Origin: a virus
Taxonomy: Duplodnaviria > Caudoviricetes
IMG/VR virus record: IMGVR_UViG_3300042282_000085
Strand: one strand, 5' to 3'
DNA length: 64,000 nt
Part shown: positions 1 to 64,000 of the stretch, piece by piece
Layout of the letters: each line of letters begins with the position of its first letter
How positions within the stretch are numbered: the stretch's first letter is position 1
Made by a program: the position numbers and the translations under genes
The notes under the pieces: generated by a model
The model's database searches: none
What the model saw: only the letters and a program-made list of their open reading frames with translations
What the model was told of the DNA's origin: nothing

Positions 1-1380
1 CTGTTGACCGTATTTAACCAGCACAACTTTCATATGATCGACTGTTTTACCCACGGCATTCAAATGGTTGCGGGTAGGGAGGTCGATATTGAAGGTGAGG
101 GTTAAACTGATCGTCTTATTGCCGTGTAAAACAGGGATCGTGACGGCGGCGTCGCTGCCTTTAATCTCCTTTAACAACTTCCACTCTTTCTTACCTTTGG
201 TTACTAAGTGTTCAGTAATGTCCAGGTATTCAGTGCGGGTACAGCTGTGGTTAGTGGTATAGCGTTCTAATTGATCCAGTAGCTGCATTAAGGTGTCCAC
301 ACCTTCATATGCGCGTCTGGGTGGTCTGACGTAAATCGTTAGCGGTTCTCCTTCCACCGTAACAATGTTCAGTCGCTTATGGTCCAAATGGGCCTTACCG
401 TGGACGGTCAACTGCTCCCAAATCGCGGGCTTAGTGACACGGTCCATCATCATAATGACCGGCTGGACAAAGTCATCCGGGGTTACTGCATTTTGATGCT
501 CAATGATTGCTTCAAACTGCTCAACCGGATTCGGGGTTACTAACACCGACATTAGGCTGTCGGGTGCTTCCGTTCCAAAGTGCTTACCGTTAAACCCACC
601 GCGGTCGTCAAAGTTCGCTGACAAATAAATGTGGCGGTTATCGACTGTACGCATGGGGGTATTCGTGGTGAACACCAACCGCTTACCCGAGATGAGTTTA
701 TTATAGGACGCGGGCTTGGGCCTACTGGACTTAGCAGCGCCCTCTGTACTGTCAGGGGTTTCCTCGGTGCCCTTCACCTGAATAACGAGGTCTTCTATTT
801 TCTTTTCAGCCGCTAAACGGCCTCGGTTCGCATTCTGATCAGCACGCTCATTGCCAGGGTCATCGGAGTGACCCTTTACCCAGTGGTAGATGAGTTTGAT
901 CTTACGCTGCTTTACATCCTGTTGAAGGCCGTCGATGGTTTGCCACATATCCATGTTGGAGATGGCATTACCTTCTTTCGTCTTCCAGCCATTCTTGCGC
1001 CATCCTTTTATATGGCGCTCTGCCCCATCCAGTACATATCGACTATCAAAGTAGACATGTGCTTCTGCCCAGTGACCGGCTAACAGCAGCTCGAGTACCC
1101 GAATGTAGGCCAGTAGTTCGGCGCGGTTATTCGTGACGACGTCACCAACATGACCAAAAATATCGAACTCGTTACCTGCATCGTCTTTACCGTAAATACC
1201 CAAACCCCCCATGCCAGGGTTAGGGCGCGCTGAGCCATCACAGTAAAGGGTTAATACCTTACCTCCTTCCATTGCCTTAATCGCACTATAGCTATCGTCT
1301 TTAGCCAATAATGCATTACTCTCTTCTGCGCCTGCAGGTTCGTGTGTAACGTCCTGCTTATTCTTCTTCGCACGTCCCAT
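1..1380 (-). CDS. rnhA: Ribonuclease HI with long C-terminal extension (3' end runs off the window)
   Basis: Not in the ORF track; translated by hand from ATG 1380 (GGAG RBS). Motifs LYCDGSARPNPG, TNNRAELLA, YFDSRYV, WRKNGWKT, WVKGHSDDPGNERAD carry the RNase H catalytic D-E-D-D residues. Confidence 0.93.
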   Translation of the reverse strand, partial: MGRAKKNKQDVTHEPAGAEESNALLAKDDSYSAIKAMEGGKVLTLYCDGSARPNPGMGGLGIYGKDDAGNEFDIFGHVGDVVTNNRAELLAYIRVLELLLAGHWAEAHVYFDSRYVLDGAERHIKGWRKNGWKTKEGNAISNMDMWQTIDGLQQDVKQRKIKLIYHWVKGHSDDPGNERADQNANRGRLAAEKKIEDLVIQVKGTEETPDSTEGAAKSSRPKPASYNKLISGKRLVFTTNTPMRTVDNRHIYLSANFDDRGGFNGKHFGTEAPDSLMSVLVTPNPVEQFEAIIEHQNAVTPDDFVQPVIMMMDRVTKPAIWEQLTVHGKAHLDHKRLNIVTVEGEPLTIYVRPPRRAYEGVDTLMQLLDQLERYTTNHSCTRTEYLDITEHLVTKGKKEWKLLKEIKGSDAAVTIPVLHGNKTISLTLTFNIDLPTRNHLNAVGKTVDHMKVVLVKYGQQ

Positions 1381-1753
1381 CTGTTCTTACTCCCTCGAGC
1401 CAGGTGTCAATTTGCCGTGTCCGTTTGAGCAATGCCTCTACCAGCTCTAACATACTGTCACGAGTCTGATAGGGAGTGATGTCAAATGCATCTTGCTCAA
1501 TTACCTTAACCAATCGCGTACAGAGCGTCTTCTGTGGCGAGGCATCGGCAGAAGGTGGACCGGAATCAGTGAATACCTGGGTGGTGATGGAGGGATAAGT
1601 GGTGGTTTGTGCGTACCCTGATCGGTGGTCAATCAGGGTGAGTTTAAGCTCCAGCGGTGGAGGCGGTGCGGGTGGTTGAGGGGAGGGTAGTATAACCATG
1701 CATCCCGATAACACACTGCACCCTACCAATACCGCAGCACGTACATACTGCAT
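1358..1753 (-). CDS. Lipoprotein, candidate o-spanin
   Basis: ATG at 1753 overlaps the upstream stop (TAATG). Signal MQYVRAAVLVGCSVLSG-C has a lipobox and is followed by a Pro-rich stretch. Confidence 0.55.
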   Translation of the reverse strand: MQYVRAAVLVGCSVLSGCMVILPSPQPPAPPPPLELKLTLIDHRSGYAQTTTYPSITTQVFTDSGPPSADASPQKTLCTRLVKVIEQDAFDITPYQTRDSMLELVEALLKRTRQIDTWLEGVRTDGTCEEE

Positions 1754-2022
1754 TAAAGTTCTCCAGACTGATATTGCTGTAAGAGTGCTCGATAACGGTC
1801 CTGTTCTGAGGGCATCGTCCTGATAGGCTCTTCGGGTGGGGCAACGACTGTACATTCTTCACTGTTAATGGGTGTAGGAGGGGTAGCTACAGTGTCAAAG
1901 TACCAGGTGGTACCTGAACCCGTGACTACCCCTATACACCCGTATACGAAGTACAGTAGTCGGTGTTTCAGCATAGGAGACTGTCTAACTTTCGTTAGGC
2001 AAAATCGCAAGAACGCTTTCAT
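1753..2022 (-). CDS. Single-TM membrane protein, candidate i-spanin
   Basis: Basic N-terminus, one hydrophobic segment (LLYFVYGCIGVVTG), translationally coupled to the lipoprotein gene. Confidence 0.45.
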   Translation of the reverse strand: MKAFLRFCLTKVRQSPMLKHRLLYFVYGCIGVVTGSGTTWYFDTVATPPTPINSEECTVVAPPEEPIRTMPSEQDRYRALLQQYQSGEL

Positions 2023-2091
2023 TAGACCATCCTTATATGGCGTTCTAATATGGATGTGAACCAGATGATTCGCTCTGCGATTATTTTTAAC

Positions 2092-2652
2092 TTACAGGCA
2101 TGTCCAGCTCACATCACTAACCTTAGCGACGTGTTGGTTAGCCTTCAGTATACCGCAACTACGGATGCGGGTACACTCGTGCACGGTACATATTTCCTTA
2201 CCGTCCTCTACAATTCCCCAAAGATCGATACACTCCCACTCCATGGCATCCAGCACAGGGAAATAGGCATCTGCCAACTCTACTTCAGTATTCACTCTCG
2301 TTAGGTAGATACGGTTTGTATACGGAAGTGCATCCGCGTATACCTGAGCGCCCCCTACTACTATGGGCTGTAAACCAAGATCCAAAATACGGATGATGGC
2401 CTCTGGTAGGGACCTGACAATGATTAACCCTTCTTTAACCGGATAGTCTTCTTGTGACGTAATCATCACCGTCGTACGGCCAGGCAGAGGCTTACCGATA
2501 GACTCGTATGTTTTACGACCCATAATCATTGCCTTACCCATGGTCGTGTCTTTAAACCACTGAAGGTCTTGAGGAATGTGCCAGGGAAGACCACCACCTA
2601 CACCGATCGCCCGATTGAGATCATGGGCTACAATCATTTCCAGTTCAATCAT
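2092..2652 (-). CDS. folA: Dihydrofolate reductase
   Basis: [53 protein letters not shown]. Confidence 0.97.
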
Positions 2653-3590
2653 ACGGACACCTTCGCTTTAATAGCCGGATGCGGATTGTAATCTTCCAGA
2701 ATAAAGTCTTCGTATTTATAATCGAAGATTGAATCGGGCTTACGGGCAAACCGCATCTTGGGTAAAGGTCTAGGGTCCCGACTAAGTTGCTCCTGTACAA
2801 TGGTGGGGTCCTGGAGGTGGTCCTGGTACAGGTGTGTGTCACCGGTTACATGGATGTACTCGCCCAGCTCTAGGTCACACTGCTGTGCAATCATCATCGT
2901 CAATAGTGCGTAGGAGGCGATATTAAACGGCGCGCCGAGTTGGCTATCACAGCTACGCTGCAGCATCATGCAGCTTAGTTTGCCATTCTGTACGTAGAAC
3001 TGAAAAAACGTATGGCACGCCGGTAGGGCAGCCTTGCCATTACGGACATTGTCCTGAGGGGATATAGATTCATCAGGAAGGTCAGCCGGATTCCAAGCAC
3101 TGACAATAATGCGTCTGGAGTTAGGGTTCGTCTTCAACGTATCGATAACATTTTGAATCTGATTAATGGTACGTCTAACTACCGCTATCGGATGTCCAGT
3201 GACCTCATCCAACACTAGGCCGTGGTACGTGTATCCCTGCTCAAGGTACCTGGCAATCCCCTCAGGGCGAATCATTTTGGTATCGTCCCAGCTCACCCAC
3301 TGCTTGGAGTAGATTGGTCCTAGGCGACCATCCTCCAGTGCCCATTCATCCCAAATGCGTACACCGTTCTCTTTCAGGGTATTGTTGTTGGTATCGCCGG
3401 AGAGGAACCATAAGAGTTCATGGATAATGGATTTAAGGTGAACCTTTTTGGTGGTAAGCAGTGGGAAACCTGCGCTCAGGTCAAAGCGTAGCATGCGACC
3501 AAAGACCGAGCGCGTACCTGTACCTGTACGGTCGCCCTTATCAATGCCGTTGTCCAAGATATCTTGGAGCAGATTTAGATATTGCTGCAT
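2649..3590 (-). CDS. thyA: Thymidylate synthase
   Basis: DRTGTGT, PLLTTKK, ELLWFL, LPACH, QRSCD, PFNIASY, GDTHLY; carries an internal insertion after QWVSW. Confidence 0.98.
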
Positions 3591-3733
3591 GTGTAGCCCT
3601 CAATAGCTTTACTGAATTACGATTACGGATGGCAAGGTGTTAACGCGTGGGTCGGGTCCAATTCATCGAGGGTCCGTTGCAGGTCCCCAACAGTTATTAT
3701 TTCCATTGCCTCAGTGTCACTCATGGCAACCCC

Positions 3734-4216
3734 TCACAGCTCAAAGGCAATGGCAGGGCTGTGTTCTCCCAACCAACGGGTGAAAGACTTCCTTACTAGG
3801 GCATGTGCGGATGGAAGATACTCAGCGTCGTCAAAAATCACCACACTCACGCCATCGAACAGACGATGAAGTTCGTCCAAGTCGTTCCGATATAGTTTGC
3901 CGATCTGTCGCCAAGTAAAGATTAGGTGGCCCTCGTCCAATGCGTCAACTCGGCTCAGAAGGGTTTGAACCTGGGTGGCATCTCGACAAATCAAGGCCAC
4001 GTCGCTGCGGCGACCGATGACGTCCATGGCCCACGTGGACTTACCGGACTGACGGGGCAAACGGCTGCCGTAGGTGCGGAGCTCTTGAAAGAACCGACCG
4101 GGGTCGCCCATGGCGTGGCGAAGATCGAGTTCGCGATCGGTACCTATCAACTTTAGGGCGTGCTGTTCAGCGTGCGCCAGCGTTTGATTCAGCATCTCTT
4201 TGGTGGCTTCGTACAT
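3734..4216 (-). CDS. Small P-loop NTPase-like protein
   Basis: PRQSGKST (Walker A-like, terminase/SF2 style) and VVIFDDAE (Walker B-like). Confidence 0.6.
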   Translation of the reverse strand: MYEATKEMLNQTLAHAEQHALKLIGTDRELDLRHAMGDPGRFFQELRTYGSRLPRQSGKSTWAMDVIGRRSDVALICRDATQVQTLLSRVDALDEGHLIFTWRQIGKLYRNDLDELHRLFDGVSVVIFDDAEYLPSAHALVRKSFTRWLGEHSPAIAFEL

Positions 4217-4237
4217 AGCTGCTTCCTTTTCATTGTT

Positions 4238-4444
4238 TTAAACTGGCTGTCCGTCGAGTACTTCCTGCTCATTGTAGACAGGTAGGCAATATCGACATTT
4301 CTTGGTTAGGCTATATGCCCAGGTTTTACCGCCATCTATTGTACATTTGTATCCGTAAACGGAGCGGGTACCTGTGCCTGTACGGTCACCCTTATCGGTG
4401 CCATTTTCGATAACGTCGGCGGGTAGATCTGGATACTGTTGCAT
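4238..4444 (-). pseudogene. Truncated second thyA (N-terminal remnant)
   Basis: [31 protein letters not shown] versus thy[32 protein letters not shown]; then diverges and stops at 68 aa. Confidence 0.8.
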
Positions 4445-4608
4445 TATTTACCCTTATGTTTATTAAAGTGGTCATTTGCGTATTCGATAACGTCAAATAA
4501 GGTACCGGCAGGCAAGACTGCGCCTGCCTCAGTAAGATACTGGGTGGCAGCTAAATACCCCACCTTGTCTTTCGTAAAGGGCCACTCTGTGTGCTCGTTT
4601 ACATCCAT
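4444..4608 (-). CDS. Small hypothetical protein (54 aa, MDVNEHTEWPF...)
   Basis: Translated by hand; GGAG RBS; stop overlaps the next ATG (TAATG). Confidence 0.6.
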   Translation of the reverse strand: MDVNEHTEWPFTKDKVGYLAATQYLTEAGAVLPAGTLFDVIEYANDHFNKHKGK

Positions 4609-4690
4609 CAGATATTCTCCTCACTCTATGGGATAGTCTCCTACCCTATAAAGAAAAAAATAAATGGCTAGGGGCCCTATGGCCCCTTCC

Positions 4691-5188
4691 TTATACGGAT
4701 AAAGCAATATCGAACTTTATCCGTCCACGCTTCGTAACTACGGTACCGGTTACTTGACCCAGGTCCTTATCTACCACGATATCGCCACGCGAAACGGCTT
4801 GATCAAATCCAAGTTTCAGGTTACGATGCACATCGTTCCCTTTAAGAACCTTAGAGACCGTAAAGGGCGATACGTCCAGAATACCAGCCAGGTCTATCTG
4901 AGAGATGCTGTACTCCTTACTCAGCGCGTGTACGACCGCCACAATAAGGGCGTCGGGGTGTTTATCTAAAGAGGTCGTCTCAACCGTAACATTATCAGTT
5001 GACCCTACAATATCCTTTACCGCCTGCACATCACACTTCAGAGCATCGGCGATGTCTTCCACACTGACATTATGTGCCAGTGCCGCCTCCACCAAACGGT
5101 TACGTTCACGCACCACGTCATGTACGCGACGACCGACACTGTAAAGTTCTTGTTTAAACTGCTGGCTCTGCAACATACTGTACTCCAT
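4691..5188 (-). CDS. Putative HTH DNA-binding protein
   Basis: Two HTH-like segments (VSVEDIADALKCDVQAVKDIV; ISQIDLAGILDVSPFTVSKVL). Confidence 0.55.
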   Translation of the reverse strand: MEYSMLQSQQFKQELYSVGRRVHDVVRERNRLVEAALAHNVSVEDIADALKCDVQAVKDIVGSTDNVTVETTSLDKHPDALIVAVVHALSKEYSISQIDLAGILDVSPFTVSKVLKGNDVHRNLKLGFDQAVSRGDIVVDKDLGQVTGTVVTKRGRIKFDIALSV

Positions 5189-5525
5189 TGTACCAGATTC
5201 GATAAGGTTCTGGTCTTAATCCATATGGTTTTACAAATACGTACCCACCTTTCAAGGGACTTACGGTTACGCCTAAAGGATAAAGGGCCTCGCTTAAATT
5301 TTCAATTAACCCTCCCTTTAACGTTGTGCGCTTCAGCATAAACTTAAGGTCTTCTTTGGATAAGAAGGTGGTGGGTGATACTGGAGGCGCTGGGACACTT
5401 AGAAAGGTTTGTTGCCGTGCGAGTGCCTGAGATATTGCGGTTCTCTGGTAAATTCCCAGGGCACCGTCTAGAAAGACTAGCAACTCATCGAGCGGCGGCA
5501 AGTCACGCTTACTACTCATACTCAC
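5154..5525 (-). CDS. Hypothetical protein
   Basis: ORF in a tightly packed minus-strand operon. Confidence 0.6.
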   Translation of the reverse strand: MSMSSKRDLPPLDELLVFLDGALGIYQRTAISQALARQQTFLSVPAPPVSPTTFLSKEDLKFMLKRTTLKGGLIENLSEALYPLGVTVSPLKGGYVFVKPYGLRPEPYRIWYNGVQYVAEPAV

Positions 5526-5531
5526 GACCCT

Positions 5532-5798
5532 CTATTCGTTAGTGGGGTTAAGGGTATCGTACCACTCAGCACGAGCACCCTCTATAAAGTCCGGATGAAT
5601 AGGAAATGCATCCGCCCGATGGATGCCCTCTGGGTTATCAGGAGAGGTAGACCGATCTACCTTTACAACTGCATAGCCAAGATCACTCCACCAGATATCG
5701 GTGACTGTTATCGCGTCTCCGGCCTGGATATCATGACTATCCTTACCAGCAATCATTGTGACGGGGGGTAAAAGTTTCATAGTGGTATCCTCATTCAA
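5532..5798 (-). CDS. Hypothetical protein
   Basis: ORF in operon; likely start MKLLPP after a GAGG RBS. Confidence 0.6.
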   Translation of the reverse strand: MNEDTTMKLLPPVTMIAGKDSHDIQAGDAITVTDIWWSDLGYAVVKVDRSTSPDNPEGIHRADAFPIHPDFIEGARAEWYDTLNPTNE

Positions 5799-5807
5799 AA
5801 TGGATAG

Positions 5808-5843
5808 CCCTCCCTACCCTAGCCTAGGCTAGGGTAGGGAGGG
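5808..5843. terminator. Perfect 36-nt palindrome, terminator-like hairpin
   Basis: CCCTCCCTACCCTAGCCT|AGGCTAGGGTAGGGAGGG, intergenic. Confidence 0.6.
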
Positions 5844-5962
5844 TGAGCCTTTATCGGTACTGCGATTAAACAATCGCATTGTCCTCTTAGAAGGTGGCTC
5901 ATTTAATCTAAACACAGTGTTAAAATTAATTAATACTCAAAATAACCCCACCTTAGTCGTGG

Positions 5963-7171
5963 TTAGTAAAGTCCCTCACTATAGAGTTCATTGCCCGACC
6001 CACCATTGCGTTTAAAGTCAACGGGCTGACCAGCAGCTAGCGCCACCAGCAACGCCTCATGGCGATCCATGTACGTTTCCCATTGATCAATGAAGCCTTG
6101 TTCCCACTTACGATCATCCACGTAACCTAATTTAAGGTAGGCCTCTGCTTGAACGTGCATAGTGGGACAGAAGTGACGTGGGCCGACCAACATATAGTCA
6201 CCGTTTCTACAGGCAGCACATACGACCTTACGCAGAGGCACTTCGGAAACAGACGCCTGTAGCGGTGCTGCGTACAGAACCACCTTAGCGGTCTTACGGT
6301 CCCGAACTCCCATCAGAAGCACAGGGTAGGGTAGGTCCTCCAAGGGCGATTCTTTACCACCAACCAATACAGGGGTGCGCTCTACTGGATAGCCTTTATC
6401 CACCGTGTGACTATCCAAATTACAGTGGATGTGGTCCAATAGACCGATGGCTACTTTAAGGTTTACCACCGAGTAAATTCCCTTAACAACCTCTGTATGC
6501 GGTGTGTCATGCTGCACTGACCGCAGCTCATCCGGCAAGTCGCGATCATGCGGATCCAGCTCCATGAAACGCTGAAGCGCAGCCTTCAACTGATCCCGCT
6601 CTTGTTCTGCTTCAAAAAGGCGCTTAATTGATACAAGGTGCGTATCTGAAGCTACAACTTCACGCAATCGCTCCACCTCAGCCTGCAGCGGTGCCATGAG
6701 TGCCTCTGCAAACTCATACACATACGGGTTTAGGTCTTCGGATCCATGCGGCTGGGTTTTCAGTTTGAAGCCATTGGCCAGGACAAGTTCCTTGACCTGT
6801 TCACGCTGCACCGTCTTTTCTCCTCTCCGGAAAGGCACTACCCAGCGACTGTAGCTCTTGGAGTAGTTGTACCAATTCCCATCGCCAAAGCACAGGCCCC
6901 AGGCGTTGTAGGAATTGTTCTCGGTAGAGGACCAGGCGTATTCAATAGACTGCACAGATGCTACAGTTCGGGCGTCGTAAAGTGCATCTAAGATCATCCT
7001 ATCGGGCAATTCATACCCAAGCCCATGACAGTATGCCACACCCTCATGCCAATCACACTCTCTCCACAGTGACTGAGGGGCTACGGCCCAATACTCCGTA
7101 TCCGTGATATGGAAAACAGTATCTCCGTTATCCAGCACTGCGCCAACCTCAATTGCATTGCTACTAGTCAT
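5963..7171 (-). CDS. Chimeric protein: N-terminal CLec-fold (DUF1566/Lcl-like) domain with DGR variable repeat, fused to unrelated phage domains
   Basis: Residues 1-116 align with the C-terminal domains of 30305 and 32309 (GAVLDNG..AVAP..YC..LGYELP..WSSTE..AW.L.FG.GNWY..K..WVVPFRR); about 285 further aa follow in frame. Confidence 0.8.
   Translation of the reverse strand: MTSSNAIEVGAVLDNGDTVFHITDTEYWAVAPQSLWRECDWHEGVAYCHGLGYELPDRMILDALYDARTVASVQSIEYAWSSTENNSYNAWGLCFGDGNWYNYSKSYSRWVVPFRRGEKTVQREQVKELVLANGFKLKTQPHGSEDLNPYVYEFAEALMAPLQAEVERLREVVASDTHLVSIKRLFEAEQERDQLKAALQRFMELDPHDRDLPDELRSVQHDTPHTEVVKGIYSVVNLKVAIGLLDHIHCNLDSHTVDKGYPVERTPVLVGGKESPLEDLPYPVLLMGVRDRKTAKVVLYAAPLQASVSEVPLRKVVCAACRNGDYMLVGPRHFCPTMHVQAEAYLKLGYVDDRKWEQGFIDQWETYMDRHEALLVALAAGQPVDFKRNGGSGNELYSEGLY
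6824..6940 (-). repeat. DGR variable repeat copy VR3
   Basis: 117 nt identical to 31247-31363 and 33167-33283 except at codon positions 1-2 of NNC/NNT codons. Confidence 0.88.
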
Positions 7172-7173
7172 AG

Positions 7174-7374
7174 TTAAGTCCTTCGTTTACCCATCGGTAT
7201 AATTGACCACCAACCTACCTTCACTACCATCGTAATCATCGTCACCTCAGCGATTACCATAATGAAGGAAAAGTAAAAGGCGGCTTTGTATTTGCCGCCC
7301 ACTACATTCTGGCTTTGAAACCCACGTATAAAGACATAGGTGAAAGTGGATAAAAGTTGAATGAGATAAGACAT
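7174..7374 (-). CDS. Small membrane protein, possibly C-terminally truncated
   Basis: Two hydrophobic helices; ends abruptly (IIPMGKRRT) 2 nt before the VR3 gene. Confidence 0.55.
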   Translation of the reverse strand: MSYLIQLLSTFTYVFIRGFQSQNVVGGKYKAAFYFSFIMVIAEVTMITMVVKVGWWSIIPMGKRRT

Positions 7375-7429
7375 CACGCCCATCCTACTGTATAAGTGAC
7401 ACCGCTCTAAATTCTTGCGCAATCTTTAA

Positions 7430-7702
7430 TCAATCTATCGATTTGAGATAGATTCCTTTACCCGGCAGAAAATAAATATGCTGATAGAGCGTAATCAGCG
7501 GCTCCAGGTCCAAATCAAAGTGGACGCTGTTATAGTGTCCCTCATACCCCTCCAGCGTTAGGTTGGTGGAACTATTGCCCATTTCTATGGCGGTAACACG
7601 ACAGACGTCCCCCACCGCAACGGAGGCGGGTGGTGTACCGGCGGGCGTATCGTGTCTACTGATGCACTTGGTTTCAATGGGTCGATTCAATGTAAAGCGC
7701 AT
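7430..7702 (-). CDS. Hypothetical protein
   Basis: ORF with GAGG RBS in the early operon. Confidence 0.65.
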   Translation of the reverse strand: MRFTLNRPIETKCISRHDTPAGTPPASVAVGDVCRVTAIEMGNSSTNLTLEGYEGHYNSVHFDLDLEPLITLYQHIYFLPGKGIYLKSID

Positions 7703-7726
7703 ATCGTACCTCTACGTGTCTTTCGG

Positions 7727-8266
7727 TTAAGGGTTAACGGTGATGTCGACAGTGTAGCAGCTCTCTGTGTGACTATGATGTTCACAGAAGCTCTGGGCGG
7801 TGGGTGAGTGGGTACCGTCACTGTAAAAACAGTTTGTACCACTGCCCTTACGAACCTCATATGCCAGCTGCACGGATTGAGTAAAGAAGCCCTCCACCGG
7901 ATCGTTCGGTGTGGTCGGGGTGTTCAGCACGAGATAGCCTGATACTGGCGGTTTATAGGCAACAACCGCTGGATTGTTGACCTCCCAATAGAAGACTTCC
8001 CAATACCCAAAGAGTGAATAGCCCATGCAGCGATACAGGTGTCGGTACACTTCACTGTTCTTACCGTGCCCCAACGCATGCAGCAGAGGAACAAGGTCGT
8101 TTAATGACAGAGGTAACAGGGCGGCCTCTACCTCCGGATCAGGCATCCACCGCAGGGTGCCCTGCGGGTCTCGGATGATGGGGTGGTTGTGATGGGCCTC
8201 CGTCGCCATCATCTCCTGGTATTCTTCCGGCAGTGCCTCGCGTGGCACAATCTCGTAAGTACCCAT
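7727..8266 (-). CDS. Hypothetical protein
   Basis: Coupled to the upstream gene (TAATG). Confidence 0.7.
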   Translation of the reverse strand: MGTYEIVPREALPEEYQEMMATEAHHNHPIIRDPQGTLRWMPDPEVEAALLPLSLNDLVPLLHALGHGKNSEVYRHLYRCMGYSLFGYWEVFYWEVNNPAVVAYKPPVSGYLVLNTPTTPNDPVEGFFTQSVQLAYEVRKGSGTNCFYSDGTHSPTAQSFCEHHSHTESCYTVDITVNP

Positions 8267-8652
8267 TACTGTTCTCCCTTTTCACTACCTTTGGCAGTAT
8301 GGACGACGTAATCGACTATGTCCCCCATCGCCTTGGACCCCTTGAAGTGCCCGCCTGTATCCCTGCACATAGCAGCCCACTCCTCACACATCTGCCGCCA
8401 GTCCCCGGTACTCTGTGGCAGATAGAAGTCCTCCAGATTAGGGTTATCTTTAACAACCTCCCCATCTTTCACTACCATACGGTAGCGGGCCCAGCGGCTC
8501 ACGGACACCGTAAATCCAGGGTTTTCTTTGGACAGCTCAATAAGAGCTTCCTTACTAATGTGGTCACAAAACCAATCCTTGTTACCGCCCCGATCTACGG
8601 GATGTACTACCTCTATATGAAAACGACTGTTCAAATCTGAATACTCGGACAT
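8266..8652 (-). CDS. Hypothetical early protein
   Basis: AAGGAG RBS; first gene after the early promoter. Confidence 0.7.
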   Translation of the reverse strand: MSEYSDLNSRFHIEVVHPVDRGGNKDWFCDHISKEALIELSKENPGFTVSVSRWARYRMVVKDGEVVKDNPNLEDFYLPQSTGDWRQMCEEWAAMCRDTGGHFKGSKAMGDIVDYVVHTAKGSEKGEQ

Positions 8653-8687
8653 GTTTACTCTCCTTAGAGTTAGGTATAGTCCCTAAG

Positions 8688-8701
8688 GTAATATAGGTTT
8701 T
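8688..8701 (-). promoter_or_regulatory. phiKZ-type early promoter
   Basis: Minus strand AAAACCTATATTAC (phiKZ early consensus TATATTAC), about 35 nt upstream of a start codon. Confidence 0.8.
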
Positions 8702-8817
8702 CGTTAATCTAGAATAGTTAATCTAAAGAAAAAAAAAGAGGAGTATCCTCTTTTAGTGCTGGAGCCAGGCCTCCAGCTTCGCAATGTCACCCTGGTCTTT
8801 ATTCCGTAGGCACGCTG

Positions 8818-10644
<1,827 letters not shown>

Positions 10645-10660
10645 CTATGTCATCCTAACA

Positions 10661-10673
10661 GTAATATAGGTTT
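10661..10673 (-). promoter_or_regulatory. phiKZ-type early promoter
   Basis: AAACCTATATTAC upstream of ligA. Confidence 0.8.
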
Positions 10674-10965
10674 GTAGATACTACGACTCCATAGTCTATA
10701 CTACCCTCTATCCTACTAACAGTCATAAACCCCTATACCCCTCTAATGGGGATATAGGGTTATACCAGTATACTTATTAGTACAGTAGTAGTAGAGAGCA
10801 TGGGTAGTACTCTATACTGTGGTAAATAATGTCCCTCCCTCATCTACTTACCTGCTCCGTTCCTATCCTTCGTTTCACTCAGTCTAGTCACTCCACAGCC
10901 GTAGCTGGGAAGGGGCTCTTTTTAGTACATCATCACAGACTACTGTTAAAATAAATAAATACCTA

Positions 10966-10991
10966 TACTCCTCCCCTTAGAGGGAGGAGTA
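10966..10991 (-). terminator. Hairpin terminator
   Basis: TACTCCTCCC..GGGAGGAGTA stem followed by a T-rich run on the minus strand, after 11004. Confidence 0.65.
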
Positions 10992-11003
10992 CAGTAGAGT
11001 TTA

Positions 11004-12332
11004 CTATTTAAGGTTACTGATACCTTTACCAGTAGCACCTACCAAAGCAGAGGCTACAGCTCCACCGTGGCGATAGAGTTCACGAGAGGTTATGCTCAAG
11101 GTATTGCTCCAACGACGGATCATTATAATGCTGATGGTTGAAGGACGCATACTCGGTACCAAGGTACCAGCTAGCAGCAGTGCCAATTCTCGAGGAGGGA
11201 GTTTACGTAATCCATCTAAGGATGCCTTATGCTTGTCCATCACTGCAATGTTTGCTTTATGCTCCTGCTTCAGGTTAATCATCCCTTTAATAAGGTCTCC
11301 TGTAGCACGGTTAAGGTCCTCCAGATCCTTTTTAGAAGGCGCATTTGTCACAAAGCTATTAGACGCTTGTTTGTTTGCACGGTAGTCCGCCCTCATATCG
11401 AATAGGTAAAGACGACCATACTCAGTAGAGTCGCCCTTAGGCTTACCGATAGAGGCCACGATGCGGATGCCACCCATCAAAGCATTCTTAGAAGCCATAA
11501 ACTCCTTACTGAACAGGGCACTGGAAATAGCACCGAAGATACCCTTAGGCTCTGTGGTAACCGCTAGACCGTAATGCGACAGGATGGCTTTCTGTGCTGC
11601 CTCCATACGGTTATTGCGACTGTTAGTATTGCCTTCATCCTTAGACGCCTCCATAGCTACGTCCATCGCATCCCGTAGGGCGGACATATCGCTCCACTGC
11701 AGGATGCCCTTTGTGAAGTCAGCCACATCCTTAGCGGTGGGGATAGCCTGCTTCTTACCCGGGATATAAAGATGCTTACCATTCTTGATCTTGAGGGTAT
11801 CATTCTTAGGTACATTGCCAATGCGACTCAAATCCGCGCGCTGTGCATCGACGCGTTTCTGAATGCCATTGAGGCGTGCGAAGAAGACGTCCCCAAACTT
11901 ATTTAGGGCGTCTATATACCCTTCATAGAAAGCACCGAATTTCTTGATCACGCGCTGAACTGCGTCGCCGACACCCTCCATTGCGATATGCAAGTCAGCT
12001 GAGAGACTATCATTAGACTCGAAGGCAGGCGTAGCGATTGGCCATTCCTCGTCACAGAAAGCGAGGAGAGTAGTGGCCTGGTCATAGTACATCTGACCCA
12101 TTTCCATAGAAACCGGAGTCTCAGTATCCTTAAGACGCGCATCCATCTTAAGGTAGAGATCCGACAACCCTTCAAGGGCAAACCCCATGCGGTCCAAGGC
12201 ATCGGCGGTTTCTTCCAACGCGATGACTTCACTGGAGAGGTCATAATCCTCTTCATCCATGAAGCTATAAACCTCCACGTCATCGGTAAGGCTTTCCTGT
12301 GCAATCGCTTGTGCAAGTATATTTTTCAACAT
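11004..12332 (-). CDS. Virion head/inner-body protein with acidic propeptide
   Basis: Acidic N-terminal ~120 aa with AQE, ALE, ALE, SME, AFE and AME sites (phiKZ prohead protease S/A/G-x-E), then a basic body. Confidence 0.7.
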   Translation of the reverse strand: MLKNILAQAIAQESLTDDVEVYSFMDEEDYDLSSEVIALEETADALDRMGFALEGLSDLYLKMDARLKDTETPVSMEMGQMYYDQATTLLAFCDEEWPIATPAFESNDSLSADLHIAMEGVGDAVQRVIKKFGAFYEGYIDALNKFGDVFFARLNGIQKRVDAQRADLSRIGNVPKNDTLKIKNGKHLYIPGKKQAIPTAKDVADFTKGILQWSDMSALRDAMDVAMEASKDEGNTNSRNNRMEAAQKAILSHYGLAVTTEPKGIFGAISSALFSKEFMASKNALMGGIRIVASIGKPKGDSTEYGRLYLFDMRADYRANKQASNSFVTNAPSKKDLEDLNRATGDLIKGMINLKQEHKANIAVMDKHKASLDGLRKLPPRELALLLAGTLVPSMRPSTISIIMIRRWSNTLSITSRELYRHGGAVASALVGATGKGISNLK

Positions 12333-12397
12333 TGTTTTAAGTTCCTTTGTAGTGGGACCGTAAGTTCCTTAGCTAAGGTTTAACTTTAACGGGGGAG

Positions 12398-13342
12398 TTA
12401 ATCTGCCTTTAACGACTGCATGCACCATCTGATAGCGAAGATACAGTAGTCGGCGTGGTCGTACCAGTCCCATAGGCCACCCACAAACCCATTAAGGTCT
12501 TGGTCCAGCGCTTGGTGGTAGAACACATCATAGAACTTATCGTACGCATGTTCAAAGTTTTCTTGGAACCGCTCATTGAACTCGGAGCCATCACTGTGAT
12601 CACCACCCATAACGGTGACAAAACTCTCCATGTCCACATTTGTAATGGTATCTGCAATCCATTTACCCACCTTTACAATGTCGTCGACAGTGGCTGACGG
12701 GACCGACGCCAGTTGATCCAATTTCGGTTTTACAATGACCTTGGGCATTCGCCCATCCTTAATAAGGACATGGTTGCCCGGCATAGCTGGGGAAGGTAAC
12801 TTAGCACGCTCGATGGGCCGCTTTAGTTTTTGGTAATCTGCAATGGCTCTCTTTACCGCAGCATCTACCTTATCTTCATCTTCAGTATTGGTTACGATAT
12901 TCTCCACCCAACTAATGATCTCACTGATCGCCGCGTCTATATCTTCGGCATACCCGCGCAAGGTAGACATATACGGTACATATACTGTCTCGAAATAGTC
13001 AATGGCTGTGGCGGGTGTAACAACCTTCCCATTAATCTGGAACAAGGCCTGATTAACTGGCGCCACCGTCTCGGCCATGTTTTCCCGAAAACGCTTACGT
13101 ACCCAGCGCTCGTTACCTAAGGTATCCTTTACCATGGAAGCGAGCTTGCGATAATTGCGCTTAGTGATAACTTCCTCTAACTCTTTACCATTAGGACTGG
13201 TATCAAAGAGGTCTTTAACCTTTTCCAGAAGACCTTCCATGGAGACACTTTCTATCTCCTCCATGTACGCCTCCAGCGGCCCCTTATCTAAATCTATTTC
13301 CATACCCCTGTTTGTGTACTGTGTGAGAATGTTCTTCAACAT
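12398..13342 (-). CDS. Virion head/inner-body protein
   Basis: MLKNILTQ start and upstream leader nearly identical to those of 11004-12332; SMEG cleavage-like site. Confidence 0.65.
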   Translation of the reverse strand: MLKNILTQYTNRGMEIDLDKGPLEAYMEEIESVSMEGLLEKVKDLFDTSPNGKELEEVITKRNYRKLASMVKDTLGNERWVRKRFRENMAETVAPVNQALFQINGKVVTPATAIDYFETVYVPYMSTLRGYAEDIDAAISEIISWVENIVTNTEDEDKVDAAVKRAIADYQKLKRPIERAKLPSPAMPGNHVLIKDGRMPKVIVKPKLDQLASVPSATVDDIVKVGKWIADTITNVDMESFVTVMGGDHSDGSEFNERFQENFEHAYDKFYDVFYHQALDQDLNGFVGGLWDWYDHADYCIFAIRWCMQSLKAD

Positions 13343-13387
13343 TGTTTTAGGTTCCTTTGTAATTAGAAAGGTTTGCTCTTGCAGATA

Positions 13388-13942
13388 TTACCATTCATAC
13401 CATGATTCCATGGAAGGTAGGTCTTTTATAACGTTTACCGGCCACGGTAGCCACCCGTAGGGCTCCTTACCAGAACGGTCGTCAAAGGCGTAATAGTACA
13501 GCTTGTCGCTAGACTTTGGCACTTCAATTTCTACACGGCCCAGATATTCCATATATGTTGGATCTATGATCCCATGTTCTTCAGTAATATGCGCGTCATG
13601 AATGGCTCTTTGTTCGGTGAATGCCTTCGGCAGTATAATGCGTTCCCGTCCAGTAAACCTTGGCTTATACACGGCAAACGTCATCTTAGATCGCCCTCTT
13701 CCACCAAATAGATGTTTAACATTGGCGTAGATAGCTTGAAAGCATTGCTCGATGGTCGGCGACACAGATATTTTAGCGATTACTGTTTCAGTAACCAAAT
13801 CAACGTTTTCCTCCGTGTAGTCGCCATCTGGCTCTACAGGCGTCCACCTTCCTTCAGGATCATGGTTAGTGCGACTGTGGTAGAGGTCAGGTAGGTTTCT
13901 ATTTACACGTATCGCCAGGCGTATTAAATCCTCACCGTTCAT
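13388..13942 (-). CDS. Putative head-packaged protein with C-terminal PSMESWYEW
   Basis: C-terminal S-x-E..W-x-x-W motif shared with its neighbours. Confidence 0.6.
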   Translation of the reverse strand: MNGEDLIRLAIRVNRNLPDLYHSRTNHDPEGRWTPVEPDGDYTEENVDLVTETVIAKISVSPTIEQCFQAIYANVKHLFGGRGRSKMTFAVYKPRFTGRERIILPKAFTEQRAIHDAHITEEHGIIDPTYMEYLGRVEIEVPKSSDKLYYYAFDDRSGKEPYGWLPWPVNVIKDLPSMESWYEW

Positions 13943-14013
13943 ACCAAGATTCCGTAGATGGCAATGGTCCGTTCCCCACAGTCACCCTGCGTACTGTACT
14001 TACCTTCGTACAT
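13932..14013 (-). pseudogene. Remnant of a deleted paralog (RBS and ATG plus an out-of-frame C-terminus)
   Basis: AAGGAG-ATG gives only 24 aa; another frame reads ..RRVTVGNGPLPSTESWYER*, matching RKVVVGNKPLPSMEAWYKW of 15059-15709. Confidence 0.6.
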
Positions 14014-14164
14014 AGTAGTCTCCTTAGATCTTACGGCATTGATAGTTGTAAACAATCTTGAGTATCATGAGACAATGGTTGGGTATGTCATCCAAGTATT
14101 ATAGGTCTTCCCGTTTCATGAATGTAGCATAAACCCCTATCCACGTTAGGCGTGGGTAGGGAAA

Positions 14165-14707
14165 TCACCATTGTAGCCAGCCACACACGGACTCAGTGGA
14201 TATAGCTCTACTGTCCCTTCGCCACATCCAAAAGGTAACACGATCGCCATCGACTGTAACCTCATCAATGACAGTATAGCCCATCCGGCGATTTATTTCT
14301 GCCATTGCTGGATCAGAGGAGCGGGTGCTGGTGGAAGTAAGAATGAGCGTATAGTTAGCGTGTAGCTCCTCCTTTAGTGCTAAAGCCATCCCTTTACCTC
14401 GATAGCCTGGCCGCACCATGAGACTGCTTATCCATGTTTGGTGTTTGCCCAAATATCGGTATTTTTCTTGCCAGGGATTGACATCGGTAAGATACGGCTT
14501 GAAATTAATCGCAGCGACCAGGACATTTCTCTGGTAGATGCCATAGACTCGTCGGACATCGGCCTGTACCTCACGGCGCAGCTTGTCGACGTCCTGATTA
14601 AACTGACCGCTGCCTTTTCCCCAGACCAAGTAATCCAATCGCATATAGTCTTCGATTTCACTCTTGCTGGATAGCGTCACAATTTTATATTTAATGCGAA
14701 CGGACAT
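14165..14707 (-). CDS. GNAT-family acetyltransferase
   Basis: ISSLMVRPGYRGKGMA acetyl-CoA motif A; INRRMGY; ends STESVCGWLQW. Confidence 0.8.
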   Translation of the reverse strand: MSVRIKYKIVTLSSKSEIEDYMRLDYLVWGKGSGQFNQDVDKLRREVQADVRRVYGIYQRNVLVAAINFKPYLTDVNPWQEKYRYLGKHQTWISSLMVRPGYRGKGMALALKEELHANYTLILTSTSTRSSDPAMAEINRRMGYTVIDEVTVDGDRVTFWMWRRDSRAISTESVCGWLQW

Positions 14708-14728
14708 CTCTGGTATCCCCTTTGATTG

Positions 14729-15058
14729 CTATGTTACTGGCGAGTGTATTTTAGCTACGTACCGTATTGGGTTAGATTGGCTCGAATGGTCGAAACCACC
14801 GACCGGACGGTGGCCGGAACGATCTAGTGCGTGAGGTCGAAGTCCAAGACGCTGACAATCTCTGCGATGGCGTAACCTACCTACAAAGCCCTCTAAGGCG
14901 GGTACGTCAGTGACTGATACATTATAGGGGGTAAGTACTGAATTGACGATAGACATGTACATTAGGTCAGGTACATCCCCTCTTTTTGCCTCTAGCGCCC
15001 TTAAGGTCTGCGTAATGTGTTGTAGGTGGTACTCAGTTGTATCCATTATTTTCTCCAA
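14729..15058 (-). CDS. Hypothetical protein, possibly a truncated head protein
   Basis: PALEGFVG propeptide-like site followed by a short atypical tail. Confidence 0.4.
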   Translation of the reverse strand: MEKIMDTTEYHLQHITQTLRALEAKRGDVPDLMYMSIVNSVLTPYNVSVTDVPALEGFVGRLRHRRDCQRLGLRPHALDRSGHRPVGGFDHSSQSNPIRYVAKIHSPVT

Positions 15059-15709
15059 TTACCATTTATACCATGCTTCCATAGAGGGTAGAGGTTTATT
15101 TCCAACCACGACCTTACGATGTTCGCTAACCGGGATAGGGTTACGGGTGTAGATCATCAAATGGGGCACGGTAGCTGCGTACATATCTTTGATCTCATCA
15201 TAATAGTCCAGAGATGGAATCTTAAGGTAGGCCTCTCGGCTGAACCCGGGTTTGAATTTAGCCAGCCCTTTCTCCAGTCCCTTAACATCGTCTCCCTGCT
15301 CATGGAAGAGCTTACGGCTGGTGGCGAGTGTCTTGAAAAATAACCGTTTATACCAAACATTCTCATACCAGGGTAAGTGGTCTAAGAATAACATGGTTAT
15401 GGGGGTCTCCACTATCTGCCACCCGTAAATATCCAGGTTAGAGGTATCTATAACGTGCTCTACTAGACGGTTACCTGCCCGCCACGTGTGGTGATCATTG
15501 GGGAAGATCGTCCCCAGTATATCTAGCGGGGCGGGCTCCATAAAGAAGGAGATGTGGTCCGTATAGGGCCCCGGGTCCCCTCGAAAATTAGCGGCAGCGG
15601 TAGCATCCTCCCGTTGTTGTGCTGTTACCGCACCCTGTAACTCACGAGTAAGCAATGACGAGAAGCGCTTTTGGTTATAATGATAGAGTTTCATTACCAT
15701 TCCATCCAC
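15059..15709 (-). CDS. Putative head-packaged protein with C-terminal PSMEAWYKW
   Basis: Shared C-terminal motif; operon context. Confidence 0.65.
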   Translation of the reverse strand: MDGMVMKLYHYNQKRFSSLLTRELQGAVTAQQREDATAAANFRGDPGPYTDHISFFMEPAPLDILGTIFPNDHHTWRAGNRLVEHVIDTSNLDIYGWQIVETPITMLFLDHLPWYENVWYKRLFFKTLATSRKLFHEQGDDVKGLEKGLAKFKPGFSREAYLKIPSLDYYDEIKDMYAATVPHLMIYTRNPIPVSEHRKVVVGNKPLPSMEAWYKW

Positions 15710-17766
15710 TTGGTAGAGTTTGAGTGTACAGCAGGTTCAATGGGCGGTAACGCTGCAACCAGATCAACGATACCTTCCATTGAGGGCTCAGATAGTGTAT
15801 CGGTCCCATCGTATTCTACCTTAAATGGCGATTCCATTTTCATAATCGCCTCAATCTGATCCTGAGACCATTGTAGAATATCGAGGTTACGGCTACTGAT
15901 GTTACTTTCTTCACCTGTATCCAGAATTGCCGTATACACGTACGTTTGGGTATCCGACCCCAGTCGATGAATACGAGATACTGCCTGCTGCAATACGTAG
16001 TCACGGAACGGCATGTTGATCAGGATCATGGTATCAGCCATCACCAAAGGCACCGCCGTTGAGAGACTATCGTAGGTGGCAATCAGTGGATTAAGCTCCG
16101 GATTACCCTCAAAGCGCCGTACAGTGTCCGCTAAGACCTTTGTGTTCTTTCCATAGACCGTAACCGGTTTTAACTTAAGGCTCTCCAGATGGCGGTGTGT
16201 GGCCTCTAGTGCCTCTACGTAACTTGTGAAGACCACGGTCTTTTTCGTGGTCGTACCCATGACGCCCTCAAAGTCGATATGTTTAACCATGTCGACATGG
16301 GCATTAATACGTTCACGCCCTAAGACACGCCCCAAGCACTCACCCTGCACCTTAAGCTTTAAATACTTAACAACAGTCTTGGCCTCTTTAAAGGCTTTAC
16401 GTAACTCTGGATCGGCAATGCGCGGCATAATGACATTACGCTCGTAGAGATTGGTTTCTTTAATCTCTTCGGTCACTGACTGCAAACGTCCTCGGTTATG
16501 TGCATCGATTACAGTCGCCACTAACCGACGGTAGCGCTTAAATGCTTTCTCGGCCTCCAACCACTCTTTAGTGTCATCGGTTTCGCCTTCCCAACAAGCA
16601 CTGGCCTTAATGCCCCGGTCATAGATATCCTGATACTCAGCCTTATGCTTTAGGTAGTACCCCACACGCTCTTCGATAAACCGCTGCATCTTAATACTGA
16701 TCGCGGTCAATGTATAGTCCTTCGCATTCGGTATTTTCACCACCAGGTTTCGAAAGATCGGGGGCTCTAGCTTAAGTTCCGCCTTCTCTACCTTAAAGGA
16801 CATAACACCTAAGCGCTCGGCCAGTATAGAAGTAGCTTTGTTGGCGTCCCCTGCAAAGATGCGTTTGAACCGATCCATGACCACATCGGTAAATTGAGGG
16901 TCAATGGCTTTAAAGACCGAGATGGTTTCTAAGGTACTGGCCTTTATAGGGGTACCGGATGCTAGCACTACGTCTTGGGTATCAATGCGGTTACAGAAGT
17001 CTATAAACCGCTGGGTGCGCTGCGAAGTCATCTCAGCCATGTTGTGGGACTCATCGAGAATCACCAAGGTCTTACGCTTCTCTAGGTACCGTACTTCAGA
17101 GAAGGCCTCTTTGAGGGCTTCATAGTGGTAGATAAGGATCTTCTCCTTATTGTATCGTTGACCACTACTATAGTACCAATAGCTAGGGGTCTTCTTGTAA
17201 ACACTTTCGATATTAGCAGTCCATACCCGCTCAACCGCATTCTTAGGACAGATAATGATGATGTTGTCGGCCTCTAGGCATTCGCCCAAGGCAAGGCCTG
17301 TAAAGGTCTTACCGGAGCCGGCAGTAGCGGAGAGCAGCATACCCCGTAATCCGTACTGGGGTACGACCTGAGAATAGGTCTCTAAGAACCGCTGCTGAAA
17401 ATCCAACGGTGTCCATTTCAGGTTATTAAGCTGACGGAAGTTAAGGCGCTCAGGCATTACGATCTGGGTATTCGCTAACCAAGTATTGGCCAGTAACCCT
17501 TCCTTTATATGGTGCAGTGCTCGTACACTGGTGCCCACCGTACGGGACTTAGAGAGCTTATCGACAATGTGGTAAAACTCCAGCGCAAAGAAGCTTTCAA
17601 TTACAACACTGCCTCTGGAGACATCAGAGAAGATGTATTTAGAGACACGGGAGGTATTGAACATCCGCTTAATATCCCCTTCCATGGTGCGGGTGTGGAT
17701 GTTCTTAATGTAGATACGGTTATCCCGCTCCTCCACCTTAGGTTTACCTAGAATAAAATACGACAT
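15694..17766 (-). CDS. Superfamily 2 (DExH) helicase
   Basis: ATAGSGKT, ILDESH, ASGTP, QAVSRIHRLG; tail PSMEG...KWMEW. Confidence 0.9.
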   Translation of the reverse strand: MSYFILGKPKVEERDNRIYIKNIHTRTMEGDIKRMFNTSRVSKYIFSDVSRGSVVIESFFALEFYHIVDKLSKSRTVGTSVRALHHIKEGLLANTWLANTQIVMPERLNFRQLNNLKWTPLDFQQRFLETYSQVVPQYGLRGMLLSATAGSGKTFTGLALGECLEADNIIIICPKNAVERVWTANIESVYKKTPSYWYYSSGQRYNKEKILIYHYEALKEAFSEVRYLEKRKTLVILDESHNMAEMTSQRTQRFIDFCNRIDTQDVVLASGTPIKASTLETISVFKAIDPQFTDVVMDRFKRIFAGDANKATSILAERLGVMSFKVEKAELKLEPPIFRNLVVKIPNAKDYTLTAISIKMQRFIEERVGYYLKHKAEYQDIYDRGIKASACWEGETDDTKEWLEAEKAFKRYRRLVATVIDAHNRGRLQSVTEEIKETNLYERNVIMPRIADPELRKAFKEAKTVVKYLKLKVQGECLGRVLGRERINAHVDMVKHIDFEGVMGTTTKKTVVFTSYVEALEATHRHLESLKLKPVTVYGKNTKVLADTVRRFEGNPELNPLIATYDSLSTAVPLVMADTMILINMPFRDYVLQQAVSRIHRLGSDTQTYVYTAILDTGEESNISSRNLDILQWSQDQIEAIMKMESPFKVEYDGTDTLSEPSMEGIVDLVAALPPIEPAVHSNSTKWMEW

Positions 17767-17874
17767 AGTGCCTGCCCAAGTCAGTTAAAGTTCGTTATAC
17801 CATCTTGGACAATTGGATTCTATAGGTATGTACCGGTCGGATGCTAGCCCCGACACAACCTTAAGGAAGTTACC

Positions 17875-19155
17875 ATGAGCTATGAAATTAGACTCTTTGG
17901 GGTAATACACCGATGTCTGGACGCAGTCATCGGTAATACTGCCCCACTGGGAGAACTGTCGCCCTATGGGCGTACTTTCAGTACACAGAAAACCAAGATT
18001 GCAGATACCGTACACGAGAACGTGCACGCTTTGGTATTTAACTGCGCTCGGGATGGGGTTGATCAGCCCATGCCCATTGGTGCTGACCAAGCCATACTCT
18101 CTGTACTGGAAACCTTAGTAGAAGACTTTGATAGTACACTGGATTTCCAAGGTCAGGTGAATAGCCGTTTCCCCGAGATTGCGGATACAGTAGAGTTTCA
18201 CACCTTTGTCAGTTTTAATGGCTTCATTCTACCGGGGTACTTTGAGTGGACTGAAGTCGTTAATGGAAACGATGTTCGGTTTATGGTGTGGTTATCGGAC
18301 AGTGTTTTCCGTGAAACCTATGACCTCTATGAGATTCGGGTAGTCCCCCCTCTTCCGAACCTCGCTGATCTGGAAACCTCTGAGGCTAACGTCCGTGAGG
18401 CGCTGGATAACTATTCTGTTACACAGCAAATTGCAGCCCAAGAGGATGCACGTGGCGAGGACAGCGTTACCAAGAACACCGCGCTAACCCTGAAATGGGT
18501 AGACCCTGACACCAGTGCGGTGCTGAACCTTACCTGGTTGCTCTTGGTATTCGGTCCTGAGGGTCTACGGTATGAAAACCAGATCGAGGCCATTCGCAAT
18601 TTCCTTAGGGATGAAACCGGACATATACCCCCACACTGGATCGAGCTTATTCCCGAGTTAGACAATCGGACAGAGCTTACCTTCCTACCCCTATGGCATC
18701 AGATCGCCCTGCGCTCGAGCGGTTCAGTGGACTATGTACACTCTCCGGTCATTAACCATACTGCGTTTACTGAAACACTGCGCAGGCGTAGCGGTGAGGA
18801 TCCCGATATGGACCTAGTGGCCGAAACGGATTACGCCATTACCTATTATAAGTCAATTGGCTTTATGGTGTACCCGGAGGGGGAAACCAGTGACCCCATG
18901 CGCTTTACTGAACTCTACCCTGACTATGCGATGATTTCGGTCAATGATGTTAACTTGAACCGTTTACACGCGAATACCCGTGAGGCCTTAAAGGCTATTG
19001 AGCGAGGCATTCGTATTGCAGAGGTCGATGAGGGAGGGGATCTGCCAGAAGGTTTCTTCCGCCAAACCGAGCCACGGTTAAGTTTTATCTGTTACAGTGT
19101 CGGAGGCGTTATACACCGTATCGCCACTCGCCAATCGTTTAACGCAGCGGGGTAA
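17875..19155 (+). CDS. phiKZ-like virion structural protein
   Basis: N-terminal APLGELSPYGRTF resembles conserved phiKZ-family virion proteins (recalled, not searched); structural-gene context. Confidence 0.6.
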   Translation: MSYEIRLFGVIHRCLDAVIGNTAPLGELSPYGRTFSTQKTKIADTVHENVHALVFNCARDGVDQPMPIGADQAILSVLETLVEDFDSTLDFQGQVNSRFPEIADTVEFHTFVSFNGFILPGYFEWTEVVNGNDVRFMVWLSDSVFRETYDLYEIRVVPPLPNLADLETSEANVREALDNYSVTQQIAAQEDARGEDSVTKNTALTLKWVDPDTSAVLNLTWLLLVFGPEGLRYENQIEAIRNFLRDETGHIPPHWIELIPELDNRTELTFLPLWHQIALRSSGSVDYVHSPVINHTAFTETLRRRSGEDPDMDLVAETDYAITYYKSIGFMVYPEGETSDPMRFTELYPDYAMISVNDVNLNRLHANTREALKAIERGIRIAEVDEGGDLPEGFFRQTEPRLSFICYSVGGVIHRIATRQSFNAAG

Positions 19156-19158
19156 GCC

Positions 19159-19767
19159 ATGTATCCAGTCCCTATTATAGATGCATTGGGGACCTATACG
19201 GCCAAGGCACCCTTTGTTATAGAAGACGGTTCGATCTATATTTCGAAAGCGATTGAGGATTTTACTGCACTGTCAGATCGAGGAATCGATGTTTACAGTC
19301 AGTATTATCAGCCCAACGGGCTATCCGAGGCACAGTATGCTGAAGATGCGGGACTTGGGGTTAAGATTGTAACCCTCTACTCCACCACGGGTCACCCTAC
19401 GCTTTATATCCCGACCAGCTACATTCTAAGCTTCCCCTCAAAGTCACTGGTCCCGTATACGGACCTGGTTATGTCGGTCAGTTTAGGATTGGTGCCGGAT
19501 GCGGTCTCCATGTCAATGCTAGAGAGTGATGTGGATCAGGCCGTACAAGATCGAATAGGCGTTGTCCCTAAGATCGAGCTACACCGTCTACCCTTGAATG
19601 GTGGCGTAGACTACACTACCCACGTTCGATTGGAAACACTCAGGGCTGCTAAGTTGCAGTATAAGCCGACTCCCACTGCACAGTTAAACTATTTCATTCA
19701 ACGGATCTCAGAACTCGAAGCTGAGAAACTGAGACTGGAAGAAGCACTCACCGCAACACAGCCATAA
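19159..19767 (+). CDS. Conserved phiKZ-like hypothetical protein
   Basis: Coupled to 17875; LYIPTSYILSFP; C-terminal coiled coil. Confidence 0.6.
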   Translation: MYPVPIIDALGTYTAKAPFVIEDGSIYISKAIEDFTALSDRGIDVYSQYYQPNGLSEAQYAEDAGLGVKIVTLYSTTGHPTLYIPTSYILSFPSKSLVPYTDLVMSVSLGLVPDAVSMSMLESDVDQAVQDRIGVVPKIELHRLPLNGGVDYTTHVRLETLRAAKLQYKPTPTAQLNYFIQRISELEAEKLRLEEALTATQP

Positions 19768-19770
19768 GTA

Positions 19771-19796
19771 AGACTCCCTCCAGCTGGAGGGAGTCT
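19771..19796. terminator. Palindromic hairpin between convergent genes
   Basis: AGACTCCCTCCAG|CTGGAGGGAGTCT. Confidence 0.65.
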
Positions 19797-19800
19797 ACCT

Positions 19801-21099
19801 TTATGTTTTATGTAGTGTATACAGATTCACCATGTATCCGCCCAGTATAATAGGGCGGGGTGGTTTCTTCGCAGTTTTAGATAAAGCCGGTAAGCGATCT
19901 CGTATAATAGTGTCGTCTATCTTCGGTAGGTAAATACCACCGGTCATCGCAATAGACGCTACGTCACCATCATACCCATCCACTGTATAGTCCCAGATCC
20001 GTGCTCGTTCAGAGACAGCAATGCCTGTGGGCGGATAAGGGTAATTAAAAACGCCTGGAATGTCCGTACGGCTTAAAGGACGCTTAGCCAGGTTAACGTC
20101 ATTATTGCGTATAATAATGAGACCACTGAATCCGGCGGTTAACAATGGCATAGGGTCAAACTGACTTAACCCTACCCCCTGCCCATGGAGGTTCATGGGT
20201 TGGTAGGTGGGGCGATACTGAATCGGAGTATCCAGTACATATTCAGCACAGGTCTTAAGGTGGAGGGAGAGTATGGCCGTATGGGCATCGAACACATCCA
20301 CCGCTGACATCAGAAGCTGGGGATGGCCATCGACTACTAAATAAAGCGTAGCGTCACTTAGGTTACGCTCAGTAACCATTCGATACCGTTTAATGTCCCG
20401 TGCCTTATCCGTTGGAGTCTGAGCTAGAGGTTTAAGTTCATCGGCCGTCAGCGGATGCCATTCAATGGACCCTACCCCCGAGAAATTCCAGACACTCAAT
20501 GTTTCAATTCCGTCACCACACTCGGCCATAAACCGTCGAGCGTTGGGTAAAAAGATCCGATCGTTAATGCGGGTAGGCGGTAGGATACGACCATTCACTG
20601 TAAACAGACACTGCTCGGACAGGAGTGTAGCATGTCCATCGGTATTGCTACGGGTTGTAAGGACTACGTCCGTGCGGTAGGCCGTTGGAATGGGGGTGCC
20701 GGGACCATAGTTAAGGTTACCAATGGAGACGTCTACAGGGTAATCCCAAACATCGGTTACGTGAAGGTGCCCTGCATACGCCAGTTCCTGGAGTTCACTG
20801 TCTCCGACTAAGGACCCCTCGGCTTGTTTACTGAGCCAATCGCGAATCGTCCATCCACGGTCCAGGTTATTAAGACGGGCATACACCAAGGACAGATCTA
20901 ATTGAATCATCTCAGTCTCGCCGGCCTGTACAAAAAGCTGAGCGGCGGGATACTCGTAGTTGGCCATCGCGATTGTAAGGTGGCCAATTTCAATCCGTTT
21001 CCACCCCGTAGGGGTACGGCCATACGCCTTAATCAATTGATACATAGAAGCTCCTCCCGTACCGGGGTCGGGGTTAATAAAGAAGGTATAGGATTCCAC
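19801..21099 (-). CDS. Putative virion structural protein
   Basis: Long ORF, CLFTVNG motif; structural region. Confidence 0.55.
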   Translation of the reverse strand: MESYTFFINPDPGTGGASMYQLIKAYGRTPTGWKRIEIGHLTIAMANYEYPAAQLFVQAGETEMIQLDLSLVYARLNNLDRGWTIRDWLSKQAEGSLVGDSELQELAYAGHLHVTDVWDYPVDVSIGNLNYGPGTPIPTAYRTDVVLTTRSNTDGHATLLSEQCLFTVNGRILPPTRINDRIFLPNARRFMAECGDGIETLSVWNFSGVGSIEWHPLTADELKPLAQTPTDKARDIKRYRMVTERNLSDATLYLVVDGHPQLLMSAVDVFDAHTAILSLHLKTCAEYVLDTPIQYRPTYQPMNLHGQGVGLSQFDPMPLLTAGFSGLIIIRNNDVNLAKRPLSRTDIPGVFNYPYPPTGIAVSERARIWDYTVDGYDGDVASIAMTGGIYLPKIDDTIIRDRLPALSKTAKKPPRPIILGGYMVNLYTLHKT

Positions 21100-21217
21100 C
21101 GGCTAAATAGTATGATTAAATAGCCGATTTCGCTATGACGGATGGGTCGTATAGACGCCGTCCACCGGTAGGCGTTATGCGTTTCGATTAGCCCTCCAGA
21201 TTATAAAGGCCTTTATT

Positions 21218-22207
21218 ATGTCATTATTCCCATTCGACCCCACAGGGCGACTGAATGCCAACCGCATTCAAAACGAAGCCCATACGGTCACCGCGATCAA
21301 CGGCGTCGACCACAACTATTTGATACCGGTAAATGCCCCTTTCTTTAATGAAAGCATGACCGTTATCAACCTCGCTACAGGTGAGGCCCTGACCGAAAAC
21401 GAAGACTTCTATTTCGGCTACAGTTTCGCACAGGCAACCGAACAAACGGGGAAAGCAATCTCCGGTGCGATTGTCTTCATCGACCCGGATTTGACCGGCC
21501 AGTTTTACCTGAACTATCAGACACTGGGTGGTGAGTATGTCGATGAGGAAACACGCGCCATTGAAGATGGTCTAGACGCCCTGGATCGGCTGCTGAACCC
21601 AGATTGGAGTGATCTGGTTAACGTACCGGCTGTGTTTCCGCCAACCCCCCATATGCTGCGCTTGGATGAGGTGGTGGGTGTTGCTGAAATCATTGCACGA
21701 CTGGATGAGATCGAGATTGCACTGCGTGATGATCCCCGCCGCATTACAATGGGGGATATTGTCGATCTAGAAGAATCCTACACGGGACCGCTGCTCAATA
21801 GCCTAGGTGAAATTGCACAAGCCATCGAGCAGATTACCCAAGCGTCCGCCATTCACTATGTCGAAGACAATACGGTTACCCGTAACAGTGACATTATTGA
21901 TCCGTTACCGGATACCTGGTATCCCACGGGGGCGACCGTAACCATAGCGAAATCGGGCACGTACCATCTTACCGTATCCGGTAACCCCAGGGTACTGGGC
22001 AGTGTGATTCCAATTGAGGCAGTGCTGCGTTTTACGGTGGACGGCGTCCCAGTGTCCCAGTCCATCCTATCCACTACTGTTATTGGTCTGACCGCTGGAC
22101 AGCAGGTTGCCGTTGACGTAATTGCTCTGGGTGCAGGAGGGACACGTATCGCAACGAGTGGCCCCACTTATGGCTGTGGATTAACCCTACTAAGAGTGAG
22201 TGACTGA
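21218..22207 (+). CDS. Tail/baseplate fibre-anchor protein (FDPTG..N.I..E.H family)
   Basis: N-terminal domain paralogous to 22200 and 33586 (DP[TS]G, E.H, YQ[TA]LG, P.P.H). Confidence 0.7.
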   Translation: MSLFPFDPTGRLNANRIQNEAHTVTAINGVDHNYLIPVNAPFFNESMTVINLATGEALTENEDFYFGYSFAQATEQTGKAISGAIVFIDPDLTGQFYLNYQTLGGEYVDEETRAIEDGLDALDRLLNPDWSDLVNVPAVFPPTPHMLRLDEVVGVAEIIARLDEIEIALRDDPRRITMGDIVDLEESYTGPLLNSLGEIAQAIEQITQASAIHYVEDNTVTRNSDIIDPLPDTWYPTGATVTIAKSGTYHLTVSGNPRVLGSVIPIEAVLRFTVDGVPVSQSILSTTVIGLTAGQQVAVDVIALGAGGTRIATSGPTYGCGLTLLRVSD

Positions 22208-23897
22208 TATGGCCGCACAGGATTATAAATACGACCCCAGTGGTCAGAGTCCCGAGAATACAATAGAGGGCGAGGTTCATCCGCTATCGGCCTCAGTCGG
22301 GGTATTCCCAACCGCGGGCCCATTTTTCCGACATACGTTATCGGTAGAAGGAAGCTACGATGGAGTACGATTCACACCTCTGACCGCCCGTATCGACTAC
22401 CGTTTCTCCCCGCTATTTATGCGCCCCAGTGCCGATCTGGGACGGGAAATTAACAGCTACATTGTTGTACATGGTGACTGGCAGTACGTTCGCCTTAGCT
22501 ACCAAGCCTTAGGGCAGTATGAGGACGTGGCGCTACTTACAGAAGTGGCACGATTAAACTTTAATCGCCGTGACCCCAGAGCCTGGACACAGATACGAGC
22601 ACAAGGCATCATTGACCCCTCTTCATTTAATCGAGAGTGGAAAGGGCTAGGTGAGGCCGAAGCCGTAAGTCAGGGCTTCGTAAAGATAAAGGATGCCATT
22701 GAGCGGTTAAAGGGACAAGGCGATAAGGCAACCCTGGAGCAGGTGACAGCGCTAGAGCTACGTCAGACCGAGGTAGAGACGCTGGTGGATGGCTCTGAAG
22801 CAAACGTCAGTGACCTGATGGCAGAGTTTGCTAACCTGTGGGAGCTTTACCATACGTTGGAGGATTACTTCCTTCATGGTGGACAGGGCAATACGCATTA
22901 CCCTGAAGGGTATACGTATAACTCAGACGGTGCCTTAGACGTTCATACGGTAGTCCACGGGCTAAATACCGATGAAATACACTGTGACTTCTGGCAGTTG
23001 GATCTGGATGGGAACTATGTGCCCTTCGAGGGTCAGGTTCGAATCGCAGACGTTAACCAGATTGAGTTAACAATCGGTACCCCTACCAAAGTCATCGGCG
23101 TAGTAAGGCCTGCCTCGGACTTTGGATACGTCTATACGGCAGATACTGAAAGCTCAGTGCACACCGTGGCACATAACTTGGATACCGGGTTTCCGGCTAT
23201 AAGTGTATGGCGTCAAAGTTTGGACGGGTGGGTCAAGGATACACAGTATACCGCGACGCTGGTAGACGGTAACACCATCACCGTATCGAGGATACAACCG
23301 GCTGTCCTCCGCGTCGTAGTAGAGCCGCCAACCCCTAGAGCCTTCATATTTAAAGCCCAGGATCCTGCACTGCGGCACCTGATTACCCATTATTTACGTT
23401 GTCAGTATTTTACACTGACGTTATGGGTTAAAGGGAGTGATGGGGACTTTAAAGAGATTGCGGGTGAGCCTTCGGTAGTCCTACCGTCCTTAAACCATCT
23501 GGATGTGGAACTCACTACAGCCAGTGAAGTGAAGGCGGTATTGCATCCGGTTGGGCTAACTGAGGTTAACTTCGATCAGGATCTTCAGGCTAAACAAATT
23601 GAGCTTGAAGATACGCAGTCTCGTATAGAGGCTCGGTTAACACAGATTACCGAGGCCATTGACCTTCTCTCGATTGTCACAACGTATGAGTACGACTCTA
23701 GTGCACCGAGTTTGGTGCATACAGTTACCCATAGTTTGGACTCGGTATTTGTAGAGGCCACAGTGTGGGTAGATGATGGAAATGGGAACTTCCAAATTGA
23801 GTACCCTACGATTACAGGTCTGGATAAGGATCGAATTATCGTTTCATTGACCGAGAGTGCCAACGTACATGTGATGGTACGTCGCGGCAGGGTATAA
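22200..23897 (+). CDS. Fibre-anchor protein with four H-x-V-x-H-x-L repeats
   Basis: YDPSG N-domain; VHTVVHGLNT, VHTVAHNLDT, RHLITHYLRC, VHTVTHSLDS; coiled coils. Confidence 0.7.
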   Translation: MTDMAAQDYKYDPSGQSPENTIEGEVHPLSASVGVFPTAGPFFRHTLSVEGSYDGVRFTPLTARIDYRFSPLFMRPSADLGREINSYIVVHGDWQYVRLSYQALGQYEDVALLTEVARLNFNRRDPRAWTQIRAQGIIDPSSFNREWKGLGEAEAVSQGFVKIKDAIERLKGQGDKATLEQVTALELRQTEVETLVDGSEANVSDLMAEFANLWELYHTLEDYFLHGGQGNTHYPEGYTYNSDGALDVHTVVHGLNTDEIHCDFWQLDLDGNYVPFEGQVRIADVNQIELTIGTPTKVIGVVRPASDFGYVYTADTESSVHTVAHNLDTGFPAISVWRQSLDGWVKDTQYTATLVDGNTITVSRIQPAVLRVVVEPPTPRAFIFKAQDPALRHLITHYLRCQYFTLTLWVKGSDGDFKEIAGEPSVVLPSLNHLDVELTTASEVKAVLHPVGLTEVNFDQDLQAKQIELEDTQSRIEARLTQITEAIDLLSIVTTYEYDSSAPSLVHTVTHSLDSVFVEATVWVDDGNGNFQIEYPTITGLDKDRIIVSLTESANVHVMVRRGRV

Positions 23898-24065
23898 ATA
23901 GCTTACTTACCCGCTCCTCTATGGGGCGGGTAAGGGCTATACCTATTTATTAAAAATCACAGATAATATAGCGGGTCACAGTTACTTTACATTCCGTTAT
24001 TTGGGCCCCTCGTAGAGTGACTCCGCTTAGTAACATCTTCCAATTTCATATCTGAGGATATTCTC

Positions 24066-25562
24066 ATGGCATTTCGTAAACATCACGGTATTACGCTGGC
24101 GAACAACAGCTGGATCGAAAACATGCATGTTGAGCGCCTGGCAGCCGATCCGAGCCCGCTGGTCGCAGGTCGTCTCTGGTACAATGAGACCGACAAACTT
24201 CTGCGCTTCTCTACCCTGGATGCCGGCGGCGCCGTCATCATCCGCGCTATCGCCTCTGCTGAGCAGCTGCAGAGCGAAATTACTAACCTGAATACCACCC
24301 TGACCACCTACGTAGACGACGAAATCGCCCTGGTCCAGGGTCAGGTAGATGCGCTGGGTAATGCGTTCAACTACGTTGGCGTACTGCCGGCACAGACCGG
24401 TGTAACCGGCACTGGTACCGATATCGACCCGTTCGTACTGGACGGTATGTCACCTGGATTCAAAGATGCCGGTGATTACTACAAGGTCACTCAGTCTGGT
24501 TACTATCAGTTTGGCGCTACTGCAGCCATCTACGTTGATGTAAACGATGGCCTGGTATTCAACACCGCCGGTTCCCTGGACCGCATCAACAACCAGCAGT
24601 CTGATGTTGCTGGTACTACTGATGAAGTAGTGGTGACTGGTTCTGTTGAAACAGGTTTCGTTGTCTCTATCGCTCAGGCGATTAAGGACTCTATCGCCGC
24701 TAATGCCCAGGCAGTAGTGGACGAGGCGTCCCGCGCCCAGTCTGTAGAAGGTGACCTGGTTAACCTGACCACCACCGACAAAACCAACCTGGTTGCTGCT
24801 GTAAACGAAGTAGACGCTAACGCTGATGCTAACGCTACCGCTATCGCTCAGGAAGTAGCTGACCGTACGGCCGCTGACGTAGTCCTGCAGGGTAACATCG
24901 ACGCTGAAGCTACTGCCCGTGGTGACGCTGATGCCCTGATTCAGGGTGAGTTGGATGCCACTCAGGCTGGTGCCGGTCTGGGTACCGATGGCGCCTACGT
25001 TGCTAATGCAGCAGCTAACTACATCGCTACCGCTACTAGCCTGAAGGGCGCTGATGACGCACTGGACGCTGCACTGAAGGCCGAAGCCGATCGTGCCGCT
25101 GCCGCTGAAGCTGTTAACGCTCAGGCTATCGCTGATGAAGTGACCCGTGCCACTGGTGCTGAGGGTACCCTGCAGGGTAATATCGATGCCGAAGCTCAGG
25201 CTCGTGCAGCTGCTGATGGCGACCTGACTACTTTGGCTACCACTGATAAAACCAACCTGGTTGCAGCAATCAACGAAGTACTGGGTCTGGCCGGCGACGG
25301 TACTGACGCCCTGAAGACCGCTATCAACGGTAAGAAGGCCATCTACACTGCCGCTACTGCTCAGCTCTCACATACCTTCAACCACGGTTTCGCTGGTTCT
25401 GACCTGGTCGTTACTGTACTGGTGTACGATAACTCTAACAGCAAGTGGTACAACGATTCTGTACTGGTTGAAGTGGATCCGGCCACCACTACCGTCACTG
25501 TACCGTTGCAGGTTGCGGCCATCGTCAAGATCATCGTTGAAGATCTGTCTGACATCGCCTAA
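24066..25562 (+). CDS. Long coiled-coil fibre protein, probably abundant
   Basis: Ala-rich heptads, duplicated TTDKTNLVAA[VI]NE and LQGNIDAEA; strong codon bias; C-terminal HTFNHGF domain. Confidence 0.75.
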   Translation: MAFRKHHGITLANNSWIENMHVERLAADPSPLVAGRLWYNETDKLLRFSTLDAGGAVIIRAIASAEQLQSEITNLNTTLTTYVDDEIALVQGQVDALGNAFNYVGVLPAQTGVTGTGTDIDPFVLDGMSPGFKDAGDYYKVTQSGYYQFGATAAIYVDVNDGLVFNTAGSLDRINNQQSDVAGTTDEVVVTGSVETGFVVSIAQAIKDSIAANAQAVVDEASRAQSVEGDLVNLTTTDKTNLVAAVNEVDANADANATAIAQEVADRTAADVVLQGNIDAEATARGDADALIQGELDATQAGAGLGTDGAYVANAAANYIATATSLKGADDALDAALKAEADRAAAAEAVNAQAIADEVTRATGAEGTLQGNIDAEAQARAAADGDLTTLATTDKTNLVAAINEVLGLAGDGTDALKTAINGKKAIYTAATAQLSHTFNHGFAGSDLVVTVLVYDNSNSKWYNDSVLVEVDPATTTVTVPLQVAAIVKIIVEDLSDIA

Positions 25563-25646
25563 GGCCTAGACGCCTGATACAGAGGACGGGCCCTTAGGGG
25601 TCCGTCCTTTGCTATTTAGTCTGTCAGACGAATACGGAGAACCCAC

Positions 25647-25862
25647 ATGGTACCCTACCCCTACAAGGACCCTGCGTATTTTACAACTGTAGACGCCGTT
25701 TTGGAGGAGATTGATCGAATTCTAGCCCACCTAGAGTCCCAGACGGTTAATATCGACGACTATACTCGGGAGACAGACCAACTCGTGTGGTATGGTAACC
25801 AGGTACAGTGGTTAAAGTTGTACTACGAACGTGCCGAGAGGTTGATGTTAAATGAATCATAA
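25647..25862 (+). CDS. Hypothetical protein
   Basis: GGAG RBS, after a hairpin at about 25582-25608. Confidence 0.6.
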   Translation: MVPYPYKDPAYFTTVDAVLEEIDRILAHLESQTVNIDDYTRETDQLVWYGNQVQWLKLYYERAERLMLNES

Positions 25863-26061
25863 TTTGTCGGGTCATTTTAAACAATGGTTCCAAGTTTCAC
25901 GTACACAACTCGATGAAATTCGCGCCTCTCGTGAAACTGCACCTGTAGAGGTACAACTAACACAGCTGCGACAGCAGTACAGTCGCATGGCACATATACT
26001 CCGAGTCTGTCAAGGAAAGGCGTATTTTGTTGGCGTGCCCCGTATTACATTGAACAATTGA
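25852..26061 (+). CDS. Hypothetical protein
   Basis: Overlaps the upstream stop; GAGG RBS. Confidence 0.55.
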   Translation: MNHNLSGHFKQWFQVSRTQLDEIRASRETAPVEVQLTQLRQQYSRMAHILRVCQGKAYFVGVPRITLNN

Positions 26062-26071
26062 GGACACACGT

Positions 26072-26992
26072 ATGACACGTTCATTGCAGTTTTTGAGCTC
26101 CACCCAGTACACTGAGGTTGCAGCTCTGCCGGATAATCCGACGGTTGGTCAAACCGCCTTCATGAATGGCATTCTCTACATCTATGCCAGTCTGAATGGC
26201 GTTACGACCTGGTTCCCGCTGAACCAACCCCAGTCGTTCTACATCCATAGCCAGGGTCTGGCCAAACTGACCTGGGAAATTCACCATAACCTGGGTAGCC
26301 GCGATGCGATCATTGCGGTCTATGACATGGATAACCGCATGATGGATGCGGACATTCAGCATATCCAGAATACCGAAACCGGCGAGTGGTATATTGTTGC
26401 AACCTTTACAGAAGCTGTTATGGGATACGCGGTGGTCTTTGGCCGTGAGAATATCTCTGCACCTTCTGTCGATGCTCAGGTCATTAACGCGACCGATGGT
26501 ATTTACGTCGGCGGTGTCTCCGTGGCACTGGAAACCGATGTTGGTTTGTTGCTGCTGGAGCTGGACAAGAAGGTCGCCACGCTCGATATTGAAGATACTG
26601 TTACCTCTACTGACGCTACCGTACCGTTGTCTGCCAACCAAGGTCGCGTGTTGAAAGGGCTGATCGACAATATCAATGCCCTGTTGGCGTCTGACGACAC
26701 CACGTTGGATGAACTCCAGGAAGTGGTCAACTTCATCAAACAGAACAAGGCCACCTTGGATAGTCTGGGCATCTCCAGCATTGCAGGTCTTCAGGATGCG
26801 TTGGATACACTGACCAACAACTTGGCAACCGAAGTGAGTCGTGCGACCGGTGCGGAAGCTACCCTGCAAACTAACATTGATGTCAAGTTGGATAAAACCG
26901 GCGTAGCAGCCGATTCCAGTAAGTTAGGGAATCTGCCTGCCTCGGATTACATCACTGTCCACGATACCATCGATATGGGTGAGATTGCATAA
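26072..26992 (+). CDS. Tail-fibre-related protein
   Basis: WEIHHNLGS domain; PLSANQGRVLKGLID and DDTTLDELQEVVNFIK fibre motifs; ends IDMGEIA. Confidence 0.7.
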   Translation: MTRSLQFLSSTQYTEVAALPDNPTVGQTAFMNGILYIYASLNGVTTWFPLNQPQSFYIHSQGLAKLTWEIHHNLGSRDAIIAVYDMDNRMMDADIQHIQNTETGEWYIVATFTEAVMGYAVVFGRENISAPSVDAQVINATDGIYVGGVSVALETDVGLLLLELDKKVATLDIEDTVTSTDATVPLSANQGRVLKGLIDNINALLASDDTTLDELQEVVNFIKQNKATLDSLGISSIAGLQDALDTLTNNLATEVSRATGAEATLQTNIDVKLDKTGVAADSSKLGNLPASDYITVHDTIDMGEIA

Positions 26993-27038
26993 CACCTAGT
27001 GCCGGGGATACTGTCCCCGGCTTTTAAGGAGCCTATAC

Positions 27039-27695
27039 ATGCATTGTGAGTTATTACGTGGTACTGAGAAGATACGAGGGCCTCTACCCTATAAGCCCGC
27101 AATGCTGGCTAAGGTGTTTGCCCGATTGGGACTAAAGTTCCCGCCTTTACCGCAAACCTTAACGGCTCCGGTCTCTGATCTCAGTGCCACCCATACCCTT
27201 TACCCTGTTACAATTAACAAACCACCCGCCTCTCGGCAGGAGGACAGTGTCCTAGCCAGCCGTACTGTGGATGCGAATGGTGTTACCTATACGTACAATA
27301 CAGTACCCCGTAACTATGATGCACTTAGATTACAGCTAAAGGAACGCATTTCGGGACGCCATGCCCTCTATGAGCTCAATTACGTAACCTTTGATTCGGT
27401 TGCAATTAAAGCCGACCTAGAAGCCCGTATTAATGCTGCTGAAATCGTGGAGAGTTTTCAAAAAGGTAAAATCAACAGCATTAAGTGGCGCGGTAAGAAT
27501 GGCAAGATAACGGTTGAAAGCATCGAAACCATGCAGGCTATCTATGACACTATCTTCCGGTACCTGCATATAGGGTTTGCGGCTAAAGAGATCGCAGAAG
27601 ACACGGTTGATACCTCTAGTGATGCAGAGTTGGTATCTTTAGATCCGATTGCTATATTCGATACCGCCGTAACGACCTTAGAGTCTGTAATGTAG
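27039..27695 (+). CDS. Tail-fibre assembly chaperone-like protein (DUF4376-like)
   Basis: Paralog of 31562 (MxCE..R, DLEAR.NA, W.G, MQA.YD..F.HL..GF.AKE). Confidence 0.6.
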   Translation: MHCELLRGTEKIRGPLPYKPAMLAKVFARLGLKFPPLPQTLTAPVSDLSATHTLYPVTINKPPASRQEDSVLASRTVDANGVTYTYNTVPRNYDALRLQLKERISGRHALYELNYVTFDSVAIKADLEARINAAEIVESFQKGKINSIKWRGKNGKITVESIETMQAIYDTIFRYLHIGFAAKEIAEDTVDTSSDAELVSLDPIAIFDTAVTTLESVM

Positions 27696-27707
27696 GAGGA
27701 TGGATGA

Positions 27708-28436
27708 ATGAGACGTTCCCATGGTTTTAGCTTCCTACCGGGTGCGCGGGCGAGGAATTTCAGAGTAGATCGGTATCCGGTCTCACCCGAAGACCTTCTA
27801 GAAGAAGGACGCGTGTGGTATGGAGAAGATGACGACACCCTGCGGTACAGTAAAACAGAAAGTGGCCTATTGGTTCCACGCCGAGTGTTAGATTCTGAAC
27901 CCAAGTGGGCGGACTTAACCGCACCGATTAATCCCGACAGTGGGGTAGGGGTTAGTACCCCAAGCTGGGAAGCATTTAGGGGTGACTTTTCGGCAATGCT
28001 GTTTTTGTCAAATAAGAGTCAATCGGTTCAGGTGGCCTTCCACATTAACCACGACTATGCACTGGGTACCGAGATCTTCCCTCATGTCCATTGGACCAAT
28101 AAGGTACCTGGTGAAACAGGTACAGTGCGGTGGGGGGTTGACCTGCTAGTGGCGCAGGGTCACCAACAAGATAACTTCAATGGTGTGATTGACACGATCT
28201 ACATCGAGCAAGCTGGGGTAGGGGGTACCTTGGACCATATGGTGGCCGAGTCTACGGTAGGATTCTATGACCCGCGACTGGAACCCGATACATTGGTGTA
28301 TTGTCGAATATTCAGAGACTCCGGTCACCCGAACGATACCGCCGGTAACGTGTACGGGCTTACGATAGATGTACACTATCAGCTCGATGACGTGGGTACT
28401 CCATCTAAGTCGCCTGACTTTTACGCGCGTAATTAA
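27708..28436 (+). CDS. Virion protein sharing its N-terminal domain with 24066
   Basis: RRSHGF..NFRVDR..GRVWY..DTLRYS versus RKHHGI..NMHVER..GRLWY..KLLRFS. Confidence 0.6.
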   Translation: MRRSHGFSFLPGARARNFRVDRYPVSPEDLLEEGRVWYGEDDDTLRYSKTESGLLVPRRVLDSEPKWADLTAPINPDSGVGVSTPSWEAFRGDFSAMLFLSNKSQSVQVAFHINHDYALGTEIFPHVHWTNKVPGETGTVRWGVDLLVAQGHQQDNFNGVIDTIYIEQAGVGGTLDHMVAESTVGFYDPRLEPDTLVYCRIFRDSGHPNDTAGNVYGLTIDVHYQLDDVGTPSKSPDFYARN

Positions 28437-28499
28437 TCCTTTCAATGACTAGGCCCTACGGGTGACTGGTTGCTATAAAGGGACATATGAGGCCTTATT

Positions 28500-29330
28500 A
28501 TGTTTCAATTCGAGAACATCCAATTCAAGCGTGGTGATAAAGCCACGAACGATGCGTACGTAGGGAAACCCGGTACCATCTCCATCGACCGTGAGTCCAT
28601 GAACGTCCGTGTGCACGATGGTGTGACACCGGGCGGTTTATTCAGTGTAACCCGGGGCGCTGCCTTTGATGAGTTGGCGGCAGAGTTTATTGTTGCCAGC
28701 GATAGCTTTACAGCGACCATGGGTCAAACCGTTTTTACCTTGACCAATGTAAGTCTGGAGAACCCAGACCGTGTGAAGGTTAAGATCAACGGCATGCAGA
28801 CCAACAACTGGGTGGTCAGTGGCGTTAACCGCATTACGGTGAACGACAGTATTCTGATCAACGACACCATTTTGATTTACCAGTACCGTACGCTGGATGA
28901 TGTGGTCAGTGCAGCGGTTGAAGGTATGGACGTTGAGGCACTGCTAATTAGCATGCTGGAGTCTGTAACCAACATCGGTGGCATTAACATTGATGACATC
29001 CTAACCGTTAACAGCACAGGTGCCTTTGAGCAGATGGTGGTGGATGCGATTGGTTCTGCTTTGGGTGAGTCGGGTAGCTTGGCTAACTTGGTAACCACAG
29101 ACACCTTGCAGTCTGCGATTAATGGCATAGACATTACGGCTGCTGTTCGTCGCGTACTGGACGGTATTCCTGATGTCGATTATCCGATTACCCATGTACT
29201 GACTACTGCGGATAACATTGACCTAGGTCACATGGAGTTTGTCTTTGACGGTAACGAGTCTCTGGACCCCAGTGTCCCGAACGATACGCTGACTGTCTTT
29301 GACCGCATTGACTTTGGTATCGTGAACTAA
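28500..29330 (+). CDS. Mtd N-terminal-domain protein without CLec domain (possible adaptor)
   Basis: IQFKRG..AYVGKPGTISID..VRVHDGVTPGG resembles the Bordetella phage Mtd N-terminus (QFRGG..FTG..EITVD..VHDG.T.GG). Confidence 0.7.
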   Translation: MFQFENIQFKRGDKATNDAYVGKPGTISIDRESMNVRVHDGVTPGGLFSVTRGAAFDELAAEFIVASDSFTATMGQTVFTLTNVSLENPDRVKVKINGMQTNNWVVSGVNRITVNDSILINDTILIYQYRTLDDVVSAAVEGMDVEALLISMLESVTNIGGINIDDILTVNSTGAFEQMVVDAIGSALGESGSLANLVTTDTLQSAINGIDITAAVRRVLDGIPDVDYPITHVLTTADNIDLGHMEFVFDGNESLDPSVPNDTLTVFDRIDFGIVN

Positions 29331-29348
29331 GGTTAGAGGTGACAATCG

Positions 29349-29801
29349 ATGGGATTTCTATATGAAGGTGAGGATATAGGGCGGTATATCGAAATCCGGG
29401 ATGGCCGTGAAACGTTCGTGGTCACACGGGAGACCATTCGAGACGTTAAGGTAGTGCCTACCGATATCGTACTACCCGACCACTGGAAAGGTAAGGCCTT
29501 TTACCGATTACGGATGGACTTTGATATTTTCGGTACGCTAATACCGAAGCACTACACCTCAGACGGTGCCAGTGTACCCAGGCTGTTCTGGTCCCTCTAT
29601 CCGCCGGTAGGGCGCTACCTGTTAGCGGCCTTTTTGCATGATTGGAAATTGGACCAGCGTCATGGATGGGACGAATCAAACCGTGCCTTTGATGAAGCTA
29701 TGCGTCACATCGGTATCGCGCGTCGCCGTCATTGGGTAATCATGCGCTCGGTTCAATTAAACGGGTGGGTACAATCCACCTTTTTTGGGGACCCTAAATA
29801 G
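29349..29801 (+). CDS. DUF1353-family protein
   Basis: IPKHYTSDGASVPR..W, AAFLHDW. Confidence 0.8.
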   Translation: MGFLYEGEDIGRYIEIRDGRETFVVTRETIRDVKVVPTDIVLPDHWKGKAFYRLRMDFDIFGTLIPKHYTSDGASVPRLFWSLYPPVGRYLLAAFLHDWKLDQRHGWDESNRAFDEAMRHIGIARRRHWVIMRSVQLNGWVQSTFFGDPK

Positions 29802-29810
29802 GAGAGCTCA

Positions 29811-30176
29811 ATGAAACGACATATCGCAGGCTTCTTATTCGTCGCGGCTGTATCGTTGGTGTTACCCGCGTGCACTACATCCCAACCGGCTGTATTGGAA
29901 GACGGGTACCAGCTCGGGGATGCCTCTAAAGTAGTCGCCGGGGAAGCTTTTAATTTAATGATGCTGCGGTACCGATATTGTTATACGTATGCCCCTGAGT
30001 CCAGGGACGCTATCCTGGAGATTATTCAGGCCTTCTATCCGGAGTATCCCACTGAAGGGATTTGTACGGATATGGGTGATCTGGTAAAGCAATTGAAGGG
30101 TGTGGATGCTACTACACTCGAAAAGGCATACGACCTACCGAAGGATATCGACCACGAGTCAAGTGGGTTAGAGTAA
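29811..30176 (+). CDS. Lipoprotein (paralog of 58712-59074)
   Basis: Lipobox LPA-C; DGY..GD, YC, P.YP..GICT shared. Confidence 0.7.
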   Translation: MKRHIAGFLFVAAVSLVLPACTTSQPAVLEDGYQLGDASKVVAGEAFNLMMLRYRYCYTYAPESRDAILEIIQAFYPEYPTEGICTDMGDLVKQLKGVDATTLEKAYDLPKDIDHESSGLE

Positions 30177-30304
30177 AGGACACTAATTCACGTTTTACAG
30201 GGTGGCTCTACTGTAACCCTCTGACAGAAAATTGCAGTGGAGGAACTACCCTGCCGTTTTAAAATAGCCCCTTGATTAACCGTTAGTAACTGTAGGAAGG
30301 ACTT

Positions 30305-31375
30305 ATGGCCTTAAAACAAATGAGCGGTGTGGTTACGTGGAAGCGCTTTACCACGAACAGCATCGAAACGTACTTGGGTAAGCCGGGTGAACCGATTGTC
30401 GACATGCGCACTGGTGAGCCGGCAATTCGTTTATGTGATGGATTGACACCGATGGGTCACCCAATTGGGGTTATTCCAACGTTGACTGGTGTGGCACGCC
30501 CTATCATTATTAGCCCGGTTAATAATGCTACAGATGTCGATACCTCACCGGTGATTACTGCCAGTCAATTTAACGGCATTAACGGCGACGGCAGTATCCC
30601 AACACATGCGGCGACTATCTGGAACATTGCAACGGATGCCGCCTTTACCCAGATGACGTATAATAGTGGTGAAACGGCACTGAATAAAACGACACTGGAT
30701 CTTTCCAGTGTAGGAGTAACACTGGAGCAAGGTAGTGTTTACTATATACGCGTAGCGTATAAGAGTGACAGTGGTGTGGTGTCCGACTGGAGTGCTACCG
30801 TTAAGATTACGACCAGTACTATGGGAATTGGCACAGTACTACCGGACGGTGGTATCGTTTTCGGTCAGGAAGGGGGCGACTGGCTGGTAGTAGCCCCGGC
30901 TTCACAGCGTACGACTAAAATGTGGGGACTCTACGGTACCGATACCAGTCTTCCAAACTGGACGAGTGGCAGTGGGACTACTACTACCCCTACTGACCCT
31001 AACTCATCAGAGTACAATACTGACGTACTGACGAGTCCTACTTATAACTCCATTAACGATGGACAGGGTAGTATCGGCTCACCCGCTGCAGAGTACTGCC
31101 GTAGTCTAGGGTACGACTTACCCAATGCGAGGGATCTGCAGCTTATTTACAATAATCGAGCTCAGATCGATGCAGCGGACTCTAGTGGAGGCGGTGCCAC
31201 ACTCTCCGCTATTCAATCTGGCACTGCACCCGGCTCCTCCACGACGTACGTCTGGTCCTCTACCGAGTACGGTTCCAACTTCGCCTGGTACCTGCTCTTT
31301 GGCAATGGGAATTGGTACAACATCAACAAGAACGTCAGTATCTGGGTAGTGCCTTTCCGGAGAATACCCGTTTAA
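30305..31375 (+). CDS. Mtd-like receptor-binding protein, DGR target 1 (Mtd_N + Ig/Fn3-like + CLec with VR)
   Basis: N-terminus KRFT..YLGKPGE..RLCDGLTPMG; RP.I.SP..YYIRVAY..SDWS; C-terminus YVWSSTE..WVVPFRRIPV. Confidence 0.85.
   Translation: MALKQMSGVVTWKRFTTNSIETYLGKPGEPIVDMRTGEPAIRLCDGLTPMGHPIGVIPTLTGVARPIIISPVNNATDVDTSPVITASQFNGINGDGSIPTHAATIWNIATDAAFTQMTYNSGETALNKTTLDLSSVGVTLEQGSVYYIRVAYKSDSGVVSDWSATVKITTSTMGIGTVLPDGGIVFGQEGGDWLVVAPASQRTTKMWGLYGTDTSLPNWTSGSGTTTTPTDPNSSEYNTDVLTSPTYNSINDGQGSIGSPAAEYCRSLGYDLPNARDLQLIYNNRAQIDAADSSGGGATLSAIQSGTAPGSSTTYVWSSTEYGSNFAWYLLFGNGNWYNINKNVSIWVVPFRRIPV
31247..31363 (+). repeat. DGR variable repeat copy VR1
   Basis: Three-way alignment with VR2 and VR3; invariant 3' end TGGGTAGTGCCTTTCCGGAGA. 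Confidence 0.9.
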
Positions 31376-31435
31376 ACGGGTATTCACTTTTAATACCGAG
31401 TCACAGTGAGTGTCCTTTAAAGGACACTGCTTTTA

Positions 31436-31524
31436 GGGCTTGCCCTTTGTAGGGCTGCCCTTACTACCCTTACTCCATTTAAAAGCCCTACAGGCCACCC
31501 AGGCCCTTTGTAGGGACTGGGTCC
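31436..31524 (+). repeat. 89-nt non-coding element, copy 1
   Basis: Near-identical to 33328-33416; contains two GCCCTTTGTAGGG hairpin units. Confidence 0.85.
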
Positions 31525-31561
31525 AAATTTACAATACTTCTTTCATAAAAGGATTATTCCA

Positions 31562-32242
31562 ATGAAATGTGAAATCATTCGTAATGGCAACACCATCGTT
31601 TCTGAGATGGACTTTAACGTAAACCGTGTACGTGACATTGTTGCCCGTCAGGGTGGCGATTACCGCCTCGTACCCAATGCTCTAACTGCTGCCATCCATA
31701 TTGGCTCTATTCAGATCCTCCCAGTTAAATACGATATGCCAGTTACTACTCAGGCCCAGCGCTGCGGTAAGCCGGTACGTACCGTATCAGACTCACTGGT
31801 TACCTACTCTTACCCGGTTGAAGAGAAAACCGAAGACGAGCTTCGCAATGAGCTTCTTACCCAGGTGTCCCGTATTCATGAAAGTTATGACAGCGGTCGT
31901 ATGGAGTATCAGGGCGTCTCAATTGCGGTAGACCTGGAGGCCCGTGTCAATGCAGAAGGCGTACTCAAGCGTTTTGAGCGTGGTCTGATGTCGGCTACTC
32001 AGTGGAATGGTCAGGCGGTAACCTCAACCGATGAGAACGGTAATGAGGTCACTGGTCCTTCTAAGGTGGCCATTGGCTCTACCGCTGATATGCAGGCGCT
32101 GTATGATGCAGTCTTTGCACACCTCGAAGCCGGTTTCATAGCTAAAGAAATGCTCAAAGCGGAGCTCGAATCTGCTGATGCCGTTACATTGGCGACTGTA
32201 GACGTTAATGCGCGTTGGAATGAGATTGTAGAGACACTCTAA
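31562..32242 (+). CDS. Tail-fibre assembly chaperone-like protein (DUF4376-like)
   Basis: Paralog of 27039; lies between the two Mtd-like genes. Confidence 0.6.
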   Translation: MKCEIIRNGNTIVSEMDFNVNRVRDIVARQGGDYRLVPNALTAAIHIGSIQILPVKYDMPVTTQAQRCGKPVRTVSDSLVTYSYPVEEKTEDELRNELLTQVSRIHESYDSGRMEYQGVSIAVDLEARVNAEGVLKRFERGLMSATQWNGQAVTSTDENGNEVTGPSKVAIGSTADMQALYDAVFAHLEAGFIAKEMLKAELESADAVTLATVDVNARWNEIVETL

Positions 32243-32308
32243 GGTGTAACTAGTGATTAGGGGGTGGGTGCCCACCCCCTTTGTATACGGTTTATAGGAG
32301 CATGTAAG

Positions 32309-33295
32309 ATGCCAGATTTACAATTGAAACGCGGTACACCGGCTCAGGTAGATGCCTATCAGGGGCCAGCGGGTGAAATCGTAGTCGATAGCCAGAACTG
32401 GAATATGCGGCTACAGGACGGTGTTACAGCTGGTGGTGTATTACTAGGCAGTAACGAGAACCTGATTGCACGCCCTGAGATTTTGAGTCCCATTCAGGGT
32501 AGTGTCATTGGGGACCAGAGCCCTATTCTGGTTAGTACCGCGTATAGTGGGGAAGGGGTCCACAGTGCGAGTCAGTGGCAGATCAGTGGAGAGGTTGGGT
32601 TTGTAAACCTTATCCACGATAGCGGACGCAATACAGTTAGTCTATTGAGCTATAACTTACTGGATGCAGGTGTAACCTTGACCCGTGGGGTAACGCTGTA
32701 CGTACGGGTGCGTCACGAATCCGGTACTGCAGGCTGGAGTGAATGGAGTGAAGCACTAAGCTTCAGTGTACAGGCAATGGAGCCGGGTACTGTACTGGAT
32801 GACGGTGGCATTATATTTGCACAGGATGGTAATGATTGGCTCGTTGTAGCGCCTGCTAGTCTGCGTGCACTGAGAACCTGGAACGATGGGTCTACTAGTT
32901 GGGTAGACACCCCACTCCCTAACTATACTTCTAATCCAGAGCAAGACGTTAACGATGGTACTTACAATACGGATGTACTGGTTAACGTGACGCAGGAGCA
33001 GAAGGCCGCTACCTACTGCCGTTCTATCGGCTATGATTTGCCGAATGCGGCAGAGCTTCGTTTAATTTACAATAATCGAGCTCAGATCGATGCAGCAGAT
33101 ACCAGCGGAGGCGGGGCCACACTCTCCGCTATCCAATCCGGCACTGCACCCGGCTCCACCACGGCGTACGTCTGGTCCTCTACCGAGTACAATTCCTTCG
33201 TCGCCTGGGCCCTGTACTTTGGCAATGGGAATTGGTACGCCAGCATCAAGCACAACAGTGTCTGGGTAGTGCCTTTCCGGAGAATCCCAGTCTAA
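32309..33295 (+). CDS. Mtd-like receptor-binding protein, DGR target 2
   Basis: Start after AGGAG; LQLKRGT..AYQGPAGEIVVD..RLQDGVTAGG (Mtd_N-like); same architecture as 30305. Confidence 0.87.
   Translation: MPDLQLKRGTPAQVDAYQGPAGEIVVDSQNWNMRLQDGVTAGGVLLGSNENLIARPEILSPIQGSVIGDQSPILVSTAYSGEGVHSASQWQISGEVGFVNLIHDSGRNTVSLLSYNLLDAGVTLTRGVTLYVRVRHESGTAGWSEWSEALSFSVQAMEPGTVLDDGGIIFAQDGNDWLVVAPASLRALRTWNDGSTSWVDTPLPNYTSNPEQDVNDGTYNTDVLVNVTQEQKAATYCRSIGYDLPNAAELRLIYNNRAQIDAADTSGGGATLSAIQSGTAPGSTTAYVWSSTEYNSFVAWALYFGNGNWYASIKHNSVWVVPFRRIPV
33167..33283 (+). repeat. DGR variable repeat copy VR2
   Basis: See the VR1/VR3 alignment. Confidence 0.9.
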
Positions 33296-33327
33296 TCGCC
33301 TTAAGGCGATGACTGGGATTTGCCTTT

Positions 33328-33416
33328 GGGCTTGCCCTTTGTAGGGCTGCCCTTACTACTTTGAGTACTTTTAAAAGCCGTACAGGCTACCCAGGCCCTT
33401 TGTAGGGACTGGGTCC
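33328..33416 (+). repeat. 89-nt non-coding element, copy 2
   Basis: Near-identical to 31436-31524. Confidence 0.85.
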
Positions 33417-33445
33417 TTTTCATTACGATATAGACTCACACCACA

Positions 33446-33487
33446 TACTCTTTAAGGCCTATCCTAGCGGATAGGCCTTAAAGAGTA
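33446..33487. terminator. 19-bp-stem hairpin
   Basis: TACTCTTTAAGGCCTATCC-TAGC-GGATAGGCCTTAAAGAGTA. Confidence 0.6.
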
Positions 33488-33585
33488 ATTTTCAGAGTGA
33501 CTGGCGTGGGTCAAATCCTATAGCCTTGTAGCCGGTGCACTATAGTCACACGGCTGACACTCGTCACGATTATAGGACACCTACT

Positions 33586-34449
33586 ATGTCTGAACTATTA
33601 GACCTTCGTTATCAATTTGACCCTACTGGTCACTCCACCGATAACCTTATTATCGATGAGCTACACACTGTTTCACAGTCGGGTCCCGCACTTATCATTC
33701 CACGGGAAGGCCTGATGTACACTCCAGGCTTTACGGTGCGCCGGGCATCCTCTAACGTACCGCTTATCCAGAATACGGACTTCCACTTTATTTCTCTGGA
33801 CGAATTCATTACCGCAAAAACGGGTATTGAAACCGCCTCCGCGATTCAGTTTGATAAAGCTGAACACTTTGGCGACTTTGTAATCACCTACCAGGCTGTC
33901 GGTGGATATGAGGGGCGCTTTAACCGTCTGGTACAAGACCTAATCGATGCCATCGAGCGTGCTAAGGATGCTGACGTTGAATGGACTCGAGTTAAGAATA
34001 AACCGGCTCAGTATCCTCCAGAGTACCATAACCATGAACTCATCTCCATTACTGGATGGGAGAAGTTTACGGTTAAGCTCCATGAATTAAAGGAGGCTAT
34101 TATCGATAGTCATTCCCTAGGTTCATCTGCACTCTCCCTTTCTCAAGCGGATTCGCGTATCCTAGCCCTCATTGCCGAGATGCAGCGGGAGATACAGTAC
34201 CTGAATGGGGACATTGCGGATATCCTGGAGCGCATGAAGCGCTACATGGAGTTTGACATTGACTTTGGGGAGCTTGGTAAATTGCGAGAGTGGCCTGAGC
34301 GTGACGTGTTCTACGTATCCTCAATTGACCTGCAAGAGAAGTCCAATCCCTTTATGGACTTTGGTGAGATTAAGGGTCCAGAACGCAATCAGTGGGATGA
34401 TGTACCGAATGTCAGCTCCTATGACATGGGTGAGCTTTCCAACAATTAA
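33586..34449 (+). CDS. Fibre-anchor protein (FDPTG family) with three C-terminal D-[FM]-G-E-[LI] motifs
   Basis: YQFDPTG..NLIIDELH; DFGEL, DFGEI, DMGEL. Confidence 0.7.
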   Translation: MSELLDLRYQFDPTGHSTDNLIIDELHTVSQSGPALIIPREGLMYTPGFTVRRASSNVPLIQNTDFHFISLDEFITAKTGIETASAIQFDKAEHFGDFVITYQAVGGYEGRFNRLVQDLIDAIERAKDADVEWTRVKNKPAQYPPEYHNHELISITGWEKFTVKLHELKEAIIDSHSLGSSALSLSQADSRILALIAEMQREIQYLNGDIADILERMKRYMEFDIDFGELGKLREWPERDVFYVSSIDLQEKSNPFMDFGEIKGPERNQWDDVPNVSSYDMGELSNN

Positions 34450-34487
34450 CGGCATAAAACCTCAGAGCCCCGAAGGGCTCTGAGTCT

Positions 34488-34661
34488 TTACCGAGCATAG
34501 CGCAACTCTTTATTCAACTTCAGTAATTGACGCTTCGCCTTTTCCAGTCGGCGTTTCGCATCTTTTTCTTTATTTGAATGAGGAGTAGCCTCTGCCAATA
34601 CTGCACTTGCTTCTCGAATGGCTTTTTCAGTATTGCGGATTTTGTTTTGCAGATCGATCAT
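34488..34661 (-). CDS. Small basic coiled-coil protein (57 aa)
   Basis: Translated by hand, MIDLQNKIRNTEKAIREA...; AAGGA RBS. Confidence 0.55.
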   Translation of the reverse strand: MIDLQNKIRNTEKAIREASAVLAEATPHSNKEKDAKRRLEKAKRQLLKLNKELRYAR

Positions 34662-34670
34662 CGGGGGTCC

Positions 34671-34808
34671 TTATTCGCTATAGCCAAATGCGTTATTCGC
34701 CGCCATTAGACAGCGATAGAGTGTCTCGTTAGTCTCGGCAACCGAGCCTGATTCGATATGCAGTCCTAACGAAGGGAGTGTTTTGGTATCCAGACTTACG
34801 TCGTACAT
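34671..34808 (-). CDS. Small hypothetical protein (45 aa)
   Basis: GGAGG RBS; MYDVSLDTK... Confidence 0.45.
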   Translation of the reverse strand: MYDVSLDTKTLPSLGLHIESGSVAETNETLYRCLMAANNAFGYSE

Positions 34809-34872
34809 TGTCTTAGCCTCCATGTTTAATCCATATCATACCGAGTACAATAATTCCTTAGGAGGAATCCTT

Positions 34873-35502
34873 ATGTCCACTAAACCGACTGTAGAAAACA
34901 TCATTTTAACCGTCATGGAAATTGAATCCGGACGTAAACTGATAGGCCAAAAGATTGATCCCAATGATACGAATGGGGGCTACACGAATGACCCCGACGA
35001 TCCGGGCGGAGAGACTAATTGGGGTTGGACAGAAGGCACTCTTAAGGCCCACGGCATTAAAACGCATCCCCGTGACCTTACGTTCCAGCAAGCCTTTGAC
35101 TATTATAAGCGTATTTTCTGGACACGTTCGGGTGCGGAAGCGGTCTACGATTTTCAACCCTGGCTGGCCCGTACAATTTTTAATTACGGTGTGCACGCTG
35201 GATACCATAAGGCTGCACGTAACCTACAGACCCTTTTAAACCTCCATAATAACCAAGGCAAGCGTTGGGCAGACCTGATCGTTGATGGGGCGGTGGGTGC
35301 ACGAACACTGGATGCACTGCAGGCCTACATCCGTATTCGCAAGGGGGAGATTGGTGAGGATGTACTCTTTACCGACTATGCGATTATGATGGGTGCTTTC
35401 TACCAAGAGCTTGCCATTAAAAACGACCGTTATGAGAAGTATACGTATGGGTTCTCTACTCGTGCGATGTTAGAGCTGAAAGAATATTTTACTCGCAGTT
35501 AA
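34873..35502 (+). CDS. Glycoside hydrolase family 108 lysozyme with peptidoglycan-binding domain (endolysin)
   Basis: GGYTNDPDDPGGETNWG, YYKRIFW, LQTLLN, DLIVDGAVGARTL; GGAGG RBS. Confidence 0.9.
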   Translation: MSTKPTVENIILTVMEIESGRKLIGQKIDPNDTNGGYTNDPDDPGGETNWGWTEGTLKAHGIKTHPRDLTFQQAFDYYKRIFWTRSGAEAVYDFQPWLARTIFNYGVHAGYHKAARNLQTLLNLHNNQGKRWADLIVDGAVGARTLDALQAYIRIRKGEIGEDVLFTDYAIMMGAFYQELAIKNDRYEKYTYGFSTRAMLELKEYFTRS

Positions 35503-35531
35503 CCACAGGTCTATGTAATGAGGATTGGAGT

Positions 35532-36143
35532 ATGCGCAAGGATCACTCGATACAGCGGTACTATACCGGCATAGGGTCCCGTCAGGCCCCTGCATGGGCA
35601 CAAACCCTTGCTACTGAGATAGCCGCTAAGCTCTCTGCTACACACGTTCTACGCCACGGGGATGCCAGTGGCATGGATGAGGCCTTTAGTCAGGGATCGG
35701 CCGGGAGAGAGGAGATATGGGCCCCCTGGAAGGGGTTCCGTAAAGACGAGCGCTCTTCCATTACCCGACAGCGCATCCAATCCCCTGCACAGCAGATCGA
35801 ATCGGGCAACATGCTTATTCGAGAAGGCATCTGCCCGCACTTCTTTAACATGAAGCCCTCTATTCAGGCACTCTTTGCCCGTAACGTGTTTCAGATTACT
35901 GGTCAGCGTTCTGAGATGGGTGAGTGTGATCCCCTATCGGATTTTGTCGTCTATTGGGCACCAGAAAACACTAAGGGTGTCATATCCGGAGGTACTCGAA
36001 TAGCTGTTTACCTGGCCCGCAGTATGGGAATTCCTACCTACAACCTTGACATTAAATCTCAACGTGATGAAATTCTAGACCACCTTGACATTCAATATGT
36101 AGAGGATGATGACTGGTACTCCGCACCATATTTAACAGTATAA
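35532..36143 (+). CDS. DprA/SLOG-like nucleotide-binding protein
   Basis: YTGIGSR, LRHGDASGMDEAF, ARNV, SGGTRIAV..A...IPTYNL. Confidence 0.7.
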   Translation: MRKDHSIQRYYTGIGSRQAPAWAQTLATEIAAKLSATHVLRHGDASGMDEAFSQGSAGREEIWAPWKGFRKDERSSITRQRIQSPAQQIESGNMLIREGICPHFFNMKPSIQALFARNVFQITGQRSEMGECDPLSDFVVYWAPENTKGVISGGTRIAVYLARSMGIPTYNLDIKSQRDEILDHLDIQYVEDDDWYSAPYLTV

Positions 36144-36218
36144 ACTATCCCCGTCCATTTTGGACGGGGATATCCATATATGCTGTAATCGGCATAGGTC
36201 AAGCGATAGACCGGTTAC

Positions 36219-36869
36219 TTAGCCTGTCGTGGATGTGTTCCCAGCTTCCTCTAGCGCGCTCACACGACTAATTAGTGACTGAATGGTAGCTGACATATCC
36301 GCAAGGTCACTGTTTAGATTAGACGCCGCGGTTTCTAACGAATTTACCTTATCCGATAGTGCCACTAACCCATCGGCAACATCTTTAACCCTACTATCCA
36401 GCTCACTTATATCTACTCCGTTTATCGTTACGTTATCTGCGTTTATTGATACGTCATGGTCCACGTTTAAATTAAAGTCGCCGTTTATATTACCCTGCCA
36501 ACTACCCCCTACATTCAGTCCATGGTCACCGTTAAATGTCAGGACGCCATCCCCCGCAACATCTAGACGATATGTGCCGTTACTGGTTAGTTTGTAGTCT
36601 CTGCCTGCAAAGATTATAAAGTCTTCCATTGCTCTAAGTATAAAGGACTTGTCCGTACTGTACTCGCTGTTGTCAATGGAGTGTTGTACTATAGTGCCCA
36701 GACTTAATATATCTATAAACAGCGTCGGATCATGTTTACAGGCATCGATGATTTGACGAAATCCTTCACCGGTATCGGTGCCGCAGCCGTCACCCAGACC
36801 GCCGCCCCATGACATATCCCCTTCCAAGGGGCTATCGGGCTGGCGGTCGGCTATTTTACTCCCACTCAT
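36219..36869 (-). CDS. Putative tail-tip/spike-associated protein
   Basis: Beta-helix-like G/N/D/V repeats plus C-terminal coiled coil; downstream of the spike-like gene. Confidence 0.5.
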   Translation of the reverse strand: MSGSKIADRQPDSPLEGDMSWGGGLGDGCGTDTGEGFRQIIDACKHDPTLFIDILSLGTIVQHSIDNSEYSTDKSFILRAMEDFIIFAGRDYKLTSNGTYRLDVAGDGVLTFNGDHGLNVGGSWQGNINGDFNLNVDHDVSINADNVTINGVDISELDSRVKDVADGLVALSDKVNSLETAASNLNSDLADMSATIQSLISRVSALEEAGNTSTTG

Positions 36870-36883
36870 TGGTCTCTACTCCA

Positions 36884-37723
36884 CTACAGTGTAATTGTTC
36901 GGCGAGGGCCCCGCAAAATAAGGGCAGTCTTCGACTCTACTAACTGTTTCCCCTGACTGACCTGCTGTAGCCAGCCGCTCGCCAGAAATTCACAGTCCCC
37001 GGTTGTCCGTAAACTGAAATCCTTACACCGCACTCGAATATCTCGACTCGCGACGTTGATTGAGGTATCGGACTGTATGTTGATGTGCTTACGGTTTAAC
37101 TCTACAAAGGAGTTATCGGCATTACGGATATAGATATTGGTACGAGCACTGTCAATCTGTATGATGTTGCCCAGGTCATCTGTTAACGTAACCTGACCAT
37201 CCCCTGGGTTAAATTGTAGGGTATAGATACAAAACTCATCATTGCGCTTTGACGTCTTCAGCGTCACTGTCTTCTGATGGGTACTGACCTCTAAGAAGTA
37301 TGAGTTATCTTCCGTGATCTCTTCATCGATATTCTCAGGTAGTCCACTGTAGCGGTAAATAACCGTCTCCAGTCGACGCAGGTCATCATCCCGCCCCATT
37401 GCAGTCCAATAGTACTTATCCGCATCACCCTGCCGCCAAATCCACACCTGTTCACCACGACGGACATCCGGTGAGGTCGTGCGGTTTGTTTCCCCTAGCC
37501 ACTCAGCGGTTAGAGTGGCACCCATATCCACTTCGACTTTATAGGGCTTCTCTTCTACGTCAATACCTGATGTCTTGATGTTGACCGTATCAGTCCCTAG
37601 TTCACTGTCCATAAGGTTAAGGGCTTCTATGGGAATAATATCAACCAAATGACTATCCAAGGGTTTATTCTCAGCGACAATGCCAACTGACATTCGCCGA
37701 AGCTCACTTTCTTTAACCTGCAT
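36884..37723 (-). CDS. Baseplate spike/tail-tip protein (phiKZ gp164-like)
   Basis: SVGIVAENK, AEWL..NRTTSPDVRRGEQV..R.GD.D.YYW, C-terminal beta repeats; start after GGAG. Confidence 0.6.
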   Translation of the reverse strand: MQVKESELRRMSVGIVAENKPLDSHLVDIIPIEALNLMDSELGTDTVNIKTSGIDVEEKPYKVEVDMGATLTAEWLGETNRTTSPDVRRGEQVWIWRQGDADKYYWTAMGRDDDLRRLETVIYRYSGLPENIDEEITEDNSYFLEVSTHQKTVTLKTSKRNDEFCIYTLQFNPGDGQVTLTDDLGNIIQIDSARTNIYIRNADNSFVELNRKHINIQSDTSINVASRDIRVRCKDFSLRTTGDCEFLASGWLQQVSQGKQLVESKTALILRGPRRTITL

Positions 37724-37794
37724 AGTGTTGCTCCAATATCTACTTATACCATTGCACCGTACCCTAGGATAATAGGTAAAAAAAAATAACGTAG

Positions 37795-37822
37795 CCATAC
37801 CCAGCCCGAAGGCTGGGTATGG
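37795..37822 (-). terminator. Intrinsic terminator, identical to 47501-47528
   Basis: CCATACCCAGCCCGAAGGCTGGGTATGG followed by TATTTTTTTT on the minus strand. Confidence 0.8.
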
Positions 37823-37829
37823 ACATGCA

Positions 37830-38117
37830 TTACGCGTCGACTGATTCCTTCAGAGCCTTTGCAGGCTTGAAGACCGGCACCTTGCGGGCCGGGATAGTGA
37901 TGGCAGCACCAGTAGCCGGGTTACGGCCCTGACGCTCAGCACGTTCAGTGATCTTGAAATTACCGAAACCAGAGATATGTACCTCCTGGCCATCTGCCAT
38001 CTTCTCGGAGATGACATCGAAGGTATTGTTTACCACTTTTTCAGTAACCTTAACGGTCTCTTCAGACCGTGTTGCTACTTCCGCGATTACATCTTTTTTC
38101 GATACATGGTTAGACAT
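37830..38117 (-). CDS. hup: DNA-binding protein HU
   Basis: VHISGFGNF, RQGRNPATG, IPARKVPVFKPAKALKE. Confidence 0.95.
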   Translation of the reverse strand: MSNHVSKKDVIAEVATRSEETVKVTEKVVNNTFDVISEKMADGQEVHISGFGNFKITERAERQGRNPATGAAITIPARKVPVFKPAKALKESVDA

Positions 38118-38225
38118 GATGGTTTCCTTTTACGTTTGGGTGGTATTGTTCGTAGACAAAGAATAGTGGGAGTTGTGTACTTTTTCACAACTCCAACGTT
38201 TATAGGCACTGCAGTATTGCTTAGG

Positions 38226-38915
38226 TCATACACACCATCCACGTTTACTTAAAAAGTTAACGGTGAACTTAGGCGGAATAAGGGGTAGCTTATCACCACA
38301 GAGGTAGAACTGTAGTACCTGCGGGTCTTGCTCACTCACCCGACAGGCGACCTTATAGAAGGACATGTCCCTCAGGCGCTCACAGAGCTGCGCTCCGACG
38401 CGTAAAACCTGAGTGGGGCTATCCCCCTCCTCAATGCCTTGCGCTACGCAGTACTGCGTTACACGCGCCCCCAACTGCATATCGCAGAGAGTGTGATTTA
38501 ATAAGGGGGTAGGTAGCCTGATGCTCCCTATAGAGAGGGCCGTTCCACGTTCCCGCTCCGATAGGGGCTCAGGCGAATACAGGTTAGACAAGCGCTCCGC
38601 ACGAGCCTTCACCTGCAATGCTCGGATCTCCCGTTCGAGCATCTTTTTCAAGGCACTGAGCTCCAGTGCCATTTCACGAGGCGATTGCGTCTCCTCGTAC
38701 TGACCTACTATAGCCAATGGGTTACAGGTAAACGCCTCACCCATTGGTTGGAAATTATCGTTACAGGGTTGGGCTAGTACCCAACCTTCAGTGGTTACGC
38801 CGAGGAGCTGGATCAATTCACCCTCACGACGCATCCAATATTCCCCCGCGGCATCTTTCACGCGGGCGATTAATTTATTCGCCTCTAAGTCAGACGCACG
38901 ATATACGTTCGGCAT
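38226..38915 (-). CDS. Hypothetical protein
   Basis: AGGAGG RBS; 229 aa. Confidence 0.7.
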   Translation of the reverse strand: MPNVYRASDLEANKLIARVKDAAGEYWMRREGELIQLLGVTTEGWVLAQPCNDNFQPMGEAFTCNPLAIVGQYEETQSPREMALELSALKKMLEREIRALQVKARAERLSNLYSPEPLSERERGTALSIGSIRLPTPLLNHTLCDMQLGARVTQYCVAQGIEEGDSPTQVLRVGAQLCERLRDMSFYKVACRVSEQDPQVLQFYLCGDKLPLIPPKFTVNFLSKRGWCV

Positions 38916-39033
38916 TTTACAGCCTCCTAAAAAAGAAATTCACCGATCACGTCTCAACTACCCAAACCGGCGTTTACGGCGACTCAGCTCTATAAGCAAC
39001 ACCAAGGTTACCGCCAGGTGACGCTGTCATGTA

Positions 39034-39387
39034 TAAAAAGGAACCCACCCGCCTAACCACCTAAACGGATGGGTACAAAACTCTTCTATGTTCTGCGCAT
39101 CCGGAGTCAGAATATAAGGACCTTATAACCTCCCATGCTTCGCCTCATAGTCTTCCCAGTACTCGGCCTCTTCCATATCCAAATCCCTCTGTTTCTGGAT
39201 ACAGGCCGCGCAGACGTCATAGTAGGCGCCGTTGAAGCCCTCGTCCGTATCCCGGGTTGGGGTAAGTTCAGCCTCCTTACCACACCACTCACAGTTTCCA
39301 AAAATAACATCATCATCAATTGACATAGTGACCTCCTAAATAAAAAGGAACCCACCCGCCTAACCACCTAAACGGATGGGTACAAAA
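39034..39387. repeat. Exact 47-bp direct repeat (39034-39080 and 39341-39387), terminator-like
   Basis: TAAAAAGGAACCCACCCGCCTAACCACCTAAACGGATGGGTACAAAA occurs twice. Confidence 0.9.
39123..39326 (-). CDS. Small Zn-finger protein
   Basis: CEWC..CAAC; AGGAGG RBS. Confidence 0.7.
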   Translation of the reverse strand: MSIDDDVIFGNCEWCGKEAELTPTRDTDEGFNGAYYDVCAACIQKQRDLDMEEAEYWEDYEAKHGRL

Positions 39388-39396
39388 TGGGCCGCG

Positions 39397-39648
39397 TTAG
39401 CACTCAGACGTCATTCCATGTACTATACGCACTACAGCCATTTGGCCCCAGCTGTAGCTTCTCCCGCCGTCACGACGAGAATCATCGATGGCGCTTGCAT
39501 ATGCCATCCTTAAGTCTTCAATGCTCTGCGCATCCGGAGTCAGATGCGAGAGTACGTACTCTATAAACTTCAAACCTCGATCACTTGCAGTGCAGACTGA
39601 GACTGAATTATTGTAAAGGTTTTCTACCGCTTTGACGATGTAAGACAT
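39397..39648 (-). CDS. Hypothetical early protein
   Basis: AAGGAG RBS directly after the early promoter. Confidence 0.65.
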   Translation of the reverse strand: MSYIVKAVENLYNNSVSVCTASDRGLKFIEYVLSHLTPDAQSIEDLRMAYASAIDDSRRDGGRSYSWGQMAVVRIVHGMTSEC

Positions 39649-39685
39649 AACGCTACTCTCCTTAGAGTCTGGTATATACACTAAT

Positions 39686-39699
39686 GTAATATAGGTTTT
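39686..39699 (-). promoter_or_regulatory. phiKZ-type early promoter
   Basis: AAAACCTATATTAC. Confidence 0.8.
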
Positions 39700-39801
39700 C
39701 AGGTTGTATGAATGTACCTCTTTTACTATAGACTTCTATGGGGACTATAAATTAATAAATAGAGATACTCCTTCCCCTGCTAGGGGAAGGAGTATTTAAG
39801 G

Positions 39802-40341
39802 TTACTGTCCTGAGTGAAGCAAACGTCGACTCAGTACTGCAAGGTGAAGCTCTGTACTGACGAACCAGGTGGGTGTACCATCCAGCTGGGTAAGGACACC
39901 TGCACGCTCTAGCGAGAAGCCTCCTCTATTACGGTAATGGTCGTGTGCTACTTTAATATGGGCAGACCACATCTGTTTAACGAAGGACTCAAGATTATAA
40001 AAGGGGTCAGTAGGCAACTGGAGTTTAGTTTCAGAAACTGCCATCTTAAGTAGTTGATCTTGAGACAACCGCCGACCTTGGCGAGGGGCAGCGACTCCAG
40101 GGACAAGTGCTAAACATACCCCTTCAACTTCTTCAGGCAATTGATACAGAGTACCGATGCCTGGGAACCGTACACTATACCCCGCTTCCAAGGCGCGACG
40201 ATAGAGTCCGTTGAATATCCCTACAAAGAGTTTAGCCACGTCTTCACTGACGTTCGCCTTTTTCGCGACATCCTTATGATAAGACTTGAACGTAGGGCGC
40301 TGGCGCAGGGCCGCGTTATCCATAATAATTGCCGTATGCAT
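39802..40341 (-). CDS. Divergent HU/IHF-like protein, possibly two fused armless domains
   Basis: KDVAKKANVS..VAKLFV..ALEAGYSVRFPGIGTL; second unit ..RGGFSLERAGVL. Confidence 0.55.
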   Translation of the reverse strand: MHTAIIMDNAALRQRPTFKSYHKDVAKKANVSEDVAKLFVGIFNGLYRRALEAGYSVRFPGIGTLYQLPEEVEGVCLALVPGVAAPRQGRRLSQDQLLKMAVSETKLQLPTDPFYNLESFVKQMWSAHIKVAHDHYRNRGGFSLERAGVLTQLDGTPTWFVSTELHLAVLSRRLLHSGQ

Positions 40342-40350
40342 GTAATATCC

Positions 40351-42768
40351 TTAGAAATTAAAGTCTAAATCGTCGGCACCGTCATCGCCGCCTGCGGTAT
40401 CCTCACCCTCACCGTCACCCTCGGCGTCATCCGCAGCTGCATCTCCTTCGTCGAGTCCACCCTCGGTATCCCCAACAGCGTCATTCCCAGTATCCATTCC
40501 AGTACCATCCGTATTCGGATCACCACCCATGTCTGTGGGCTCTGGTTCAGGCTCTGCAGTCGCCTTATCGATCTTCTCACGTACCTTCTTCTCTTCCTTA
40601 AAGGTCTTCGCCAGTATATCGCCGAGTGCTTTAACCATGAAGGTGGTGTGGTCAGTGATGCGTTTAGAGGGCTTGTTGTCCTCATCATTAAAGAACTCAT
40701 CCACTTCAACGAACAGGTTTTGACGGCGCATCCAATCCCGCTTCAGAGTACTGGCCACCGATACCCGCATTGAATCCAGCGCACGGCTATTTACATCACC
40801 GTCCAGAAGCTCAGCAATCATGTCTTCTGTAATATACGCTTCAACAACACGATCAATGGCATCTGAGTACTCCGAAAACGCCTCGAACTGACTGCCTATT
40901 TTAGCAAGGTCAGGAGAGGGGAGTGATACGTTTAAGCCTTCAATGAACTCTGCTACTACGACGTCAGTATCGCCTTTGGCTTTGACGGAGTCTCGAATCT
41001 TCGTGAGTAGCTCACCGGATGACCAGACGTAGGTTTGGATAAATCCTTTCAACTGCGTTTCGAACCAGCGCTGGTAATCCATGACCTGTTTAGCGAACAT
41101 CAGGTTACGGGACACCACGACGGTAGCCAGTTCACCTTCCATTGTACTATCTACAATCTCAGGCGGGATACCCAGTCCACTGTACTGCATCCGTCTAAGG
41201 GTTTCCGATAACTGAGAATCGGGCACAGCACGTTGACGCTCGCGGTCTTCGATCTCTGTATTCGTATTCGGAAAGGCCGCACCACCGTCCACATTGATGT
41301 CGACTGCGGCTTTCTGTAAGGAGCGTACAATATCACTGGGATTTAGTATGCCGATTGGCAGTTGGTTAACCTGAAGGTTTGCATATTGATGGATAACCGC
41401 CTCGAGTGTCGCCTGCGGGTCAGGGTCATCTTCATCTAGGGTTACGTTCAAACGGGTACGACCGACGGAGTTCTTAACGCCTGCCATAACCTCTGCAAAG
41501 AGGAGTACTGCCCGTAGACTACCAAAGACGCGGGTTTTCTCCAACAGGCTAATGCCTAAACCATATTCATCATAATTAAAGGCGAAGTAGGTCATGAGTT
41601 CTTTAGGAATGTACACAATGCGGGTACGTTTTTGTGCTAACACACGACCCAGCATCAGTCGATAGACTTCTTCAGGTCTGGAAACTTCAACTTCCTCCCC
41701 GTAGACACCGTCCTTAAGCTGATCGGTAAGCTCCTTTTCAATATAGTTAATGTACTGGTCAATGAAGGTATCCGGATCTACCTTATTACCTTTCGTCGTA
41801 CCCAGTGACAGACCTGTCGCTTGAATCAGCCCCCCTAGCGCCTGATTATTAGAAGCTTCCATAATGCGCTCACGTAGACGACTGATGCCAGACTCACTAT
41901 CACTTGTCATGGTCACCGGCATGCCGTTCTCATTAACGGCGAGGTAGTACCCTAGGTGATCCCGTGGATCGCCGGGTACGTGGACCGGGATAATGGCCTC
42001 ACTGGGAATCTTCATAACCAGCGGATTACGGGTCTCCTTCGTACCCCCCTGTTTGGGGGTAAGCTTTACAGCCGGCGCATGGCGGTAGGCTTCCATTGAT
42101 ACTTTAGAACGAATCGATTGGGTTAGCAGTTGTCGTCGAACCGTATTAAGTTTCAATGCACTGAGGTTATCGGTGATGGTAAGGTTACCAATGTCCTTGT
42201 TCGCTCTGATAATGCCCACTGATTTAAGGTGCGCGGTGTCATCCCGCACGTATTGATTAAAGGACTCCATCCCCCCGATTTTACCCTGTGCAATTAATGT
42301 CTCAAGGGTTGTTTCAGGGATTACCGCTAGGGCATAGCTACCTGTTTCAAACAGACAGTCTTCCAGTATCTTGGTCAGACGCTCTTCCAGTGGAAAGGTC
42401 GTGCGGAAGTGCTCTTCGATGTAATCCAGTACCTCACTTCGTACCTCATCATCTAGCTCTCCCTCATCAGAATGCAAGCGTAGTTGAACGGCCACCAGGT
42501 CCTTAGGGGAAAGGATTGAGGAGACCAGTATACGTTTTGCCAGTATTAGGTCTGGCAGTAGCTCCATCATGCCTCGGTTATCAGAGATGCGCTCCGTCAC
42601 CCGATCCATCAGGGCATTAAGATCACCCATCTTAGGTAAGACGTCTTGCAGTCGGCGGCGACGGTGCTCATCCTCTACAATGACCTTAGAGGAGATACTC
42701 ACTTTCCGGTCGACATCCGCCATGTCCGCCGTGGTCTTTTGACCCTGTGTTGTTACTTTCTTAACCAT
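40351..42768 (-). CDS. Portal protein (phiKZ gp129-like)
   Basis: ILVSSILSPKD, IPVHVPGDP..HLGY, LMTYFAFNY..G.GISLLE; acidic tail; synteny. Confidence 0.75.
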   Translation of the reverse strand: MVKKVTTQGQKTTADMADVDRKVSISSKVIVEDEHRRRRLQDVLPKMGDLNALMDRVTERISDNRGMMELLPDLILAKRILVSSILSPKDLVAVQLRLHSDEGELDDEVRSEVLDYIEEHFRTTFPLEERLTKILEDCLFETGSYALAVIPETTLETLIAQGKIGGMESFNQYVRDDTAHLKSVGIIRANKDIGNLTITDNLSALKLNTVRRQLLTQSIRSKVSMEAYRHAPAVKLTPKQGGTKETRNPLVMKIPSEAIIPVHVPGDPRDHLGYYLAVNENGMPVTMTSDSESGISRLRERIMEASNNQALGGLIQATGLSLGTTKGNKVDPDTFIDQYINYIEKELTDQLKDGVYGEEVEVSRPEEVYRLMLGRVLAQKRTRIVYIPKELMTYFAFNYDEYGLGISLLEKTRVFGSLRAVLLFAEVMAGVKNSVGRTRLNVTLDEDDPDPQATLEAVIHQYANLQVNQLPIGILNPSDIVRSLQKAAVDINVDGGAAFPNTNTEIEDRERQRAVPDSQLSETLRRMQYSGLGIPPEIVDSTMEGELATVVVSRNLMFAKQVMDYQRWFETQLKGFIQTYVWSSGELLTKIRDSVKAKGDTDVVVAEFIEGLNVSLPSPDLAKIGSQFEAFSEYSDAIDRVVEAYITEDMIAELLDGDVNSRALDSMRVSVASTLKRDWMRRQNLFVEVDEFFNDEDNKPSKRITDHTTFMVKALGDILAKTFKEEKKVREKIDKATAEPEPEPTDMGGDPNTDGTGMDTGNDAVGDTEGGLDEGDAAADDAEGDGEGEDTAGGDDGADDLDFNF

Positions 42769-42889
42769 GCTAGATTGCTCCTATGACTCGATGCTATACG
42801 ATTCCACCGGCGGGGCGGATCTTATAGCAAATTTAGGCCCACTTTAGTGGTTAAAGTCGGGCAACGTTATATTGAGCATCGAGGCTGTT

Positions 42890-44968
42890 ATGTACTCACC
42901 TCTATACCGACAATACCTGGACGACACCCTCGCACTCGTGCGCAGTATGGTGATTAAGTCCGAACAGACCATTGAAGCGCAGAATAAATATTTAAAGGCG
43001 CAGGGGTACGTGGTACTAGAAGACCCCCGTACGTGGAAATATTATCTAAACCTGGCAGGACGTTACCACGCATCAGACCGACCCATCGAAGTGCTCTCGT
43101 CTGATACGTATGAAACGATAGTACTGTCCCGAGATACAATAGCGAATCACCCAATCACGGCATTGGACTACGGTCCCGGAGGCAGCTTCCATACGGAGCT
43201 ACTAGAGCGGTATCCAGAGCACCGTGAATTGATTCCCCGTATACTGTCCCCAGTGGATATGGAGCAGGCGATTGAAGCCAGTGAGTTTACACTCTTATAT
43301 TGGGATGATCAGTACATCGCCGATAATGAATATGGGTTAATAGGGATAATTCAGCGATGGCTTTATAGTTACCGTGACCGCTGGCACCTGCCTTCCTTTG
43401 GGGTAAGTGACGGACTCTATCCGGCATCGGCACTGGCACTGTTGTACCATAGCCTGGTACCTACCATCATTAACTTTAGATTGGAAAATGCACGTACTGC
43501 TGAAGTCGATACATTTCATCGATGGGCCTTCTTAGGGAGCCGTTATCGATTGGACCGATATAAGCGCTATCTGGATAACCGCCAATCATTATTCCTGTAC
43601 CGCAACATCGATTACCTTAAGTTTCATGTCGGTAAAGAAGTAACCCTTGAGACCCTACTCACCCATATCACCGAGCCGGTTAACATTGACGCCCATCGAT
43701 TCGACGTCACGGTCTCAAACGAACGGTTACTGGAGACGCTGAAACCTGTCCCACGGTTACTGGATACACCGTATAAAGACGATCGTCCTAATATAGGGGT
43801 AGAGTCCAGAGCACCGATAGAATATGGCTATCAGCTAACGAAGGACCTCGCCCGTCACAACGAGGAGGATCTTTATACGGATGTAGCCCGTACAGAAGCC
43901 AGTATCCGTACGACCGCCATGCAGTCATTGCCTACGGGATTGGTGCAGATGACCTTTAACCCACCAATGAGTGATCGGTTTGCAAACCCGGAGCAGGTTC
44001 GCTTAACTCAATGGCTATACTTAGCCAGTCTGGGTCGCTACCAAACCGTACATGACCTAAACTTAGGGGAGCGTGGGAGTATTTCCGTTACGGCTAAGGA
44101 AGCGGCGATTCTCTTTTGCTATGCAGTAAGTCAGGTAAACAAAACACCACTGGATACTATTCCATCGATATGGCTAGGCTACCCACACCATGATCGTCCT
44201 CTAGGACAAGACTACGTGCAAAGTCGCTTAGAGCCAACACTGGTGGAAGAAGGGTATGTCAGTGAGCTAACCCGTGACTGGGTCAGACACCCTATCGTAC
44301 GGGATGAGCTAGGGTTTGAGGAATATGTCGATGAGGTTAAGCACCGCTTTTACCTGCATCAAGTAACCAGTCGAAAGCCTCACAACACGACGTACCGGTC
44401 ACAGTTAAAGGGTATAGTGCGGGCCCTGTATCGCCCGACTATAATCTCCTTAGCACCTGAGGATACCGACTATATTCGCTGGTTAGATGCCCTTAACTTT
44501 CCGCACCGTACCTTCCAGCCTCAGGATTACTATGCGCTTGTCTTCACCATCCTTACTGCGGTACCGGGCGTTAACCTCGATGAAGGTGGGGTTACCCGAC
44601 GCCACCGGGCGATGATTGACATAGTGCGCCTGCTATCCAGCTACAGCATTCTGTTTGTAGAAGGCGCTGGGCTTCGACCGACCATGATCTATCACTATGG
44701 TAAGGTTGAACCTATAGAGTGGGAAAACCATCTGGATAATTATTTTAAACTGGGCTTTGGGATATATGGACATGACGCGGAAACGAAGGCGCATTTACGT
44801 GCACACGGTGAGTCCGGCAATAGCCAGTTAAACCCTATTGGACCTCTTCAAACTACTTATACGCTACCCAGTGGTTTGGTATTGGGGTACCACCAACGCT
44901 ACAACTACGTAAACCATTTAGAAGCCGCTACCCTTACCAGTGGTAGTGTGACCCATATTCCGCGTTAA
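42890..44968 (+). CDS. Virion structural protein (phiKZ gp128-like)
   Basis: PRTWKYYLNLAGRYH, LFLYRNI.Y; synteny. Confidence 0.7.
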   Translation: MYSPLYRQYLDDTLALVRSMVIKSEQTIEAQNKYLKAQGYVVLEDPRTWKYYLNLAGRYHASDRPIEVLSSDTYETIVLSRDTIANHPITALDYGPGGSFHTELLERYPEHRELIPRILSPVDMEQAIEASEFTLLYWDDQYIADNEYGLIGIIQRWLYSYRDRWHLPSFGVSDGLYPASALALLYHSLVPTIINFRLENARTAEVDTFHRWAFLGSRYRLDRYKRYLDNRQSLFLYRNIDYLKFHVGKEVTLETLLTHITEPVNIDAHRFDVTVSNERLLETLKPVPRLLDTPYKDDRPNIGVESRAPIEYGYQLTKDLARHNEEDLYTDVARTEASIRTTAMQSLPTGLVQMTFNPPMSDRFANPEQVRLTQWLYLASLGRYQTVHDLNLGERGSISVTAKEAAILFCYAVSQVNKTPLDTIPSIWLGYPHHDRPLGQDYVQSRLEPTLVEEGYVSELTRDWVRHPIVRDELGFEEYVDEVKHRFYLHQVTSRKPHNTTYRSQLKGIVRALYRPTIISLAPEDTDYIRWLDALNFPHRTFQPQDYYALVFTILTAVPGVNLDEGGVTRRHRAMIDIVRLLSSYSILFVEGAGLRPTMIYHYGKVEPIEWENHLDNYFKLGFGIYGHDAETKAHLRAHGESGNSQLNPIGPLQTTYTLPSGLVLGYHQRYNYVNHLEAATLTSGSVTHIPR

Positions 44969-44979
44969 CGGAGAAGAAC

Positions 44980-45813
44980 ATGTACGAAACAACGAAAACC
45001 ATCTACCATACACACCTGGAACTCCAGCGGGCCATGCAGGAAGATTTTAACCCACTCCCTTACAGTACACTGAATGAGAAGTTCGGTGTCGCGGATGAGG
45101 AAGCGGTGCCGGCCGGACGCTACCCTGCTATGGAATATATCGCCATAGGGCGCGGTGGACACCGTGGACGCATTGCCTCAGACGGGGCTACCTTAACGGA
45201 CATCCTCCAGCACGATGTTACTGACGCCGCCCTGTTTGAGCATCTGCCCTTTGTCGTACGGCTAATCAGTGAGGACCTAACCCCCGCTGAGCGTGCAAAG
45301 TACGGTATGCGGACACTGGTAGAGCGCAATGGTAAGCAATACTTTGCTTACTATCTGAAACGGGTGAATCTTTCCCAGACGTACCCTGAACTGAAAGAGA
45401 TTACAGTGCTGGATGGCAGTGTAAGTGATCGGGAATATACGCCGACGCCTTCACAACTTACGCCCAATCCCCTGCCGCTGTCCAACACTCAGGCGAACCT
45501 AGCCTCGGGTAAACACATTTCAGTCACCTCAACCCTATCAGTGTCGCTCTCGGCAACCGACATTCAGGAAATCATGGATGCGGTGTTGGTGCTCTATGAC
45601 GATGTTGCTTACGCGACGATTTCTGAGATCGCCACGGTTACGGCGCACCGCACGCCTATTAACACCACGTTGGGGGGTGTGAATGTAACGTACGACGAGG
45701 CGATTGCGGCTCAGGTAGCAAACTTTATCCCGGCGAATATTAGCTTGCAGTTCACGACGAACGGCATCGACTCTCTCTTCTCACTTGGACACACCTCACC
45801 CTACCTTCGTTAA
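44980..45813 (+). CDS. Virion structural protein (phiKZ gp127-like)
   Basis: STLNEKF, AIGRGGH, LPFVVR..EDL, AYYLKR; synteny. Confidence 0.7.
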   Translation: MYETTKTIYHTHLELQRAMQEDFNPLPYSTLNEKFGVADEEAVPAGRYPAMEYIAIGRGGHRGRIASDGATLTDILQHDVTDAALFEHLPFVVRLISEDLTPAERAKYGMRTLVERNGKQYFAYYLKRVNLSQTYPELKEITVLDGSVSDREYTPTPSQLTPNPLPLSNTQANLASGKHISVTSTLSVSLSATDIQEIMDAVLVLYDDVAYATISEIATVTAHRTPINTTLGGVNVTYDEAIAAQVANFIPANISLQFTTNGIDSLFSLGHTSPYLR

Positions 45814-45842
45814 GAGGGCGGCGGAGGTGGTAAGGAGGTCCT

Positions 45843-46421
45843 ATGTACCCAGTGCCCTATGACGTATGTTATCGGGTACTTGCCATTGACCCCAGTACAT
45901 CCGCGACTGGGTTCTCTGTGCTTGACCATAATGTACTTACGCAGGAAACACACATCGCCTTCGCCTCAACGGTATTTAGAAAGGACTTATTGAAGCGCAA
46001 GGATTGGATTGCCACTGTACATGGTGAGCGTTCCGCAGCCGTAGCCGGATACGGAGAGGCGTTAGCTGATCTATTGCGGTACTGGTCCCCTACCCTGGTT
46101 ATTGCAGAGGCACCCTATCTGTCTCGCCTACCCGCTGCCTTTAAGGCATTGGTGGAGGTACAGACGTCATTGCGTTTAGCCGTAATGGAGTTTGACCCCA
46201 CCCTACCCTTTGAAACGGTAGACCCTGCACGGGCGAAACAAAATATTGGGGTAAGCGGGAAGTCCGGTGACAAGGAAGCCGTAGCAATTGCGGTGCGCGC
46301 TCGTCCCGGACTCTATACGGTTAACGGCGTTGACCTTAACCAGATCGATGAGCATAGCATGGACAGTATAGCTGTTGGACTATACCACATCGATACCTAC
46401 GTAAAACAGTGTCCCTGGTAA
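45843..46421 (+). CDS. ruvC: RuvC-like Holliday junction resolvase
   Basis: VLAIDP..TGF, IAEAP, KEAV, DEHSMDSIAVG. Confidence 0.85.
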   Translation: MYPVPYDVCYRVLAIDPSTSATGFSVLDHNVLTQETHIAFASTVFRKDLLKRKDWIATVHGERSAAVAGYGEALADLLRYWSPTLVIAEAPYLSRLPAAFKALVEVQTSLRLAVMEFDPTLPFETVDPARAKQNIGVSGKSGDKEAVAIAVRARPGLYTVNGVDLNQIDEHSMDSIAVGLYHIDTYVKQCPW

Positions 46422-46543
46422 CGAATACTCCCTACACCCATACGGGTGTAGGGAGTATATATGCGCTCGAATAATATACGTAGAATGGGGCATATTCACC
46501 CACTTTTACCCCAGCACTAAACCGTTTATATAGGAACGCTAAC

Positions 46544-46933
46544 ATGGGTAGCTATGCAGTATACGGGGGTACAGGTGCGGCAGCCGCGTACGTTAAAAAT
46601 AACGCCCCCGGCCCACTCACACCACCATCCACCTCAACACCTACACCGGGTCCTATTGAAGAGCCAGTCGGTACGCTAGGATCCTTTTTTGGTCCTGAGT
46701 TAGTATCCGTCGTCGATGGGCGACTATACATAGGCGATGTATCAGCACTGGACATCGGGTCTATGGTGTTGATCGTATTCTCAGTCGCCGCGACGCTATT
46801 TAAAGCGTACTACGATTATACAGACTGGCGTGAACGCCGTCTGGCCCGCTTAAGTGCCACTAAAGAGGCTAAGGAGTCTAAGCATGCGTCGTCGTCATTG
46901 GGGGGAGACCATACGCACCCTCCACCGGATTAA
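46544..46933 (+). CDS. Membrane protein (weak holin-like candidate)
   Basis: TM segment IGSMVLIVFSVAATLF followed by a basic tail. Confidence 0.5.
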   Translation: MGSYAVYGGTGAAAAYVKNNAPGPLTPPSTSTPTPGPIEEPVGTLGSFFGPELVSVVDGRLYIGDVSALDIGSMVLIVFSVAATLFKAYYDYTDWRERRLARLSATKEAKESKHASSSLGGDHTHPPPD

Positions 46934-47483
46934 TCTATCGCCCCTTGCCCGTCGGCTGGCAAGAATGAGGCGTCCTACCCGCGCAATCGTCGCTGCCCAA
47001 ATTATGCGAAACTGCCCCGCCAGTCACCCGAGTAAACCCAAGACCCTTGTACGTGCTATTGAGTCGAATACCTGTGTGCGGGCACGGTGGGCAGCCGCTA
47101 ACGCACACCTACTTACACAGGGTGATCAGTTTATTGAGGCAGCGATCCACGAATGGGTAGAGCGCCGAGGGTACGAGCGCATCTTTACGTACCTACCTGG
47201 ACTACGTAGGTGGTATTGGCGCCGACATCACACGATGGTGGATGCAAGTGCTTGTGGGTATATTAAGTATCGGATACTGAAGCGCCTCGCTAAGCGCCGC
47301 CGCAAGCTGAGACAACGATCGCCCTTTAAACGCTTCTACATGGCCGGACTTACTACCTTTTTGATTACAGGCATTGGTTTATTTTATATGGCACAGTCAC
47401 ACTTGGCTGAAGAAGAGCGCGTGGGCCTCATTGATCTGATTAAAAAGGCTGGTAAAATGTTGTACCAGACAGTATTTGGATAG
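46884..47483 (+). CDS. Arg-rich membrane-anchored protein
   Basis: AAGGAG RBS; C-terminal TM FYMAGLTTFLITGIGLFYM. Confidence 0.6.
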   Translation: MRRRHWGETIRTLHRINLSPLARRLARMRRPTRAIVAAQIMRNCPASHPSKPKTLVRAIESNTCVRARWAAANAHLLTQGDQFIEAAIHEWVERRGYERIFTYLPGLRRWYWRRHHTMVDASACGYIKYRILKRLAKRRRKLRQRSPFKRFYMAGLTTFLITGIGLFYMAQSHLAEEERVGLIDLIKKAGKMLYQTVFG

Positions 47484-47500
47484 AAAAAAAAATAGTATAA

Positions 47501-47528
47501 CCATACCCAGCCCGAAGGCTGGGTATGG
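47501..47528 (-). terminator. Intrinsic terminator, identical to 37795-37822
   Basis: Same 28-nt hairpin plus T-run. Confidence 0.8.
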
Positions 47529-47539
47529 CCACTATTACC

Positions 47540-49294
47540 TTAATTACCGCTATCGACGATATAGAAGCGATCCAGCTCCCCTACCTTACCACAGCTACGG
47601 GCACATTTCACCCATCCCCCTTCTACGTTTGTTACGTAAAAGTAAAACTCACCCTTACGCTTGTAGGTAAAGTATTGGGTGACCACATCATGGAGACTCG
47701 GCATGAGCGCTTCCGTAACCCGCCCAGTCGTGACATCAATGCCGGTATCCATGCCGTTGACATTGAAGATGTCTTCATTGACGGCCAGTGCCTCACCCTT
47801 AGTCACGCGGATCAGCGCATCACAGTCATCGCCCCCGATAGAGAGTTCGCCGACATCCAGACCTACGTCTTGACGATACGCTTTCATGAACAGGGTAATG
47901 AAGTTATCCAGATCGCCTGTGTAGTTCAGGTGACCGATGAGCTCATCGATGTCCCCTTCGAAACCATTGGTTAGGTCGATATCAATGTCCAGTCCGTATT
48001 TGAGGACATCAGTGGCAATCGTTGTCGCCAGTTGGTTGAGGGTACGGGCAATGCCGTCTAGATCTTGGCTCTTCAATACACCTCTAAGTGTTTTAAAGGC
48101 GACCACCCAGTCCGTGAACTCGTCTTCCCCGGCCTCACTGAGAGTCGCCAGGAGTTCCGTTACCTTCGCCATGTGGTCAGACTTCTCGATGCTGCAGAGA
48201 GCACCCAGTACAGTGGTTACTTCAAACGGTTGGACTGTAGGCCTGTATGCGTGCTTTACACTGGCGTGTTGTACAACAGCAATGACCCGGTCCATAGACG
48301 AGGCTTGCATGTCGTCCACTGTTACAAAGGACAGATCCCTTTCCTCAGTGGGCAGAAGGACGGTGCCCTCATCAGCCAGCTCAGCCTCACTGAGATATGC
48401 AGACTTCTCAACCAAGTGATCGCGCTTATTCATGTCCTGTGCTCCTATGGGAATAATGTAATTATACAATACCCCTTCGCTGTCGGCTAGAGGTGCCATA
48501 AAATGGCGCTTACGGTTGTAGGCTACCTTACCCGTCTGACCCCTCAGGGTAGTCGCATATAGTACCGTCTCCGTGGTGACGCGGAGTTCGTTCACTTCCT
48601 GTACGGGTACGTGAGGTGCTAACACGGCTGGGTTCGGTGCACCTGCCGTAACCAGAGGGGCGTTTGACCACTGGTCACCGGCACTAGCCTGTGGCACATT
48701 GCCTTGTTTAGCGGCACGCGCACGCTCATAGTCAGTTTGAACAGGCGCAGCTTGCCCACCCATCGGCTGAGGGGTCGGTTGTCCATAGATACCGGTATTC
48801 GGCGGCATCGCCATAGGGGCTGCCCCGCGAGGATTGTACTGGGACGGCTGAGGCGGTGCATACTGAGGCATGGGCTGCGGGTATGGGCTATAACCGCCCT
48901 GCTGACGACGTTGTTGCTCCTCCAGTGCCCGGAGGAACTCAAACGCCTCAACGTTTTCGTTGGACCGCAGATGGGTATAATACCAACGGCCGTCCTGTGC
49001 GGGCCAGGGTTGGCTATAACCAGGAATTTGTGGTAGTGTTGACATATTTGTTTCCTTTCGTTCGGTTAAAGGTTGCTTCGTTTGTGACGGAGGTGGATCG
49101 TCTTTGGAGACTCTGAACGTTCTCTCTATTTCTTTTCGTTTTAAACGACGACTGCGATAGGTATCGGCTTTAGTATGTTCCTCCATGTACTCAAAGCTAT
49201 CCACGACGTCCAGATCAGGATCGTCACTGAAGCAGTCGTCCTCAATCGGATCGTCGATTTCCACCCAGTCGTCATCGTCGTCGTAGTCGGTCAT
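47540..49294 (-). CDS. Conserved hypothetical protein with acidic and Q/P-rich disordered N-terminus
   Basis: ATGA overlap at 49291-49294; second RBS and ATG at 49045. Confidence 0.7.
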   Translation of the reverse strand: MTDYDDDDDWVEIDDPIEDDCFSDDPDLDVVDSFEYMEEHTKADTYRSRRLKRKEIERTFRVSKDDPPPSQTKQPLTERKETNMSTLPQIPGYSQPWPAQDGRWYYTHLRSNENVEAFEFLRALEEQQRRQQGGYSPYPQPMPQYAPPQPSQYNPRGAAPMAMPPNTGIYGQPTPQPMGGQAAPVQTDYERARAAKQGNVPQASAGDQWSNAPLVTAGAPNPAVLAPHVPVQEVNELRVTTETVLYATTLRGQTGKVAYNRKRHFMAPLADSEGVLYNYIIPIGAQDMNKRDHLVEKSAYLSEAELADEGTVLLPTEERDLSFVTVDDMQASSMDRVIAVVQHASVKHAYRPTVQPFEVTTVLGALCSIEKSDHMAKVTELLATLSEAGEDEFTDWVVAFKTLRGVLKSQDLDGIARTLNQLATTIATDVLKYGLDIDIDLTNGFEGDIDELIGHLNYTGDLDNFITLFMKAYRQDVGLDVGELSIGGDDCDALIRVTKGEALAVNEDIFNVNGMDTGIDVTTGRVTEALMPSLHDVVTQYFTYKRKGEFYFYVTNVEGGWVKCARSCGKVGELDRFYIVDSGN

Positions 49295-49812
49295 AGTCTG
49301 AACAATGCCTTCTGCTGTACGCGATTGTGATTATCGAGTGCCAGTCGCTGTGCTCTGGACTTCACGACGTCCAGCCCCTCTCTGATGATAGCATCGTAGA
49401 GTTGAATGCGGTGGTGTAGGTCCCGGGCCAATAACACCGCATCATCGGGCAGTGCTTTCTGGTCAAAATCCATTTTATAGTGCGACATAACCGCACAGAT
49501 GACCGCGTAGCTTAACCACTCCATGTGACGGTCCTCTAGTCCACATTCGTCATGGTAGATGTAAACATAGAGTGCTTTATACAGCCACGTAATGCACCGG
49601 TCTACCATAATGCCCTGCATGGACATATCGGTAATATAGGTTTTCAATTCCGCCTGCTTATCTTCATCTGAATCCACGGCCAATACAACCAAACTATGGA
49701 ACAGCCATTCCGTGGCCCGTACCATAGTGCGGTCAAATGGAGAGAGGGAGGTTACCTCCTCTGGCGTGGAGCGCAGAGCCAACATTCGGTAGCGCTCCGG
49801 ATCTATCCGCAT
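49291..49812 (-). CDS. Hypothetical protein
   Basis: Operon with the RNAP subunit gene. Confidence 0.65.
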   Translation of the reverse strand: MRIDPERYRMLALRSTPEEVTSLSPFDRTMVRATEWLFHSLVVLAVDSDEDKQAELKTYITDMSMQGIMVDRCITWLYKALYVYIYHDECGLEDRHMEWLSYAVICAVMSHYKMDFDQKALPDDAVLLARDLHHRIQLYDAIIREGLDVVKSRAQRLALDNHNRVQQKALFRL

Positions 49813-49822
49813 AACTAACCCC

Positions 49823-51427
49823 TTATCGCATGGAGATCATTTCCTGCAGGTGTTCCAGTTCCCGACGGAACTTAGGATCCACGACCACCCCATCATGAGG
49901 GTCAAGCTGCAAGAAATGGTTGATGGATTCACGAGCCGAGGGTGCCGACTTCGTGATGAAGAGATACGTGTTAACCGTACACTGACTGGCATGTAGTGCG
50001 AACGTGGGGGAGGACATTTCCGCCGACTTCTTGGGTCGACCCATACGGTTATTCGAAGCCTTAGCTTGAGGTACGATCGTTTTCGTTACTGAGAAGGGCA
50101 AACAATCGGTTGCACTTTCCAGTGTCGTAACCTCCCCATGTCCATTGATATGCTGTATGACGTTGGTTTTGAATAACTGATCGAAGGTTCGCTCAATGTT
50201 CTCAAGCTTCAGTCGATCGCCTGTTAACTTCACCAGCTCAAACAACAGAATTGAGATTGAGAACACCACGTCGTACATCAGGAACCGTACGGTCTCCAGC
50301 TGTTTATTATGGATATCCGCAGGGTCACAATGCATCGTGCGTTCAGTGAATGTTTTAATGATGTGCGCGAAGACATCATAGATATCCCGACAGGGTACCC
50401 CTTCATGGGTGAGTTTACGGCGGACCAGATCATCGAGGTAGGAGTCCACAGAGTCAATATGGGCCTCCATCTCCTCCATAGCCTTGCGCTCAGACGACAC
50501 CTCCGCTTTGATAAAGCGGGGCAAGAGGCGTCGCCAGAGCATGGGATTGTCCACTTGTGATGGCTCTACCATATCGGGCTCATGGTCGATGATGTAAAAG
50601 ATACCACCAATCGCCGGTGCAATGTCAGCGGTCCACTTATCGCGGGGCACTGCAATGCGTAGTTCGGATGGCGTATACTGCACGTACCCCTTTGCATTGG
50701 GACGAATGCCCCGTGACTTACAAATGACCCACTCCTCTGGAGAATAGGTCTCTACGTTAATCTCATCGTACCCGACACGGACTTCCGCATCGAAGTAACG
50801 TTGCAATCCCTCCGTCAGACCAAACTTACAGAGAATGTAGTGGATCAAGAGGCTGTGGCGGTTACGTACCGCATCACCTTTGCCCTTGCCTTTGATGTTG
50901 AAGATACTGGAGTATACGGTATCCACGGATACCGACTCCCCATCCGCCTGAAAGCGCACTGGTACACGTTGGAACGTAAGCTTAGAACGGGTTACCGGCA
51001 TGTAGATTCGATCGGGTTCAATACTGAAGATGTTGTCCGCCAATACTGGTGAGACCACAAAACTAGATCCACGTACCCGAACAAGCCCACCCCGGCGAAT
51101 GTACGGGAGTTGTAGGAAACGCGGTTTCAGTTTCTGCCCTTCAAATTCAAACTCATACATGCAATGGTACAAGTCCGAATATGCAATCTCATGCTGTCGC
51201 TTACCTCGCTTTAAACGCGTCAGCTCCCGTAACTGTTCCTCTGGAGTCGCCGGACGGTATCCACAGTAGCGCAGTCCAGGTGGGAAGGATGCGCTGGCAC
51301 AGTGTAGCACCTCGTCCACATACCGCTCAATTCGATCAGACTGTTTGAAGGCCAATCCTTCGCATAAATCCGGATTAAGCCTAGGCTGACTATCCATGCA
51401 ACGCTTGAGCAATTTACCACCGATCAC
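49823..51427 (-). CDS. Non-virion RNA polymerase beta-like subunit (phiKZ gp123-like)
   Basis: SFPPGLRY.GY..TPEE, LPY..RGG..RGS..SPVLAD, HY.LCKFGL; position two genes downstream of the capsid gene. Confidence 0.8.
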   Translation of the reverse strand: MIGGKLLKRCMDSQPRLNPDLCEGLAFKQSDRIERYVDEVLHCASASFPPGLRYCGYRPATPEEQLRELTRLKRGKRQHEIAYSDLYHCMYEFEFEGQKLKPRFLQLPYIRRGGLVRVRGSSFVVSPVLADNIFSIEPDRIYMPVTRSKLTFQRVPVRFQADGESVSVDTVYSSIFNIKGKGKGDAVRNRHSLLIHYILCKFGLTEGLQRYFDAEVRVGYDEINVETYSPEEWVICKSRGIRPNAKGYVQYTPSELRIAVPRDKWTADIAPAIGGIFYIIDHEPDMVEPSQVDNPMLWRRLLPRFIKAEVSSERKAMEEMEAHIDSVDSYLDDLVRRKLTHEGVPCRDIYDVFAHIIKTFTERTMHCDPADIHNKQLETVRFLMYDVVFSISILLFELVKLTGDRLKLENIERTFDQLFKTNVIQHINGHGEVTTLESATDCLPFSVTKTIVPQAKASNNRMGRPKKSAEMSSPTFALHASQCTVNTYLFITKSAPSARESINHFLQLDPHDGVVVDPKFRRELEHLQEMISMR

Positions 51428-51480
51428 ATCACGCTCCTTATTTTGATTTTAGCCTAGATCATATCACCTGTACGTGTTAA

Positions 51481-52479
51481 TTAACAAACAGCGGCCACGC
51501 ACCACCGCATAAAGTCAACAACCGCAACCACCCCCTTCATAATGTACGTAAAGAATGTACTCCTGTCTTTCATCTTCTCTCGATGGCGTTTATCGCTCTC
51601 CTCCTCAAATTTACGAAACCTTTCCTTATAGGCCTTTCGCTCCTTCTCAAACTCCTGCTCCTTTTCTCGATAGGCTTCCGCCTTTGCATCCTCCTTTACT
51701 TTCTTATCGTGTTTATCCCGCTCCTCTGTAAAGGCTCGACGCATAGCTTCTAGCTCCGCGCGTTCGGGGTCCCGATTATCCTCCATCGCATCGAACCGAT
51801 TTCGATATAACCGTATACCGTATTTACCACCCCCCTCTGTAAGCTCCTCTACACTATGTAGGTGCTGTTCTAGCTTACCGGTTACACTGTCACGCAGTGT
51901 GATTAAAACGCCCTCCTGTGCAGGCGTAGGGTCTCGTGTAGGCTTTATTACGTAAACAATCCCTCCTAGCTTAACAAACAGATTGGGCCAGACCCTACGG
52001 GGGTCCAGTACTTCCACCATAATGCCCAGTGTATGGCGCTCGTCCATGCGTACCCGCATCTCTTGTGAGAAGCGCGGATGTTTAACCTGATCCACATCCG
52101 TGGACAGTGCAATGAACAAACCCAGACACTCATCGTAAATGCCACCATCCGACTCAGCTAACAGCTCGTAACTGTAAGCATGGCGAATATGAAAGCCATA
52201 GACGATGCCGCCATTACGGTGCTGCATGCTATCGATATCCTCATACGGGATACCGCACTCTACTAATCGACTATGATCTGCCTCCGTGTATTCCTCTACA
52301 ATCGTAAACCGGCCACGGGTGGGGTCATTGAGAGCGGCTCTTTCTGGCTCGACATACTCAATGGTTCCATTGCCGTCAACAATAACAATCGTTATGCCGG
52401 TACGGTTGATATATTTTCGACGATAGGTTGGGGTTGTCCCGACCTCAGTAAATCCGCTTCGTGCTCTTCTCTCAATCAT
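51481..52479 (-). CDS. Conserved phiKZ-like protein (gp122-like) with charged coiled coil and hydrophobic C-terminus
   Basis: Synteny; composition. Confidence 0.6.
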   Translation of the reverse strand: MIERRARSGFTEVGTTPTYRRKYINRTGITIVIVDGNGTIEYVEPERAALNDPTRGRFTIVEEYTEADHSRLVECGIPYEDIDSMQHRNGGIVYGFHIRHAYSYELLAESDGGIYDECLGLFIALSTDVDQVKHPRFSQEMRVRMDERHTLGIMVEVLDPRRVWPNLFVKLGGIVYVIKPTRDPTPAQEGVLITLRDSVTGKLEQHLHSVEELTEGGGKYGIRLYRNRFDAMEDNRDPERAELEAMRRAFTEERDKHDKKVKEDAKAEAYREKEQEFEKERKAYKERFRKFEEESDKRHREKMKDRSTFFTYIMKGVVAVVDFMRWCVAAVC

Positions 52480-52559
52480 GATAAGCCTATTAGTAACAGT
52501 GACTATTCGGGCGATAGAATTGAAGGTGGAGAAGGCATACGGCGGATGTATGCTTAAGG

Positions 52560-52573
52560 GTAATATAGGTTTT
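52560..52573 (-). promoter_or_regulatory. phiKZ-type early promoter for the nvRNAP operon
   Basis: AAAACCTATATTAC. Confidence 0.8.
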
Positions 52574-52830
52574 CAACAAAATTGATACACGACATACTCT
52601 CCCTATACCCCGTAGGGTATAGGGAGAGTATGTAATCGCGTTTAGCGCGGGTCAATTTGAGAAAGAGACCCAGTCAAGGGGAACTTAATCCCTTAGGCAC
52701 ATCCGAGGATGCATTCGTATTGTAAAAGAGCTTGTTGTTGGTTAGCCACTATAACGCATTTACAGAGGGTAATCAACTAACATAGGATAGGGTACAGTTA
52801 GTACCCTATCCCTGAGTTACGTTATCCCGG

Positions 52831-54990
52831 TTACGGTTTAACGTAGAACTCTTCCAGGTTGGTCACATCGATACGGCCCAGGATCGGCAGGGTCGCAGTG
52901 TGCAGCTCACGCGGCTGTACCTGAATTTCCTGTACAGTAGCACCACCCTGGCTGGAGTTGGCCACTTCGTGAACCAGCGCCGGCATGAACAGGTGAGCAC
53001 CGAAGGACAGCGGGTCAACACCACGCTGAGACACACGGCGGAAAGATACGTAAATGCGATCACGCATACGCAGGTCCAGAGACGACACGATGCGGTAGTT
53101 ACGGTTCTCACCGAAGGTACGGCTGTCGCCAGACTTCATCAGCAGACCAGCGATACGCGGGTCAGTACCGACGATGATTTCGTATTCACGATCACCACCA
53201 GTGAACTGCTCCAGTGCCGCCAGGTAACCAGACTCCAGTGCCAGCTTGTCAGCCATGGTGGTAACAGCGTCAACCAGCAGAGCACGCAGGTCATCGTAGC
53301 CTTCACCAGAACGGTTGATGGTTACAACAGACGCAGCGTCCAGAGCACGGGTAGTGTACGTCGGCTTAACGAACAGAGAACCGATCATCGGCGCATTTAC
53401 GGGTACAACACCATCGTTGGCCAGCTGCTTCAGCTGAGCTTCAGCATGCATCAGGGTGGATACAGAGGCGTTGGAAGAGCGAGTACGCAGAGCCTGTACC
53501 AGACCTTCTACAGTAGCGCCACCACCGGCAGACTTGACCGGACGGACAGAGGCCAGCGGAGAACCGATAGTGATCGGGTAGTAGTAACGGTTGGACTGTG
53601 CAGTATCGATCAGGATACCTTTCTGACGCAGGTTCGCGTTCACGCGACGTGCTTTCGGCATGTAGCCAACCAGAGCAACTGTGGTAGCGCCAGCCATAGC
53701 CTGGTACTCAGCACCGCTGGTAGCCATCGGAGTCTTGTCGGTACCGATGTACGCTTTACCTACACCTACGCTGTTCGCGTAGACTTCGATGTTGGCGTAT
53801 TCGTTGTTGGCTACACCGGAGATAGATACCGGCACTTCAATGGTCCAGTCGTCACCTGCAGCTACACCCAGCAGAGTGTGCAGACCCAGGTCAGTGATGG
53901 CTACGCCACCTACGGACTTCATCTTGGCATTCAGGCCCAGTGCGGACTTGAAGGACATAGTCAGGTTGCTGGTGCTACCTTCAGCAGCACGTGTGAAGAG
54001 GGCACCCGGTACACCGGCGGTGTCGATTTCGAAGACGTGCTTCTTAACAGCAGTACCGTCATCAACAGCCACTTCCAGGTAAACAGAACCCAGTGCAACA
54101 TTTGGATCCAGGGCATCGGTCTCATCCTGACCGTCAGAACCGATCAGACCCGGGTGGTTGGAGACGGCCAGCAGGTCAGTTTCCACACCGAATTTCAGCG
54201 GACGGGTAACGATGTCCACACCGTTTACAGACAGTGTCTTGTTGCCGACTACTGCAGCGTCAACCAGGAAAGCATCGTTGTTAGCCGCAGCATCAGCGCG
54301 CGGGTAAACATCAGTAGAAGAACCTTCCAGGATGCTGTGGTCTTCGATAGCACGGATCAGGGACTTCTTCTCGAACTCATACGGCTTACCGTTCACGCCA
54401 CGCTTGGTGCGGTTATAGGCGTATGCGATAGATACGGTCACTTCAGCACCGGACTGAGAAGCGTCGATTACTTCAGTTGGGAAGAAGGCTTCGTCAAATT
54501 CGTTGTTACCTACTGCCAGGGCGTTCACCAGAACAGAGTGGGATACGAACTTGTCGAAAGAATCCTGAGTGAAGGACTCCATGGACGGCAGTGCAGAATC
54601 CACACCCGGTACGAACGTATCAACGGTAGTAGCGCCACCACCGGCTTTACGTGCGGCGATGAAGCTTTCGTGGTAGACTTCCGGATTACCAGCGGCCAGC
54701 AGTGTGATAGCAGCGGCTTCCATGGATACCTGAACGGCATGTTCGTTATCACGGAAATGTTCACGCAGGAGGTTTTCCAGACCGGCATCAGTCAGTGCAC
54801 CCTGCGCCTGACCGAAAGTATCTTCCAGTGCATTCAGAGTGGTTTCATCCAGGGATTCCATGGCCACCAGGTTGTTGGCGGTTTCAGGAGTAATCAGATC
54901 GCCGCGACGTTCGGCCAGAACACCACTGATCGCGGTAACGATGTCGCTAACACGCGCCTGAGCGCTGTTAATCTTACGGAGCTTGGACAT
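52831..54990 (-). CDS. Major capsid protein (phiKZ gp120-like)
   Basis: 719 aa, strong codon bias; propeptide with AME and SME sites (PSMESF); NEFDEAFFPT, N.RQKG.LID, IVGTDP, QPR.LH..LPIL. Confidence 0.9.
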   Translation of the reverse strand: MSKLRKINSAQARVSDIVTAISGVLAERRGDLITPETANNLVAMESLDETTLNALEDTFGQAQGALTDAGLENLLREHFRDNEHAVQVSMEAAAITLLAAGNPEVYHESFIAARKAGGGATTVDTFVPGVDSALPSMESFTQDSFDKFVSHSVLVNALAVGNNEFDEAFFPTEVIDASQSGAEVTVSIAYAYNRTKRGVNGKPYEFEKKSLIRAIEDHSILEGSSTDVYPRADAAANNDAFLVDAAVVGNKTLSVNGVDIVTRPLKFGVETDLLAVSNHPGLIGSDGQDETDALDPNVALGSVYLEVAVDDGTAVKKHVFEIDTAGVPGALFTRAAEGSTSNLTMSFKSALGLNAKMKSVGGVAITDLGLHTLLGVAAGDDWTIEVPVSISGVANNEYANIEVYANSVGVGKAYIGTDKTPMATSGAEYQAMAGATTVALVGYMPKARRVNANLRQKGILIDTAQSNRYYYPITIGSPLASVRPVKSAGGGATVEGLVQALRTRSSNASVSTLMHAEAQLKQLANDGVVPVNAPMIGSLFVKPTYTTRALDAASVVTINRSGEGYDDLRALLVDAVTTMADKLALESGYLAALEQFTGGDREYEIIVGTDPRIAGLLMKSGDSRTFGENRNYRIVSSLDLRMRDRIYVSFRRVSQRGVDPLSFGAHLFMPALVHEVANSSQGGATVQEIQVQPRELHTATLPILGRIDVTNLEEFYVKP

Positions 54991-55010
54991 TGTGTAATCC
55001 TTTTGTAACG

Positions 55011-55502
55011 TTACATGGAATGGACATAGTGTCCATAAAGTTGAGATTTCATTACTGCATTAACCGGCATGATCAGGGCCATCGCGCAGAAAATGTTTTC
55101 CAAAGTATCCCGCCCATGTTCTAGTGACGATGGGTCTGCATACAATAATGCAGTTTTCTCGTCAACCATTTTACAGGCAAGTTTTTCAAGGAACGGATTA
55201 ATGTCAGATACGAGGTCTTCAATCTGTCCGTCCGTGAGGGTTTCACGTAAATGACCGAAAATATCGCTGTTTTCAGATACTACCATTTCCGCCCAGTTGC
55301 ACAGAGCCCCTTTAAGGGGTGAGTGCTCTCGATGACGTTTTTCGAACTGACGGATGAAGTGGTCCGTCTGAAGCACCACAATCGAATAATCGTTGTGGGT
55401 TAGGTGCTTAAAGAAAACGTCCTCATCTGCCACAGATTCCAGTGGCACGTTCTGGGCAGTCAGGGCATTTACGAGTGTCTCGTTTAACACCATAACTTTC
55501 AT
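55011..55502 (-). CDS. Conserved hypothetical protein (gp119-like position)
   Basis: Between dnaB and the capsid gene; AAGGA RBS. Confidence 0.6.
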   Translation of the reverse strand: MKVMVLNETLVNALTAQNVPLESVADEDVFFKHLTHNDYSIVVLQTDHFIRQFEKRHREHSPLKGALCNWAEMVVSENSDIFGHLRETLTDGQIEDLVSDINPFLEKLACKMVDEKTALLYADPSSLEHGRDTLENIFCAMALIMPVNAVMKSQLYGHYVHSM

Positions 55503-55582
55503 ACGTTTATCCTTGTGGGTGTTAATGTTCGCCATACGATCAGGCTTAATAATGAGGTAAGTTTGGATTATAATCATCGGTC

Positions 55583-57178
55583 ATGATGGTATACGACGAA
55601 GACGATTGTGATAAAGGAAACGCGACAATGTCAGGAAACCCCTATCTAACCCTTATACGATGTGTAACAGCACTTTACCTTGCTAACCGTACGCCCGGTA
55701 GCTGGGAGGAACTCTACAAGACGATCCAAGCGACCCTGACCCATACAGAGTTACCCACAACCCTGATTGGGGATGAGGGCGATGGGATGGTAGCGATCAA
55801 TTTGCGGACGACCGTAGAGTGGATGTTAGAGGTTAAGTCCACAATAGAGCTTGATCGTAAAGATCTGATTCAGCGTGTACGCCTTAATCTTCGTGACATT
55901 AGTTGCTATGTGCAGGAGTTGGAGAATGCAATTCCTGAGGAGATTGGTGAAGAGATTGCGCGTCGACGTATCCGTGCGATATTGTCAGAGTTAAAGTACG
56001 ATCTCAATCTGGTTAATATCCGTAAGCTGATCTCCAAGGTAAACCATCGCATTAACTATTCGAAAGATGCGGTGGACTACGGTACAACCCTACGGGAATT
56101 TCAAGACTCACTGTCGAAGTATACGACCTCTACAGGGGATGGTGAAAAGACAGGGTTTGTAGGGCGACTCTCTACAGAAGACCTTGGGGATGTAGAAGAT
56201 ACCTTCCATAAGGCCAAGGAAGTCAATTCCACTGAAGGGGTATTGAAGACCGGACTAGTCGGTATGAACCGTGCCTGCGGTGTCGGTGGTTTTAGACGGG
56301 GTGAACTGATTAACTTTGGTGCTTTGACGCATCACTATAAGACCGGCATGCTTAACGATGTGGCACGCAGTGTACCCTTACATAACGTACCGTGGATGTG
56401 GGATGAGAAAAAGAAACCCGCTGTAGTGCGTATCTCCTTTGAGAACAAACTCGAACAGGACTTGCCGATTATCTACCGTTCATTGATTGAGCAGGATACC
56501 GGTGAGCAAATCGACATTACGGAAGTCGACCCAGTCAAAGCCAGTCGATACATTAAAGACCGGTTGGAGTCTAAAGGCTATACCTTCTTTATGGAGTGTT
56601 ATGACCCAAACAACTTCACGGTCTATGACTTGTTGGACGTGATCATGGGGTACGAAGCCAAGGGCTATGAAATTCATATGTTAGTTGTGGACTACTTAGA
56701 ATTGATCGCTCGTGGCAGTGCCGATCGTAAAGATGAGTTGATTAACGAAGTATTTCAGGTCGTTCGTAACCATTGCTTCCCACGGGGCATTACGGTCGCG
56801 ACTGGCCATCAGCTCTCTACAGAAGCACAGCAGATCTGGCGTGAAGGGGCATCGAACTTTACCCAACGTGTATCCAATGGCGGGTACTACCGTAATACCA
56901 AGTCACTGGCGACTAAGTTAGACTTGGAGTTTGTCATGTGTCTGATTCGTAATGGTGAGGATACGTACCTCTCGGTGGCTCGAGGTAAGCACCGTGGCGG
57001 TGAACGTACACCAGCCAAGCACCTAAACTTTGCGTATAAGTTTGAGAAGGTCGGCGGTTTGGTAGATGACGTTGACCTTGACACGCCGAAGGTGATCTAC
57101 GATCTCAATGCAGTATTGAACAATAATAGCGATAATGCTGGTTTTATGGATATGGGGAGTAACGATGATGCGTGGTGA
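55583..57178 (+). CDS. dnaB: DnaB-like replicative helicase (phiKZ gp118-like)
   Basis: GGFRRGE..GALTHHYKTG, ISFEN, VVDYLE, HQLS, RGKHRG; likely start at 55628. Confidence 0.85.
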   Translation: MMVYDEDDCDKGNATMSGNPYLTLIRCVTALYLANRTPGSWEELYKTIQATLTHTELPTTLIGDEGDGMVAINLRTTVEWMLEVKSTIELDRKDLIQRVRLNLRDISCYVQELENAIPEEIGEEIARRRIRAILSELKYDLNLVNIRKLISKVNHRINYSKDAVDYGTTLREFQDSLSKYTTSTGDGEKTGFVGRLSTEDLGDVEDTFHKAKEVNSTEGVLKTGLVGMNRACGVGGFRRGELINFGALTHHYKTGMLNDVARSVPLHNVPWMWDEKKKPAVVRISFENKLEQDLPIIYRSLIEQDTGEQIDITEVDPVKASRYIKDRLESKGYTFFMECYDPNNFTVYDLLDVIMGYEAKGYEIHMLVVDYLELIARGSADRKDELINEVFQVVRNHCFPRGITVATGHQLSTEAQQIWREGASNFTQRVSNGGYYRNTKSLATKLDLEFVMCLIRNGEDTYLSVARGKHRGGERTPAKHLNFAYKFEKVGGLVDDVDLDTPKVIYDLNAVLNNNSDNAGFMDMGSNDDAW

Positions 57179-57518
57179 GGTACGGTTTAACGGGCGAGCT
57201 GATCGCTTACAGAACTTTGTAGTGAAGGCCTTCTTCCCTCGCACGGGCGGTGTACGCAAGATTGCACTGGATGCGTGCTACGGTGTGGAGGTGTTGCAAG
57301 GTGACTCTGGTGAGATCACTGTGGTGTTAGTAGATGAATCCGGCAATGTAGCCGCAGAGCGTACCATACCCCCATTCGACAGTACACCAAAGGCCAATAA
57401 AGAATGTACAGAAATCATTGTTGAAAATGGGTACGGCAATACGGTTCATCGCTGGGTACACGGTGGTGGTCGGGGAAATCGACCCCCTAACGTCGAGGCG
57501 CAATCGCTACGGAGATAA
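57165..57518 (+). CDS. Hypothetical protein
   Basis: Overlaps the dnaB stop; GGAG RBS. Confidence 0.6.
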   Translation: MMRGEVRFNGRADRLQNFVVKAFFPRTGGVRKIALDACYGVEVLQGDSGEITVVLVDESGNVAAERTIPPFDSTPKANKECTEIIVENGYGNTVHRWVHGGGRGNRPPNVEAQSLRR

Positions 57519-57568
57519 AAAAAAAAATAAGGTACACTCCTACCCCAATGGGGTAGGAGTGTATTCCT

Positions 57569-58012
57569 TTAGTGCTTCAGGTACAAGGCTTTCGCCTGTG
57601 CACCTGCGTTTGCTTTCCAGGTGAACACACTGGTCATCATCGCCATCACAAAGATGACAATCAGTGCAGTGGGAGTATCACCGCCGGCCCATACCTGGTA
57701 CGCAACGGCACCCAGTGCTATACCGCACGCCAGGTCTGTAGCCTTAGTAACAAGGGCTACAGCACGGTCACTACCCTTGGCAAGAACAGCAATATTTATC
57801 TGTGTAGCTACCAGGTAAACTGCCAGGAAACCAGTGTAGGCTAAGGTGTCACCCCCTTCAGCCCATACGGCGATGGCGCCGTAGAAAGCGCAGGCGCCAA
57901 CCACCATCGCCATGATGGCGTTGAACCTGAACTTTTTCCACGCCATTACGTGAGTACCGGTAACGGCAACCATCGCAAAACATACTAACAGGTTAAGGGT
58001 TGTAATATTCAT
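57569..58012 (-). CDS. Multi-pass membrane protein
   Basis: Four to five hydrophobic helices; AGGAGG RBS. Confidence 0.75.
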   Translation of the reverse strand: MNITTLNLLVCFAMVAVTGTHVMAWKKFRFNAIMAMVVGACAFYGAIAVWAEGGDTLAYTGFLAVYLVATQINIAVLAKGSDRAVALVTKATDLACGIALGAVAYQVWAGGDTPTALIVIFVMAMMTSVFTWKANAGAQAKALYLKH

Positions 58013-58051
58013 TTGTGTTCCCTCCTTAGGGATTGGGTATAATGGGGCGAG

Positions 58052-58624
58052 TTAGTTCTTTATGGTAACGAACTTATATCCATGGTTAACCAACAGGTCT
58101 CCCTCTAGGTTATATAGTTCCAGATTTTTCTCTAGGTAGGTACCACGGGCTTTATTCAGGAACTTGATTGCGCTGTCTATCGTGTAATCGGCGTGTTTCT
58201 CCGCAAGCTTATTCATCCAAAAGGATTGACCGCTATATGGTAGCTTCACGATAACATCCTGCCGCTCAATCCAGATCCATCCGCCAGCGTAGTAAACCTT
58301 ACCGTTGGCCCCTACGACATAACGGTAGCGCTCCCCAGCATCAACCACCTCGCCAAACTCTTCAATTTGCTCTGGGCTGTCAATATATTTTGCTGAGGTT
58401 GGGCGGTTATACTTGCAAAAGTATTCAGCCACATCACGACCATCATCGCTCTTCCAACTTTCCCACCAGACCTCACGACAGGCAGGGCGGTTATCCAGTA
58501 CCATGCCAAAGGTTCTTGAATTATCAGTGGGGTAGAGCGAGTTTTTTACATACTCTACTGCATCAAATGCATTGGCTGAAACCGACAGGGTCAGGGTAGC
58601 TAAAAACAGAATAATCTTTTTCAT
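58052..58624 (-). CDS. Secreted/periplasmic early protein
   Basis: Sec signal MKKIILFLATLTLSVSANA; first gene after the early promoter. Confidence 0.75.
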   Translation of the reverse strand: MKKIILFLATLTLSVSANAFDAVEYVKNSLYPTDNSRTFGMVLDNRPACREVWWESWKSDDGRDVAEYFCKYNRPTSAKYIDSPEQIEEFGEVVDAGERYRYVVGANGKVYYAGGWIWIERQDVIVKLPYSGQSFWMNKLAEKHADYTIDSAIKFLNKARGTYLEKNLELYNLEGDLLVNHGYKFVTIKN

Positions 58625-58656
58625 GATTTACTCTCCATTAAGGTCATATCCTTACT

Positions 58657-58669
58657 GTAATATAGGGTT
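58657..58669 (-). promoter_or_regulatory. phiKZ-type early promoter
   Basis: AACCCTATATTAC. Confidence 0.75.
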
Positions 58670-58711
58670 ATAAAAAGACTGAATCCCTCCCCGTAATGGG
58701 GAGGGATTCAA

Positions 58712-59074
58712 TTATAGCAATACTAAGTACCCTATCAGTGTGCCGACTGACAATCCAAAGGTCAACTTATCTAGCCCATCTACATTCGCTAAGGGTTTCA
58801 TGTAGAAGGTACAGATACCCTTCTCGGGATAGCCAGGTGCTACCTGACGTATGGTGATCAGGAGCAAACGCTTAGCCAAGGGATCCTTTTCTTGACAGTA
58901 CGCTTTTTCTAATTGAGACAGCCGATCAATGCGACGATCGATAGAGCGGTACATGTCCCCTACGTCATAACCATCTCGCAATGGGTGAGGAGGTGACTTA
59001 ATTCCTGCGCAACCACTCGCGAGGAATAGGCCAACGAGGGCCAGTGAAAACAGCATGCACTTTATACACCGCAT
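58712..59074 (-). CDS. Lipoprotein (paralog of 29811-30176)
   Basis: Lipobox ASG-C; shared DGY..GD, YC and YP..GICT motifs. Confidence 0.7.
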   Translation of the reverse strand: MRCIKCMLFSLALVGLFLASGCAGIKSPPHPLRDGYDVGDMYRSIDRRIDRLSQLEKAYCQEKDPLAKRLLLITIRQVAPGYPEKGICTFYMKPLANVDGLDKLTFGLSVGTLIGYLVLL

Positions 59075-59075
59075 C

Positions 59076-60452
59076 TTACTCTCCCTCGGACAAGTCCCTT
59101 CGTATTAGGTTAATGATGAGTCGGGTGCGGGATATAAAGTTAACATCCGTAAGTGCCCCTGTCTTAGTCGCTGTAATGGACTCTGCCCCTATCAATGTCC
59201 CTACCAGTGACTCGATGCGTTCCTCCCCCTTAAATAGGAACTTAACCTGCATGCCTGGATACAGAAGCTCAGGGGCAGATCGGTCCCATTCCACAACCAC
59301 GGGCGTGCCCATAGACTCAGATAAGGGTGTGGTGTGTTTGAAGGGGTTATCCGTGAAATGCACCGGGGTATGACGGACATTCACTTTCTTATCCGGACGC
59401 TCTTCTAGAATAAAGCCGGCTACCTTCTCAGCCTTATTAAAGGTGGTTTTGTTCTGGGAGGTTACGACAAACTTATCGAGTAGATCTGACGCCCGCGACA
59501 TCCGTAGCCCTGTACCCTTGTTTAGCTGAACGTGCTCCGTGCGGTCAAAGAACGCGGTGTCACCCGTTGAGAAAACGTAGAGTTGTCCCGACCGATGGAG
59601 GAAGGTACGTTCCATGACGGGAATCTCGGTAACCGGCACATTCAGTATCGTTAGGGTTTTCTCCCGTTGGGTAAAGAGGGTATAATTAAGCAAGGGATAG
59701 AAGAAGCACCACCCACGCACAATGTGCCACCCCAACCCTGAGGCATAGACCCCATAGTCCTCCTGCAACTGTTTAGGAAGCTCATAGAGGCGAGTGCCAT
59801 TGGGTATCACGATATGGTCGTAAACCCTAGCATTGTCCGGTGGCATGATGTCCACCCCCCGGATACCGGTGTATTTCTCATCCTTGAGTGTCTCGGGGTT
59901 CTCATCGGGACCCAGCTTATAACTCAACAATGTACGCAGAAGCTTCTCAATAGTGACATTACGAAAGATTCCACCGACTTCTTCTAACCTAAGATCAGCA
60001 ACCACAGGCTCGATAAGCTGAAAGGTAATCTCAACCTGGTTAGAGGCCTGTACAACGGTGCCCTTCTTATCTTCATCGTTGCCCAGTGTCGCCATGATGG
60101 CAGGATCCACAGGGTCTGTCAGGTAGGCATTGAATAGCTGCACGTAGCGTTTGACTTCTGTGTTCACAATCCCATCGGGGGACTGCTGGGCTTTGGTGAG
60201 TTCAAACTGGACATCGTTCTTGTACTTAACGATATGACGGTACACGACGGGATCCACCTTAATGGTAAGGTAGGTGTCACCGTAGTAGCGCTCGCCGTAT
60301 AGATGCTTAGTGGCATGTTTAACGATGTTAGTGTACTTGGTACGCTGCCCCTTAACCAGCAGTGAACCTCCCAGTCGCCAGTGAACCACACGGCCAGGAG
60401 TCTTCATGAGTGTGAGCAGCTCTTTATAGGTAGTAGACTCCCGTACCGACAT
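59076..60452 (-). CDS. Putative baseplate hub protein (phiKZ gp101-like)
   Basis: DN..YDHIVIP.G, YGVY..GLG, W..S.PELLYPGM.V; synteny. Confidence 0.55.
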   Translation of the reverse strand: MSVRESTTYKELLTLMKTPGRVVHWRLGGSLLVKGQRTKYTNIVKHATKHLYGERYYGDTYLTIKVDPVVYRHIVKYKNDVQFELTKAQQSPDGIVNTEVKRYVQLFNAYLTDPVDPAIMATLGNDEDKKGTVVQASNQVEITFQLIEPVVADLRLEEVGGIFRNVTIEKLLRTLLSYKLGPDENPETLKDEKYTGIRGVDIMPPDNARVYDHIVIPNGTRLYELPKQLQEDYGVYASGLGWHIVRGWCFFYPLLNYTLFTQREKTLTILNVPVTEIPVMERTFLHRSGQLYVFSTGDTAFFDRTEHVQLNKGTGLRMSRASDLLDKFVVTSQNKTTFNKAEKVAGFILEERPDKKVNVRHTPVHFTDNPFKHTTPLSESMGTPVVVEWDRSAPELLYPGMQVKFLFKGEERIESLVGTLIGAESITATKTGALTDVNFISRTRLIINLIRRDLSEGE

Positions 60453-60463
60453 TACATTACTCC

Positions 60464-61147
60464 TTAAAAGCTAAAGGGGTCTTTTGCAGACGCTTTATGT
60501 TGTTTATAGTTGGTATTGGAAATCGCCGGTACTTTGCCGGTGCTAACCTTAACTGGCTCAGGGGGCGTTTGACGTGAAAGGCGACCTTCTACTTTACCCA
60601 CCGTAAAGAGGCGTTCAATTTCATCCCAGGCCCCTGTACCCATACCGTGGTTACGAATAACGGTGACCATCGGCTGCAGTACGGTATCTAAGCGACTGAG
60701 TTTTTCGAGGTCCTCTTTCGGCGGCATGGGGTAATGTACCTCATACCGCTGCGCCTGTTGTAATCCCACCATATACTCATTGATTAGATCACTGATTTCG
60801 GTACAGTCCGGTGGATTTAGAAACGTAAAACTACCATCAACCGCTAAAACCTCAGCCATCTGATTGACTGTTAGACCCATCTCGACCGGCGTCTGGGCCA
60901 GACGATCGTCATCTTCCTGATTACCACTATACCGCGTGTGTGCAAACATAGCGTCTAAGACGTGACGTTCGTTCGAGTAGTCTACCGTCATGACGCAGCC
61001 GGATGCCCCGTAACGGCCATCGAAAACCTCACGGTCCCGAGGCTTAGGGGGCGGGAAGGCCACGTCTAGATATACAGGGGCACATTGGCACATAAAGTTT
61101 TTATCAAACAACATGTTTACCAGATATGCGCGGCGTGCACTATCCAT
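60464..61147 (-). CDS. Conserved phiKZ-like hypothetical protein
   Basis: PP.EDL.KL motif; synteny. Confidence 0.55.
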   Translation of the reverse strand: MDSARRAYLVNMLFDKNFMCQCAPVYLDVAFPPPKPRDREVFDGRYGASGCVMTVDYSNERHVLDAMFAHTRYSGNQEDDDRLAQTPVEMGLTVNQMAEVLAVDGSFTFLNPPDCTEISDLINEYMVGLQQAQRYEVHYPMPPKEDLEKLSRLDTVLQPMVTVIRNHGMGTGAWDEIERLFTVGKVEGRLSRQTPPEPVKVSTGKVPAISNTNYKQHKASAKDPFSF

Positions 61148-61148
61148 A

Positions 61149-62360
61149 TTAGACTCCTACAATTTTAAAGCGCAGTAACGCTAATGCCAATACAGCTTCA
61201 CGTAGCCCCGACATACCTTCGGATGACAGGGCGGTCTCTACAAGCATAGCCAGGCGCTGATTTGAAATCGTACCGGTCTCTACGTACTCCGCAACACCCA
61301 TCTCAATCTCAGACCTATCCCCATCCACATCATAGAGGGCGTGGGTGAAAAGATAGGGTTCCGTATCAGGATGTACGGTAGAGTCTGTCCAGTCATTCGG
61401 CATAGTAACGTAATCGATACCGACGTTCAATATCGAATGGTACATGCTATATCCTGAGAAGGTTCCTGCCCCCCGATTGACGTAGGTTCTCGGCATCTGC
61501 TCTAGGATATAGGTGTCTCGCTTGAGGATCGCCGTCCACAGGGTGGGACGATCCATGAACTCCATGGTTTCACCGATGCTGTACTCCTCTGCGATAGGGT
61601 AGTGACCTCTAAGGGTATGGGGAATCACCGCATTAAAGAAGTTTACTAACCAAGGGTCATAATACGTTTCGCCCAGGTGCTCAACCACAAAGGTTTTCAA
61701 TCGAGGACTAAAATAGTGATTATAGAGTCGATCCATGATCCGGCGGGCATCCTTCAAGAAGTTCCGTTCGGAGTTCGCGACACTGTATTCAATCAGCGGA
61801 CTGTAACCGGCCTTCAGACGACGGGCATCGAAATACCGATACTGTACAACCTTAGACTCTAGGTTCGCTAGCAGTGGCCCAGAGTCTTCCGCATACAGTC
61901 GGTACTCAACCTGATACACGGTACGTTTATAGTACCCTAAGGCCTGTACACTGGTAAGGGTAAAAAGACCCCGTCGACCGGCTTCGATAAAGCCCACAAA
62001 CATGTCGCCGATATGCGGGGCAACGGTATCCGGATAGATCAAACCGCTACCGGTTAACTCCGATAACTGAGTAGCGGTGTCTTGACTGTACGAAAGCTCA
62101 TCCGTGACACTGAGTCTGAAATCGGTTACACGCAAATACTGCTGTAAGGTTGCAGACAGGTTCGCATCCAGTGGCTGGGGACTCTCCCCCGACACCAGCA
62201 TCTGGTGGTAGTATTGTACCACCCAAGGCTCGCCCTCGATTTCAGTAATCAGTGGGGTCTTGTATTCACGCGTCTCATAGACCTGACTGACGCTGATTTC
62301 CGGCTCTATCTTAGTCGTCGGTGGCGGTGTGGTCGGCCGAGCGGGATTAAAAATAGGCAT
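61149..62360 (-). CDS. Virion structural protein
   Basis: IEGEPW.V.YY.Q, P.IGDMF, YDPWL; structural operon. Confidence 0.65.
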   Translation of the reverse strand: MPIFNPARPTTPPPTTKIEPEISVSQVYETREYKTPLITEIEGEPWVVQYYHQMLVSGESPQPLDANLSATLQQYLRVTDFRLSVTDELSYSQDTATQLSELTGSGLIYPDTVAPHIGDMFVGFIEAGRRGLFTLTSVQALGYYKRTVYQVEYRLYAEDSGPLLANLESKVVQYRYFDARRLKAGYSPLIEYSVANSERNFLKDARRIMDRLYNHYFSPRLKTFVVEHLGETYYDPWLVNFFNAVIPHTLRGHYPIAEEYSIGETMEFMDRPTLWTAILKRDTYILEQMPRTYVNRGAGTFSGYSMYHSILNVGIDYVTMPNDWTDSTVHPDTEPYLFTHALYDVDGDRSEIEMGVAEYVETGTISNQRLAMLVETALSSEGMSGLREAVLALALLRFKIVGV

Positions 62361-63895
62361 TAGCTCTTACCTCGATGTGTGCTAGTAACCCCATGCTGGA
62401 TATAACGCGGGCCAGTTTCAACTAGACGGGCATACGGTCGGTTAGTGGAGGCGATTTTCTTAACGCTTCGTCTAAACGTATAGTCCAGGATATATTTACC
62501 CGCAACTGTTTGGAGCCACTCTTTGTCCTCATCCAGTGTCACTCTGGAGTCCAGCAATTTAAATACACAGAGCGTGCGCTCAGGATTATTGAGCATTTCA
62601 AGTACATGGTTCGTTGCGATGCGTGCCAAGTCTACCATTTTAGCGACACGTAAGTAATGGCGATGGCGTGGATTCATTGGTAGCTTCGAACGGATGGTGC
62701 CATCGGGCTCAATATAGATCGTGAGTTGCTCTTCGCTACGGTAAACCCGATAGACTTGGATCAGGTAAGGGGTCTCATAGGGCTCAGTAACTAGCTCAGG
62801 ATAGGCGAGGAGGTACTCCTTTATACAGGGATGTACCATGTCGTCGGTAAAGTCGTTCAATGAAGCGATTAGCGTAGGATCGTTCTCATCCACTAAGATA
62901 GGCGTCAATACCTCGGTAACGGTTGCCTGTTGTGGGTTGCGAGGGAACCAATCGTCAATCGGGTCTAGCCGGTTACCCCCATCTGCACGGTAATACCGGC
63001 TGATTACACCGCTGTCTGGTCCACGCATGTAACTGCGGGTGGCCTCTCCGTCTGCATCCACGCGTACGATGGGCTGCCAGGCATCAATGTACGATTGCGG
63101 AATGCGCTGATTGTGGATAAAGAGTGGATACGTTAAAACCACGGCTAAGGGTTGCTGGTACTCGAAGTTGTATTCCAAAGAGAGACGATGTCGACCGCCG
63201 TCTTGCTCGATCTCGTTATAAAAGACCTCTTCGTTGAAGCGCCCTATGATGTTATCCTGAGATTCATTGATGGCCAGTGTACTGGCAGTGCCTGATAGGT
63301 TAGAGCGCTTAACCAGGCCACCGTGGATAAAGGCCCGTGCAAAATAGTCGGCCAAATTTTCCCCGTATCCTTGATAGGCTTCTCGAAGTGACCAGGCGTC
63401 ATATAGGAATGCCAAAAAGGGATCTGGAATTTCGTACTGGTACTTTAAGTCATGTACCTGCACATGGTGCATAAGGCCGCCCCGTATGCGTAGTTTACGC
63501 TGAAGAGCCTGTATAACGGACTTATCTCTGAAGTTAACCTCCACCGCCAGTTCCATCCTAACCCACCCATAGGTCGGATGCATCTCAATCCCTATATCCG
63601 GATCGAAAAATAAGGATGGAAATTCGGGACGATAGACGGCGGATTGAAGGATACCGTTTTCGGTAAAGGTTTCGCTGTACCGCAATAATAGATAGTTATC
63701 CGTCGAGAGGGGCTTGGTGTCACGGTCGTCTAGTACCCCCTCAGGATTGGCAACCTGTCCAATGCGCTCCTCAACCAATACCTGTGTATCGGCAGGTAGG
63801 CCAAAACGCTGTATAAAGTCAGCACCCATCTGACGGACAATGGTACGGGTAACCGTCGCATCGTGCTGTGGAATTGAGAGGGCAATCGTAGGCAT
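62360..63895 (-). CDS. Virion structural protein
   Basis: HDLKYQY.IP, YPLFIHNQ; coupled to 61149. Confidence 0.65.
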   Translation of the reverse strand: MPTIALSIPQHDATVTRTIVRQMGADFIQRFGLPADTQVLVEERIGQVANPEGVLDDRDTKPLSTDNYLLLRYSETFTENGILQSAVYRPEFPSLFFDPDIGIEMHPTYGWVRMELAVEVNFRDKSVIQALQRKLRIRGGLMHHVQVHDLKYQYEIPDPFLAFLYDAWSLREAYQGYGENLADYFARAFIHGGLVKRSNLSGTASTLAINESQDNIIGRFNEEVFYNEIEQDGGRHRLSLEYNFEYQQPLAVVLTYPLFIHNQRIPQSYIDAWQPIVRVDADGEATRSYMRGPDSGVISRYYRADGGNRLDPIDDWFPRNPQQATVTEVLTPILVDENDPTLIASLNDFTDDMVHPCIKEYLLAYPELVTEPYETPYLIQVYRVYRSEEQLTIYIEPDGTIRSKLPMNPRHRHYLRVAKMVDLARIATNHVLEMLNNPERTLCVFKLLDSRVTLDEDKEWLQTVAGKYILDYTFRRSVKKIASTNRPYARLVETGPRYIQHGVTSTHRGKS

Positions 63896-63904
63896 AACGG
63901 TGTC

Positions 63905-64000
63905 CTATTTTAAGTTTTCACGCAGGGCCTTTACAATGTTAACCCCTTCATTAATCTCACGTAACTGGGCTTCGGTTAATACACGAGAGGGGCCACCGAG
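63905..64000 (-). CDS. C-terminal end of a gene starting beyond the window
   Basis: Open frame ...LREINEGVNIVKALRENLK*. Confidence 0.6.
   Translation of the reverse strand, partial: LGGPSRVLTEAQLREINEGVNIVKALRENLK

Follow-up and report, generated by a model that had tools for sequence, protein, structure and literature searches.

We consider it very likely that three repeats in a 64,000-nt stretch of phage DNA (the window; IMG/VR record IMGVR_UViG_3300042282_000085) are the variable repeats (VRs) of one diversity-generating retroelement (DGR), whose cassette comprises a target gene, an Avd-like gene, a template repeat (TR), and a reverse transcriptase (RT), with VR-B and VR-C being rewritten at present and VR-A probably quiescent. 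As far as our searches reach, the setting, a phiKZ-like phage that encodes chimallin, is new for a DGR.

The initial annotation had described three 117-nt copies, and we recovered them at 6824-6940(-), 31247-31363(+), and 33167-33283(+). Our recount likewise gave 25 variable columns in 14 codons, with 25/25 at codon positions 1 and 2 and 0 at third positions (P = 4e-5 by chance for 25 columns all missing third positions), A in at least one copy at 21/25 columns, and a 3' end that is the same in all three copies. A DGR origin had been tied to a template with A at the variable columns; the actual TR found in relatives has A at 24/25 (hypergeometric P = 2e-13), and the remaining column is a T/C difference at the 5' edge of copy A. 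Over the 117-nt repeat, VR-B departs from the TR at 14 positions and VR-C at 17, all of them TR adenines (14/14 and 17/17), while VR-A has 16 mismatches, 15 of them at adenines and the remaining one at the 5' edge. Because the ACG-ACG codons just 5' of the 117-nt repeat are also variable, the VR extends further upstream than first described, to ~125 nt. The suggestion that the paralogues differ mainly at silent positions upstream of the repeat is roughly right, as the differing codons over the 153 nt that precede VR-B and VR-C comprise 14 synonymous and 7 nonsynonymous ones. No TR, RT, or Avd was found in the window, as had been reported, and no fourth repeat copy is present there (Table 1).

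Table 1. Positions of target genes, variable repeats, and downstream elements in the window
Feature	Position	Strand	Description
Target gene A	5963..7171	-	402 aa; N-terminal compact Lcl_C-type CLec (aa 1-120), helical linker, C-terminal part
VR-A	6824..6940	-	Internal variable repeat, aa 78-116 of target gene A
Target gene B	30305..31375	+	356 aa; putative tail-fibre or receptor-binding protein, C-terminal CLec domain
VR-B	31239..31363	+	Variable repeat, ~125 nt
Hairpin after VR-B	31362..31385	+	10-bp stem, 4-nt loop; begins at end of TR/VR homology
Double stem-loop element	31433..31524	+	Two CCCTTTGTAGGG copies; 3' of VR-B
Target gene C	32264..33295	+	343 aa from GTG; Mtd_N, FN3-like middle, CLec tip
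VR-C	33159..33283	+	Variable repeat, ~125 nt
Hairpin after VR-C	33283..33320	+	16-bp interrupted stem; adjoins VR-C; DNA fold z = -4.85
Double stem-loop element, second copy	33325..33416	+	3' of VR-C; 90% identical to 31433..31524

A pattern search of IMG/VR with the invariant part of the repeat matched one contig, G002 (195.5 kb), which is 91.6-100% identical to the window where the two are collinear and has 32% of the window's sampled 31-letter words in common. Its cassette is ordered target gene, Avd-like gene, TR, RT. One G002 repeat copy has A at every variable column and is the TR. The template that had been deduced from the window's three copies equals the TR of G002 and of a second relative, L031, letter for letter, with A at the site left ambiguous; the TR of L023 also fits it, its single additional change being located in the 3' end outside the deduced stretch. 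Between G002 and L031 the TR is identical, with the surrounding DNA 88% identical, and L023 differs from them by 1 nt. An A-rich fourth copy and an RT, the lack of which, along with no within-population variation, had been proposed as the sign of a fossil or orphaned system, are both present in relatives (G002 and L031). The RT is a 377-aa RVT_1 open frame in G002 that begins 8 nt 3' of the TR; the relatives' RTs score 65-68 bits against RVT_1. Compared with solved structures, the RT matches the Bordetella phage DGR enzyme best (E 7.5e-31). Its alignment with BPP-1 Brt spans 350 residues at 29% identity (E 5e-38), and the motif IGxxxSQ reads IGNLLSQ here and IGSLTSQ in Brt. The Avd-like gene (146-157 aa), located between target gene and TR, matches Pfam bAvd weakly (E 4e-4 to 8e-4, 20-21 bits where the cut-off is 40), and BLAST to bAvd gave no match. 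G002 contains ten VR-like copies, with targets up to ~94 kb from the TR. The proposed action in trans on targets on both strands is borne out by targets 24-26 kb apart in the window whose orthologues lie 70-94 kb from the TR in G002.

Several observations link the cassette to the window's own lineage. By synteny with G002, the window phage's cassette would lie ~60 kb beyond the window start. In L031 the same TR and then an intact RT come after the cassette target, P0049, and the longest contig with P0049 (155,597 bp) also encodes proteins A, B, and C exactly as in the window. In the wastewater runs X1, X2, and X4, which contain the window's phage, a contig carries adenines at the variable sites together with the 3' flank of the TR itself, and its depth is the same as that of the window flanks (X1, 8.95 versus 8.1-9.1; X2, 9.11 versus 9.2-11.1; X4, 37.1 versus 38-41). 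From the relatives, the shared contigs, and this co-occurrence in samples, we infer that the window phage has its own TR and RT. In gas-well and rock runs, 0.59 of the words are present, and these look like a more distant relative.

Proteins B and C are 48% identical to each other. Protein B has a Pfam Lcl_C match below the cut-off and a phrog_4245 match; protein C matches Pfam Mtd_N and Lcl_C, both below the cut-off, and its N terminus is 38% identical to BPP-1 Mtd (E 7e-7). (Gene callers start protein C at an ATG at 32309, which gives 328 aa.) The structure model of protein C (pLDDT 89.9) has five Mtd variants as top PDB matches, followed by FN3 modules and Lcl_C. The CLec fold predicted for the VRs is upheld by Foldseek searches with the models of copy A and protein C, which match 8q4e, C-type lectins, and Mtd. 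Likeness and gene neighbourhood suggest a receptor-binding function for proteins B and C. The hairpin after VR-B folds as DNA with z = -2.5, and the cassette VR of G002 has the same hairpin on its 3' side (z = -3.2); by analogy with BPP-1, the hairpins after VR-B and VR-C may serve as the 3' target-recognition signal. The exact CCCTTTGTAGGG motif is confined to sites 3' of VR-B, VR-C, and the cassette VRs of G002, L023, L031, and L032, and the combination of hairpin and double stem-loop only after the three hypervariable targets (B, C, and cassette).

The N-terminal domain of gene A (pLDDT 80-89), which a helical linker follows in the model, has the Legionella Lcl C-terminal domain (8q4e) as its top PDB match (TM 0.71), with C-type lectins next, and the C-terminal part matches phrog_839 and phrog_5217, two families without known function. 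PF26092 is a precomputed Pfam annotation on copy-A homologues. Gene A is the orthologue of a 315-aa G002 gene (84% identity), and the VRs of the two differ at adenine sites. We conclude that copy A is probably a quiescent or very low-rate target, overwritten from the TR in the past and static now, because it has a single allele across 12 contigs of public assemblies and no hairpin 3' of VR-A by DNA fold (z = 0.15). The initial claim of at least three diversified genes thus stands for VR-B and VR-C; copy A is TR-derived, yet without current variation. It is unlikely, in our estimate, that copy A is instead a fully active third target, seen as one allele because a single bloom was sampled or because one variant is strongly selected. 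That reading would account for the agreement with the TR at all non-adenine sites save the one at the 5' edge, for the intact 3' end, for the scarcity of non-A differences in a gene only 84% identical to its orthologue (P = 4e-4 without homogenisation), and for the departure of the orthologue's VR at adenine sites. Against it, the same collection that holds one allele of copy A holds seven of B and six of C, a 6.5-kb contig of run X4 with the copy A flanks continues straight across the repeat, and copy A has neither the hairpin nor the double stem-loop element with CCCTTTGTAGGG.

VR-B and VR-C are under current rewriting. Between the window and G002 there are 42 differences in the 8,090 nt at 28965-37054, of which 42/42 lie within VR-B and VR-C (log10 P = -63) and 40/42 at TR adenines (VR-B, 16/18; VR-C, 24/24), with 0 substitutions in the ~7.8 kb of flanks. 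The two non-adenine differences are TTTGGC versus TTCAGC at 31300-31301, a variant seen in five VRs; no TR allele with TTCAGC turned up in a search for one. In public assemblies, four of the seven protein B alleles differ in the VR only, the six of protein C are full-length, and most B and C alleles are identical apart from the last 45 residues, while 17 contigs carry identical versions of the gene that separates B from C. Among 16 alleles, 16/16 AAY codons vary, and all residues seen are reachable via adenine changes alone. In L023 the T-to-C change in the 3' end of the TR is repeated in its VR, and the related VR-C allele P0038 has the matching F-to-L; therefore, information flows from TR to VR. 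The allele pairs P0019/P0023, P0020/P0021, and P0040/P0041 differ near the 3' end alone, which fits 3'-anchored conversion of variable length. The suggested check for hypervariability at A sites within samples was carried out on assembled contigs, where the signal is mixed with cross-mapping of paralogues: sequences from the TR and the paralogous VRs map to one another at 80% likeness, so depth at the variable columns is not readable as within-sample variation. As hints, the exact VR-B allele in X1 has a depth of 4.4 against 8-9 in its flanks, and VR-B is unassembled in X4.

These data make it very improbable that the pattern is historical, left by a fossil or orphaned DGR now defunct in this lineage. 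A window without TR or RT, the lone allele of copy A on its 12 contigs, and the non-adenine 3'-end mismatches of several small VR genes in G002 would all suit such a history, but 42 changes in two VRs beside unsubstituted flanks would not, nor would multiple alleles of otherwise identical genes or the intact RT and unchanged TR of L031, a cassette of the window's lineage. More improbable still is diversifying selection or gene conversion among paralogous fibre tips with no reverse transcription. Conversion is possible because the cassette target is a paralogue of B and C, the 3' ends of all three are nearly identical, and they have downstream elements in common; the TTTGGC/TTCAGC variant, too, is common to several copies. 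This reading conflicts, however, with variation limited to TR-adenine positions and free of synonymous and third-position changes, since VR-to-VR exchange cannot make new residues at adenine sites alone and would not preserve a separate all-adenine copy across lineages 88% identical around the TR.

The initial assignment to phiKZ-like jumbo phages is supported by phiKZ-type genes in both the window and G002. G002 encodes a phiKZ-type RNA polymerase (phrog_3015, gp74-like, E 3e-157); in the window, 11004-12332 matches phiKZ_IP (internal head protein), and the capsid protein matches phrog_3231, its best matches being phiKZ-like Vibrio, Erwinia, and Pseudomonas phages at <=39% identity. Searches of the window with phiKZ gp54-gp75 proteins (tblastn) and of two window stretches against named phages (megablast) gave no match. 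Chimallin and PhuZ, which the initial annotation had proposed to look for, were not found within the 64-kb window. Chimallin is encoded in the lineage outside it: contig L033 matches the final 13,354 nt of G002 at 100% identity and extends past them to a 651-aa chimallin gene (PF25677, 65.7 bits against a cut-off of 27). Searches of G002 with the phiKZ gp54 protein and phrog_4795 gave no match; the chimallin gene sits just beyond the contig end. A 353-aa gene in G002 and L033 matches Tubulin at 30.4 bits, below the cut-off of 33, as a PhuZ candidate. The ORF at 47540-49294(-), considered as a divergent chimallin, had no match in PDB sequences, Pfam, PHROGs, or Atlas and was rejected, the real chimallin being that of L033.

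In the preferred reading of one DGR, the TR would be transcribed and reverse-transcribed by the RT into cDNA with misreading of adenines, and this cDNA would replace a VR starting at its 3' end, the target being marked by the hairpin. VR-B and VR-C would tip paralogous tail fibres built of an Mtd_N anchor, an FN3-like stalk, and a Lcl_C/DUF1566-type CLec head, and rewriting of these tips presumably shifts receptor specificity; the 402-aa protein with VR-A inside its N-terminal lectin domain would not be a fibre, and this repeat would have been overwritten by the TR in the past. Tentatively, and at somewhat less than even confidence, we postulate a joint reading in which the DGR works inside a chimallin-enclosed nucleus, with RT, Avd-like protein, and TR RNA, or finished cDNA, having to pass through the shell to act on targets at a distance of 70-94 kb from the template. 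The hairpin together with the double stem-loop and its two CCCTTTGTAGGG copies would then be the cis element that licenses a gene as target, and the small lectins without it (copy A plus a further six in G002) would be targets that are retired or under different regulation, with a role outside the tail fibre.

A nucleus-forming phage keeps translation apart from its DNA, and an active DGR there raises the question of whether the RT and its partners are imported through the shell. A single template with 16 AAY codons can make three fibre tips vary independently in a jumbo phage that is presumably strictly lytic, which is relevant to host-range breadth and to the use of such phages. The active targets (B, C, and cassette) set against static copy A amount to a natural experiment on DGR target competence. 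In our literature search, no paper linked phiKZ-like phages, Chimalliviridae, or the phage nucleus to DGRs, and a survey of 224 jumbo phages found RT-diversified lectin (FGS) domains in none (PMC7824862). The initial annotation had called DGRs mostly described from temperate phages and bacterial chromosomes and knew of none characterised in this lytic group. The setting of a chimallin phage holds up as new within that search; lytic lifestyle alone does not, because the accessible part of the literature already describes DGRs in phages other than classic temperate ones, such as crAss-like phages.

The mechanism itself is known, mutagenic retrohoming being textbook, and there is no departure from it here. 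The Legionella Lcl C-terminal domain/DUF1566 (8q4e) is the best structural match of the copy A VR domain and also matches protein C, although Pfam scores here are 21-30 bits, below the gathering cut-off of 34.9, and the context is different. N-terminal VR targets are known as tentaclins and Hoc-like proteins of gut phages (PMC10743442); unlike tentaclins, copy A has no Pfam match, DUF6273 included, and no Ig domains, its model has helices after the lectin domain, and, in contrast to both groups, it has no current variation. Multi-target DGRs of bacteria, such as those of Treponema denticola, Stenotrophomonas (<=8 targets), and multicellular bacteria, e.g., Thiohalocapsa, similarly serve many remote paralogous targets in trans from a single TR (PMC10743442, PMC10907252), whereas the element here is phage-borne. 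The closest parallel in detail is the BPP-1 DGR (mtd-avd-TR-brt), which has the same cassette order, an RT with the SQ motif and 29% identity, targets that start Mtd_N-like and end in a lectin-fold VR, adenine-only mismatches, and a hairpin directly 3' of the VR. Compared with BPP-1, the lectin head here is of the Lcl_C/DUF1566 rather than Mtd type, the RT frame begins 8 nt after the TR rather than after a ~144-nt gap, and there is no IMH/IMH* difference within the repeat because the VR agrees with the TR right up to where homology ends. The element here, moreover, has at least three targets in the window, and VR-like copies number ten in G002, up to ~94 kb from the TR; it is carried by a chimallin-encoding jumbo phage of ~200 kb or more, whereas BPP-1 is a 42-kb temperate podophage.

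The three 117-nt repeats of the initial annotation were recovered at the same positions by alignment, BLAST, and a repeat finder, and these searches found no fourth copy in the 64-kb window. An in-frame recount likewise agreed with the annotation: 14 codons contain the 25 variable columns, each of which falls on codon position 1 or 2, and A is present in some copy at 21 of the 25. In protein A, roughly 285 further residues follow the repeat.

Positions of the repeats, their target genes, the upstream motif sites, and the cassette genes of the relative G002
Feature	Sequence	Position	Strand	Description
Repeat copy A	window	6824-6940	-	117 nt
Repeat copy B	window	31247-31363	+	117 nt
Repeat copy C	window	33167-33283	+	117 nt
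Target gene A	window	5963-7171	-	402-aa ORF; copy A is residues 78-116
Target gene B	window	30305-31375	+	ORF with copy B at its end
Target gene C	window	32264-33295	+	ORF with copy C at its end
GTAATATAGGTTT motif	window	8656-8702, 10647-10673, 39654-39700, 52546-52572, 58643-58669	+	immediately upstream of minus-strand genes
Cassette target	G002			431 aa; Ig and Lcl_C domains; VR at end
Avd-like gene	G002			157 aa; weak bAvd match
RT	G002			377-aa RVT_1 frame, 8 nt past TR

Megablast of two window stretches gave no near match among named phages. A search pattern taken from the repeat's invariant 5' portion retrieved a single IMG/VR contig, IMGVR_UViG_3300042255_000023 (G002; 195,544 bp, linear, with a CheckV completeness estimate of 71%), which contains 11 repeat matches. 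The template repeat (TR) of G002, at 176,544-176,680, is the template that the initial annotation had inferred, and it has A at every variable column, where a non-A base would have refuted an origin from a diversity-generating retroelement (DGR). The cassette runs from a target gene with a terminal variable repeat (VR) through an Avd-like gene and the TR to the reverse transcriptase (RT). Of the two proteins proposed for profile searches, the RT was found as an RVT_1 frame beside the TR; the candidate for the accessory protein Avd is the 157-aa gene with a weak bAvd match. Among solved structures, the RT best matched a 328-aa RT (E 7.5e-31) whose printed alignment residues are those of Brt, the RT of the DGR of Bordetella phage BPP-1. 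Compared directly, the two share 29% identity over 350 residues (E 5e-38), and IGNLLSQ in the G002 RT aligns with the SQ motif IGSLTSQ of Brt. The G002 frame has a GTG start only 8 nt past the TR end (locus L020, 8676-8690); the TR-RT gap in BPP-1 is about 144 nt, and any BPP-1-like spacer RNA would extend into the coding sequence of the RT. Three further contigs came from a scan of metagenomes. One of them, L023, shares 93% identity with G002, and its TR departs from that of G002 by one 3' change, which also appears in its VR. The other two, L021 and L022, carry more distant VR genes.

VR-B and VR-C differ between the window and G002 almost exclusively where the TR has adenine. Window positions 28965-37054 align with G002 free of gaps and with 42 differences, 18 in VR-B, 24 in VR-C, and none elsewhere; TR adenines account for 40 of the 42. 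The protein collection held seven alleles of B, six full-length alleles of C, and three of the cassette target. Most B and C alleles are identical but for the last 45 residues, where 11-14 positions differ. A single form of the gene that separates B from C occurs on 17 contigs. Each of the 16 AAY codons varies among 16 alleles, and every replacement residue can be produced by altering adenines alone. In allele pairs such as P0019/P0023 and P0020/P0021, the differences are confined toward the 3' end; judging from BPP-1, integration of 3'-anchored cDNA of variable length would produce such pairs. The VRs also contain a non-adenine variant, TTCAGC for the TTTGGC of the TR: five of them have it, and these come from different genes and lineages (window 31300-31301; G002 84474, 106777 and 79; L021; L022). 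No TR with TTCAGC was found in viral contigs, and the variant may have survived from an older TR allele through partial, 3'-biased conversions. Within the VR-C cluster, protein P0036 has a VR one residue longer, and contigs of metagenome run X18 show small insertions and deletions within VR-C at 33235-33243. DGR conversion is not always length-neutral here.

Several lines of evidence tie the cassette to the lineage of the window. The window maps in reverse onto about 52-115 kb of G002, which places the cassette about 59-63 kb past the window's start. Proteins B, C, and A exactly as in the window (A as its 344-aa gene call) have a longest contig of 155,597 bp, and P0049, a 445-aa cassette-type target, has the same one. 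A further contig, L031, also encodes P0049; after it come an Avd-like gene, a TR identical to that of G002, and a 377-aa RT frame that is intact; the 13 mismatches in this cassette are A-only. Finally, three 2025 wastewater runs yielded contigs with zero differences from the window outside the VRs, together with a contig that has A at the variable sites, continues into the TR's own 3' flank, and matches the window flanks in depth. Wastewater harbours this phage lineage widely: 17 wastewater metagenome runs, dated 2025 and belonging to different studies, contain 0.83-0.95 of the words of window 29000-35000. Two 2016 gas-well/rock runs of equal size, possibly one data set filed twice, contain 0.59.

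Copy A agrees with the TR at all non-adenine sites save one, at its 5' edge, although gene A is only 84% identical to its G002 orthologue (P = 4e-4 for so few non-A differences). We conclude that the TR overwrote copy A at some earlier time. Copy A occurs as a single allele on 12 contigs and is without the downstream hairpin and the double stem-loop. These two elements follow VR-B, VR-C, and the cassette VR. The hairpin starts at the end of TR homology; the double stem-loop is 92 nt long and contains two CCCTTTGTAGGG stem-loops. Beyond these sites, the exact CCCTTTGTAGGG motif was absent from the 64-kb window and from the other loci examined, and the 92-nt element may be a target signal, a terminator, or plain inheritance by duplication. 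Beside the NAD ligase gene of G002 lie six small lectin genes in an array (134-315 aa; locus L018 6659-11515, G002 104.6-109.5 kb). All six combine a compact Lcl_C-like domain with a VR-like segment, and several have decayed 3' ends; the window counterpart (5811-8366) has only one such gene. This region is a gain/loss hotspot; the phages compared share 8 kb of identical tail-region sequence apart from the two VRs.

Structural comparisons place targets A and C among lectin-fold proteins. The model of protein C (pLDDT 89.9) was closest to five variants of Mtd, the BPP-1 target, with FN3 modules and the Lcl C-terminal domain next. For protein A, the modelled N-terminal domain (pLDDT 80-89) matched Lcl_C first (TM 0.71) and classic C-type lectins after that. 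Tail-fibre-like genes and an endolysin surround B and C.

The window encodes phiKZ internal head protein and capsid families, and G002 a gp74-like RNA polymerase subunit and a tubulin-like gene. Chimallin, which the initial annotation had marked for checking, was found past the G002 end: contig L033 is 100% identical to the final 13,354 nt of G002 and extends into a 651-aa gene that passes the Pfam chimallin model (65.7 bits, cut-off 27). Elsewhere in the window, the repeated GTAATATAGGTTT motif is probably a phage promoter consensus, and a 90% identical repeat with the GC-rich palindrome CCCAGCCCGAAGGCTGGG (37778-37825 and 47484-47531) looks like a terminator. Two 48-nt segments spaced 307 nt from each other form a perfect direct repeat (39033-39080 and 39340-39387). 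For a 584-aa ORF (47540-49294, minus strand), searches of Pfam, PHROGs, and PDB sequences and a feature search of the Atlas gave no match; its identical sequence is present in the Atlas.

Together, the element has the defining features of a DGR, Avd being a candidate gene with a weak bAvd match. The literature searched contained no account of DGRs from phiKZ-like or nucleus-forming phages, and a survey of 224 jumbo phages showed zero such diversified lectin domains (PMC7824862). Multi-target and N-terminal VR architectures are known already (PMC10743442), as are DGRs outside classic temperate phages. This is a known mechanism in an apparently new setting, and it raises the testable question of DGR access to DNA within the phage nucleus.

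What the first reader, a model, noticed from the sequence alone, without database searches (positions are those of the whole stretch)
5963..7171. DGR variable repeat inside an early, apparently non-structural chimeric protein
Seen: this VR-bearing CLec domain has no Mtd_N or Ig anchor, sits at the N-terminus, and reads through into about 285 aa of unrelated modules (NGFKLK..DLNPYVYEFA, a coiled coil, and CAAC..RH..QGFIDQ..LYSE). It is in the operon downstream of the early promoter at 8688, about 23 kb from the tail genes. Its VR retains full third-position identity with the tail VRs although the rest of the domain is highly diverged, which implies recent retrohoming from the same TR. Established: VRs are usually C-terminal and, in phages, on receptor-binding proteins. 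Inference: a hypervariable intracellular binder, for example for host takeover or anti-defence. A weak hairpin (CAGGTCAAG-GAA-CTTGTCCTG, minus strand 6779-6799) lies about 25 nt past the VR and could be a coding-embedded recognition element.
Basis: partly seen in the sequence, partly recalled or inferred. Interest (0 to 1): 0.85.

Follow-up and report, generated by a model that had tools for sequence, protein, structure and literature searches.

The report
Rarely rewritten DGR target in early gene
A phiKZ-like giant phage carries a third, remote target of its mutagenic retroelement inside an early-operon fusion protein; the target is real and conserved, but in the assemblies available it stays fixed while the two tail-fibre targets are being rewritten.

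Summary
ORF 5963-7171(-) is a conserved 402-aa fusion with three parts:
- an N-terminal Lcl_C/DUF1566-type lectin domain;
- a lineage-specific helical insert;
- a C-terminal module ending in a T4 Arn.3 (Pfam T4_Y16D) domain of unknown function.

Its 117-nt VR (6824-6940) is a genuine DGR variable repeat. Against the template repeat of the nearest relative (G001), 14 of 39 adenine sites differ but only 1 of 77 other sites. TR, Avd and RT lie outside the window.

The "hypervariable" reading is not supported, for two reasons.
- **No variation across samples.** The gene is DNA-identical, VR included, in the four fetched contigs, and its product is identical on 12 contigs from at least 4 samples. 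On one of those contigs both tail VRs differ from the window at 16 and 17 sites, all template adenines.
- **No hairpin.** The tail VRs are followed directly by strong hairpins.

Relatives join the same lectin-VR head to other early-gene modules. G001 has six such genes, whose VRs range from template-like to degraded.

Best reading: a live but rarely rewritten secondary target. Its role as a binder-effector is inferred, not shown. Earlier scan notes had flagged the same multi-target DGR.

The parts
5963..7171 (-). 402-aa fusion gene (stop included)
   Evidence: ORF list. RBS and coupling to the upstream gene. Orthologs P0002-P0008 share the N-terminus and the C-terminal module.
6809..7171 (-). 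N-terminal Lcl_C/DUF1566-type lectin domain, residues 1-121
   Evidence: Aligns end to end with the tail lectin domains and the G001 paralogs (A5). tblastn to the tail domains gives E 1e-19 and 1e-17. The Pfam Lcl_C hit is below threshold here (E 0.23) and E 2e-9 to 6e-4 in the other VR-bearing proteins scanned. The nearest Atlas clusters are Lcl_C families, score 0.95.
6824..6940 (-). Variable repeat (VR3), 39 codons
   Evidence: Against the G001 TR, 14/39 A sites and 1/77 non-A sites differ. 11 of the 16 AAY codons of the TR are changed (read).
6824..6844 (-). Invariant 21-nt 3' end shared by the TR and the VRs matched in the scan (IMH-like)
   Evidence: The same 21 nt are found in the TR, in all three window VRs and in four of the G001 VRs. 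Homology to the TR stops right after it.
6512..6808 (-). Lineage-specific insert, residues 122-220: a short conserved motif followed by a helical hairpin
   Evidence: phrog_5217 N-terminal part, E 7e-12. Absent from G001 and from the orthologs P0003, P0004, P0005 and P0008. Modelled helices 148-175 and 179-204 have pLDDT around 80. The motif occurs in a few hypothetical phage proteins.
6251..6511 (-). Beta-rich subdomain, residues 221-307
   Evidence: AF2 gives pLDDT above 85 over most of it. Only weak hot-dog-like matches, Z 3.8. It is 84% identical in P0009, which has a different C-terminus.
5966..6250 (-). T4 Arn.3 / Pfam T4_Y16D domain, residues 308-402
   Evidence: phrog_839 E 4e-27. A precomputed PF26092 hit is on record, and the Atlas names that family T4_Y16D, TM 0.76/0.81. 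tblastn to T4 arn.3 gives E 8e-13. 806 representative clusters. R, H, G and Q are invariant.
6779..6799 (-).
   Evidence: It appears in the MFE fold, but the region has dG -8.9 and z -1.6. The G001 ortholog has other sequence here (z -1.1).
8688..8695 (-). phiKZ-type early promoter consensus TATATTAC upstream of the operon
   Evidence: 8 sites in the window against 3.0 expected. The consensus is cited in PMC7058600, Table 2. It lies in a 47-nt element repeated at 39654-39700.
7174..7422 (-). Upstream small membrane protein, translationally coupled to the fusion gene
   Evidence: phrog_7045 'holin', E 1e-9. Its stop codon lies 2 nt before the ATG of the fusion gene.
31247..31383 (+). Tail VR1 plus the hairpin that follows it directly (comparison)
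   Evidence: 0/79 non-A mismatches to the TR. Hairpin region dG -13.9, z -5.6. 16 A-site differences between samples.
33167..33319 (+). Tail VR2 plus the hairpin that follows it directly (comparison)
   Evidence: 0/79 non-A mismatches. Hairpin region dG -23.6, z -7.8. 17 A-site differences between samples.

Best explanation
The gene encodes a conserved, probably cytoplasmic, early-operon protein of a phiKZ-like jumbo phage. An Lcl_C/DUF1566 lectin-fold head is joined, through a helical insert found only in this lineage, to a two-part C-terminal module that ends in a T4 Arn.3-like domain.

The head carries a true variable repeat of the phage's single DGR. The Avd-TR-RT cassette lies elsewhere in the genome and acts in trans.

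Because the VR is internal to the gene, it has no room for the strong hairpin that directly follows the two tail VRs. It is therefore rewritten only rarely. It has been overwritten from the TR within the evolutionary life of the family, but it is fixed in the present population while the tail VRs turn over.

By inference, the lectin head is the ligand-binding part that brings the Arn.3-like module (conserved R-H ... QGF ... Q motif, function unknown) to a target in the infected cell.
For: Shown:
- **A-specific VR/TR pattern.** 14/39 A sites against 1/77 non-A sites differ, p = 4e-7.
- **Canonical cassette in the relative G001.** The order is target, bAvd, TR, RT.
- **The DGR is active in this population.** The window and contig Ga0451655_000886 differ at 16 sites in VR1 and 17 in VR2, all TR adenines.
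- **VR3 does not change.** On that same contig 4160 nt spanning the fusion gene have 0 differences. The product from Met59 is identical on 12 contigs from at least 4 samples and forms a single-member cluster.
- **Hairpins.** They start 0 nt after the tail VRs (z -4.4 to -8.0) and are absent after VR3 and its G001 ortholog (z -1.6 and -1.1).
- **Published requirement.** A hairpin just after the VR is needed for efficient retrohoming (PMC3240598). C-terminal placement of VRs has been attributed to this constraint (PMC8144416).
- **Rewriting over evolutionary time.** Ortholog pairs that are 88% identical outside the VR share only 20-24 of 37 VR residues.
- **Early context.** A TATATTAC motif lies upstream, the gene follows the DNA ligase gene, and it is coupled to the upstream gene.
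- **Domain identities.**

Inferred: the cytoplasmic location, the binder-effector logic, and the causal link between the missing hairpin and the static VR.
Against: - The TR used is that of a relative that shares only 32% of the window's sampled 31-letter words. The window's own TR and RT were not seen.
- Consensus assemblies cannot show minority VR variants. VR3 could be rewritten as often as the tail VRs if its variants never sweep.
- The lectin fold of the head was not confirmed by structure (pLDDT 30-60).
- The window's own Pfam score for Lcl_C is below threshold.
- No function is known for the Arn.3/Y16D domain, and no solved fold matches it.
- Structural genes are scattered in phiKZ-like genomes, so gene position does not exclude a virion protein.
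Confidence: 0.65

Rival explanations
1. One reading: an actively hypervariable intracellular binder. The DGR continually diversifies it to track host takeover or anti-defence targets.
For: - A genuine VR with an intact 21-nt 3' end and only 1 non-A mismatch.
- Early-operon context and no signal peptide.
- The C-terminal domain is homologous to T4 arn.3, which lies in the arn-motA early cluster.
- The same fold occurs in large polyvalent proteins.
- 2 of 135 family members carry a Lar-like restriction-alleviation domain.
- The VR differs between all orthologs.
Against: - No VR variant exists among 12 contigs or anywhere in the protein collection, while both tail VRs have several variants in the same population.
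- There is no significant hairpin after the VR.
- The early paralogs in G001 accumulate non-A mismatches, which indicates weak maintenance.
Confidence: 0.15
2. A dead relic. The lectin-VR module spread into early genes by duplication or recombination of tail-fibre sequence. It now serves only as a fixed domain, or as nothing, and its VR is no longer a DGR substrate.
For: - VR3 is static in all contigs and has no hairpin.
- The G001 paralogs show 3, 3, 4, 10, 13 and 20 non-A mismatches, a decay series.
- VR3 itself carries one non-A change, GTC to GCC.
Against: - 76 of 77 non-A sites, including all third codon positions, still equal the TR, although the rest of the domain is only 31-43% identical to the tail domains. 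This argues for overwriting that is recent relative to that divergence.
- The IMH-like end is intact.
- The reading frame and the lectin scaffold are conserved across several lineages.
Confidence: 0.15
3. A virion-associated protein, packaged, injected or decorating the particle, whose lectin head binds a cell-surface ligand as the tail targets do.
For: - Lectin-fold DGR targets in phages are typically receptor binders (PMC8144416). N-terminal lectin VR proteins such as tentaclins are thought to be structural (PMC10743442).
- Virion genes are scattered across this genome; an internal-head-protein-like gene lies at 11004-12332.
Against: - No Mtd_N, Ig or fibre-anchoring domain.
- Early promoter motif and replication-gene neighbourhood.
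- The C-terminal module is homologous to T4 arn.3, which lies in T4's arn-motA gene cluster.
Confidence: 0.05

Closest known systems
Bordetella phage BPP-1 DGR and its target Mtd
   Same: One TR, with Avd and RT, writes adenine-randomised cDNA into a lectin-fold VR. The TR and VRs share an invariant 3' end, and hairpins follow the tail VRs. The tail targets here show the Mtd pattern (Mtd_N hit E 1e-3 in tail protein 2).
   Different: This target lies about 24 kb from the nearest tail VR. In the relative G001 its ortholog lies about 70 kb from the TR. The VR is internal rather than C-terminal, no hairpin follows it, the protein has no Mtd_N, and it shows no current variation.
Tentaclins (N-terminal lectin VR followed by Ig domains; PMC10743442)
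   Same: [quoted passage not shown] It is a second target served by the same TR as a tail protein.
   Different: Tentaclins continue into 1-4 Ig domains with a consensus C-terminal Ig and are read as virion decorations. This protein continues into a helical insert and a T4 Arn.3-like module and sits in an early operon.
T4 Arn.3 (Pfam T4_Y16D, PHROG 839)
   Same: The C-terminal 95 residues are homologous (40% identity, E 8e-13) and share the motifs VVCAA, GxRH, QGFIDQ and LYSE.
   Different: Most family members are stand-alone proteins of 90-140 aa. A fusion to a DGR-targeted lectin head was seen only in this phage group (1 of 135 aligned members). The function of the family is unknown.
Multi-target and remote-target DGRs (Treponema, Legionella, CPR bacteria; discussed in PMC8144416 and PMC10743442)
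   Same: One TR serves several VRs, some of them far from the cassette.
   Different: Here the extra targets lie in a jumbo phage. They are small early-region proteins or fusions rather than surface proteins, and they range from TR-like to degraded.

Membership tests
DGR variable repeat (target site) | The VR matches a TR with mismatches confined to TR adenines | tested here: met
   14/39 A sites against 1/77 non-A sites differ from the TR of relative G001. The window's own TR is not in the window.
DGR variable repeat (target site) | An RT with an accessory Avd and a TR is present in the same genome | not testable with these tools
   No third, adenine-rich copy of the repeat that could serve as the TR is found in the 64-kb window, and the own assembly is not held. 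Relative G001 has the order target, bAvd, TR, RT. An unchecked scan note places a cassette 62 kb before the window.
DGR variable repeat (target site) | An invariant IMH-like 3' end is shared with the TR | tested here: met
   The 21-nt end is identical in the TR and in all three window VRs.
DGR variable repeat (target site) | A GC-rich hairpin or cruciform lies just downstream of the VR (PMC3240598) | tested here: not met
   z = -1.6 for the 70 nt after VR3, against -5.6 and -7.8 after the tail VRs. The candidate has a 3-nt loop and one mismatch, and it is absent from the G001 ortholog.
DGR variable repeat (target site) | VR-limited variation among otherwise identical genomes | tested here: not met
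   0 differences in 4-7 kb spanning the gene in the four fetched contigs, and the product is identical on 12 contigs. The criterion is met for both tail VRs. It is met only over longer divergence for orthologs.
Lcl_C / DUF1566 (PF07603) lectin-fold domain | A profile match above Pfam's gathering score | tested here: inconclusive
   The window protein scores E 0.23, 12.2 bits, against a cut-off of 34.9. The other VR-bearing proteins scanned score E 2e-9 to 6e-4, and P0002 is above the cut-off. The nearest Atlas clusters are Lcl_C, 0.95. The structure model of this domain is poor.
T4_Y16D (PF26092) / T4 Arn.3 | Sequence and fold match over the roughly 95-aa domain | tested here: met
   Precomputed PF26092 hit. 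phrog_839 E 4e-27. T4 arn.3 E 8e-13. Atlas TM 0.76/0.81. The family is not in the local Pfam copy.
Mtd-type receptor-binding protein | An N-terminal Mtd_N domain and beta-sandwich or Ig domains before the lectin domain | tested here: not met
   No Mtd_N or Ig hit at E up to 1. The lectin domain starts at residue 8.
Tentaclin | An N-terminal lectin domain followed by Ig domains with a consensus C-terminal Ig | tested here: not met
   The downstream parts are a helical insert, a beta-rich subdomain and the Y16D domain. There is no Ig hit.

The most novel reading that the evidence does not exclude
phiKZ-like jumbo phages use one DGR both for their tail fibres and to re-aim a set of early, intracellular proteins. 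A portable lectin-VR head would be recombined onto different effector modules (Arn.3-like, the 7727-8266 family and others) and occasionally rewritten. This would amount to a slow adaptive repertoire for host takeover or counter-defence.
Probability: 0.2. Interest if true: 0.85.

Novelty: new variant of a known kind. Interest (0 to 1): 0.55.

Why it matters
DGR targets in phages are almost always taken to be C-terminal VRs on receptor-binding virion proteins. Large surveys could not see remote targets (PMC8144416), and a survey of 224 jumbo phages found no DGR-type lectin domains (PMC7824862).

This case shows a jumbo-phage DGR with many VRs, some of them inside early-region proteins and fusions. 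It also provides a natural within-genome comparison. VRs with a hairpin turn over, whereas an internal VR without one stays fixed. That makes the cis-element rule for retrohoming testable on natural sequence. It also cautions against calling a protein hypervariable merely because it carries a VR.

Tried and rejected
- **No TR in the window.** blastn finds only the three VR copies.
- **Own assembly not held**.
- **Viral contig collection.** It returned only G001.
- **Sequence searches for the protein.** Pfam, NCBIfam, PADLOC and a PDB sequence search gave nothing beyond weak Lcl_C hits.
- **Fold of the C-terminal half.** It was modelled with confidence (pLDDT 91.6) but has no solved relative. 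Foldseek gives E above 0.5. VIA-align gives at best Z 3.8, a hot-dog-like match on the first subdomain only.
- **Full-length model.** The lectin head came out at pLDDT 30-60, so its fold could not be checked.
- **Profile of lectin domains against the PDB.** The top hit was spurious (DC-SIGNR neck repeats), followed by a weak hit to 8q4e 'HbP1', E 0.01. No paper was found on HbP1 in connection with DGRs.
- **Literature.** Searches for Y16D, and for DGRs together with nucleus-forming phages, found nothing relevant.
- **Start at Met59.** Rejected, because residues 1-58 are conserved and complete the lectin domain.
Rejected.

Full report
**1. The object**

ORF 5963-7171 on the minus strand encodes 402 residues. 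The ATG at 7171 is preceded by GAAGGA and lies 2 nt after the stop codon of the upstream 82-aa membrane protein. That protein matches phrog_7045 'holin' at E 1e-9.

Public gene calls start at Met59 instead (P0001, 344 aa). Residues 1-58 are nevertheless conserved in every ortholog, and they form the first half of the lectin domain when aligned with the tail domains (A5). The 402-aa reading is therefore correct.

**2. The repeat is a real DGR variable repeat**

blastn finds exactly three copies of a 117-nt segment in the window:
- 31247-31363(+), at the end of a 356-aa tail protein;
- 33167-33283(+), at the end of a 328-aa tail protein;
- 6824-6940(-), inside this ORF.

None of the three is adenine-rich, so the TR is not in the window. 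The window's own assembly is not held.

The nearest held record is G001, an IMG/VR contig of 195.5 kb estimated 71% complete, which shares 32% of the window's sampled 31-letter words. It has 11 copies of the repeat. It also has a canonical cassette:
- a 431-aa Lcl_C target;
- a bAvd-like gene;
- a non-coding TR with 16 AAY codons (codon count read from the TR printed);
- an RT (RVT_1, E 1.7e-18).

Mismatches to that TR:

| VR | A sites changed | Non-A sites changed |
|---|---|---|
| VR3 (this ORF) | 14/39 | 1/77 |
| Tail VR1 | 14/40 | 0/79 |
| Tail VR2 | 17/40 | 0/79 |

For VR3 the contrast between A and non-A sites gives Fisher p = 4e-7. All third codon positions of VR3 equal the TR. By contrast, the rest of the domain is only 31-43% identical in protein to the tail domains.

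**3. The VR is not varying now, while the tail VRs are**

The product from Met59, which includes the VR, is identical on 12 JGI contigs from at least four samples. It forms a single-member 90% cluster, and the next relative in 5.8 billion proteins is 77% identical. At DNA level, four fetched contigs match the window over 4-7 kb around the gene: three have no difference in the stretch spanning the gene, and the fourth has one mismatch and one gap over 6.8 kb.

The tail proteins of the same phage behave differently. Each falls in a 7-member cluster. Several members are identical or nearly identical outside the VR but differ at 11-14 VR residues.

The clearest case is contig Ga0451655_000886 (43,443 bp, sample 3300042272). 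It carries the fusion gene with 0 differences over 4160 nt. In the tail region it differs from the window at 16 positions in VR1 and 17 in VR2, and every one of these is a TR adenine.

The DGR is therefore active in this population but has not changed VR3. The caveat is that consensus assemblies hide minority variants.

**4. A cis-element difference fits this behaviour**

The tail VRs, their G001 equivalents and the cassette-proximal target are followed, with no spacer, by strong hairpins. These have 8-9 bp stems and TTAA loops, with dG -13.9 to -23.6 and z -4.4 to -8.0 against shuffles.

The 70 nt after VR3 give dG -8.9 and z -1.6. The G001 ortholog gives z -1.1.

In BPP-1, a hairpin or cruciform just after the VR is required for efficient retrohoming, and its stem integrity, 4-nt loop and spacing all matter (PMC3240598). 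Roux et al. proposed that VRs are C-terminal because these elements must escape coding constraint (PMC8144416).

A low homing efficiency at this internal VR is therefore a reasonable inference. It is not a demonstrated fact.

**5. Longer timescale**

Orthologous fusions exist in several lineages (P0002-P0008, 305-440 aa). P0002 has two tandem lectin-VR heads. Pairs that are 88% identical outside the VR share only 20-24 of 37 VR residues, which is close to the invariant scaffold alone. The family's VR has therefore been rewritten since these lineages split.

In G001, six lectin-VR genes lie just downstream of the DNA ligase gene. Their VRs carry 3, 3, 4, 10, 13 and 20 non-A mismatches to the TR. 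This is a series from maintained to decaying, compared with 0-2 for the tail and cassette targets.

**6. Modules**

- **Head, residues 1-121.** It matches Lcl_C/DUF1566 (PF07603). The match is weak in this protein (E 0.23), is found in all the other VR-bearing proteins scanned, and is above the cut-off in P0002. The nearest Atlas clusters are small viral Lcl_C proteins (0.95).
- **Insert, residues 122-220.** It matches the N-terminal part of phrog_5217 (E 7e-12). It is modelled as a helical hairpin and is absent from G001 and from the orthologs P0003, P0004, P0005 and P0008.
- **C-terminal half, residues 221-402.** It folds confidently (pLDDT 91.6) into a beta-rich subdomain plus a 95-aa domain.
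- **The 95-aa domain.** It is Pfam T4_Y16D and phrog_839 (E 4e-27). It is homologous to T4 Arn.3, E 8e-13. T4 arn.3 lies in the arn-motA early gene cluster.
- **The Y16D family.** It has 806 representative clusters, mostly 90-140-aa stand-alone proteins, with invariant R, H, G and Q.
- **Stand-alone C-terminal halves.** P0018 and P0019 are unfused versions of the whole C-terminal half, so the lectin head is the added part.
- **Fold comparisons.** No solved fold matches. In BFVD the fold recurs in uncharacterised phage proteins and inside 'large polyvalent protein' entries.
- **Lar-like fusions.** 2 of 135 members carry a Lar-like restriction-alleviation domain.

These associations hint at host takeover or counter-defence. 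They do not show it.

**7. Module shuffling**

P0010 joins the same head to a homolog (70% identity) of the neighbouring window gene 7727-8266. P0009 keeps the head and the beta-rich subdomain (84% identity) but ends in an unrelated 200-aa region. The lectin-VR head therefore behaves as a portable N-terminal module in the early region of this phage group.

**8. Context**

The window is from a phiKZ-like phage:
- it has a PHIKZ128 homolog (E 2e-56);
- it has a phiKZ-type major head protein and other virion proteins;
- the relative G001 has a tubulin-like gene, weakly matched (32 bits, just under Pfam's cut-off of 33).

The published phiKZ early-promoter consensus TATATTAC (PMC7058600, Table 2) occurs 8 times in the window against 3 expected. 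One site, at 8688-8695(-), follows a terminator-like hairpin after the ligase gene. It lies upstream of the run of minus-strand genes that ends with this ORF. Early expression is thus plausible but not shown.

Because virion genes are scattered in such genomes, distance from the tail genes alone does not prove a non-structural role.

**9. Comparison and verdict**

An N-terminal VR-lectin is not unprecedented, since tentaclins have one (PMC10743442). Multi-target DGRs are also known. Three things appear to be new:
- the host genome type, given that a survey of 224 jumbo phages found no such domains (PMC7824862);
- the fusion of the head to early-gene modules such as Arn.3;
- the natural contrast between hairpin-bearing VRs that turn over and an internal VR that is static.

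I file this as a new variant of a known kind.

Earlier scan notes on this genome had already flagged the multi-target DGR, the hairpins after the tail VRs, and a cassette upstream of the window. I verified the first two here. I could check the third only in the relative G001.

Noticed in passing
L019 (G001:103000-111000), ORFs at 1659, 2895, 3511, 4819, 5542 and 6111: Six lectin-VR genes of 134-315 aa lie in a row downstream of the DNA ligase gene in the relative. Their VRs carry 3 to 20 non-A mismatches to the TR, a series from maintained to decaying targets. The window keeps only one of them.
   Followed up: partly
P0002 (440 aa), P0009 (409 aa), P0010 (291 aa): Variant architectures in relatives. 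P0002 has two tandem lectin-VR heads before the Arn.3-like module. P0009 has the head and the beta-rich subdomain with an unrelated C-terminus. P0010 has the head fused to a homolog of window gene 7727-8266.
   Followed up: partly
window 8656-8702 and 39654-39700: A 47-nt element, 87% identical between the two sites, holds the phiKZ early-promoter consensus and a ribosome-binding site. TATATTAC occurs 8 times in the window, 7 of them on the minus strand.
   Followed up: partly
window 26193-27100, compared with L028:2-910: Between two samples of otherwise 99-100% identical phage, a roughly 900-nt stretch of the tail-fibre-repeat gene 26072-26992 is only 85.6% identical. This suggests a swapped fibre segment that is independent of the DGR.
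   Followed up: no
window 28238-28416: Five clustered substitutions between the window and contig Ga0451655_000886 lie outside any VR, at the end of ORF 27708-28436.
   Followed up: no
window 31433-31524 and 33325-33416: A 92-nt element, 90% identical between the two sites and containing internal hairpins, follows both tail DGR targets, beyond the hairpins that abut the VRs.
   Followed up: no
window 3505-3590 and 4359-4444: An 86-nt direct repeat (74% identity) covers the 5' ends of two minus-strand genes. Public gene calls mark thymidylate synthase on one of them and a weak hit on a 68-aa neighbour.
   Followed up: no
P0170 and P0176 (G001-type contigs) compared with the window tail proteins: Outside the VRs, tail protein 1 is identical, and tail protein 2 differs at one residue next to the VR, between the window phage and the G001-type phage. 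Their early regions, in contrast, differ strongly (77% identity for the ortholog, with different numbers of lectin genes), so the genomes are mosaic.
   Followed up: no
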